Positions 1 to 64,000 of a DNA stretch of 64,000 nucleotides are shown in pieces. Both the position numbers and the translations under genes were made by a program. Within the stretch, counting starts at the first letter, position 1; each line of letters begins with the position of its first letter. The DNA comes from Bilabrum cf. latius (lineage: Eukaryota). The notes under the pieces were generated by a model. That model was not told the DNA's origin, did no database searches, and saw only the letters and a program-made list of their open reading frames with translations. The stretch lies in contig OZ237775.1 in assembly GCA_965178125.1 (NCBI GenBank), positions 434,001-498,000 of the forward strand, given 5' to 3'.

Positions 1-13000: not shown

Positions 13001-16000
13001 TGCTGGTGGATTGCCCGATCCGGCGATACCCAACCACGTCGGTGGGCGCGTTGAAAGGGGTGCTGCCCGCCCCCTTGTACGCAAACCTCTGGTTGGGCGC
13101 GCTCCTTTGACCACCCCTCGTGATCACATCAATGCTGAGGCGAAGGAGAACCCGCGAGTCCGTGTCATTGGCCTTGTAGGGCCACGGCTCTGGGACGAAG
13201 CACTCCACGGCAGAGCTGTCCTGCCACACCACGCTGGTGCAAGGCCGCCCGTCGACGTACACGCCCTCCACTTCCGTCTCGTTGAAGCCAAAATTCTCGC
13301 CAAACACCAGGATGGACTCGCCCGGGCCCGCGATGTTGGGCGACACGGCGGCAACGACGGGGTCTGCAAGGACGTCCAAGAGCTCGTTCTCCTGGCTGCG
13401 TTGCCCCTTGGCGACCAGGACGACTTCGGAGTTGTCCCAGCTGCTTGAATTCACTCCGACGCACCGGACCTTGCTGCTTGAGATCCACTAGATGGATTCG
13501 CACGGATTGCCACCGACAGTGACCGCGTCGATATCTTCAGGCCCGGAGCCGAGCTCGCTCCCCTGGACGATGAAATCGCTCTTGATATCCCCCATGAAAG
13601 CGTACGACGGTTCCAAGGTGGACACAATCGGGGCCAAATAGGAGAATACCCCGTTGGGTGGGGACCGCAGCCCACCCCGTGTCAGCACGTCAACGGACAG
13701 GGAGCTACCCGCACCCCGAGGCGCAGTGACGACGAGCGTCGTCGAGTCGACGTAGCCCACCTGTGGCACTACCTTGCCCCCGAACACGACGAAGATCACG
13801 TCGTCCGGCTTCTCGCCGAAATTGGTACCCTTAATGGTCACGATGCTGCCGCCCTGCACCGACCCCAGAGCTGGCGTGACGAATGTCACGGTAGGGGTGC
13901 CAATTGCGACCACCGCGCTGGAGGTGGTGCCAATGGAGCTCTGGCCTGCGACGGTCACCCGCATGTTGTACTGGCCGCCGGACAGCTCGGTCGCGTTGAG
14001 CGCTTCCACGTTGCACGTGATCCTGCCTGATGATCGCAAGGCTGCGTTCGTGCAAGCCAGGCTGACCTTCCCGCCGCTCTGGCGGTTGGCCACCAGCCCG
14101 ACGGCCTCAAGCTTGCTCACATTCGTGCCAAAACTCGCGCCTTCGATCGTGAATTCCAGCTGCGCCTCGCCGAGGAACACAGTGGGCGGGTCAACGTAAG
14201 CGATGCTTGGTCTAGAGTACCTCCACAACCGCCGGGACTCGCTGTCGTACCCGCCGCGCGCGTGCACCTATACGCTTAGCTGCGAACCGACCCCGGGCGG
14301 CGTCAGCACAGTGATGGTGTTGCGGTCAATGACTCGGAATGACGGGCAAGGAACCCCGCCGAAAGACACCCCAGTAACGTACGGCCCATCCTGGTCTACT
14401 GCTGCGAAGAAATCGCCGCGCACTGTGACGTTCGTGCCCCCAGCGGCAGCGCCCAAGTCAGGCGAGAGGGAGTCCACCCGTGGACTGGCAAAACCCTCGA
14501 AGGCAGACTCGAAATACAGCGGGGCCGAGTACGGAGTCGACACCTCCACCCCTTCGGCAGGCCAGTCACCTACGCCCGATAGTGCGCACCTCAGCTCGCC
14601 GCTAGACACCACTGCCAGATCCGTGCAGGCGTACCCGCCCACGCGCACGGCTGTGATGTCGTCAAGGCTTTGAGCGAGGTGGCTACCGAGCACGGACACG
14701 GTGACGTCGCCCACACCAGGGACAAGAAAGGCAGGATCCACGCGGGACACTGCTGGCATCGCGTAGCTGAATACTCCACCGGTGGATAGGAGACCGTCTC
14801 TCCTCTCCACCACGAGCTTCAGCGACTGCCCGGCCCCAGGAGGCACCCCCACCTCGAGCAGCTCGTCCGAAATCCAGCGGAGGGACGCCTCCCTGGTATC
14901 CCCAAACCACACGCTACTAACATCCCCGGGCCGCACCCCGAAGGCACGGCCTGTCACGTTGATCTTGTACCCTCCGTCGACGGCGTTCACGCCTCCGGGG
15001 GCGTCGCTGGTTACCGACGTAACTTGCGGCTGGGCGATGGGACGCAGAAGGCCAGCGCTCCTGGATCGCTGACCTGCCACAGACACGACGATCGCGTTAG
15101 AGAACCACGGTGCGCTGGCCCCGACGCATCGGGCTTGCGTGGGCGAGATCCAGGACGCCGAAGTGCAGCGCTTCCCCCCGATTTCGATCCAGTCGACGTC
15201 GCCGTCCTGCATGCCCAGCTCTGTCCCAGTCACAGTGAAGTTGTAGTCCACGCTGCCCGAGAGTACTTGCGCGGGCTCGATTGCCCTGACTGAAGGCTGG
15301 CTGTACGAGAACAGGGCGTTCGCGGGCGTGCGCATGCCCCCGCGAGTGGTGACCTCAACGGAAAGCAGGCCACCAGCACCCGGCGGTGCGACGCACTCGA
15401 TGGTCAGCGGCTGTCCCGGAGTATCAGCTGCAGCGACGGTGAAGTTGAGGCATGGGTTTCCGCCGATGGAGACTTCGAGCACGTCACCTGGCTGCTCCCC
15501 GCAATCAGCGCACACAACCGTCTACACATCTCCGCCGAGGACTGCACCTATACCCGGATTCACAAGGGAGATGCGCGGCTGTCCGTAGATGCGGAGCACT
15601 TCGACCACGCTTGTCTGGCCGCCAGCCAGCTCAAGCTCCACTGCATCGGAACTGAAAGCAGTCAGATTAGCACCTGGCACCGTGCACACGGCCGATTCCG
15701 ACGAAATCCACGTCGGCTATACGCAGGGCTGCCCGCCCACAGTGATCGTTTCAAGATCCTCAGTCTGCTGTCCGAACGAAGAACCGCGCAGCCGCACCCG
15801 CAGGTCAGCTGCCTCCACGCCCGCGGCAGGCTGAAACACGTACGCCGGGTCTGTGCTCGAGATGACCGGGTCCTCATAGGAGAAGAGGGTATTCGGCTCG
15901 CTCGCAAGACCCAAGGCGTTCACCACCTGCACGTTCAGACCCGCCCCAGACCCCTCAGGCGTGATACAGAAAAGCCTATCTTGAAGCACCTGGCTGGCGT

Positions 16001-19000
16001 CAAGGTCTTCGCAATCGTATCTTCCGATCTTGACGACTGAAACGTCGTCTGCAACGCGGCCAAAATTGGTGCCGATGATGGTGACCCGCTGCCCACCCCT
16101 CTACAGGGCCCGCTGGAGGCTGACGGACAGCACCTGGGGCTGACCCACGAAGGTGAATGTGCCCGTGGACGTGGTGCTCTGCCCGTCCAGAGATACTTTC
16201 ACGTCTGCGGAGGACCACTGCGATGGGTCTAGCCCCCTGCACCAAACCTCATCCGAGGACGTCCGCTCCACGGCCGCGCAGTTCACGCCAGCCACCTGGA
16301 TCTCAGGCATTTGGTCCGATTGGTTGCCAGAGGCGATGGAGTCCCCAGTAATCTATACATCGAGGGTAGTGCCATCCTCCGGACCCGACAAAACATAGTC
16401 AGGCTGCACCGTGCTCACGCGCGGGGCCTCGTAGCCGACAAGAGGGGCGGCTTCGGACCGCAGGCCGAGGCGATTCGTGACCACGACGTCAGCAGAGCGA
16501 CCAGTCCCTGCAGGCGCAGTGCACTTGAGCTGTGAACCACTCAGGTGCCACAGAGGCTCGCACGGTCGACCACCTATCGAGACCGACGCAACGTCCCCAA
16601 CTTTGCGGCCAAACGCCACGCCATATACAGTTACATTCGCGCCGCCCGCCGTGCTGATCACGGCCGGCGATGCACCCGTCACCCGGGGTACCTGCACCAC
16701 CTCCAGCAGCGACTGGGATAGAGACGCCTGACCCCTCAATGAGATCTCCACCGCGGACCCCTGCCAGCTCCGCGCGCTCACGTCGTGACACACCACCTCG
16801 GTGTCGTTGACGACAGTGACGCGGGTGCACAGCGCGCCTCCCAGAGACAGCCCCTCGGGTGCCACGGCCGAGTCTCCCAGGTGAGCGGGTACGGCAAGGT
16901 TCTATCCCCGAATGGTGAAGGTGTAATTTGCGGGACCCGTCAGCACGTAGTCTGGCTCCAATGCAAGCAGCACCGGAGCGTCATACGAGTACAGCACCTG
17001 GCCGAGGCTCTCGGTGCCCACGCTGCTGTAAAATCTCACCGGGAGCGATTTGCCGGCTCCTGGAGGCGCCGTGCAGGTCACCCGGCCCGACGATTCGAAC
17101 GCCACGCCTTCGCACCGCCGCGCTCCGATCATTACCCTGTCCACGTCTTCGAGTCCAGTCCCGAAGTTGGAACCCGACACTGCTACCGAATACCCGCCGG
17201 CGGTGCCGCGCTCGGTAGTTGTGGCTGCACGCAGTGTGGGGACCCCAAACACGCGCAGCACTGCGCTGGAGGAGCCGTCCTGGGATCCAGTCCTGACCTG
17301 CACCAGGCTTGAGCTCCAGCTCTGCTTCCCGCTCATCTGGATGCACTTCAGGGCAGTTGAGTTCAGCAGGCGCACTGTTGGGCACACCCTGCCGCCGATA
17401 ATAACCTGGCTTGGGGCGTCAATGTCGTTGCCGAAGTGCTCCCCGAATACTGTCATGTTGTACGAGACATCACCAGAGAGGACGTGGCTTGGCTCGATCC
17501 GAGCGATTACAGGCGCCTTGTACCCAAGCAGCTGGTCCGATGTGAACGATAGACCGGCCGACTGCCGGAGCTGCACGCTGACGGACTTGCCAACCCCCTG
17601 CGGTGACACGCAAGTGATTTCGGTGGGCGACTAAACGCGCACGTCCGTGCATGCCCGGCCACCGATTAGCAAAGACGAGATGTCGGCGTCTTTCTGGCCG
17701 AAATTTCCGCCGAACAGTCGGATCGTCTGACCGCCCTTGACGTCTACAGAGCGCGGTAGCGCGCCACCGATGAATGGCTCCCCAAAGCCTTGAAAGACCC
17801 CACCTGTCAGCGCGCTCTGTCCTCCCACCTGCAGTCTGGCGGCGCTGGACAACCAGTCCCCGGCTGGTGCTCGCACGGTGCAGTTCACGGCGGACGAATT
17901 GATCACAACGAGCTCGTTGCAGTTGATCCCTCCCACTTCGACGGAGGTAGGCAGGTCCATAATCGTGCCGAGGTTGCTGCCCACTACGGTGAACGCGACA
18001 TCCCTCACCCCGGCCAGCGCATAGCCCGGCGACACCGCGCTGATGGCCGGCGCCAAGTATCCGAACAGGCCCTCGCCGCCGTACGTGATGGTTCTAATCC
18101 TGAGGTCAACTGACGGGCGCGCCCCAACTCCTGCGGGCACGGTGCAGTTGACCCAGGTGGCACCAGGATCCCTCGTCACACCGGTGCATTCCCTCCCGCC
18201 GATCCGAACGTACTAGATGTCCGAATCCTGCACGCCAAGGTTCTGCCCCACGATAGAAAGAGTGTACCCGCCGTCCACGGAGCCGACCTCTGGGACCGCC
18301 CCGGTGATGGAGGGCCCGTCCTTGACCCTAAACACGGAGCTGGTCGCCGTCTGGCCCTCGACCGTGACCACGATGCTGCCAGAGGAGAATCCCAGAGACG
18401 CATTCACGCCCCTGCACTGGACAGCCGACGAGTTGAAGAAAACGATGTCGAGGCAGGGGCGGCCGCCCAGCGACACTGCGCTAGGTTGCAAGCCCAGCGA
18501 CTCGGACCCCAAGCCTGACCCAAACAGCGTCATATCAAACACGCCAGAGAGAGGCGCTTCGGCCGGGACTGTGCGGAGTACCGCAGGCCTCTGGAACGAA
18601 ATCAAAGAATCAGTCGATCCCTTCAATCCACCGGTGGTTTCCACCGCCACGGCCAGGTTAGCACCGCCACCGCCACTGAGCTGACACTGGATGGTTTGCG
18701 ACGACTGTCCCTGAGGCAGCGCCATGTCCTACAGTTCGGGTGACGTGCAGTTGAACCGTCCCACCGTCACTCGCTTGATGTCAGATGTTCGCTTCGCGAA
18801 CGTACCGTCGATCGAGACGGTGCTGCTCGACCCCGTCCGCAGGTTGCCGCTTGTTGACCGCGCTGCCACCACGACAGGAGCGCCAAACACCCTGACGTCA
18901 GCTGACGTGGTCGCAGTAGTGTTCGAAAGCGTCACACCAACGTTCCATCGGCCTGTGGATAGTCTAGTCGCGTTCACCCGGCAGGACAGCTTGGTGGAGG

Positions 19001-22000
19001 ACAGCCAATGGGTCGACATGCAAGGTACCGTTCCTAGCTTGCCAAGAACAGGCGCCGCCAGCGGAGCCGAAGAACCGAACCCGGTACCCGTGATATTAAG
19101 CACTGCCTCGCTACCAAGCTGGCTACCCAGCTGCAGCTCAGTGGGCTGCACGGATGCGATTGCCGGCACGGTGTATCCCAGGCTGGTGGAGAGGCTAGCC
19201 GACTGGCCACCGACGTTCACGGTGATGCCAAGGTCGAGACCTATTCCAGCCGGAGTCACACACACAAGGTCCGTGGAGGATTGCAGCGAGATGCTCGTGC
19301 ACGCGCTACCGCCGATGGAGACAGAGACTGAAGCAGGACTCCCGCCGAAGTTAGTACCGATGATCTTGACGCTCGTGCCTCCTGCTTGAGAAAGTCTTGT
19401 AGTGGTTTCCACGATAGTAGCCGAGGACAGGGAAGGGGCCTGGTAGCCCACCCGCACCACCCCTTTGGCCTCCAGGCCTGCATATCCCGTGCCAATTGAC
19501 AGCAGTCGGGGAGCGCCCACACCTGCGGGCAGCGACACGCTCAGGGCAGTGTCCGAGGTGCGGGTCACGGAAGAGGCAGGTACGAGGCTGTTCCCGAGGT
19601 ACACGGCAGGCTTGGATCCGGTAGTGCCGAAGTCCGTCCCAGCTATGGTCAGCGTCTTGGAGGACCCATCGGCTGGCAGTACGATCGCCTGAGAGGCACC
19701 TGCAGATCGAGTGGTGGCCCCAAAGGTCACGCTGGATAGCGCGGGGGCAGACACGTTGTACACGGACACAAGATGTCCCGCCTGCACCCATGAAGCGCTG
19801 GACAGTCCCTTGTTGTGCCAGTCGTCGTCCGCCTGCGTGTCCACAGAGGCCAGGTGAGCCCTCGAGTCCTCGCTGCCGTCGATCGAGGTGGAGGCCGTCT
19901 GCCCGCCCACCGTGACGGACACGTGGCCCACAGGCCCGTTGCCCGCAGGGGTGGTGCAGGTGATCTTGCGGTCGCTTACCACGGTCACGCTGGTGCAGGC
20001 TGTCCCGCCGACAGTCACGGTGACATCCGTGCCCCCGGCCACAGCGACTGCCTGGTTGGTGGCCCACTTGGTGGACCCGAAGTTGAGCCCGCGGATGGTG
20101 AGGGTCTGTCCCCCCGCAGCGTCCCATCCGTCCCCTGTGGTGGCGTTGTGTCCCGAGGGAAGAGACACGGCGTGGATCTCGGGCGCGGCGTAGCTGAACG
20201 AACCTCCGCCCGACTCAGTCAACTGGCCAACCTTCACCTGCACGGCATGCCCTGTCCCGATACCATCTGGGACGACGCAAGTGATTGAAGTGTCACTATT
20301 TGCGATTGTCGATACGCAAGGACGCCCGCCAACAGCTGCGACCGCCGTCTCCGTCGTGTTGAACCCCTGGCCCGTGATGCTGATGTTGTACTGGAGGGCG
20401 TCATCGAGCTTGTCCTCGGTCGCGTTGGCCCAGCGGCGGGCAGCCGGCTGGGTGGAGGCCCAGCTGGTCACTGAGTGCTGGCGGTACGACACCGCGGAGG
20501 CCCTTGTGAAGGTTCGCCCGTCCATCGTCACCTGCACGTCGAGGCCTGTCGCCGTGCCGGCTGGCGTCGTGCACTCCACTATGACGGTGTCGGCCGAGCT
20601 GGCGCTGCTTCCCGTGTACGATTCCACGCTGCAAGAAGTGGCGGATGCGGTACCGATTGTGGCGGTGACTGTCCCGGTTGTGTCGATGTCCAGGGAACTG
20701 GATCCCATGGGGGCAGATAGCGTGATATCTACGGTCTGACCCCCTGCCCTGTCGAGGTCAGAAGAGGGCGACACCGTGATAGTCTTTGGATTGCGGCAAA
20801 CTGCATCGCTGCTGAAGGCCACGTTGTCGGCGTTGTCGGGCACGGATGCTGTCACCTTTGACAGGCCAGAATAGGAGATCACGCCGTCAGTGTCACCGCA
20901 GGACTTCCCGCCCAAGTCGCAGCTGCAGCTCGTCCCGCAGCGGTAGCTGCCTGACTGCACGGACAGGCTGGTGCTCTCAACCACGTACGTCTTACTGGCC
21001 GCAGTACCGCTGTCGTACTTTCGGAAAATGATCCTCCCGCCGCCGCCAACACTCTCCCTGCCGTTTGTGAGGGGCCGGTTGTGGGATGTGCTGGTCCACT
21101 CATTGCCGGAAGCAGGAGTCGAGTACCCCCCCCGCGCCCTGAGGCGAGCCTGCTTGGTGACGATGACGTCGTAGCCGCTTTTAACTTGGAATCGTAGCAT
21201 GCCGCCGGCGCCAGCTCCCCCCACGCCGCCGAAATAGTTCCCAGCGCCATCCGTCACAAACTCCGTGTCACCAAGCACAATGTCACCCCCCTGGGCCTCA
21301 AGCTCAATAGCACCACCGCCCGCACCTCCATGAGCTGGTTTGCAGTAATCCGTTAAACTACTAAACTGGCCAGCGTGTGAAATTCGCTCGTAGGAAGTCC
21401 GGATGCTGTACCAACCACCGGCTCCGCCGCCTCCACCCCCTCCGCCAACGAGATCCATCGTGGCACTACCTGCAATGACAATTCAAATAAATAAATAAAT
21501 AAATAAATAAATAAATTAATTCATAAATGATCAGTTTATTACCCTGGTAAAACGAGGCGTGAGCTGTGCTGCATGCATGGTTGTATCTCACCATATGTGT
21601 CGCCGGCATCGCCTCCGTGCGGCGCATTTAAATCTCGAGACCCTTTTCCACCGAATGAGCCGCCGCCTCCTACCACACCGAATGCATGGGAGCTATCGTG
21701 ATCGGCTCCAAACTGCATATTTGATGACTGTGCGCCGCTAACTGTCGTAGGCAAGCTTCGGCCGTGAGGTGCAGCCTTTGGTGGTCTAGTTACGCTCATG
21801 ATGGCTTGTATTTGAGTGTAGCTGGAGTACCCTGAAGCTCTCTACCCGTTGAAGCCCCCAAGCCTTCCGACGTGAAACGTTTCATACGTTTCCCCGTTGC
21901 ATTGAATAGCTCGAGTAAGCGGCACGTGCGACGTCTCTTTGCAGTCTCTGTTGTGACCACTATCAAATTTCCTATATCCACAATCTGTACCCTATGATGC

Positions 22001-22342
22001 TGACAATGATATACTTGTCGGTAACGCAGTTGCATTGAAGACTCCACCATCTACTGTAATGGAAGACTTGGAAACGAGGCGGATTGCCCGTGAACCGCTC
22101 ATTGACACGGAGACGCCATCCCCGATAAAGATGGCATCAAACTCGTACTCTACGTAATCATTACCATTGTTTACAACTGTCGTGCCAGTCGCACAAGTGG
22201 CGTCTGAGCAAGCAGTGGCTGCCGAAGAATCGAACGAGATAGAATCCGACGTGGAGCAGCAGTACAGGCTATCGGTGCCGTCCGAATCGAAGCATCCAGC
22301 GAATGCAACTGATATTCCAAACAGTATCTAGAGGACAAGCAT
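10005..22342 (-). CDS. Giant surface protein, paralog A (~4,070 aa): signal peptide, Gly-rich N-domain, ~25-30 IPT/TIG repeats, FN3, Cys-rich module, multi-TM C-terminus; exons 22342-21592 and 21469-10005
   Basis: All minus-strand pieces from 21458 to 10005 share one frame, broken only by TAG (15 counted in the gene), and end in TGA. The N-terminus MLVL*ILFGISVAFAGC is signal-like. Repeats follow GG..VTI.G.NFG...V.VGG..C......C..P.G.G. FN3 shows YWFRVRAEN.AG. The Cys-rich part is CAACPPGAYC..GYWR. The TM region contains YWESVVALRK and PY...LN.LE. Confidence 0.85.
10281..10846. repeat. Near-identical inverted tract shared with 34083-34648 (TM region of the two paralogs)
   Basis: Ungapped reverse-complement match with few substitutions; both encode RLFTCIEIGG...YLLSPSVGQ. 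Confidence 0.9.
11700..12196. repeat. Near-identical inverted tract shared with 32772-33268
   Basis: Both encode PDLVLNAPEIEG...FWVA; identity is highest over 11884-12196 / 32772-33084. Confidence 0.9.
12474..12698. repeat. Near-identical inverted tract shared with 32351-32575 (Cys-rich module)
   Basis: Both encode NMVTEACHAGQF...GVELD. Confidence 0.9.
19409..20201. repeat. 793-bp near-identical inverted tract shared with 24806-25598
   Basis: Ungapped reverse-complement match with only a handful of substitutions; both encode SFSYA.PEIHAVSLP...SSATIV. Confidence 0.92.
21470..21591 (-). other. Spliceosomal intron (122 nt, phase 1) containing a (TTTA)n microsatellite
   Basis: Minus strand G|GTGAGA...TTGCAG|GT. 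Splicing joins GDAGDTY-G-SATMDLVGGGG in frame. The AAAT repeat is at ~21485-21516. Confidence 0.85.
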
Positions 22343-22661
22343 TGTACTCGCTAGAATCGCAGGAATGTGGCAGCTTTGGCGAGTACTTGTGCTTGCCTTG
22401 AGTTTGGAGACAATCAATAGTTTTTGTCTTCATCGTTTGTCCATTTCTCATGATGATTATTGTATCAAACAGAGAAAATTAATGCTACTATAGCATGCTA
22501 AAAGAAATTTATGACTTTATGTACCCTTGTATTGACAGTTCAAGCGCGTATTTTATCGCACGTTCTCCTTATCGTTGCACAGGTGCATCACCGCACCACA
22601 AGCGCATTTTAAAGATGAAGCAAACGCGCCGCGTGCCTCGCTGTTTCACTTTCTTCTACGA
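22343..22661. promoter_or_regulatory. Putative bidirectional promoter between the head-to-head IPT/TIG paralogs
   Basis: 319-bp AT-richer spacer between two divergent predicted ATGs. Function is inferred from position only. Confidence 0.55.
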
Positions 22662-25600
22662 ATGCGCCCTCAGAGCGACTTCATTTACGGTATCATCTTG
22701 TTGAATTTGTTTGACCTGTAGAGTCTAGTACTTAGTTCTTGCTTAGTCGACTCTGATAGCTCACTTGTGTGCTGCGGAGCCTCAAACTCAGTTTCCGTCG
22801 ACACCAGCAACACTCCAGAGCTGTGCAGCGGAGCTGATTGTGTGGATGGTAGTGTATCATCCGGCTTAGCTACCTTTACTTTTGACTACATCTATATCGA
22901 CTCTACAACCACGGTCACTCTTGATGGTGGCCGCCCACTCCTGTTACAAGCGAGGTACGGCATGACAATCGACGGAGGGACGTGGAATGGCACAGCAGAG
23001 GCACAAAACTTGAAGGTCACGGCCGACGGTGGTGGAAATAGCAACGATGAGCCAAAGAAGTGCCACAACAAGTGGTACGACATGATGCACGAGGGAAAGC
23101 TCGGAGGCTACGATGGAGGGAGGGCCGCATTTTACAGTTCGTACACACGAGCAAACGAAGTATCGCAGTACTCTTCATCGAGAAGTAACTATGAAGGAGG
23201 TGCGCCTAGCGGTTTGGATGGTGCTGAAAGCTCTGAGCACACCACCTCAGACGATTGGTGCGGCTGGGAGGAATGCGAGGGATTCAAGCCGGGGGGAGCA
23301 GGAGGCTCCCACTACGGGTATGGAGGGGACACGAGCAGCTCATGGGGCGACGCGGACCCAGGCGATCGATGGAGTAAGTATTGGTTTATGCAATGCTTCT
23401 TTGAGAATCGGAGGAATGCACCCCAGTTTCTCTGTGATTTCGTTGCTTTGCTGCATTTGGTGTCTCGAGCCGACTCTCGACACGATGCGCTATCGGCCCC
23501 ACAGCCAACCTTATTATCGCCGCACGTTTATTTTTCGTTTTATCTCTCTTTGCAGATCGAAATGCAGGCGAAGCTCTCCGTGGCGGCGGTGGGGGCGGCG
23601 GCGGTTCGGGTGGCGTGCGGCGCCGCGACGAGGACGACGAGCCATGGGAGCACGGAGGGGCGCGTGACGAAACCATGTGCATGCCCGCGCACGGCGGTGC
23701 CGGCGGAGGTGCCATCGAGTTCGTCACACAGGAAGGGGAGCTGTGGATCGGAGACGCAACCATCGTCATGGACGGGGCCGGGTCCTATCACCCCGGGAGA
23801 GGCGGGGCGGGGGCCGGCGGCATGATACGGCTGAAAGCCCCCAGCTCCGGCAAGATCGTCGTGGCCTAGAACGCCAAGCTGTGGGCGAGGGGGGGCTTGG
23901 ATGATCCGCCTCAAAGATGGCGCGGGCGATCCTACAGGTACACTGGCCGTGGCGCTGGCGGGGGCGGCGTGGTGGAGTTCTCCCGTTACATCTCCGGGGG
24001 CAGCCACGTTGACGTTTGGTATAAGGACTCGTCAGTGGACGTTAGGAGCGGCCTATTTCGGCTTACCGCGGACCAACGTGACGACTGTGACGACAACTGT
24101 AACTTTGACGCTGAGAACGGCAGGGTGCACGAGGACAATGTGGATCACCAGTCACAGAGCTCGGTGCCCGCCAACGCGAACGGTGCCCCCTACAACCAGA
24201 ACAACATGTGCCCTTCCAACGAGGTGCAGCTTGTCAGTACTGGCCCGTTCAACGTGGTAGGAGGGCAGACTATCACCGTCAAGAAGCGCGTGAGTCCGTC
24301 CGATTGGGTCCCCATTGACAGCACCAAGACACCTTAGGTGAAGATCGGGACCAAGACTTGCACGAATCCCTCTGTAAACTCGCACGTCGGAAAGAACACC
24401 GCGGCGATCGAGGTCACCATCACCTGCACCACCCCCATGGGTTTGGGATAGGACCACGACGTGGAGGTCACCATCGACGGGCACACGGCGAAGTAGTCCA
24501 GCGCGTTCGACTATGCCCTCAGCACCGCCACTGGGTGGGCCTCCACCCAGCAGGCTGCCCGCCGCTGGGCCAACGCGACGGAGGACAAGCTCGATGACGC
24601 CCTCCAGTACAGCATCAGCATTTCTGGTACGAATTTCGGGGGGCCGAGCCTGTCTTCGCTTGCCACAGCACACGTCGGAGGCCGACCGTGCGTGTCTACT
24701 AGCATTGTCAGCGACACTGCAGTGTCATGCACGGTTCCAGATGGTATCGGGACAGGGCATGCCATTACTCTTGAGCTTGATGGCGAAACAATCAACGTGC
24801 CAGGGTCGTTCAGCTACGCCTCGCCCGAGATCCACGCCGTGTCTCTTCCCTCGGGACACAACGCCACCACAGGGGACGGGTGGGACGCTGCGGGGGGACA
24901 GACCCTCACCATCCGCGGGCTCAACTTCGGGTCCACCAAGTGGGCCACCAACCAGGCTGTCGCTGTGGCCGGGGGCACGGATGTCACCGTGACTGTCGGC
25001 GGGACAGCCTGCACCAGCGTGACCCTGGTAAGCGACCGCAAGATCACCTGCACCACTCCTGCGGGCAACGGGCCCCTGGGCCACGTGTCCGTCACGGTGG
25101 GTGGGCAGACGGCCTCCACCTCGATCGACGGCAGCGAGGACTCGAGGGCTCACCTGGCCTCTGTGGACACGCAGGCGGACGACGACTGGCACAACAAGGG
25201 ACTGTCCAGCGCTTCATGGGTGCAGGCGGGACACCCCGTGTCCGTGTACAACGTGTCTGCCCCCGCGCTATCCAGCGTGACCTTCGGGGCCACCACTCGA
25301 TCTGCAGGTGCCTCTCAGGCGATCGTACTGCCAGCCGATGGGTCCTCCAAGACGCTGACCATAGCTGGGACGGACTTCGGCACGACCGGATCCAAGCCTG
25401 CCGTGTACCTCGGGAACAGCCTCGTACCTGCCTCTTCCGTGACCCGCACCTCGGACACTGCCCTGAGCGTGTCGCTGCCCGCAGGTGTGGGCGCTCCCCG
25501 ACTGCTGTCAATTGGCACGGGATATGCAGGCCTGGAGGCCAAAGGGGTGGTGCGGGTGGGCTACCAGGCCCCTTCCCTGTCCTCGGCTACTATCGTGGGT

Positions 25601-28600
25601 GGGGACACCAAGCTGGATCAATCGGGGGGCACAACAGTGTAGCTCTCCGGGACCAATTTTGGGGGCCGCTCTTCGACGACGGGCACCACTGTAGGCCTGG
25701 CCGTGGGAGCGTTTACAGTGCAGTGCACCCCGTCGCAGTGGACCGCGACAAGCATCAGGTGCCTGGCACCGTCAGGGGCAGGCAGCGGGCTTGTAGTAAA
25801 GGTCACAGTGGCGGGGCAACAGTCGGCCCAGACCAGCTCTAAGGTCGGGTACGACCTTCCTTTACTCGACTCCGTTTCTCCAGCCAAGCTCTTTCTTCCT
25901 CCCGGTGATGAGTCCCTGGTCTCGGTGGAAATGGTCGGGTCCAACTTCGGCACTGCCGGGTTGTCAAGCGTAAGGTCAGCATAGGTAAATGGCCAGTCTT
26001 GCGGGACGCTGTCGTTCGTGTCGAGCACCAAGCTGCGGTGCGAGGGGCTGAAGGCGGGCTTGTTCTCCGGCGGCTCAACAACCGTCACTCTGGCGGGCGA
26101 CACGGCATCTTTGTCAGGGAGCTTCAGCATTTTCGGGACTCCCACGCACACCGTCACCAGGGGCAATCTGGGACTCACACAGGCGCGCTCGGTCCTGGTG
26201 CTATCCGCTGACAACGTGGGCAGTACGTCAACTGATGTCACTAGCATCAAGGTGGGCAGCCAGGCAACCGGAACTTGGTTTCCGTGCACAGGTGTAACAA
26301 TGACAGACCACGCCACCGACTCGACCAAGCAGGTGCTGCAGTGCTCTCTCAGCGGGGGCGTTGGCGCGGGTCTCACAGTCAACGTCACAACCAAGGGAGG
26401 CAGGAGCAGCGCTTCCAACCAGCAGTACAGCTTCGCCCGCCCAACAATCCTCTCCATGACGCCAGAGGTGGCCACGCTGACCGTGGGAAACTACGTCATC
26501 GAGGGGGGGAACCTGGGGAACACAGACCTTGGGCTGGTTCCAACGAACGTTAGGCTGGGTGGCCAACCGTGTGCCCGCGTGGAGCTGCTGTCCTCCTCGC
26601 AATTGAACTGCTCCGGCTTGGACGGTACCCGGGGATACAGCACCACCACGGTAGACCTGTCAGTGGGTAACCAAGCTGTGTCGGCTCCGATTTTCCAGTT
26701 CGATGGAGCTCCGTTGATTTCCTCCGTGGCACCGGCTGTTGGGAGGTCTGAAGGAGGTCAGACCATCACACTCAAGGGTGAAAACCTGGGTGAGCGAGCA
26801 GGAGACATCGACGCGATCACGATTGGCGGGAGGGCGTGCACTAGCATCACCGTGGTCGCAATAGACGCCGTGGTCACGTGCGTTACTCCACCCGGAGTTG
26901 GCAGTTTCGTGGAGCTTTAGTACAGGAAAGCTACAGGGGTGCGCACAGGAGGAACCGGCCTGTTCCAGTATGCAAGCCCGGTCGTGACGTCCATCAGCCC
27001 ATCAGAAGTGATCGGCGGAAACGTTGCAGTGGATTTCACGATTAATGGGACAAACCTCGGCAATCGGCTGGACTCGCCCTCTCTCACGGTGGGGGGGCTG
27101 TCGTGCGGATCAGTAGACGTGGTCACTCCTTCCTTCGTGCGCTGCAATGCAGTGAATGTCTCGTCGACGCTGAGCTGGGCGTCCGACGACCTCCTGCTAG
27201 CCCTCGGAGGCGAGACCTATAACCAGCTGGGTCTCATTTCCCGCATCGGGTTCCCGCTGCTTCGCGTCACGTCACCTGTCTCACTGTCGGTGGATGGCGG
27301 ACAGGAGCTGACCATCGTGGGCGAAAACCTTGGCGCGTTGCAGGAGCACGTGGGAGGCATCCAAATCGGCGGGAGGCCGTGTGTCGACCCTGTGCTAGAG
27401 TCAAGCAGCACCGTGCGATGCACCTATCCCGCCGGGGTTGGCTCTGTTGCAGTGCGCTACACTCAGGCTGGCGGCAGGTCAGTGACCGCCACAAATATAT
27501 TGGCCTATGATGAGCCGGAGCTGCTGTCCATCACGCCCAACTATGCCCTGTTTGGCGACATTGACTACGACTTTGTGATTTCTGGTACTTCGCTTGGCGT
27601 TCTGCCTCTGGATCTGCCAAGTCTCGTGAGTATAGGCGGATATGAGTGCCCGAACGTGACCCTGCTCAATTCTACCACCGTGAGGTGCTCTGGCCTGTCG
27701 GGCAGGTCAGGCTGGCTGAACTCGGATGTATCCGTTGAGGTTGGCGGCCGAAGGGCGAGGCGTGCAGATCTCCTCGAGACGTTCGGGTCTCCTCGCGTGG
27801 TGGCCGCATTCCCCGACGTGGGGAACACCTCCGGGGAGTACTGGATCGAAATCGCGACCGAGCAGCAGGGCACGCAGCTGAGCGATGTCAGGCAGATAAC
27901 GATCGGAAGCAGGCCGTGCAGTGAGATCGCCTGGGGCGGAACCGGTGCTATGCGGTGCAAGGTGCCTGCAGGTGTAGGCAGGCAGCATCGCATTGTACTG
28001 GAGAACGCAGGAGGCACCGCTACAATCGACGATGTACTGTTCTCCTACGAGCGCCCGACGGTCACGGAGGTCAGCCCAGCGAGGGTCATGACAGGCCCAA
28101 CGTCCTACAACATGACTATCACGGGGAACAGCATCGCGCTGCCACCAGATGCAACTAGTGCAGTGGGCGGCAACGGCGTGCCCGTTGTCACTGTCGGGGG
28201 CAACCCGTGCGAGGATGGGGTTGTGGTCGTGTCTGCATCTGAGATCGAGTGCAGGGGATTGTCGGCTGCATCGTGGCAGTCAGACACGATTCATTTGGTG
28301 CTTGATAGGTAGGAGACTCGCGTCGCTGGACTCTTTAGAGCGGTGCAGCCGCCTGCAGTCACTCGGCTGGACCCGTCGCAGGGCCCTACCAAGGGCAATT
28401 GGACCGTGTCTGTGTTCGGCACCGGGTTTGGCGACGGCGCGAGTGACATCAGCGAGATCACCATCGGTGGAAGGGCGTGCAGAAACCTGACCTTTGTGTC
28501 CTCGACTGAGCTCGCGTGCCGCGTCCCGGCCGGGACAGGCCGCAGCCTCGATGTTGTCGTGACGAATGCCGTAGGCAGGCAGTCCCAGGCAGTCCCACTC

Positions 28601-31600
28601 TTGAGCTATGACTCGCCCGCAGTGCTCACAACGGATCCCGACTACTATCTCACAGCCATTGAAGGTGCAGACCCGGTCGCAGTTCGCCTAACTGGTACCT
28701 CAATCGCCTCTGGAGATCCGACTGACCCTGCCCCGATCGTCCGCGTCGGTGGTGTGCAGTGCACCGCGGTTGACATCATCAGCACGGAAGAAGTGTTTTG
28801 CACTGGCTTGGACCCATCTGCTTGGACCTCCAATACGGTGGTGCTGGCGCTCGGTGGCCAGCTCGGACAGTCTCAGTCCGCCTTCAGGTTCTTCGGAAGA
28901 CCGGCAGTCTTGGCGGTCGATCCGGCGATCGGGGCGGCACAGGAAGGAGGGACGGAGCTGAACATTATCGGCGCCTCGCTTGGCTTCGCGCAGAGCGACG
29001 TCAAGCACGTGACTATTGGTGGGGAGGAGTGCGCCGACGTCGACCTGATCTCATCCGATCGACTGAGGTGCATTGCACCCCGTCACTTTGGCCAAGGTCT
29101 CGATGTGGTTGTAACTAACGCGCTGAATCTGTCGAGCGTTCCGCTTCCTGTATTCAGCTACAAAGGGCCCGAGATTGTCGGCACCACACCAGGGTACACT
29201 TTCGAGATTGCACCAGAGCTGGATGGAAGTGGCGAACTGCTCGAATTCAACGTGACTGGCCTCGGGTTCGGCCACGGCCCAGCCGCCGTTGCTAGCGTAT
29301 CAGTGGGAGGCAGGCGGTGCCCTCGAGTGGACTGGGTCTCGTCGCAGCTCCTTGGCTGCGTTGGCCTGAGAATGACGCAGTGGGCCTCTAGCGTCGTTCA
29401 AGTCGAGTTGACTAGCAACCAAACAGTGGCCGTGCCGTTGCTGCGGAGGTACGGTGCGCCCCGCGTGACTGCCGTCCAGCCCGGTTCTTCGGGTGTCGCT
29501 GGCGGTGCCAGATAGACGATCCTTTGCTCCGATTGCGGGGAAGCTGCTGCTGATGTTGTGAACGTGACGATTGGGGAGCAGCCGTGCACCAACGTGTCTG
29601 TGGACGCGTCGCAAGGAGAAGGCTTCCCGCTGTCTATCACATGCACCGCCCCTGCTGGAGCGGGGAGAGGGCTCCCCGTCCAAGTGGTTACGCGCGGCGG
29701 CAGGCAATCCGTTTCGAACAACCTGTTCTCGTACGAGGCACCAGTAGTGACACAAATTGAGCCATCGGTGGTTCTTACCGGCACAGTGAGCTACAATATC
29801 ACCGTCACAGGCACTAATTTGGGCATCGCTGCAGCTGATCTCTAGTGGGCCACAGTGGGCCAGCGCCGGTGCGAGAGCTTGCTGTTCGTGTCACCGGAGC
29901 AGTTTGAATGCATGAACGTCCAGGCGCCGTGGTATGATAACAACGTCGTGGTGCAAGTGGCTGGCTAGTCATCCCTGGCTGTGGAGCTTCTGCAGCCCCA
30001 TGCAGATCCTCGAATCGTCACCATCAGGTCCGGAGCACCAGGAGGGGTGAACGCAGTCGAAGGCGGTTACTGGGTGAACATCACCGGGGATGGCTTCGGA
30101 ACTGAATCGCGAGACATCATGGGGGCAACAGTCGGTGGTGTCGCATCGCCGGCGGCTCGCTGGATTTCTTCCACTCTAGTCATGGCACAGGTGCCGCCGG
30201 GCACGGGTACGGAGCTTCCAGTTGTGATCGAGAGACGTGATGGAGCCAGGTCAGACCCTGGATTCTTCTCGTACCAGTCGCTCGTGGTGGACCAGGTAGA
30301 GCCGCCTTATCTACTAGCAGGTGTAGGAAACGTCTCGGTTCGTATCATCGGGAACAATCTGGGCGTAGGAACCGCGGACATCTCGGACATGCAGGTGGGC
30401 GGGTACGAGTGCAGACCCTTTGAGCTCTAGAGCAGCACCTCTGCCCAATGCAACCTAACCGATGTGGACAACTGGTTCCGCTCCGAGGTGCAGATCACCA
30501 CAAGGTTCGGAAGGACCTTCCAATTCGATCAGGTATTCACCGGGCTCAGCGCTCCCGTTGTCTCGTATGCAGAGCCGGCTGTCGCACTAGCGGGCGAAAC
30601 GGTAACAGTCGTCGGCCGAGATTTCACGTGGCCAGGATCGCCAGACCAGCAGGGAGATATTGCAGAGGTGCGGATCGGGGATGTCCCCGCCGCGAGCTAC
30701 ACGGTGCTTGACAGCACCAGGGTCAGCGCCGTCGTCCCTGACGGCGTGGGTAGCGGGCTGTCACTGAGCGTCCGATCCAGCACGGGTAGGCTGTCGCTGG
30801 CCGATGATGTATTTTCCTACGGGCTTCCTGAGGTGGAGTTGAGGGAGCCTGCCTACCTTTTCCGTGGGGAAACCGGCGCACGGGTCCTCCTCTATGTCTC
30901 GAACGCTGGATTCCAGGCCGGGGATCTCGAGAGCGTTGAGCTCGTGGATGTATCCGGCGATGTCGAGACCATTGCTCCATGCAACGAGTCTGTGAGCGTT
31001 GATTACCAGACTGGAACCGTTGAATGCGTGCTGCCGTCCACTGGATCCATCGTAGGATCCGACGCGACCCATTTCAGGGTGACAGTAGGCGGTCAGCAGT
31101 CACTACCTCTGCCCAGCTTGAACGGGATTGAGGTCATCGGAGCGCCCACTGTGCAGTTAGTGCAGCCGAATCAAGGCCCGAATGCTGGCGGCACCAGCAT
31201 CGTGCTCACGTGCGATCAGATCGGTGCGTTGGGTGATGATACCGCCGTTTCCTAGGTCAGGTTCGATGGGCGCGATGTCGATTTCGAGCGCACTGGTCAG
31301 CGCACCATTCGCATCCGGTCCCTTCCCGGGGCAGGGACTGGCATCCTCATCGAGGTGATCACGCGAGGCGGCGTGGTAAGCGTGCCTCCTGGACGATTCC
31401 AGTTCGAGGTGCCCGAGATCAGCTCCGTCACACCTCCGTATTCGCTCATTGGTGACTTTGTCCAGGACTTCACGGTTCGGGGCACTGGCTTCGGTAGCGA
31501 GGAGGGGCATGTCGAATCGCTGAGCGTTGGCGGTGTGCCGTGCGGGTCGATCCAATGGGTGTCGACGAACGAAATTGAGTGCCTCGCACTGCCTTGCAGC

Positions 31601-34600
31601 CAGCTCACCCGTGCAGCGGAGCAGCTCTCCCAGGCAGATATCGTCGTGAAGGGGCAGGCCAGCTTCCCCAGCCTGGCGTTCGAGGCAGTGGGAAACCCAG
31701 TCCTCTCTAGGATCAGCCCAGCCAGGGCACAAGAGAACACATCTATCCTGATCCTGGGCCGGAACTTTGGGTACTCTGCGCGGGACCTGGGTGAGATCAC
31801 CATAGATGGGCGGCCTTGCCTCAGCACCATATGGGAAGGCAGCACCGCAGCGCGATGCATCACACCGTACATGGCAGAAGAGCGGCGAGCAAGCTCCTTC
31901 AACAATCCGGCAGCCGTGGCTGATTTGGACGTGCGGGTCACCCTCAGCAGCGGGCAGGCAAGCGCGATTCGGCCGCTGTTCACGTACGACGGGCTTGGTG
32001 ATCCGCCGTACAACGCACCTACCAACGTGATCGGCTACCGCGGCATCGGACGCAGCTCGAGCGTGACCCTGCGCTGGCTCTACTCCGACGTGGACTTCAC
32101 TGGTACTCGTGACATTCGTTTCTATGAGGACGCCACCAACTTCGAGATACAGTTCAGCACGGACCTCGTGTTCGATGCCAACGATACTCTCAGGGCTGAC
32201 CCGCGGGACGGCATGGTGCAGCGCACGATCGACCTGGAGCGAGGGATCGTCGAGATCGAGCACGAGATGGCTGGCTTCGAGCCCAATCCGTACTGGTTCC
32301 GGGTGCGAGCCACCAACGAGGCCGGCACGGGCAATTGGTCTGTTGCTTCGAACATGGTGACGGAGGCATGCCACGCCGGGCAATTCCTGCAGACGCACCG
32401 CAACCGCAGCAGCGACATCACTTGCGCCGCCTGTCCCCCGGGTGCCTACTGCGCCGGCCTGCCGCACAGCAACGTGACGGCCCTCCAGGGCTACTGGAGG
32501 GTGCCCTGGGCGGAGAGCGGGCTGGTGTTCCAAGAATGCCCAGAGAAAGAGAGCTGCTTCGGGGTGGAGCTGGACCAGCAGGGTCAAGCCATCATTGAGG
32601 AGCTTATTCGAGAGGCCACTTAGATCGAGGCCGAGGCTGCGAATGGGACGCAGACGAACTCTAGTTCTGTCGCTGCGCGTCTCCTGCAGCGTACCGCCGA
32701 AATCGAAGACGGCTCGGAGTCGCAGCTGTTCCGGCTTGACCTGGCCGCAGAGGACTTTTAGCCCGTAGCAGTCCCTGACCTGGTGCTGAACGCCCCTGAG
32801 ATTGAGGGGTGCGACGACGGCCACGCCGGCAAGCTGTGCACGACGTGCGCCCAGGGGTTCACGAGGACGGGCAACTTCAGGTGCAGGAGGTGCGCTAGCC
32901 GGTCGTTCATCCTGGTGGTGATGGTGCTGGTGGTGCTCCTGATGATGGCCATCGTGGCATTTGTGATCCGCCGCACGCTCATGACGAAGGAGAGGGAGGG
33001 CAGGATTGAGGTGATGATCATGAAGATCGGGGTGTCGCACCTGCAGACCATCGCGCTCGCCTCGACCTTCGATCTGCAGTGGCCTGACAGCGTGCTAAAC
33101 TTCTTTGACACTCTCGATACGCTGTCGAGTGTTTCGCCGAATGTGGTGTCAGTGGATTGCCTCGTGGACCGAGGCTCGGATATCGGTGAACGGACGTTTT
33201 ACCTCAAGACGGGCATGGTGCTGCTGGCCCCGCTCTTCTTCGTGGGCGGCATCGCGTTATTCTGGGTGGCGCGTTACGGCATAACCATGTTCTCAGTGTA
33301 CATGACTGAATCCAAGGCGGTTGCCGCAGGCTCAGCGGCCGCGCAAAGAGAGATCGCGGCTCTGGGCAAGTCCAAGAGGGAGCTGCCAAAGAGAGACACG
33401 AAGGTGCTATGGGCCAAGGTCCGCAAGGCAATGAAGATGCGCATCGTTCTCGGCTCGCTCTTGGACAAGATCCGCGCAATGACCGAGGAGGACATCGAGA
33501 GGATCAACCGCGAGTACGAGGAGAAACGGCGCGTGGCACAGTCGCCCGAGCAGCTGCAGCGAGCCGTCAGGATGATCGCCCGGAACAGCAAAAGGATCTC
33601 GGTCGTTCGACGCTCGGGGCGGTCCCTCGGCGGTTCGAGTAGTCGGTCTGTCGCCCACGGATTTCCGGCGAGTACTCGGTCACTGCTCGGCAAAAACAGC
33701 GAAAGCCCTGGCCTCATCAGCTCAAATCCGATGCTAGAGCGCGGCAGCAATAGCAAAGGCAAAGGCTTCGGCGGAGGGGGTGCTGCAGACTGCTCGCTGT
33801 CGGCCGATGCTCATTTTCACCATGATGGACTTGTCAGTGATTTGGTGCTTTCAGGTGATGAGGGCGGCGTATCCGAGGCGGAGGAGGCACGGCTGCACAC
33901 TAAGCATGTCATGGACAGCGCCCGTGCAGCTGGCGTGTCCACGGTCACGGCCGCTCAGATTGCTAACACGTCCATCATGACCGACAGGAAGTCCAGCACC
34001 TGGGCCCACACCACTGAGCGGATCCTTGTGTCGTGCATTGTCATTGGATTCCTGATTCATTCCACCGTCTCCGAGGCCGCCTTGCGGCTGTTCACGTGCA
34101 TCGAGATAGGAGGAGCCGTCGATTCTGACGGCACTGCGGTGCAGGGCGGGGAGGATGGTGCGGGGGCCGTGGACGAGGCTGAGACGCGGTCGGTGCTGCT
34201 GTACGACATGGACGTGGACTGCGACAGCCGGCTCAGTTTCGCGGCCAAGTTCTTCGTGGGCCTTCCTTTCTTCATGCTGTACTCGATTGGCATCCCGGTT
34301 GCAGCTGGACTAGTCATGTGGTTCATGCGTGACCATCTGGACGACCCAGTGTTCGGCAGGAGGTTTTACTTTCTGTTTGCAGGGTTCCGCACGGAGGCTG
34401 CCTACTGGGAGAGCGTGGTGGCCCTGCGCAAGGTGGGCATCGCGGTGATCTCGGTGTTCCTTCGGCCCGAGGGCATCGACGTGCAGACCTACTGCGCTCT
34501 GCTGCTGGTGTTCGCCAGCGGTGTGCTGCACTCGCGGGTGTGGCCCTACCAGCAGGCCATGCTGAACCTGCTGGAGCTGGGGTGCCTGTGCACGCAGTTC

Positions 34601-35902
34601 ATGACGCTTTACTGCGGCCTGTACCTGCTGTCACCCAGCGTGGGACAGACAGGGAAGCAGCTTGCCACTGGAATGCTGCTTCTGGTCAACATCACCTGCC
34701 TCATCACGATTGCCTCTGTGTTTATCCTCAACGGCGCAAACTCGCTGCTCAAGAGGATGGGGTGCGGGTCCATCGATCAGGCCTGCTTCTGCGGGCTTGT
34801 CGCAAGTCGCTGTGGGTGCGTTCGTGACGATAGAGCTGCCTCTGAGTTCGATGTATCGCTGCACTCCAAGAAGGCGAAGAAGCGAGCCAAGAAGCTCGGC
34901 AGGTTGCAACGACTGGCCACAACTGCCCCAGCAGCCGATATTCTCTCGCAGCAGTTTAGACCCAAGGAGCTTGTGCGTGAACTGGCTCGATCTGGATCAC
35001 TGCGGCGGCCCGGGTCTGGTTCTAGCCGAGGCAGGGGCGCGGCTTCGAAGCCTTCAACTGTGAATCCGGCAGTTGTGGCCGACCCAAAGAAATCGAGATC
35101 TAGCGCGCTGCTTGCGTGGGCCAGGCAGGGAACGGGAGACTACGCGGAGGACATCGCGGCTGAGCAGAGCCACAACCCCGCTGGTCGAACTTCCCCTAGG
35201 ACCCTAGGAGACCGCCCACTAACCCCACCCCGACGGTCGGTGCCGTCGCCTCCACCCGGCAGAAAGAGGAAAGCCCCGCGAAGCCCATCTCCTAGGCCCC
35301 AGTCGGGGCGATCTTCTGCCGTTGCGTCGCGTGCAAATTCGCCAAGCAGTGTGTGCAGCCAGTTGCAGGCTGGCGCCGCCCTGCAATGCACTGTTCCCGA
35401 TGACGGCCTTGCAGCGAGCGAGTGGACGCCTGGCAAGCCGAGGAGCAAACCGAGGGGGGCACCTGGCAAAGGCAAGGGTAGTGGTCGGCCGAGGGCCCCG
35501 CCGAAGTTCATGAAGAAATCGACGACCCCTCCTTTCGTAGGTGCATCGCTTGCTGGGGGCATTGGTGCAGCACCTCCCGCCAGCGGAGGGCAAGCAGCCC
35601 CGCGGGCCCCGCCCCGAGGCGTGCTAGTGGGAAGCCGTGCCAGGTCGCGGCGGGCCTAGCTGGCTCGACTGGGATCAAGCCGAGGTGCTGGTGTAGGGGG
35701 GGGTGGGAAACTGCTCCCGGCCGGCCTGCCCCAGGCAAAGGCAAAGGCAGAGTCAGAGGCAGCAGTGCAACGGGGCAAACAGTCCCCTGGTACATCGCCT
35801 GCCGCCGCTGAGGAGACCAAGGAGGCCGCGGCGTCAATCGTCGCTGCCCTGCAGAAGAGCCGCCGGAACATCACAACATGTACAGCGGGTACCAGTCAGT
35901 AA
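22662..35902 (+). CDS. Giant surface protein, paralog B (~4,350 aa), same architecture as paralog A; exons 22662-23373 and 23556-35902
   Basis: All plus-strand pieces from 23615 to 35659 share one frame, broken only by TAG (17 counted in the gene). The first non-TAG stop is TAA at 35900-35902. The N-terminus MRPQSDFIYGIILLNLFDL*SLVLSSC..DS.SSLVCC aligns with paralog A, and the two are colinear throughout. Confidence 0.85.
23374..23555 (+). other. Spliceosomal intron (182 nt, phase 1)
   Basis: A|GTAAGT...pyrimidine tract TTGCAG|AT. Splicing shifts the frame into the downstream poly-Gly ORF. It occupies the equivalent position and phase to the paralog A intron. Confidence 0.85.
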
Positions 35903-36487
35903 GTGATTGCGCCGCGTGGAATGCTGTGTCTGTGCTGAGGTGGGTTGGATGGCAGCAGTGCTCAACTGTTGGTCGGGTGGGCTTGTTCTGGTCGAGGGCA
36001 TGCGTGACGTAGACACGAATGTCCCTCATGTGACTGGATCTAATTAAAAGATTGGATAGGAGTGTGGACTGGAAGTTTGCGGGGCTGTGTGACGCTTTGC
36101 TGCCGTCGGAGGCACAAAGTATATCGTGCAGACCGTGACCGATGATGCCAAACCGCTTGGCTACCTGCCGTCTGGCGTTGACGCTATCTTTGTCCCTTTG
36201 GATGGGCTGCCCGGTCAATTGATTCGGGCGGTCCGGTAGCACATCGCAGATTGTGACAGGTCGCCGCTTGAGTTCCATCTGTTGAAGATGTGGTCCTTGT
36301 GGACCTTGGCTCATCGTCGGGTTACCACCAGTGCTCTTTTTGGAACGTGCATGTCATTGATACACTTCTTGCTACTGCTACTGCTGCAGAGTCTTGTTTA
36401 TTTCGGCGAGCCACTGCCAGGCTCCGAGTCGTTCGACAATATGCATTGCCCGTACGTCACACCGCACTAAGCATCCAACCAATTCAG

Positions 36488-38083
36488 ATGTATTCGCTTG
36501 CACAAGTCATTATTGTCCTCGCTGGCCTTTCAACGTGCGCGACTGCATCAACGCCGGAGCTGTGGCTTGGTGGAAGCACTCGATCTAATGGTGTATTCGA
36601 CAACTTCCGTGTAATTAACTACACCAATGCAAACGCTGCGCGGATTTACCTGTGCTGGAGCTACTTGGCGCACGAAAAGCCGGATCCAACGATTAATCCG
36701 AGCCTGCAGGCCAAAGATGTGTCGTCTGGAATGGTTGACGAATTTATTGCCAGCCACGACGGGTGGAGCCTGTTCGAGGGCTGGATCCAGATTCTAGAAG
36801 CCGAAAAGATTCGAATCGTTGGCGCCATTGGAGATGGGGGCACAAACTGCGTGCCCAAGATGAATTCCAGCGGCTCATCCTACAAGTTCATGGACCCGAA
36901 CACTGTGGGAGCTGACGCGTACGCTGCAAACATGTTATTGTATGCGCGAGCCGTGGCAAGGAAATTTGGCTCGCGGATTGATGCATGGCAGACGGAGAAC
37001 GAGCCGAATTACGCCTGGATCACTGCGGTGGCTGATTCGAGATGCTCGCTCCTCACCGGTGGCGAGCAGTGCCAATCAGACCGCGGCGAGCAATACCCAG
37101 CAGCGGCACCAGGGCTTTCTCGTCTGATTCATGACATTGATATGTCGCCTGCAACTATTCAGACTGCGCAGCTCCGCGTGAAGGAATTGTCCAACCATCA
37201 GACGATGCCAGACAGCAGCAGCAGCAGCAGCAGCTGGCTGATCCCGCTCATTGGAGCGTGGGCAAACGCGACGGTTGTGCGCCAGTCCATCGAGGCTCAA
37301 CGGAAGGGCATCCTCGCGGAGATCCCGGGGGCGCTCACCGCCGTCAACTTCATGGCGGATGTTCCAATGGACGCCAGCGGCGCCGCGCAGGAACCCCACT
37401 GGACCGACCTTGCCGCGTCGTGGTGTGACGAGTCCCTCTTCGACATCATGGCCTTCGACTCCTACCCCAACTACCTCACGGCCGCTCCAGTCCTCGGGCA
37501 GCGAGTCGGCGAGAAGGCGGCGGAGGCTGCTGCTGCGGTCGAGGCCTGCAGCCCGACGCATGCCGCCAAGGAGGCATTCCCCACCGTGGCGGGCTCCCAG
37601 GGAACAGTGCCTCTCTGGATCATGGAGACAGGGTACGCCTGCCTCCATGATGATGAGTGCACCCCCGCAAGCGGTTGCAACCGGGTGCCCGCCGCCAACT
37701 ACACGGAGGCCAACCAGGCCTAGTACTACCGAGACGCCTTCGAGTCCACGGTCGGCGCCGGGCTGGCCCAGGGATTTCTGGCGTTCGGCGCATGGCCCGG
37801 CCCGGGCGTGTCTCCGCCCGCCGCACCGGGGTACACGGCCCAGGACGAGAAGGCGCTGACGCTGGCCTCGGCGTGCTACCTGTCCCCGCCCAACGAAACT
37901 GCCAAAGCCACGGAGGCGCTGGCGGCTTGGGCGCTCGAGAACTCCGGGTATGTGTTGTCCGGGCGGCTGGGGCAGCTGGTGGGAAACATAACGAACTCCT
38001 GGGGAACGTTCCGCGCGGATCACAACCCGATGGCCGCTGCAGAGGAGCTCCGAAAGCTGTACTCAAAGGCTTTGCATGCTTGA
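36488..38083 (+). CDS. Secreted glycoside hydrolase, clan GH-A (531 aa; family not assigned)
   Basis: Signal peptide MYSLAQVIIVLAGLSTCATA; acid/base motif AWQTENEPN; nucleophile motif PLWIMETG. One TAG (37721) lies in EANQA*YYRDAF. Ends in TGA. Confidence 0.8.
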
Positions 38084-38642
38084 ATTGATAGTGTTCTGGC
38101 GATTTCTCACTCCCAAATGCAGCCATCGTACGCGTTGCTCTCCCGAAACCGTTGGACCTGCGATCTGGCCAGAAATGTTTCGATCTGAGTCTCCCAAGGT
38201 CGCGTGTTGGCGGAAGGTATGGCTCGCGAAAGGGAGGGAAGGGGGTGAAGGAATTGTACCGGCAAAGCAGACAGGGGCAAGTGCATTGAAGGATTAAGCT
38301 AGTGTTAAAGGCGTTACTAATTCCAAGAGTTACCAGCCGTGCGACCGCCGTGGTGACTGTCATGCCGCACAGCATACGGTGGCATTGGTTGCGACCACTG
38401 GAAAGATTAAAACCGGGCTTCAAACGTTGCTTTCTGAGAAAGGAGGAGTGCATTGACCATTATTATCGGCAGTACCAGTCAAGCATTCAGTTCACGGTTG
38501 AGCAAGTGATGCAGGCTGACCCTGGGCCCATCAATGAGCCGTCATACGGGAGACCGGTCGGGTTCAACGAGTTGCGTGCGATTCCTTGCATTAAACAGAC
38601 TCAGACACATCTGCGCAAATTCGAGCCTTTGCACCTGCCATT

Positions 38643-40325
38643 ATGGCAAACCTGGCCTTAGCAGCCGCAGTGGCATGGCTTTTTTTGTCGATGTAGAGCG
38701 CAGCTATGCCTGGATTTGTATCTGAGGCTCCGCGCCATATCCGGCTCACTCAGCTGCGTTCAGAGAGCAGTATGCGATTTACCTGGAACCAATTGCATGC
38801 CCCGGTCAAGCCGATGGTTCTCGTGGGAATCAACAAGCTGAATCTCACGCAAGCGATACCTGCGATATGCCATACGTTCGTACAGAGCGATATGTGCGCA
38901 GCCCCAGCGACGCTGCCCAAGAACTGGGAGGTGCCTGGGTACATTTGCGTCGCCACTGCAACCAATCTCCCGACCAACAATGTAACAAAGATGTACTACA
39001 GCGTCGGTGACGGCGGTAACATGTCGGCACCGAGGTCCTTTCGCCCTGGCCCTTCAGACACAAGCGGTCGGAGCCTGCGACTCCTTGCGACGGCAGACAT
39101 GGGCATCGATACGCCCATGGCGCTGTCAACCTTAAACAATATGACTTAGGTTGTCGAAGCCTCCGAGGATGGCGCGGGCATGGACCCGTTCGATCGCCCC
39201 GTGGACCTGGTCCTGTTCAACGGCGATCTGTCGTACGCCGTGTCGCACGCTCCAATCTGGGCCCAGTTCTTCGATCTCATGCAGGGCATCACGGAGCGCG
39301 TGCCCGTGAGCTACGCCGTGGGAAACCACGACTATGACGACAAAAATCAGACCTTTGACCCCTGGTGGTCGGACATCTGGTGGGACGGAGGATCCCAGGG
39401 GGAGTGTGGACTGCAGTACGACGCACGGCTGCAGCAGGAGGGACCAGCGCCACCAGGGCCCCGAGGGAACAACTGGACGGCCCCGGGGTACTACTCCAAC
39501 GTGAACAATTACTGGCACAGCATCAACCGGGGCCCCGTGCACTCCATCGCCCTTTCCACAGAGCACAACTACACTGCAGGCAGCCCTCAGTACCAGTGGC
39601 TGGTGGCGGACCTGCAGGCTGTGGACCGCGACCCGCAGACAGGCACTCCCTTCGTTATCGTGATGCTGCACCGGGCCATGTACGACACTACGCTCAGCGC
39701 GTTTTTACCCGAGGAGTTTGCCCTACGTTACGAGCTTGAGCCGCTGTTCGAGCAGTACAACGTGTCGCTGGTGCTGCTGGGGCACGTGCACAACTACCAG
39801 AGGACATGCGCCGTGTGGGATGGGACGTGCACGGGAGGCGATGGAACGAAAACAGAGGGCTCTTCTTCTGCCGGTATCGCTGCAGCTGCTGCCGGGTAGA
39901 GCCAAGCAGAGCGCGGGGAGGCCCATGCTCGCAAAGCCGCGCTGGTGGGACTAGAGGAGCGGCGGGCGAGGGCCGTTGCGAGAGATCATCCGGGGGTGGT
40001 GGGGAAAGACGGCGAGAGCGTGGATCCCACAGGAAGGGCCCTTGAGGACTTCCTGAGGCAGGCACCCGGGGAGAGGAAGACCCCCCATGGGGAGTCACCG
40101 CGGGGCCGCATCTACGCGCTGATTGGATCGGCTGGGCAGCCCACCGGATCCCGCGGCTGGCTGCTCGATCCATCGTGGTTGGCTGCTCGATCAGAGGAGT
40201 ACGGCTACATGGACATCGTGGTACACAACGCCTCTTTGGCCACGGGTAGGTACGTGTCCACCCCGGGCGGCGTCGTGCTGGACGAGTTCAGTTTCGGGCC
40301 GACAGGCAGAGACTACGGGTAGTGA
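38643..40325 (+). CDS. Secreted purple acid phosphatase (560 aa)
   Basis: Signal peptide MANLALAAAVAWLFLSM*SA and an FN3-like N-domain. All five metal-ligand blocks are present: DMG, GDLSY, GNHD, VMLH, GHVH. TAGs at 38694, 39147, 39897 and 40320; TGA at 40323-40325. Confidence 0.88.
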
Positions 40326-41280
40326 TGTGAGGCAAAGTCATGAAGACTACTGACGAGATTGAAACTGCTAAATTGAGTAGATCCTGCCGCGCTGTAGCCG
40401 GTTGAACGACAGGGTCCGCCTCCAAGATGACCCCCCCCCCACAAAAAAAAATAGAATCCATATGCGCTGGTCTGTGGCTCCTCCTTCCTACCATCCGGGA
40501 TACCCTCAAATCAACCAGATGACCCCACCAATCATCTCTACCACAAACCCTCTAGCCTGGTGCACCAGCACTGCACCCATCTCTCCTCCACCACCCCAGC
40601 CACTCCCACCCCGTCGCGACCGCCGGTCCTGCTCGTGTCTGGCCGGCGATACCCCCCGACCGCTTCCTCCTCCGCTTCGGTACGTCACATCTGATCCTGC
40701 ACCTCAAGCGGGTCCTGCGCCTAAAGCGCGACCTCAATCTCAGGGATCTAATTGGCCTCACCAACAGGAGAAGGTCCAGCCCACTTGCAGTACCTAGAAG
40801 TGCGCCGGTATTCCGAGAAAGGAGTGGGCCAGCTGACTCCCCCCGTACCCCTCCTCGCTGAGATCCAAAAATCCGTCGTTGCACCAACGAAGGCCATACA
40901 GCGGCCACCTTCAGCTTGCTCTAATTGGCTTGCAGGTCAGTATTGAGGCTTTATTGAGTAGTGTCGAAACGGAGTGGCAATGCTCTGGAGTGTAGCGTTG
41001 ACCCTTAAAGTGAGCAGGGCAGTTTGCTGCTGCGCAGTGTCGCCTCCTTTTCCATGCGGGATACACAACAGGGCATATCCCGTCGCACCCCTCTTGCGAT
41101 TGCAATGGTAGGAGGATCGAATAACTCTCAGAACGAGCTGCAGTGCCACATCGTGCACAGTCTTGACCACAGCTCAAGGAATGCCCAGAGGACCGTACGA
41201 AACCGTGACGGTGTTCCAGGCAACTGGCTTCTGGCGATCGTGCACTGCATGTACCTCGTCCGCACAGTCGAATCGCCCGA

Positions 41281-41952
41281 TTACAGCCCGCTCACCGCCC
41301 TACCCGCCGTGGATCGCCTCCTCAAGTTGCCGCTGGCGCTCGCCCCGGTCGCCTTCTTTCCCCTCTTAGACTTGCGCCTCCTCCGCCGACGGTTGTTGTT
41401 CGCCGTCCAGCCTGCGCCCGCCCGCCTGTCGCCCGCAGGCTCTTGCTGCTTCTTTAGGTATGCCCAGAAATACTGGGCCGACGCAAGCCCAAAGAAAAGC
41501 CAGGACAGAATCTGAACGCCAAAGCCGATCCCGTACCGCATTCGGTCGGAGCTGCCAACCGTGCCCGCTGCCCCAGCCGCCCATGATAATGAAACCAACA
41601 CGCCAAGCGCGACTGGCCCGGCTGGAACCAATACGGCCACAAACATCATGAAAGCGTTGCGCAGCAGGGTGTAGACCAAGATCGAGAATATCACTTCGAC
41701 AATTGCGGTGATTACCATCAGAACGGCAAACGTTCGAGCAGAAAATACAGCGGCTGACGGATCCAGTATGCCATCGCATCCGTCTGGTACAAACGGGACG
41801 TCAACTGTACAAATTCGCCAAAGCCCAGCAGTGACCTTGGCGTCGCCGATTTGAGAAATATTCCAGTCGTTAACCACGATCGCCACGATAGAACATACCA
41901 TACCAATAATTGAGGTTACTGTTCCTGATGTTGCGGACCAATGGAGAGGCAT
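41281..41952 (-). CDS. Claudin/PMP22/EMP-like tetraspan membrane protein (223 aa)
   Basis: Four hydrophobic segments, a W...GLW..C...C first-loop signature (NDWN..AGLWRIC..DGC), RYGIGF before TM4 and a basic tail. Ends in TAA. Confidence 0.75.
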   Translation of the reverse strand: MPLHWSATSGTVTSIIGMVCSIVAIVVNDWNISQIGDAKVTAGLWRICTVDVPFVPDGCDGILDPSAAVFSARTFAVLMVITAIVEVIFSILVYTLLRNAFMMFVAVLVPAGPVALGVLVSLSWAAGAAGTVGSSDRMRYGIGFGVQILSWLFFGLASAQYFWAYLKKQQEPAGDRRAGAGWTANNNRRRRRRKSKRGKKATGASASGNLRRRSTAGRAVSGL

Positions 41953-42292
41953 GGCTAGGCGTGTATTGCCTTGTTTTTGTGCAACGCTTTGCTTTTCGCG
42001 TGTGATCAGACTGCAGTGCAATGCAAAGTGCGACCACTGGGGTGGTCGCACAACAGCTAGGTGACATTTTCGGCTCGTTCAAGATTCTATCGATCCTGAA
42101 GTTGCTTTCATTGGGTTCATATTCACAACAGCACATATCTTGACAAGTTGGGGCGCAGTCTGCATCACCGGTTGAGGTTCCAGCTAATAGGCGACGGTTC
42201 CAAGCAGACATTTTGTCCAGGCCGCGCCTAGCCGGCAGTCCGCGCATTTGCTTTCCGCAGCTCCATCAGCCTAGATTTCTCACTAAGATTGC

Positions 42293-45200
42293 ATGCATTC
42301 GGCGGGTGGTGTGGTCGTCAATGCGTCCAGTGCTGCACGTCGTGGGCAGCTGCCAACGGCCGACACTTCTGGCATTTAGGACCAGGAGGCATCCGCGCCG
42401 AAAAGGTCATCGTCTGCAAAGCTACGAGCTGGTGGTATGGCTAGATAGTTGATGGAGGCTCGATCTCGCAGGGTGCTACTGCCTGCCGAGGAGAAGTCTG
42501 ATGACGACGACGTCGACGAGGAAACGGACTCTGAAGCTGAAAGACGAGCTGTTTAGAAAGCGCTGGCGCAAGACGACGCAGAATTTGACGTTCCTTTAGC
42601 GGATAGCTCCGAAGACAGTGATAGCCCTCTTCGGTACCGAAACTTCTACAGCAGCCGACGAGTGCAGTCTCGCGTTCGGCGCGCGGCCCAGAGCCACAAG
42701 GGCGTGCAGGACCTTCAGGTGAATTTCGTCGTAGTTCACGGAAATGAGGTTACAGCACACAAGTTTGCACCGAGGTCCCTGTACGTGTTCAACGAGAGCT
42801 CCTGGCTTCGACAGTGGGTGATTTGGGTCGTGACTTCCCGGTGGTTCGAACGGGTGATTCTGCTGCTTATTTTGATGAACTCCATCATGCTTGCTCTCGC
42901 GGACTACTCCCCGGAGTCAGTGGATCCCTAGACGTACGAGCCCTCTGCGAAGAACTCTCCCAGGAACCAGCTGCTGGAGGAGGCAGAGCCCATCTTCCTG
43001 GGACTGTTCGTCACCGAAGCGGCGCTGAAAATAATAGCCCAGGGGTTCATTCTGGACGAAGGTTCGTACCTGAGGTCATACTGGAACTGGCTGGATTTCA
43101 TCGTTGTTGTGAGCGGGCTGGCGTCTGCCCTGCCCTTCGTACCGAACGTGACCATCCTGCGCACATTGAGGCTACTTAGGCCACTCCGCTCCCTCACTGT
43201 CCTACCAGGCATGCGAGCACTCGTCAGCTCCCTGATCAATAGCATCCCCCAGCTGCTGAACGTCGTCGCCCTGCTGGCATTCGTGTTTTTTCTGTGGGGC
43301 GTCCTAGGGGTACAGCTGTTCGCGGGTATCCAGCACAGCCGATGCAGGATGACTCCGTACCCAGTAGAGATTCCAGCTTCCCACACACAGCTGCCGCAAG
43401 ATTGCTACCCGCTGTACGGGCTAGGCCCTGATGTTTGTGCCGCTTCGCTAAACGGCACCGGGGTCACCGTGCAGCCCCTGTATTTCGAGATGATGGACCG
43501 GTACTTTGACCCACCTGACCTCTTCCTGTACAGCGGCGCCGCCCAGGACGGTGGCAGCGCCACTGGACTGGGGGAGGCAGTGGGCAGCCTGACTTCAGAG
43601 GGCGACAGCATTCTGGAAGCGGCCGACATCTTGGGCGGCACGGGGCAGATTCCGCTGGGGGCAGACGCCGTGAACTCGTCCAGCCTAGGGACTGGCGATG
43701 TGGCTCAGGTGTACGACCCCGGCGACTACTACGTGTCGTACGCTGACGCAGTGGCCTACGTGAGAGCTCTCAAGGAAGACAGGGCGACCTTCCCGTTTTG
43801 CGGGGCTGGGCGAGCCATGGACGCAGACACCTGGAGCGACCTGGAGCTGTCAGCCGGTGGCAATGCGTGGGGCAGGCGCCGCCGATCCCGCCGGTTGCAA
43901 CAGGCCGATGATCCCAACACGTGGCCACAGACGGGTATCCCGCTGTCCTCGGGCTCGTGGAGGAAGAACACGTCACCCTGGAGCACGGCTCGTCCGTGCG
44001 TCTGGCCCATCGACGCGGAGGACCAGCGGCTTTGCGGAGACACTGTGGGTGCAAGGCATTGCAGCGCGGCGCCGCGCACCATCGAAGTCCCAATGGGCCC
44101 TGCCATTCCGTTCTACAACACTACGAGGCCGCTGCAAGCCCTCGATCAGCCAGCCGAGCCTGCGTTCGGTGCACGCTCGGGACAAGGTACGGGTGCCAGC
44201 GCGTTTGGACCACTGCCAGTGGGCGGCAACGTGACCTTCGTGGATGACGGCAGCAGGTACTGCGGCAGCAACATGGATACCTTCGGCAACGATCGCTTCC
44301 TGAGCGAGAGGTTCGTGGAGAGCGCCACCGGGATCGCCGAGCTTAACTTCGGTTTCACCACGTTCGACAACGTGATGATTGCATTCGTCACGATTCTGCA
44401 ATCCATCACGCTGGAAGGGTGGGTACTGGTGATGTACCAGCTGCAGGACAGCTTCAATCCACTTGCAGGCGGCTTTTTCATGGTAGGACTCGTGATTTTC
44501 GCGGGGTATTTCCTTTTGAATCTGGTGCTCGCCGTGTTGTGGCAGCAGTACAGCGAGTCGTAGAGAGCCGATTTGGAGGCAGTCAATCGTCGGGCCGCTG
44601 CGTTGGACCTGATCGAGCAGAAGGAAAAGTAGGAGCGTGCCGCCGAGGAGGCTATTTTGCTCAGGCTGCAGCAGGAAAACAGGAGGATGAGGCGCATTAG
44701 ACAGCAGCGAAGGAGGCGGCTGAGGGAAGAGAGAATGAGAGAGGAGGAGGAACGGGCCGCGGGGGCGGCCGGCCAGCTGTGGCGGGACAGGCCGTCCGAC
44801 AGTGACGGTGATGATGATGAGGAGAAGAAAGGAGGAGGCGGCGGTGGCGCGGCGGCAGCGCCCGGTTCACGCGCGGGGTTAAGTGGAGGTAGTACCGTAT
44901 CGTTCGCCGGCGGCCCCATCCTTTCGGCGCAGTCGGCGCACCCGGGTCGCACCGGGCCCGCTCTGGCGGGCGGGACGATCGAGGACAAAGCTGTTGCGGT
45001 GGAAGGGGGCAGCGTCATTGGTCGGGTGCGCAGTTTCTTCGGCGGAGTGCCTCAGGACGATGAGGAAAAGGGGACAGGCAGTGGCAGGGCAGGAGCGAGG
45101 GAAGCAGCGAAGAAACGCATGAAGAAGGGGCACAGCATGCGAGTGCCACCTCCGGCGCAGCTTCGAAAGCGACAGCCAGTGTTCATGAAGCTTCTCAAGA

Positions 45201-48200
45201 GGACCAAGACCGCGCTCATTCGAGCGCAGATGCGCGGGGAGCTGTCAGCTCCGATGCAGGATCTTGCTAGGAACCCCGACTCCACGCAGCCTCAGCTGCC
45301 CCTCCGTGGCCCAGTAACGATGGCATCAGGTAGTTTGCTAGATAGTAAGACAGGCCACTCAGTGGGCGATGCAGCTGGAGCTTCCGGTGCGCACAGCCCG
45401 AAGCTCGGAGCTGTGGCCCCGCCGACCCACAGCGGCGATATGCCGTCGAGCACGTCACCTATCTTGCACACGCGAGGAATCCACGAATCAGGCTCCCATG
45501 GATCCGGTGGAGATTCCAAGTCGCATGCATTAGAAGAAAGTAGCACAGGCAGCGGCAAAGGCCACATGAAGAAGAAATCAAGCATGGCGTGGCAGGCGAT
45601 CGCAGCGGCTGCGCTGTCATCACCTGCAGGAGACCCTAATACCGTGGATCCCGTCTCTGGCGACCCGTTGGAGCCTGCCGTTGGCAGCGGGGAGCATGTT
45701 ATGCCCGAGCAGCACTCGGCTGCAGCCGAGGCCGTGATCGAGAAGGTGTTCACACAGGCTCTTGCCAGGAGCCGGAGCAGGCGGGACAAGGACGGCCGGT
45801 CGAAGAGCAGGAGCAAGAGCAGGGGCAAGCATGGAGAGGATGATGCGCAGGTGTCATTTCGAGGATTGCAACGCGGTGGGTCATCCAAGCGAAGCGTGGG
45901 CACTTCAGGTACCGCCAGCTCCCGACGAATGGGTACTTCAAACAGGTCTGTCGGCACCGGCTCAGAGCGAAGGATCGTGGGTAACGCCGCGGGATCATCC
46001 CGTAGCCAGTACTTGCGCGACCACGCCAGGAGAGTGGGCCAGCAGCAGAAAGAGGCCAGGAGGGCCCGCGGCAATTCGAGGCGGCCGAACAGTGATCGCA
46101 CCGATGTGGGAGGGCAGCAGGGCCAGGTGGTGGCCTGGCGAGATTCTGGCGGAACAGAGTCCAAACGGGCCGACACGGCCGGCGTGCAGCGATCGACCTC
46201 ATCGGCAGCCAACACAAAGCAGTCTAGTGGCCGCTCAGGCCTCGACGAATTGACCGCGGGGCCACAGCAGCAAACCAGCACGATTGCAAGACTGGCTCGA
46301 ATCGGGCTGGAGGACGACGCCGACACCAAGATGAAGCACGCAATCAGGCACAAGAGCTCCGTGTCTCCCCGGACAGCGAATTCGGGAGGCCTGCCAACCA
46401 CACCACAGCCGGGAGTTCCCATGAAGCTGCACGGCCTCATCGGAGCCAGGCCCTCCATTACGGCCGGCCGGCCACCGCCACGGCCGATCGACACGGGCAC
46501 TGCCCCCGAATCTAACCTTGCAGATGCTCTCCTGGCAGCGGGGTCAGCAGAGGGCCTGATGACGCCCGGCATGGCGCTTCAAGCGATGCGCCGGGCTGGA
46601 TTCCAGGAGGAAGACCTGGATCACCCGGACCACCCCATCCATTAGTAGACGGGCAGCAGCACCCTATCCATCGCAAGGCACGTTCTCATGATGCAGCGGT
46701 GGCAGCAGCGGGCGCAGCAGCGGGCTGAGCAAGAGGCCAACGATGTGCATGATCCTACTACGATGGGGGCACTCATGGGATCAACCAACCGGGGCGTGTC
46801 CCCTCCGAGTGCAGCGCATGGTAGCGCCCAAGCACCAAGCGTGGCCCAGGCCTACCATGGCCTTGATTCCGTGCATTCCCCTCAGGCGACTGCCAGGCAG
46901 ATTATGATCCCTGTGGGCAGGGGCAGAGCGCAAGGCAGGTTGCCTACGGTGCCGAGTCACCGCAGCGCCAGCGCCGGCACAGGTGTCGTTGCCAGCGACC
47001 CGCGCCCTTCACGTGGCGGCCACGCACAATTCGAAACGGCAGGGTCAATGCACCATGCGGGTGCCGAAGGCCCTGTCTCAAGGCACAGGTCACAGTCAGT
47101 GGATCTGACTGCGTCGCGAAGCAGTGCTGCAGGGCCCGAAGCGGGCAGCACCGCGGGAATGCTGGATCCTTCGCAGCCTGTGCCCGAGGACATTTTCCGC
47201 ACGAAGATGCAGGGCCTCCCTGCCCCGCTGACGGCAGGGAACGGCCTGCAGCGGACTGCTACGAGGCCCGGTGGGAGACTCATGGCTGTCCTGCGCAGGC
47301 GCACGCTTCGGGAGTAGAAGAGCAAGAAGCATGATAGGGGGGGCAGGAAGCTGAAGCTCGCGCCTGAGACAGAGAAGATCTACAGAGACCTGCGCAGAAA
47401 AGCCAACACGCTGGTCTCGAAGGAGCAAAACGCCGCGAGCAAGGGACTCGGTAGCAGGCGTGCCTCATTCGCTGACGGTGTCACCGCAGGACTCCTGGGG
47501 GCACGTGAGTTGAGGGAGCCAACGGGAGCAGGCGGGACAGCTGGACCCGCAGGAGGCTCTGAATCGGCAGCATCCAACGGTGCTGGCGCTAGTTAGCCAA
47601 CGACTCCGCAGAGACGCGTGTCATCGATCGATCTTGCAGCTTTAAAGAGACGCAGCGAAGCCAAGCCCGTAGCAAGGCGTGCCAGGCGCACATCGACAGG
47701 GTTCAAAGGAGGCATGCAGCAAGTGGCTGAGGCGCTGCAGGCCGAGGCAGAGGCAAATACATCCAGTGGGGGTGCAGAGGAGCATGATGGAGCACCAAGG
47801 AATGCTAAAAAAGACTCGAAGCTGCAGGCAAGCGCGGGCAGCATCCGGGATGCAAGCAGTAGCAAGCTCGGGTCACCCCCGCGGAGCTCACCAGCCACTG
47901 ATTCGAAGAAGCCGATCCATGCCACAGGAGTACCTGGAGCTGAGGCGCACCGGCAGTTGTCTGCGAAAGCCACTGCACAGGTCCTGGACATTTCCACTGA
48001 TGCGGATAGCCTTCTCAGTGGGGAGGGCAGGCAAGCGGGCGCTTCACCCTCCCCCAGCATCGGTCGCGGTGTGACTGGGCCTGACAGTAAACATAGTGCA
48101 CATCGCCCCGCCGGTCTGGTTCAAGACGAAGCCCCATCGCGGGCGTCGGCCGGGTCCAGGCAGCCTCGCGTGAGGATCGTCGAATCGCCGGACAAGGGGT

Positions 48201-51200
48201 CCCAAGCCGCTGCGAGGCACGGTTTCTCCAAGGAACGCTCGGGTGCTTCCTTCCCTCCGGTGTAGCTGCGACCGGTCCAGTCCACCGGTGGAGCCACGCC
48301 AGCACTGCCACCCACCCGATCTCAGCATGCCCCCATGCTGGGTCTGTTAGGCAGGGGCGGTCGCTCGGACAGCTCGCGCGATTTCAACAGCAGCTCGTCC
48401 GGTGGCAGCTCTCAGCGGAGTTCGAGACGGGCGAGACCACTCAAAGCAAAGAAGCCGCCCAAGGACCTGCGAGCCGCCGATGCGATCATCTTCCACCAGG
48501 TGACGCCCTCTCTCGGCTGCTGCGAGTGGCTTCGGCTGTGGGCGCTGAGGGTGGTGGCGAGCGGTCCGTTCGCGGCAACGATCGTTCTGTTGATCCTAGC
48601 GAACGCTGCTGTGCTGGCGCTGGAGCAGTATCCCATCGTGCCGCGGCGCCAATCGATCGCAGAGATGATCAATTTCGGCCTGTCTGCTGTGTTTGCAGTA
48701 GAAATGACGCTCAAGATGTACGCGCTTGGATTCGAGGCGTATTTCAGAGATCGCTTCAACGTCTTCGACGCCGTGGTGGTGCTCGTGTCTGCCATAGAAA
48801 TCGCGATCAGCCCTCCTGATTTTCTAGTGGGGGGCGACGATGACTCGAGCGGCGGGGCCGCGCTGTCCGGTCTGCGGACATTTAGGATTGTGCGCGTGCT
48901 GAAGCTAGCCCGCTCGCTCGTGTCTCTGCGGGTGCTGCTGGAGACGATCTTGAGGTCTCTCCAAGACGTGGCTAACTTTGCGCTGCTGCTTTTCCTGTTC
49001 ATATACATCTTCTCTCTGCTGGGGCAGTTCCTGTTCGCGAACCGCTTCCGGTTCGATCCGCGGTCCGGGGACGTGGTCAGGCTCGGAACGGCTGGATTTG
49101 ACGATGCTGAGGTGCCCCGCGAGAACTTTGACAACTTTCTGTCCGCCTTTGTCTCAATCTTCTCGATTCTGATGGTTGAGGCATGGCCCTCGATTTTGTT
49201 CTCCGGTTGGAGGGCCTCCCGTGCCGAGACAGATGCCTTTGAGCTGATCGCCGTGCTGTACTTTGTGGTTGTCGTGGTGGTCGGCAACCTGGTGTTGCTC
49301 TCTCTCTTTCTGGCCATCCTGCTGTCCAACTTCGAGGGGCTGGACGAGGAGATGGCGAACGCGGCGGAGCGGCTCCGTCGGAAGGCGCTGGGCACCAGCA
49401 AGAAGAAGAAGAAAAAGAAAAAAGGGCCTAAGGGCGGCGATTCAGTGGGCGGCAGTGGAGGCTCCTCGGCAGGTGGCGTGCCAATTTACTCAGAGGATGA
49501 CAGCAACAGCGGTTCAGACGACACAGATGGGTCTGTCGCGATGCCGTTTGATCCAGCTCTGCTGAGTTCCACAGAAAGCGAAGAGGAGAGCGAAGAAGAT
49601 CAGTTCCTGGAAGACCTGCAGAACGCCCCGTAGAGCTCACGGAACGGGCTATCTGCTTCGAATGCCTCTAGCCGGTGGTTCTTCTAGTCCAGGAGAGACC
49701 AACTCCTTGGTGCCCAACGGTCCGGTGCAAGCATAGGCTCGCAGCGATCGACTCCTCTGGGCATGCCGGGCCCGCCTGTCGTAGCTAAATCGCTTGGAAT
49801 CGATGGGTAGTCTGTAGCCAGTGGCGGCAGATCCATCGCCAGCAGCGGAATCGGTACACGAGGCCGCCGCACTTCCCTTATTGACATGCGAGGGGCTACT
49901 GGCACGGGCTTAATACGCAGCCAGTCACCAGCGGTGGGATCCCGAGCCAGCCCAGCCTTCCTGCGCAAGAAGCGGTCCATGCGGAGCAACGCCTCCTTCC
50001 GGTCGAATTCCTCAAAGGGCAGCAGCAGTCAGGTGGCCGAAGCCATGGCAGCGCTGAAGAAGGGCAAGTCCGGCAAGAACCTGCTGCGGAAGCGCATGTC
50101 CCACACCAACGCGCAGATGAACCAGCTACTCGCGAAGAGATCCTTCCGCTTCAAGAAATCGCACGCGGCTCAGAAAGAGGAGCAGCGCAAACAAATGATG
50201 GCGCTAGATGCTTTCGGATCGCCGAACGAGTCGAGGCAGGGCAAAGCCCCTCCCTCGCTCACCAACTCGCCGCCGGACCAAAAGAGGCGCCTGCGAGGCC
50301 CGAGCCCCTCCGCGAGCGACGGACACAAGAGCGTCAAGGACGGGCGCGGCTCCAGACAGGGGGCGATGGACACGGAAGGGTCCATCCAGCCCTTCGATAT
50401 GGAGGGCTTCGTGTCTCGGCCAGTGGTAGTGCGAGCTGACTCAGGTCTCAAGCCCTAGATGCTGGTTAGCAGCGGCATAGGCGCAAGCGCGGGGCAGCAT
50501 TCCACCGACCAGCCAGCCAACGACGCGGGAACGGTGAATTCCTCAGAACTCGGCAAGTCTGCGGGGGACGATGGTTCGAGCAGCGGCGCTGGCTCCCGAG
50601 CCACAGCACCACCTGTCAGTGGTGCCGCAACATCCAAGAGCAAGCGGGCCTCCCGAGTGGCAGGGTTGTTCCTCAAGGCACTCGGCAACGCCGCCATGAA
50701 GAATTCAGCCGAGTCGGGCACGCCTGCTCCGGACAACGAGACGCCATCTTCAGCAGCGAGCGGTGCCCTATCCAGTTTCGCCCGTCGCAAGAAGCGCATG
50801 AGCTCCCTCAAAGACGCCGCCAATGCCATCCGAATGGCGCAGCGTGCCACTAGACGGTCGGATGCCAAGCGCGACAGAGGAGCCTCAAAGAGCAACATAG
50901 CATCGATCGTTTCTACTATCTAGGCGAGACAGGAGGGTAAGAAACGGACGTGCCAGTACTACACGGGCAAGTTCCTCCGACGGGTGTGGAGGAACGTGAG
51001 AGGCACCGTGATTGGTATGCGAGACCAGAACGCTGTGTCGGAATTCATGTCTCGCCTAAACAGCATCAAGTAGCGATTGGACGATAAAGCCAAGGCAGTG
51101 TCGCCCACCAAGCAGGCCACCAAGCAGGCCACCACTACCTCCTTCCGAACAGACGGCAGCGGGACCGGCACAGCAGTGGCTGTAGGGACTGGAGCCGGCC

Positions 51201-54200
51201 GGCGGGCGCGACCCTCACCAGCCGGTGCGATCGAAGGCCCAACCAACACATCGTCCAACCTAGGCATGTCGGCTCTGACGTACGGCAGTGCGGGCTCAGC
51301 AGCAGCCAAGCAGGGCGCAGGCGCTGGGGCAGCCTCCTAGGATGCGCCGAAGAGCATCTTACGGAAGGGTGGCAAGCGCGCCTCTACGCACGCAGACAGC
51401 CCGTCCCAGACACGAGACACTCGGCTCAACGCCTCGGGATTGATGGCCTCGCCTGATCACTCCCAGAATGGAGGTGCTGGGCTGCATGGCGTGCCTGCAA
51501 GCGCGATGAAGCCCACGAGTGCATCAAAGGTGGACGCAATGTTCAGCCCCGAGGCGGCAAAATCGGCTGCACGTGATGCTTCTGACCCATACAGCAACCT
51601 GAGGGCATAGACGGCTAGAAAGCGCGCGTCAGATGGTGGGGTGGCTGCGGGCAGACGGCGGCGATCAAGCGCGGTGCGACACGACTTGCTGTCTGCTGCA
51701 CACGTTGGCGATGCCGATTCTGGCTCGACGGGCGGTGCTGCCGCCGCTGCTGACGGCTTGGAAAAAGTCGGGGCTGGCTCCTCCAGGCAGCGCCGTGCAT
51801 CTGCAGTCGCTCGGTTGTCCAGCACCGGGGGTCGACAGAGGCGGGGCTCGATCGCCCGCCGCTCCCGCAGACCCAGTCAGGTGGAGCAGCTGATTGGAAG
51901 GCTGTTCGCGGGCGGGGCTGCTGCAGATAACGGTGCGGCTGATGATGATGCGGATGCGCTTGGTACAGAGCAAGAGGCTTGGCGCGGCATTCAAAAGCGA
52001 ACGATGGAGAAGAGGAGGAAGCAGAAGCAGAGAGAGAGGCAAGCAGAACGGAGACGAGTGAACGAGGTCACAATGGACCCAGAGGTTGAGCGCAGGCTGA
52101 AAACCATGGAGCTGGCGCTGAACGCGCACAAAGAGCACACCCGCATGACCTGGCTGGGCCGCGATCGGGCAGAGCAAGCAAGGTCCCGGCAGATGCGCCG
52201 ATCGCTTGGCGGACCGACCGACCAGTCAGTGCCGGGCCAAAGACTTGGCAACGTAGATGACGAGCACAGCACGAACAGCCAGCTGGCAATGAGGCTGAAC
52301 ACCGGCGGCTTCGGGTCGTCCGGCCAGGTATCCGCTGGCGTTGGTGCCAGGGGCGGTCGCGATTCCCGAGGCAAGGTACGGGGGCAGCGCAGACCGACTA
52401 AGGAACGCAGGTAGTCACTTAACGACCAGGTGCTTCTGATGGACGCCATGCCCTCCAAGAGACCCATCCCGGCTCTCGGGCTGCTGGCTCCCAAAGACAA
52501 CCAGCTGCCCTCCGTCCGAACGCCGCTGGGCAGCGCCGGGGCCCGTGTTGGACGAGGCAGAGAGGACTTGCACCGCCACCCGAAGGGTTCTGTCACCACT
52601 CGAGCCGCCAACGCAAAGGGCGGCATCAAGGGTTCTCTGTTCGGGTTTGATTCGGATGTGGTCGACGAGGTGATTGGGATGGATGATCTGCACGCTAGTA
52701 GTCGACACAGCGATGCCAGCAAGGGCAAGAGCTCCAAGTCCGGTGGGGGCCGTCGCTCCGGGTCTGGGTCTCGGGAGCTCTCGGGCACGCAACACGAGTC
52801 AGGTTCGAAGGGCAGTTTATCTTAGGCAGGAAGCGTGGTACCAGACTCCGGCTCGGTGCAAGAAGGGAAGATGCCATCGTCCCACCTAGAGGGGGCAGCT
52901 CTCGATGCGTGGCAGGATGTGAGGGAGGGCGAGGCACGCCGCCAGAGACGCAGCTCCAGAGGATCAGCAGAGCGATCCCGCAGGAGCTCAAAGGGCAGCC
53001 AGAGGTCTTTTGCCAGCAAGCACAGCGCCAAGCTGCCCACGCTCGAGGAGGCAATGCAGTCCTTCCCGTACAGGTCTGCAGCCGGCCGCATCACGCGGGC
53101 GCCATCACAGAGCTCATCGATCTTCGGCAAAGTGTCCGGCCCGCATACCGACATCGGTGTCGCGCCCGCCCGCGGGAGACAGGTTAGCGCTCCCCCCGCT
53201 CAGCGAACGAACCAAGGGGGTGATGCAGGGGATCATGACAGGCGTCCGTCAGGTGCTGGCACACGAGGCACACAGGGCACACGAGGCACACAGGGCACAC
53301 GAGGGTCGCAGTCCAGGCGAAGGAGCCGCAACAGCTCCAGCCTGGACGGAACAAAGGATTCGGAGCTGAGAGCAACTGCACAGGCTGCGGCCGTGGCTGT
53401 AGCCGATGCGCAGGCGAAGAAGCTTCTACGAGAGGCATCCGAGGCCGGCGTGAGAGTCAGGCGCCACAGCTGTCCCAATGCGCTAGACCGCGGCCTAGAG
53501 CGGTTCGGTCGCGACGAGATGCACAGGAAGGGGTACGTTCTCACGGAAGTCCCGCCCCCACTCAGTGCAAAGGTATCCGAAGTGGCTGGTGCCGAAACCG
53601 CCTCGCAGCTTGCTCCCGGCCACAGGAGGCGCAAGCCATCCGCGTTCAGCAGTGCTAGCAGGGGTGCGCTAATGATGGAGCGGCCGGGGGAGCCTGGGGC
53701 AGGCATATCGTCTCTGGACTCGCGCAAACTGGCAGGCGCTGCAGCCGGTGGTGCTGCGACAGGCGTACTGCAGTCAATCGGCGAGGGTGAAATCCTGCCA
53801 GCTGGGACGAGTGTCGCTGAGCTTGAGGCCAGCTCGGCTGGTGCGGTACCGGCAGAGGCAGCCCGTGTCAGCATCGCCGACCTGCGATCGGGCAGAAAGG
53901 ACTAGTGGTCTACCAATCGTGGTATGCACCGCGTGCAGACATTCAATTCCCCTGCAAGGGTGCGCCAGCTGGCACGTCAAGAAGGGCGGGAGGCTCTAGA
54001 GGGCGGTCTACTGGGCCGATACCAGGCGAGCGGTGCTGGACAGCTGGCAGCTCGTCGTACCGGTCAGGCGGCCCCCCGTCGGTCGAAAGAGGGCAGGGGG
54101 ATGCGAAGGGTGCCAAGCGCACTGCCAGGGGGGCTGCGCATGGGGAAAACGTCGTTTAGTGCCGGTTTGGGCGCCGCCCGGGATGGGGTGCAATCTACGC

Positions 54201-57200
54201 CACGCTCGGGCGTTGGCTCAGGCAAGCTGCGGCCGGCAGAGGTCTCTGTGCTTAAGGCGTACGGTGGCATCGATGCTTCACCCTCTACCTCAAAGACGCC
54301 GCTGCGATGGGGCTGGAAGAAGGCACAGATGAGGCAGAGCAAGATCAAGCAGCACAAGGCCAAGCAGATGTCACACAGGCACCTGGACACGGGCGGTGCG
54401 GCCGGCGCTGCCAGTCGTGGTCGGCAGCTGAGTGCCCTGGAGCAAGCCAACCTCAAGCGAACGAGCACAGGAGTGCCGGGGACCTTTATGGCGGGAAGCC
54501 GCACCCGTCCCAGCGCAGGGGGAGGCAGGCCTTCGCCCAAGGAACCAGTGCCCAGGGCCTTGCAGATCGGTGCCGCCGAGGGGATGGCCCATGCCAAGCG
54601 AGACCGTGCATTCGGAGCCAACAATGCCGTGGCTAAACAAGCTGCAGGTACTGTCCTTGCGAAAGATTCGTTCATCGAAGGCCTCAAGCGTGTCGAGTCG
54701 CCAGCCACGAGCGATGCCGCGCCTGCCTCTGCCGATGGCAGCGGCAGTGTGACTGGACTTGTGGGCGTGGACACGCTCGGGCGACCTACTGGAAGGGCAG
54801 TGGAGGGCCGCAGCGTTGCCTCCTCGGGTTCCGGTAGGCCCCCTGCCGGGCCCCATGGGCATCGCCGTGCCACCCACGAAGGGGGTGCAGCGCAGCACCA
54901 CGAGCATGTTGACGAACCCGGGGCATCGGCTGCCCCTGCTCAAGCAGCAGTTCACAAGCATGCCCCGCTCCAAAGAAACCTATCGCAGAAGCAAATGAAT
55001 TTGCTGCACGGGATTCGGGGTGCTCGTGCACCTATAATGTCGGAGCATGACGCAGAGGAGCGGATGCGCCACATGGAGTCCGACAACCTGCGCCGTCAGA
55101 TGCACGGGATCGAGCATGGGATGGACGCGATCCTGGGCGACGAGGAGGAGAACCAAGAAGGTACGGGCTCCGGTGGGGAGGGCAGCTCGGACGTTGAGTC
55201 GGACGACGACCACTTTGACCAGGTGCTGGATCTCTTTGATCTGGAGCACCCTGACTTGTGCAGGAGGACGAGGCAGAGGGCCGTGACGTACCTGGCGCTG
55301 TGCTGCGGATGCGTGACCCAAAATGAGGTGGACCGTATTGGGCAGGAGGGTGAATATGCCGAGGAGGGGGGTGACCAGGACGAGGACAAGCCATCTGCTG
55401 GGGCTGGAGAATCGGGCGGGGGCTACTGCGGCTGCTGCTGTCGGGAAGCACGAGGAGGACCAGGCAGCGGCAGTTCCTCGGTAGCCTCGCCAAATGTGTC
55501 CCCAGCGATGCGAGGGAACAGGGCCACTGCCACCGTAACCCCAATGGCTGCTGTCAAGCAGGGTAGTCTGCACTCTGATCAGCATCAGAAGCAGCAGCAC
55601 TTCACGTTTGCTGGTCCAGCGGCAAGGTCCAGCGTGTCCGGTACACCACCGGCTGCGCTCGTGGCTGCAACGCCCAGGTCACCTGCGCGGTCTCCGATGC
55701 GGTCGCCATTGCGCTCCCCTGCTCGTCGCAACCGAGGCATGCGAAACTCAAAGACTTCGGCAGACTCCGCCGCTGCTGCACTGAAAGAGGCCTTCGGAGA
55801 CAACGGAGGGGCACCACCCTCTCCAACCGCGAGACGCGCCACTGTGCAGGGACATTCTAGGGGGTCCAGCTCTACCGCTCACTCTGTTGATATCGGCGAG
55901 GCTGGATAGGGCAAGGGTAACGAAGACGGTGACGATGAGGAAGACACGGATGCGGGAGAGCTGGATCTGGCAGCCAAGCAGGAGCTTGCAGTGGCCTCTG
56001 TGTGCCCGGGCTTCTTCTCCAACCGGTCGCTCTGCCTCTTTGCCCCCCATGACAGCGTCCGCAGGCAAGCAGTCTGGATCGTGTCCCAGAGCTGGTTCGA
56101 TAACACCATTCTGGTCCTCATCCTGCTTGCCTGCGTGGTGCTGTCTCTCGACTCACCCCTCCTGGATCCGGCCAGTCGGCTGGCCAGCGCCCTAACGGCC
56201 ATCGATCTGGCGCTGACGTTCATCTTCCTCGCCGAACTCATCATCAAGGTGCTCGCAAACGGACTCATGTTTGGCTCCATCGCATACCTGACCTCGGCTT
56301 GGAATTGGCTTGACGCCAGCCTCGTTGCGATCTCGCTCTTTGCCCTGTCTGGCGCAGCTTCGACGAACATCAACAGCCTCCGGTCGCTTCGGGCGCTCAG
56401 GGCACTTCGGCCACTGAGGGTTATCAACAGGAATGAAGGTCTGCGGGTGGTGGTTAATTCTCTATTCCGCGCCATTCCCTCTATTCTCAACGTGCTCGTC
56501 ATCCTCGTGCTGTTCCTGTTCATCTTCTCGACTGTCAGCGTCAGCTTCTTCAAAGGCAGCTTCGACAACTGCACGGGGCCTGTATTTGAGGCCCTTACGG
56601 ATGAGCAGCAGGACCTCGTTGTGAATCCGCGCCCATTCAACGACTTGACGCCTGCAGAACAATCGTGGGCGGCCGACCCCGTCAATCGGCCGTCCTTCCC
56701 CAGCACCAACCCAACGTCCAAAGATGTGTGCCTGTGGCTCGCTGCGGACTGGGAGCCAACGGTGCCGCAAAACTTTGACAACGTCGGCAACGCGATGGCC
56801 ACCCTTTTCGAGCTCATGTCGACGGAAGGGTGGCTCAACATCATGTACGCCGGTGTGGATGCCCGTGGGATCGAGATGCAGCCGGTGCGCGACTACCAGC
56901 CCCTCTGGCAGCTGTACTTTATCGTGTACATGATCCTCGGGTCGCAGCTAGTCATAAACCTGTTCGTCGGTGTGGTCATTGACGCGTTCAGCAGATAGAG
57001 GCAGGAGCAGGGGGAGAACTCGCTGCTGACAGAGTCGCAGAAAGAATGGGTTGCCACGCAGGAAGCCATGCTACAGGTACGACCGAAGCGAGTGCTGCGA
57101 CCCCCGCTGGACCCCACCCGCAAGAGCTTATTTTACCTGGTGCAATCTCAGAACTTCGAGATCTTCATCATCGTGTGCATCATCCTAAACGCGATCGTTA

Positions 57201-58645
57201 TGGCCATGTTCTACTTCGGGCAGACGTCGGCGTACGGCGACGCGCTCGAGGTGCTCAACTACGTGTTTGCTGGCATCTTCACAGTGGAGGCCGTGCTTCG
57301 AATCCTGGGGGTGGGCTTCTTTGAGTACATCACGGATCCGTGGTCCCTCTTCGATTTTCTCATCGTCATAGGCACGGACCTCGGCATCGTGCTGCGGTTC
57401 GTTGTGGGGCTCGATGTGGGTACGATCGCCACCCTGATCCGCACCTTCAGGATTGCCAGGATCGTCCGATTGATTCGATCCGCTCGGTCCCTCAGGGTCC
57501 TCCTCTCCACGCTGATTGCCACACTGCCCTCCCTTGCCAACATCGGTAGTTTGCTGTTCCTGCTGCTGCTCGTGTACGCGATCATGGGCGTGCAGCTGTT
57601 CGCACTGGTCAAGTTCGGGCCCGCGCTGAACGAGAACGCCAATTTCAGGTCGCTGGGCATGGCGCTGCTCACGCTGATCCGGTGTGCCACGGGCGAGGAC
57701 TTCAACGCGATCATGGCAGACCTTCAGGTCACCACGGACTGCGACCCGAACCCTACGTGGGACGACGAAGAGCCAGCGGGCTGCGGCTCTCCCATTACTG
57801 CGTACGTGTACTTCTATTCCGTGGTGCTTCTCATCGCATTCGTGCTGATCAACCTGCTGCTTGCCGCCATCCTGTCAGCCTTCACGGACAGCTCAGCGGA
57901 GGAGGACGCGCGACTGAGCAAGGAGCAGCTGGAGGCGTTCGCGACGGTGTGGGCGGAGTTCGACCAGGACGCCTCGATGTTCATGCCGGTCAGCAGGATC
58001 ATCCCGTTCCTGCGGGCACTGCCCCCGCCCATGGGCTTCGGCAGGGACTACGATGTGTCGGACGATCAGATCAGGAACCTTACGATCCAGATGAGGATAC
58101 CAACCTACGGCGGGACCATGCTGCACTTCAGCGACGTGGCGCGAGCCTGCGCCCGCCGCGTGATTGCGACGGCAGTGCAGGAGCGTGGTGACGAGTGGGA
58201 GGAGCTGCCGGAGGACCACACGGTGGAGAGGAAGTGGCAGGAGCTGAGGCGGTCTTCCATCTCGAGGGTCATGCGAAGCAGGCGAAACGTGCTGGGGCCG
58301 GATGCGATGCTGAGCGATGCAGAGATCGGCGCAGGTGGCGCCGGGTCTGTCGGCAGGAAGCCGTACGGTATCCAGCACATCTACGCAGCGAGGGCGATCT
58401 CCGACACGTTCCGCTGCTGGCGCTTCCGCTGGAAACTCGCATCGGCCATGGCAGAGCTAGAGCAGGTGCTCGAGGAGGAGGGGGGTGACGAGGAGGGCAG
58501 AGGAAATCAGGACGAGGACGGGTATGCTGAGGAAGGGGAGGTGATGCGTGGTGGAGCTGCTGCGACTGGGTACGGGCAGACCCCGCTGGGGATGCACCAG
58601 CGCGGTGATGGGAACCACGTGCCATTCGGGGGTCCTGAGCTGTGA
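42293..58645 (+). CDS. Four-domain voltage-gated calcium channel alpha-1 subunit (EEEE filter), ~5,450 aa, no intron needed
   Basis: Fifteen ORF pieces share one frame, separated only by TAG (24 counted), and end in TGA. There are four S4 helices (e.g. LRTLRLLRPLRSL, LRSLRALRALRPLRVI) and P-loops TLEGW, MVEAW, STEGW, TGEDF. The C-terminus has an EF-hand-like WAEFD...LPPPMGFG and an IQ-like IYAARAISDTFR. The start could be 42293, 42437 or 42452. Confidence 0.9.
53258..53303 (+). repeat. Coding minisatellite, 18-bp unit x~2.5 (GTRGTQ)
   Basis: ggcacacgaggcacacag repeated within the channel II-III linker. Confidence 0.8.
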
Positions 58646-59539
58646 ACCGTGGGACTGTTCAGGGACTCGACGCACAACTGCAGCGGGCACCGTAATTGAA
58701 TCGAATGAGCGTCTCTATATATGGATACATCTCCCTGTCGTATACGTATCTCTAAGGATCCGGATGGTACAGTGATGCGCGCGCGAATCCGGACTCCGTA
58801 ATACAGTTGGCACTTGCGTAGACTACTCAATTCAAATCGGCCAGGCTCCTTGCGCTCCACAGCCTGCTGACACCTCACGAGCGCGTCGTCGTCGCTAGAC
58901 ATCCGCCCCTCCTCGAGGTTCCAGCCGTCGCTGGGCAGCCCTTCTTCCTCTGCTCCTCCTCCGTGGCGACATGAGGTGTGGAGAAGGTCGTAATCGTCGT
59001 AGTCTAGTCAATAAATCTAGTCATCATCACCCGATGAGGCGCACCGGACCAGAGCCTGCCAGGGTACAGGTTAGCTGGGCCATAGTCAATCCAGTATTCG
59101 GCCTAGGGATACAGCGACTGGGGGAATACATATAGCTGATCACCTCCACACACTTCCGGCGTATGCGGGCCAGCAGGCTCAGAAGTTCCAGCCGTCGCTG
59201 GGCAGCCTCTGCCGTCTGGGACACCCTTGTGTTCGCCCCAAGCTCCGTCCAAGGGCGACTGCAGGCCGCTCAGCCACAAATGCGGTGAATAGCTCCAACC
59301 CCGAGAGATCGTTCTGGGAGGTCCCGATGCCCGAAGGCGCCGTGCTCTGATGGAAGCAGCCGAATCAGCACCTCAATCAGAGCGGAGCGGCCGTCCGTGA
59401 CGGACCGCACCGCGACATCCCGCGGCCACGGTATTAGTCCGAAGGCCCGAAAGAGAGCATCTGCCGAAGAAGATTGCCCTGCCGCATCTCGCCGCTCGCA
59501 CCTTTGCCCTCGTCCTCCTCCACGGCGACCTCGGCGCAC

Positions 59540-60262
59540 TCAGTCGCTGCCCGCCTTGCCTACCGCTAGCGCAAGCACAGCGAGCATCTGCTCGACCTCC
59601 TCTGGTGTGAACCTAGAGAGGGACGGGATCAGGGCAATTGCCTCGTCCACGCTGCCGGGAGCAAGGTTGCTCAGCGCGGAAATCTCAAACGAATGGAGCG
59701 TGACAGTCTGTGCCACGCCGCCATCGGTGGCTTCACGCGCGTACTCCAAACCACTGAGCTATTGTCTCAGCTCGTTCAGGGTATCGTAATCAGCCTTTGC
59801 AGGCGCTCCCTTGAACCGCTTCGCGAACTGTGCCGCGAGCTTCTGGGCACTGCGAAACTAGTCAAGTTGTGGCCATATTTAGAGCCACTGTGCACACCAC
59901 AAGAATGGAAAACAATATGATATTTAAAGCACTTACGGTAGCATGGAGCTTTCGTCTTGCTGTAGCCCTTCAAAGAGCGCGACTGCCTCTGCGTTCGACA
60001 AGAACTCTGCTTTCCCCAAAACTGCGGCGCGCAGAACGGAATATGGCATGAATTGCACAGTCCACTGCAATGTGATAGTACATGATACGATCATCAAAAT
60101 GCAGGCCTCACTCGAACCGAACGCGAGCTCTTCGGCGCTGATGTCCTCTTCCTCATCCTTGGCCGCAGCCGGGTCCCTTGCCACTGCGGCTGGCTCAGGC
60201 GGGCCCGCTGACTCGCCAGCGAAACCTGTATCAGCTCCAAAATCGAACCCGTCGTCGTCCAT
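59540..60262 (-). CDS. RPB4: RNA polymerase II subunit RPB4-like; predicted introns 60022-60111 and 59850-59936
   Basis: EEED...L.FG...AEFLSNAEA and LHSFEISALSNLAPGSVDEAIALIPSLSRF match the RPB4 pattern. GT-AG introns preserve the frame. One TAG (59759) lies in ELRQ*LSG. Ends in TGA. Confidence 0.8.
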
Positions 60263-60388
60263 GCTACGCTGCTGCCGGAATTGTGCTGCAGCCTGCAGCA
60301 GATTCGCGCGAAGTTGCGTGACAATAGGCCAGTGTATTAAAAACAAGACAAAATGGACGGGCTGCAACTGCATAATTGTTTGCTTCCC

Positions 60389-63300
60389 ATGGAAGATGAC
60401 ATGGAAGATAGAATCAACGATATTGTTTACAATGATGAGATGTACCTGCGGTGGAAGCAACATACTCCAATAGTTTACGACACTCTTCTAAACTCCCGGA
60501 TAGAATGGGGCACGCTGTCCCTGGCCATGGGAGACGCTCGGCAGGTAGCAACGACCGTTGCGCTGCGTCGGCACCTGCTGGAAGGTGATCACTCACACCG
60601 AACTAAGGCTGTAAGTAATGCTGTTGGTCGCTTGGGTGCCCGGGAGGCCAAAGACCTGGCGGCTGGTACGTACCGCAGGAGGGTATACTTTGCACCAAGA
60701 ACCGGTGAGTCAAAGCAGCTTGCGCCTCGAGACATGGCATGAATTGTTGAATGATTATTGGGTTTTCAGATGCTTCCCAATTTACCGATCGCAGACGCGG
60801 AGTATAGTGCGGATTCAAATTGCTGGGATTCTGGCGAGCCGTCTCTACTAGTGCAAGGCGAGCTCAGCATCTCCAGGAGACATCGTACCAATCGCCGTGG
60901 GATTTCAAGGTTTTCCGAATCCAGCTCTTCCTCTCGTCTCTCCATTTCTCGAGAGATCGTGCACCCGGGAGAGGTGAACAGGGTTCGGTGAGACGCTCGC
61001 GTTGCACTTCCGATCGGCATACCCTAGAGCGAATCGACCCCTGTCAGCGCGCTACGTTTCTGCGCGACTGCGACGCTTGCGAGATTTGCGCGTCGCCCGT
61101 GCATCCAACCGCCTGCTCCGATCACCCGTTCCTGCCCCGCCCCTCCACCCGCAGCACTTTCGCCTCCGCTGACCACCTGGTGGTCACGCACACGGATTCG
61201 CCCGACCTGTTCGTATGGAACACTGCCAGAGACAGGGCTTAGGGAACATGGAGGGCGCGCGCCGATGGGTCCGGTTCCGCAATGCGCGGCGCCACTCCGA
61301 AGGGTCCCATCCCGTGCGCCGTGCCTGACGTGGTGCTGTCTGGTCACGCCGGAGAGGCGCAGTATGCGCTCGATCTGGCCCACGCTGGCGCCGCGAGGCG
61401 GCGAGCGGAACCAAGACCAGGAGTCGCTGCACCCAGTTCGTCGAGTTCTGAGTCAGCTGCAGGATTTTCAGCGTAGGTCCAGGCTCCGATGCTGCCATCC
61501 GGGATGTCGGCCCTCTCTGCCACCAGCAGCGAGATCGGATCAGGGATCGGATCAAATAGCGAGTCAGCCACCCCCACAGCCGCTGATCTGCCGGCTGCCT
61601 CCCCCACGCGCTGGGGAAGTTCCACAGGCACGGGCGCCGCGCCTCAGATGCGTGTGCTCTCTGGGGACGAGACGGGCCAGGTGTGTCTCTGGGATCTGGA
61701 CGATGCAAGGGGGGCGGCGAGGGACAGACTGGGGCTGGGGCTGGAGCCCGCAGGTGGCATGGGCCATGCGACGGAGGACACATAGCTTGGTGCTGAGGAT
61801 GCATTGCGTGGCGGTGCATTGCAGGGGTCCAATTTCTCGATGGGTTCCGCTGGGGTGTCGGGGCTGCGGCACGCCAAGGGCGGCTAGTCACACATGCGCG
61901 CCTCCGGTGTGACGAGTGTGTCAGCTGCGCCCCGCCTGCCACCTGTATTCTCTGGGCAGGGTCACACCAAGGAGGTCGCCGCTGTGTGCTTCATGCCCGT
62001 ACCTTCCATGGCCATGGGGGAGGGCCATGGCCATGGCGGTGCGCTCTGTGGCGATGGGCCGGGGACGGGGCAGGGGCAGGGGCTGGGACTGGCCAGCATG
62101 GTCAGGGGCCCCGGCTTGGATGGCTGCAGCGATGACCCTGCACTGCAGGGGCTGGGTAAAGACGGGAGTGCGGACGACTCGCTGGCGATGGGGTGGTCAA
62201 AGTGGGAGTCGGACGGGATCCGATGGCGCTGCGACTCTGGCACGGATGGAAATCGAAACGAGGCTGTGGTTTGGGCCCATGGGGCAGAGGCTGCTTTACC
62301 CAAAGGATAGCACGGCATTGCTGGTGGTCTGAAGGGGCCGCAGTCCCCGGTTCCACTCCGCGTAATTGACGGATGGGATGGGGAGGATGCAGGCAGCGCC
62401 ATTGGGTGGAGCACTGTGCAGCACGATGCCTTTCTCGCCCGCGGCTATGGCAATGTGTTTGCCTCCGCGGGACTCGACGATACGCTGCACCTGTGGGATG
62501 CCAGGGCGAGCACTAAGCCGGTTGCAACTGCCGCGGGCGTGCACGGCGGTGAAGCCGTGGCGGTGGCCTGGTCGGCTCTGGACCCTGCCCTTGTAGCGAC
62601 GGGGGGTTCTGACGGCGCCGTGCGGTTGTTCGACGTGCGGTGCATGGGAGCACATGCCGGCGGGAGTGGCAGCGGTGGTGGGAACATTGGTGTGACGAGT
62701 GAGTGGGGCTTGGGTGCGATCCGGATGGCGGGCAAGCAGCCGCTGCTTGCGGAGCTGAGGTACCACTTGTCTGACGCACTCTGCGTGGAGTTTTCGTGCG
62801 CCGCTAGCGGCGTGCTGCTGTCAGCAGGAGCTGATGGCGTCGTGGTGCAATGGGACCTTGCGCAAGGGGATGCAGCGCGAGCTGCTGTGGTCGGTAGGGG
62901 CATGGCAACAGATGGGAATCGCATAGGTGTGGAGGACGAAGATCGGCTCGGGGCGGGCTGTGGCAGCGGTCGCGAAGACGGCACTTTTCCTGTAGGTTCC
63001 GCAGATGTGCAGCCCGGCATTGCACCGTCTGCTGGGGACAGGGAGACCTCCCGGCTGGCGGCAGCCCCGTCTTCATTCTCATCGTCATCGGCTCCAGTAC
63101 CGGCTCCAGCATCGGGGAAGGAAGCAGCAGCACTGCCAGTGTCATCAGCCAGCAGCGACCAAGCTGCAGAGCCGGAGATGGAGCCGCGGTGCCTGCTAGC
63201 TGGGGCTGCTAGGCACGCTGCTGTTCGTATCACGCTAGATGCGTGGCGCCAAGATCTCCCAAAGAAACCGAAGGTATAGGAAGGGGCTGTGGCAGTGCCG

Positions 63301-64000
63301 ACTCCTCCGGGTGGCGATGGGCCCGTCGAGCCAAGCCCTGCAGCCTAGGCTCAGTCTGCAAACCAAGCAGCGATGGATACAGATGGGGATTTGCCACCAA
63401 CCCGTAGCAGCTGGATCGGTGGCGGCACGGGTGTCCGGCTTGGCCGCGCAGCAGCTGGCGGGCCAGCCGAGGGCGTGAAAATCGAAAAGGTACAGAAGGG
63501 TAGCGGTGCAGATGATAGACGTGATGACGAGTGGGCCCACCCGGATCCCTGGCCCGCAAAGCTACCCGCAGAGGCACAGGTGGTGCACAGGGGCCACAGG
63601 TCCACCTCGCTGGTGGATCTGGTGCTGGCGCGAGATTCGGCCGACCCCTGGCTGGTGGCCACCATGTCAGATGACGGCAGCAATCCACGCATTCGGGGCG
63701 GTGCCACGCTGCAGCTGTGGAGGCCCAGTGACCTGGTGACTGGCCCCTCCAGAAGCCGCATCGCAGAGCTCGAGGCAAAGCTTGGGAGGGCTCGTGAGCG
63801 AGAAGCGGGGCGCTCTGGAAGCAACGGCCGCGGTGACCATGCAGCCCCGTCTGAATAGATGTAGGAGCCTAGCGCTGAGCAGTCGAAGGGTGTGGGCATG
63901 AGCAAGAGCACGGGGGGCAGCAAGGCCTCGCTGTGCTCCCTGTCTGGCAGCCAGACCAATCCGGCGTCGGCCAAGACAGGTAGGGCTGGTGTCGAATCCT
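60389..64000 (+). CDS. MSI4/FVE-like (RBBP4 family) histone-binding WD40 protein with long low-complexity inserts; introns 60705-60794 and 60988-61154; 3' partial
   Basis: YLRWKQHTPIVYD...EW.TLS, IVHPGEVNRVR, VVTHTDSPDLFVW, PDVVLSGH, WD repeats and HRGH...DPW...TMSDD. Nine in-frame TAGs; no TAA or TGA before the window edge. Confidence 0.82.

Follow-up and report, generated by a model that had tools for sequence, protein, structure and literature searches.

The window, that is, the whole 64,000-nucleotide stretch of DNA analysed here (base composition ~60% GC), opens with a giant ORF of 2,496 codons on the minus strand (P0004, positions 629..8119), which encodes kinase-like and SIR2_2 domains, contains 19 in-frame TAG codons and ends in TGA (629-631). 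Next come two paralogous genes for IPT/TIG-repeat membrane proteins. The main exon of paralogue A (10005..21482, minus strand; 3,825 codons) has 11 in-frame TAG and a TGA end and, judging by paralogy, is probably preceded by an upstream exon at 21539..22429 (minus strand; 3 in-frame TAG), which would supply a signal peptide as well as an N-terminal domain. The probable upstream exon of paralogue B (22536..23825, plus strand; one in-frame TAG, at 22719) is oriented head to head with A, and after it comes B itself (23438..35902, plus strand; 4,154 codons), which has 16 in-frame TAG and ends in TAA (35900-35902).

Further along the plus strand are a gene that we take to be glycoside-hydrolase-like from a motif resemblance, Pfam giving no match (36272..38083; one in-frame TAG, 37721; TGA end), and a purple-acid-phosphatase-like gene (38595..40325), which probably contains an intron read through in frame and has a TAG (39147) in a variable stretch. 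The minus-strand ORF at 41281..42078, with four hydrophobic stretches, no TAG and a TAA end, is read from its predicted product as a putative claudin/PMP22-like membrane protein. The longest frame, 5,452 codons on the plus strand (42287..58645), encodes a four-domain voltage-gated cation channel with very long linkers and a pore-position Glu in each of its domains; it ends in TGA and holds 24 in-frame TAG, 3 of which precede the second and third candidate ATG starts. Beyond it lie an RPB4-like spliced gene (58813..60241, minus strand; GT..AG introns 59850-59936 and 60022-60111; one TAG, 59759, in exon 3; TGA 59540) and a spliced WD40 gene that continues past the window edge (60392..63999, plus strand; GT..AG joints 60703>60794 and 60986>61154; 9 in-frame TAG in exon 3), presumably RBBP4-like in view of an N-terminal helix of the kind we associate with that family. 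Neither tRNA genes nor Rfam matches were found within the window, and no eRF1 was seen among its frames.

TAG as a sense codon

That TAG is a sense codon in the nuclear DNA of the window is virtually certain. Once TAG is read through, ORFs of 2,496, 3,825, 4,154 and 5,452 codons emerge, in which known domains are present. Across the seven frames with Pfam domains or homologues (16,904 codons, the 9 TAG of the spliced WD40 gene being extra), there are 72 in-frame TAG and not a single internal TAA or TGA, while the remaining two frames over the same regions contain 47-58 TAA and 320-344 TGA. The seven frames terminate in TGA (five) or TAA (two), both TAA terminators being defined by the ORF end alone (paralogue B has a TGA 12 codons downstream); none terminates in TAG, seven genes being too few to argue against context-dependent termination. 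Were TAA a sense codon used at the CAA:CAG ratio, ~19 internal TAA would be expected instead of none (P=4e-9). This exclusion of TAA from the frames points to a UAG-only change and not to the common UAR-to-Gln code: UAG is read as sense, and UGA and UAA still terminate. The absence of TAA had not been raised in the original prediction for this locus.

The idea that the TAGs are untranslated, whether because the genes are pseudogenes, because the assembly is wrong, or because UAG is edited in the RNA or removed with tiny in-frame introns, found no support and has next to no probability. The frames are interrupted by TAG alone, and a run of 5,452 codons without TAA or TGA has a chance probability of 1e-54. 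Contigs of public run X5 cover 42287-58727, and with it the whole channel gene and its TAGs, without a single difference or gap; contigs of runs X5-X7 are joined across GT..AG introns in the channel gene's two neighbours, which suggests an RNA origin, and they keep the TAGs unchanged and unspliced, rare variants being lost in contigs. The sequence is present in eight run rows from four studies, and relatives display the same pattern. The TAGs are thus genuine, neither spliced out nor edited.

The residue inserted at UAG

Glutamine is the most likely meaning of TAG, with a probability of roughly 0.8, which is less settled than the original prediction implied. TAG would be a minor codon, contributing 72 of 719 (~10%) Gln codons. 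It is found mainly at positions that are variable or polar or that belong to surface or linker regions.

The alignments of the two paralogues on which glutamine had been proposed are reproducible: the TAG of A at 13488-13490 (CESIXWIS) faces a Gln of B (CAA 31553), and the TAGs of B at 29966 (VQVAGXSS) and 28310 (LVLDRXE) face Gln of A (CAG 15069 and CAG 16728, respectively). These were selected cases. Over all 24 aligned A/B sites, only 5 partners are Gln, which nevertheless exceeds the 3.7% Gln content of both proteins (P=0.0016) and is in line with the A/B conservation of ordinary Gln codons (23%). The 19 other partners are K (3), T (3), R (3), D (3), F (2), E, N, S, V and M. Seven partner codons are one base away from TAG (CAG 3, AAG 3, GAG 1), all differing in the first base, and none of the seven is TGG, TTG, TCG or TAY.

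Summed BLOSUM62 scores over these 24 partners rank Q first (11.0 bits), ahead of K (6.0), E (5.5), R (3.0) and L (-21). A pooled tally gives the same leader: the log-odds over 34 informative sites, few of which are in strongly conserved columns, are Q 14.7, E 6.7, K -0.5, R -3.4, M -20.3 and L -25.5 bits. Gln leads Glu, the next best, by 8 bits, a modest margin that varies with the substitution table. With an empirical A/B table, Arg scores 12.2 bits and Gln 11.2. Repeat-profile log-odds (19 sites) again put Q first, while in a maximum-likelihood test of the repeats that was not normalised T, A and S rank ahead of Q, which is read as a composition effect.

Glutamate, which a tRNA-Glu(CUA) would insert, has a small chance of being the right residue. 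It has a precedent in an uncultured ciliate (PMC10553269), it is second in the pooled tally and frequent in the columns of the channel and glycoside-hydrolase families, and its codon GAG is one base from TAG; yet just one of the 24 A/B sites has Glu as the partner when ~20% would be expected (P=0.033), and P0264, a 95%-identical fragment from a relative, has Gln at TAG 3188 of the P0004 gene.

A basic residue is very unlikely, for all that Lys (AAG) is opposite TAG three times in the paralogues, when Gln-Lys pairs number just 3 in 213 in these proteins, and that Arg tops the scores obtained with the empirical table. Lys is also found in the sole solved match to the kinase TAG of P0004 (DFG+3), once opposite a TAG of a metagenome relative (L001), and as the window residue where an ORF piece of a relative ends. 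Against Lys and Arg stand their negative pooled scores, their near absence (0 and 2, respectively, of 120 homologues) from the channel column discussed below, and the lack of any mention of such a UAG nuclear code in the available text of PMC11687900 and PMC5304391.

The repeats and the channel give a more mixed picture. The most Gln-rich repeat column (Q in 13 of 25 other residues) holds two TAGs of B, and two channel columns with TAG are enriched for Gln (codon 759, 12/89; codon 215, 8/81). Two pairings had been offered in favour of Gln. LSVXV, paired with LPVQV, is in column 124, where 5 of the 31 other residues are Gln. IRGXNL, paired with IVGQNL, is in column 167, which is devoid of Gln among 21 other residues, and the IVGQNL copy appears from its coordinates to belong to the repeat's other TIG half. 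The site at which A (15522) and B (29513) both have TAG was correctly identified, and its repeat column (column 74) consists of V (11), I (10) and L (8) in 29 of 31 other residues; column 14, which also bears a TAG, is V/I/L as well. As for the TAG in the III-IV linker of the channel (56996..56998, plus strand), it indeed faces the second Q of human Nav1.5 (nfnqqkkk), as claimed, and a Cys in Cav3.1, but the 120 nearer homologues have Met (58), Ile (27) or Leu (17) in 102 cases and Gln in merely 5 (Glu in 4).

These last columns speak for a hydrophobic residue, either Met or Leu (as in rhizarian exLh), together with a TTG (Leu) codon of B's upstream exon opposite a TAG in A's signal peptide (the other two TAGs of A's upstream exon have Gly partners) and with Leu and Val in close relatives at TAG 37721. 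Such a residue is nonetheless highly improbable. None of the 24 A/B sites has Leu as the partner, against ~36% expected (P=2e-5), which upholds the argument made from the outset against Leu, Trp and Tyr, the pooled scores of L and M are the poorest of those given above, and nothing here resembles the 82 of 86 hyperconserved Leu sites described for exLh in the available text of PMC5304391.

Relatives extend the comparison. Besides its Gln at TAG 3188, fragment P0264 terminates exactly before window TAG 3104. At TAG 37721, Gln is more frequent than any other residue in the homologue family (Q17, E12, A9 and L5 of 63), yet close relatives show Leu and Val there instead, and the L001 orthologue of the same gene (66% identity over 554 codons) has Thr; this orthologue contains 3 in-frame TAG, 0 TAA/TGA and a TGA stop, and its TAGs fall opposite window Lys (AAG) and Ser (TCG). 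A 90-94%-identical orthologue is split into three ORF pieces, each present once on a single-size 4.7-kb contig, which stop at window Lys (AAG) and His (CAT).

Such variety invites the view that UAG has lost termination without gaining a dedicated meaning, near-cognate tRNAs (Gln, Lys, Tyr, Leu and others) inserting a mixture at unconstrained sites. Partners in close relatives are spread over the one-step neighbours Q, L/V, K and S, Gln and Lys are both enriched as partners, and TAG sites vary between 93-95%-identical relatives far above the 5-7% background. Mixed insertion is hardly probable, however, because Tyr (TAC/TAT) is never a partner in the paralogues, because 72 TAG in 16,904 codons, some in folded domains and one common to both paralogues, would be costly without a defined reading, and because no such case was found in the literature searched. 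Glutamine retains the best pooled score and is what the 95%-identical relative has at one TAG site.

Lineage and known code variants

The two relatives (93-95% and 66% protein identity) have in-frame stops in the same genes. With two or more relatives showing it, the trait is that of a lineage rather than of a single strain. In public protein sets these relatives are present only as 100-180-residue pieces; standard-code gene callers fragment the genes of the window organism, which means that annotation, binning and protein catalogues for the lineage will be wrong until the code is set.

As for what this lineage is, the best named homologues of the channel (40-45% identity) are from oomycetes, Albugo, Cafeteria, Paraphysomonas and Ectocarpus, and a FastTree analysis of 61 channel sequences groups the window with Cafeteria and oomycetes, the wider clade having a support of 0.925 and the nodes within it 0.3-0.7. 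The channel gene therefore resembles stramenopile genes most closely, a placement from one gene. The source would be a GC-rich, intron-poor microbial eukaryote in whose nuclear genes UAG is translated, UGA and UAA terminating. By analogy with other UAG-to-Gln lineages, UAG may be decoded by a tRNA-Gln with its anticodon altered from CUG to CUA, and eRF1 may have lost UAG recognition. We tentatively suggest, at somewhat less than even odds, that a GC-rich heterotrophic stramenopile-like clade comprising the window organism, its 93-95% relative and the 66% metagenome relative uses UAG for Gln and UAA/UGA as stops.

This matters because nuclear code changes are rare and cases in which UAG and UAA have diverged rarer still, a handful according to the available text of PMC11687900 and PMC5304391. 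No nuclear code change in stramenopiles was found reported in the literature searched; this would be the first, if true, and a further independent uncoupling of UAG from UAA. Such a lineage, new and probably related to stramenopiles, would give studies of how release-factor and tRNA changes evolve one more independent origin, and would show that UAG capture is possible in GC-rich genomes.

Three known systems offer a comparison. In the UAR-to-Gln code (NCBI table 6) of many ciliates, Dasycladales and other ulvophytes, hexamitin diplomonads, Streblomastix and Amoeboaphelidium, a stop is read as Gln, as here, and a tRNA-Gln with a changed anticodon is likely in both cases. The difference lies in TAA, which is not sense in the window (0 internal vs ~19 expected), and translation with table 6 extends the big ORFs by a few codons only. 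Rhizarian exLh, in which UAG stands for Leu with UAA and UGA as stops, is similar in being a little-known protist with a UAG-only reassignment, found via in-frame UAG in transcripts. It differs in that its UAG occupies conserved Leu positions (available text of PMC5304391), Leu being absent from the A/B partners and scoring -25.5 bits here. The third system is the UAG-only Gln code, NCBI table 15. It is used, with UAA and UGA as stops, by Iotanema spirale (Fornicata), Protocruzia tuzeti and two phyllopharyngean ciliate lineages, and both tRNA(CUA) and eRF1 changes are described for such lineages, in the available text of PMC5304391 and PMC11687900. As in these organisms, only UAG is reassigned in the window, TAA being absent inside frames and closing 2 of 7, Gln is the best-supported meaning and TAG is a minor codon; unlike in these organisms, the DNA is ~60% GC and the nearest named homologues of the channel are from stramenopiles, not ciliates or metamonads.

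TAG is a sense codon in the window

Under the standard code, the window (GC ~60%) shows runs of abutting ORFs, which TAG readthrough merges into giant frames, namely those of (i) P0004, a protein with kinase-like and SIR2_2 domains (629-8119, minus strand, 2,496 codons, 19 TAG), (ii) A, a membrane protein with IPT/TIG repeats (10005-21482, minus strand, 3,825 codons, 11 TAG), (iii) its paralogue B (23438-35902, plus strand, 4,154 codons, 16 TAG) and (iv) a four-domain voltage-gated cation channel (42287-58645, plus strand, 5,452 codons, 24 TAG). Across seven frames (16,904 codons) there are 72 in-frame TAG codons, and neither TAA nor TGA occurs internally; counts in the other two frames of this DNA are 100-115 TAG, 47-58 TAA and 320-344 TGA. 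Were TAA a sense codon used at the CAA:CAG ratio, ~19 would be expected for the none observed (P=4e-9), and the chance of 5,452 codons being free of both TAA and TGA is ~1e-54. Five of the seven frames end at TGA, two at TAA (both predicted ends) and none at TAG. This confirms the observation that TAG is a sense codon and that TAA and TGA are not. Genetic code table 6, in which TAA is also Gln, was rejected, as it gives the big frames only a few extra codons and internal TAA is absent.

Public sequencing runs contain the same DNA. The interval 24000-33900 is present in eight run rows from four studies, none of them listed as RNA. In 42287-62286 there is no base difference from the contigs of four runs, so the TAG codons offer no strain-level variation to draw on; contigs may mask rare variants, and the RNA label of these runs is a guess. 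Contigs of run X5 give gap-free coverage of 42287-58727; one stops 82 bases past the TGA of the channel gene, whose in-frame TAGs are neither spliced out nor altered in these contigs. Further along, contigs of runs X5, X6 and X7 join over two minus-strand introns (59850-59936 and 60022-60111, 87 and 90 bases) of an RPB4-like gene (58813-60241, minus strand), where contig depth is greatest within 42287-62286, and an X5 contig joins over two plus-strand introns (60703>60794 and 60986>61154, about 90 and 167 bases) of a WD40 gene (60392-63999). All four introns are GT..AG, and these joints mean that the runs contain spliced transcripts and that the organism has introns. Since the run contigs are unchanged and the frames are interrupted by TAG alone, an artefact or a pseudogene was rejected.

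The genes carrying TAG

A and B, which carry 17 and 16 IPT/TIG matches, are arranged head to head (10005-35902) and are 49% identical in a global alignment. Some long tracts are nearly identical in the two, such as those near A residues 400-690 and in the C-terminal membrane region; these tracts are TAG-free and suggest gene conversion. The channel, in which Ion_trans and GPHH domains were found, owes its length to very long, low-complexity I-II and II-III linkers (~1,300 and ~2,100 residues), and its domain I has a very large extracellular loop. In our own reading of the translation, Glu occupies what we take to be the selectivity position in all four pore loops, which suggests that the channel would be Cav-like and Ca2+-selective rather than Nav-like.

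Between the giants lie smaller genes for hydrolase-like, purple-acid-phosphatase-like, small membrane, RPB4-like and WD40 proteins. In the phosphatase-like ORF (38595-40325, plus strand), ~100 non-homologous codons are read through after the conserved GHVHNYQR motif, a stretch that is probably an in-frame intron. The RPB4-like gene has introns, whereas the main ORFs of the adjoining giant genes have none. Because the WD40 gene is spliced, its listed unspliced ORF start (60751) is wrong; the spliced N-terminus resembles what we assume to be the N-terminal helix of RBBP4/Msi1.

The amino acid encoded by TAG

The coordinates and A/B pairings from which Gln had originally been argued were all reproduced. 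In the global alignment of the paralogues, 24 TAG sites face a residue (Q5, K3, T3, R3, D3, F2, E1, N1, S1, V1 and M1), one site is TAG in both and one TAG faces a gap. Gln is thus the partner in 5/24, well above a Gln content of 3.7% (P=0.0016) and as often as ordinary Gln codons are retained from one paralogue to the other (23%). The case that had been made against Leu, Trp and Tyr holds: Tyr and Trp are never partners, and Leu is the partner in 0/24, against 36% expected (P=2e-5). In a profile of the double-TIG repeat (170 columns, built from 32 copies), the column richest in Gln (13/25 other residues) contains two TAGs of B; two TAG columns are V/I/L, one of them holding the TAG common to A and B and the other another TAG.

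The III-IV linker of the channel, where the TAG at 56996-56998 had been matched to a Nav-type Gln, does not bear the weight placed on it. The partner is Gln in human Nav1.5 and Cys in Cav3.1, but nearer homologues are dominated by M, I and L: a phmmer-based alignment of the 120 best homologues in a large protein collection, mostly stramenopile channels at 33-50% identity, gives M58 I27 L17 Q5 E4 V3 R2. As regards Gln the column is neutral, and it does not count in favour of that residue.

Relatives add further columns. For the hydrolase-like gene (36272-38083, plus strand), a protein search returned ORF pieces 90-94% identical, with one copy of each on contigs of equal size (4.7 kb) that we take to be one and the same, in which case this gene is interrupted by in-frame stops in a close relative as well. 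At its single TAG (37721), two close-relative copies have Leu and Val, and in the wider family Gln is commonest (17/63), then E12, A9 and L5. Searched at full length against shorter proteins, P0004 had one match, the 95%-identical fragment P0264, which has Gln at TAG 3188 and terminates exactly ahead of TAG 3104. The metagenome contig L001 (GC 54.5%) carries at 291-1955 a 66%-identical hydrolase orthologue whose 554 codons include three in-frame TAG and lack TAA and TGA before the closing TGA; opposite two of these TAGs the window has Lys (AAG) and Ser (TCG). Partners in close relatives are scattered (Q, L/V, K, S). Stops in the genes of relatives make this a trait common to a lineage, and the same code change seems to be present in L001, at 66% identity clearly a different organism. 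No match was found for P0004 residues 480-1300 among proteins of similar length, for the channel among metagenomes or for the hydrolase in a genome collection.

In comparisons between relatives that are 93-95% identical in protein (TAG 37721; P0126, P0265), TAG-linked sites differ far more often than the 5-7% background: one has Q, one L or V, and where the relative's ORFs break off the window has K and H. It may be that TAG codons occupy positions under unusually little constraint, or that they turn over quickly.

All 20 residues were scored by BLOSUM62, using the residues opposite TAG in the paralogue pair (24) and in the upstream exons (three), by pseudocounted frequencies in six external columns (three from the channel, one from the hydrolase and two L001 TAGs) and by the single kinase match. 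Gln leads with 14.7 bits, followed by E (6.7), K (-0.5), R (-3.4), S (-8.7), T (-13.2), M (-20.3) and L (-25.5); Leu, which is also absent from the 24 paralogue partners, was rejected. With the repeat profile substituted for the paralogue partners, Gln is still first (18.5 bits vs 6.9 for E and 2.8 for T), and the Gln at TAG 3188 in the 95%-identical relative, outside the pooled tally, gives it extra weight. With a substitution table derived from A and B, Arg is level with Gln. Maximum likelihood under LG+G4 on the 32 repeat copies, with one run per residue, ranks T, A and S first before normalisation, which we treat as a composition effect and not as evidence, since dividing by residue frequency alters the order. 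Hydropathy around 71 TAG sites did not separate the amino acids (scores within a few bits), and hydrophobic residues face about a quarter of TAG sites. No WD40 TAG lies within the blocks aligned to solved structures, weak alignments put the phosphatase TAG opposite Pro in one chain and opposite Gln in another and, in the alignments displayed, the block aligned to RPB4 does not reach its TAG. We put the odds that TAG encodes Gln at roughly four in five, a weighting that takes into account that capture of UAG has usually led to Gln in the lineages listed in PMC11687900 and PMC5304391. The original prediction is probably right in its conclusion, although it drew on selected examples and one argument fails.

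Mechanism, host lineage and known codes

Such a code could arise if a duplicated tRNA-Gln(CUG) gene changed its anticodon to CUA, as outlined for the tRNA in PMC5304391, and if eRF1 lost recognition of UAG and retained that of UAA and UGA. Neither gene lies within the 64-kb window, in which ARAGORN finds no tRNA and Rfam has no match.

The best named homologues of the channel are from oomycetes, Albugo, Cafeteria and ochrophytes, and a quick tree of this one gene groups it with Cafeteria and oomycetes. No report of a nuclear code change in stramenopiles was found among the paper listings and abstracts of the literature searched, which leaves most subscription journals outside its coverage. The host lineage looks new for UAG-only reassignment, and both the stramenopile placement and the novelty are provisional because they come from one gene and partial literature coverage.

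UAG-only reassignments described in PMC5304391 and PMC11687900 include those of the rhizarian exLh (to Leu), Iotanema spirale (Gln), Scotinosphaera (Ser), Protocruzia tuzeti (Gln) and phyllopharyngean ciliates (Gln twice, and Leu). The code of the window is of the same kind, that is, a known type of code change in an apparently new host lineage.
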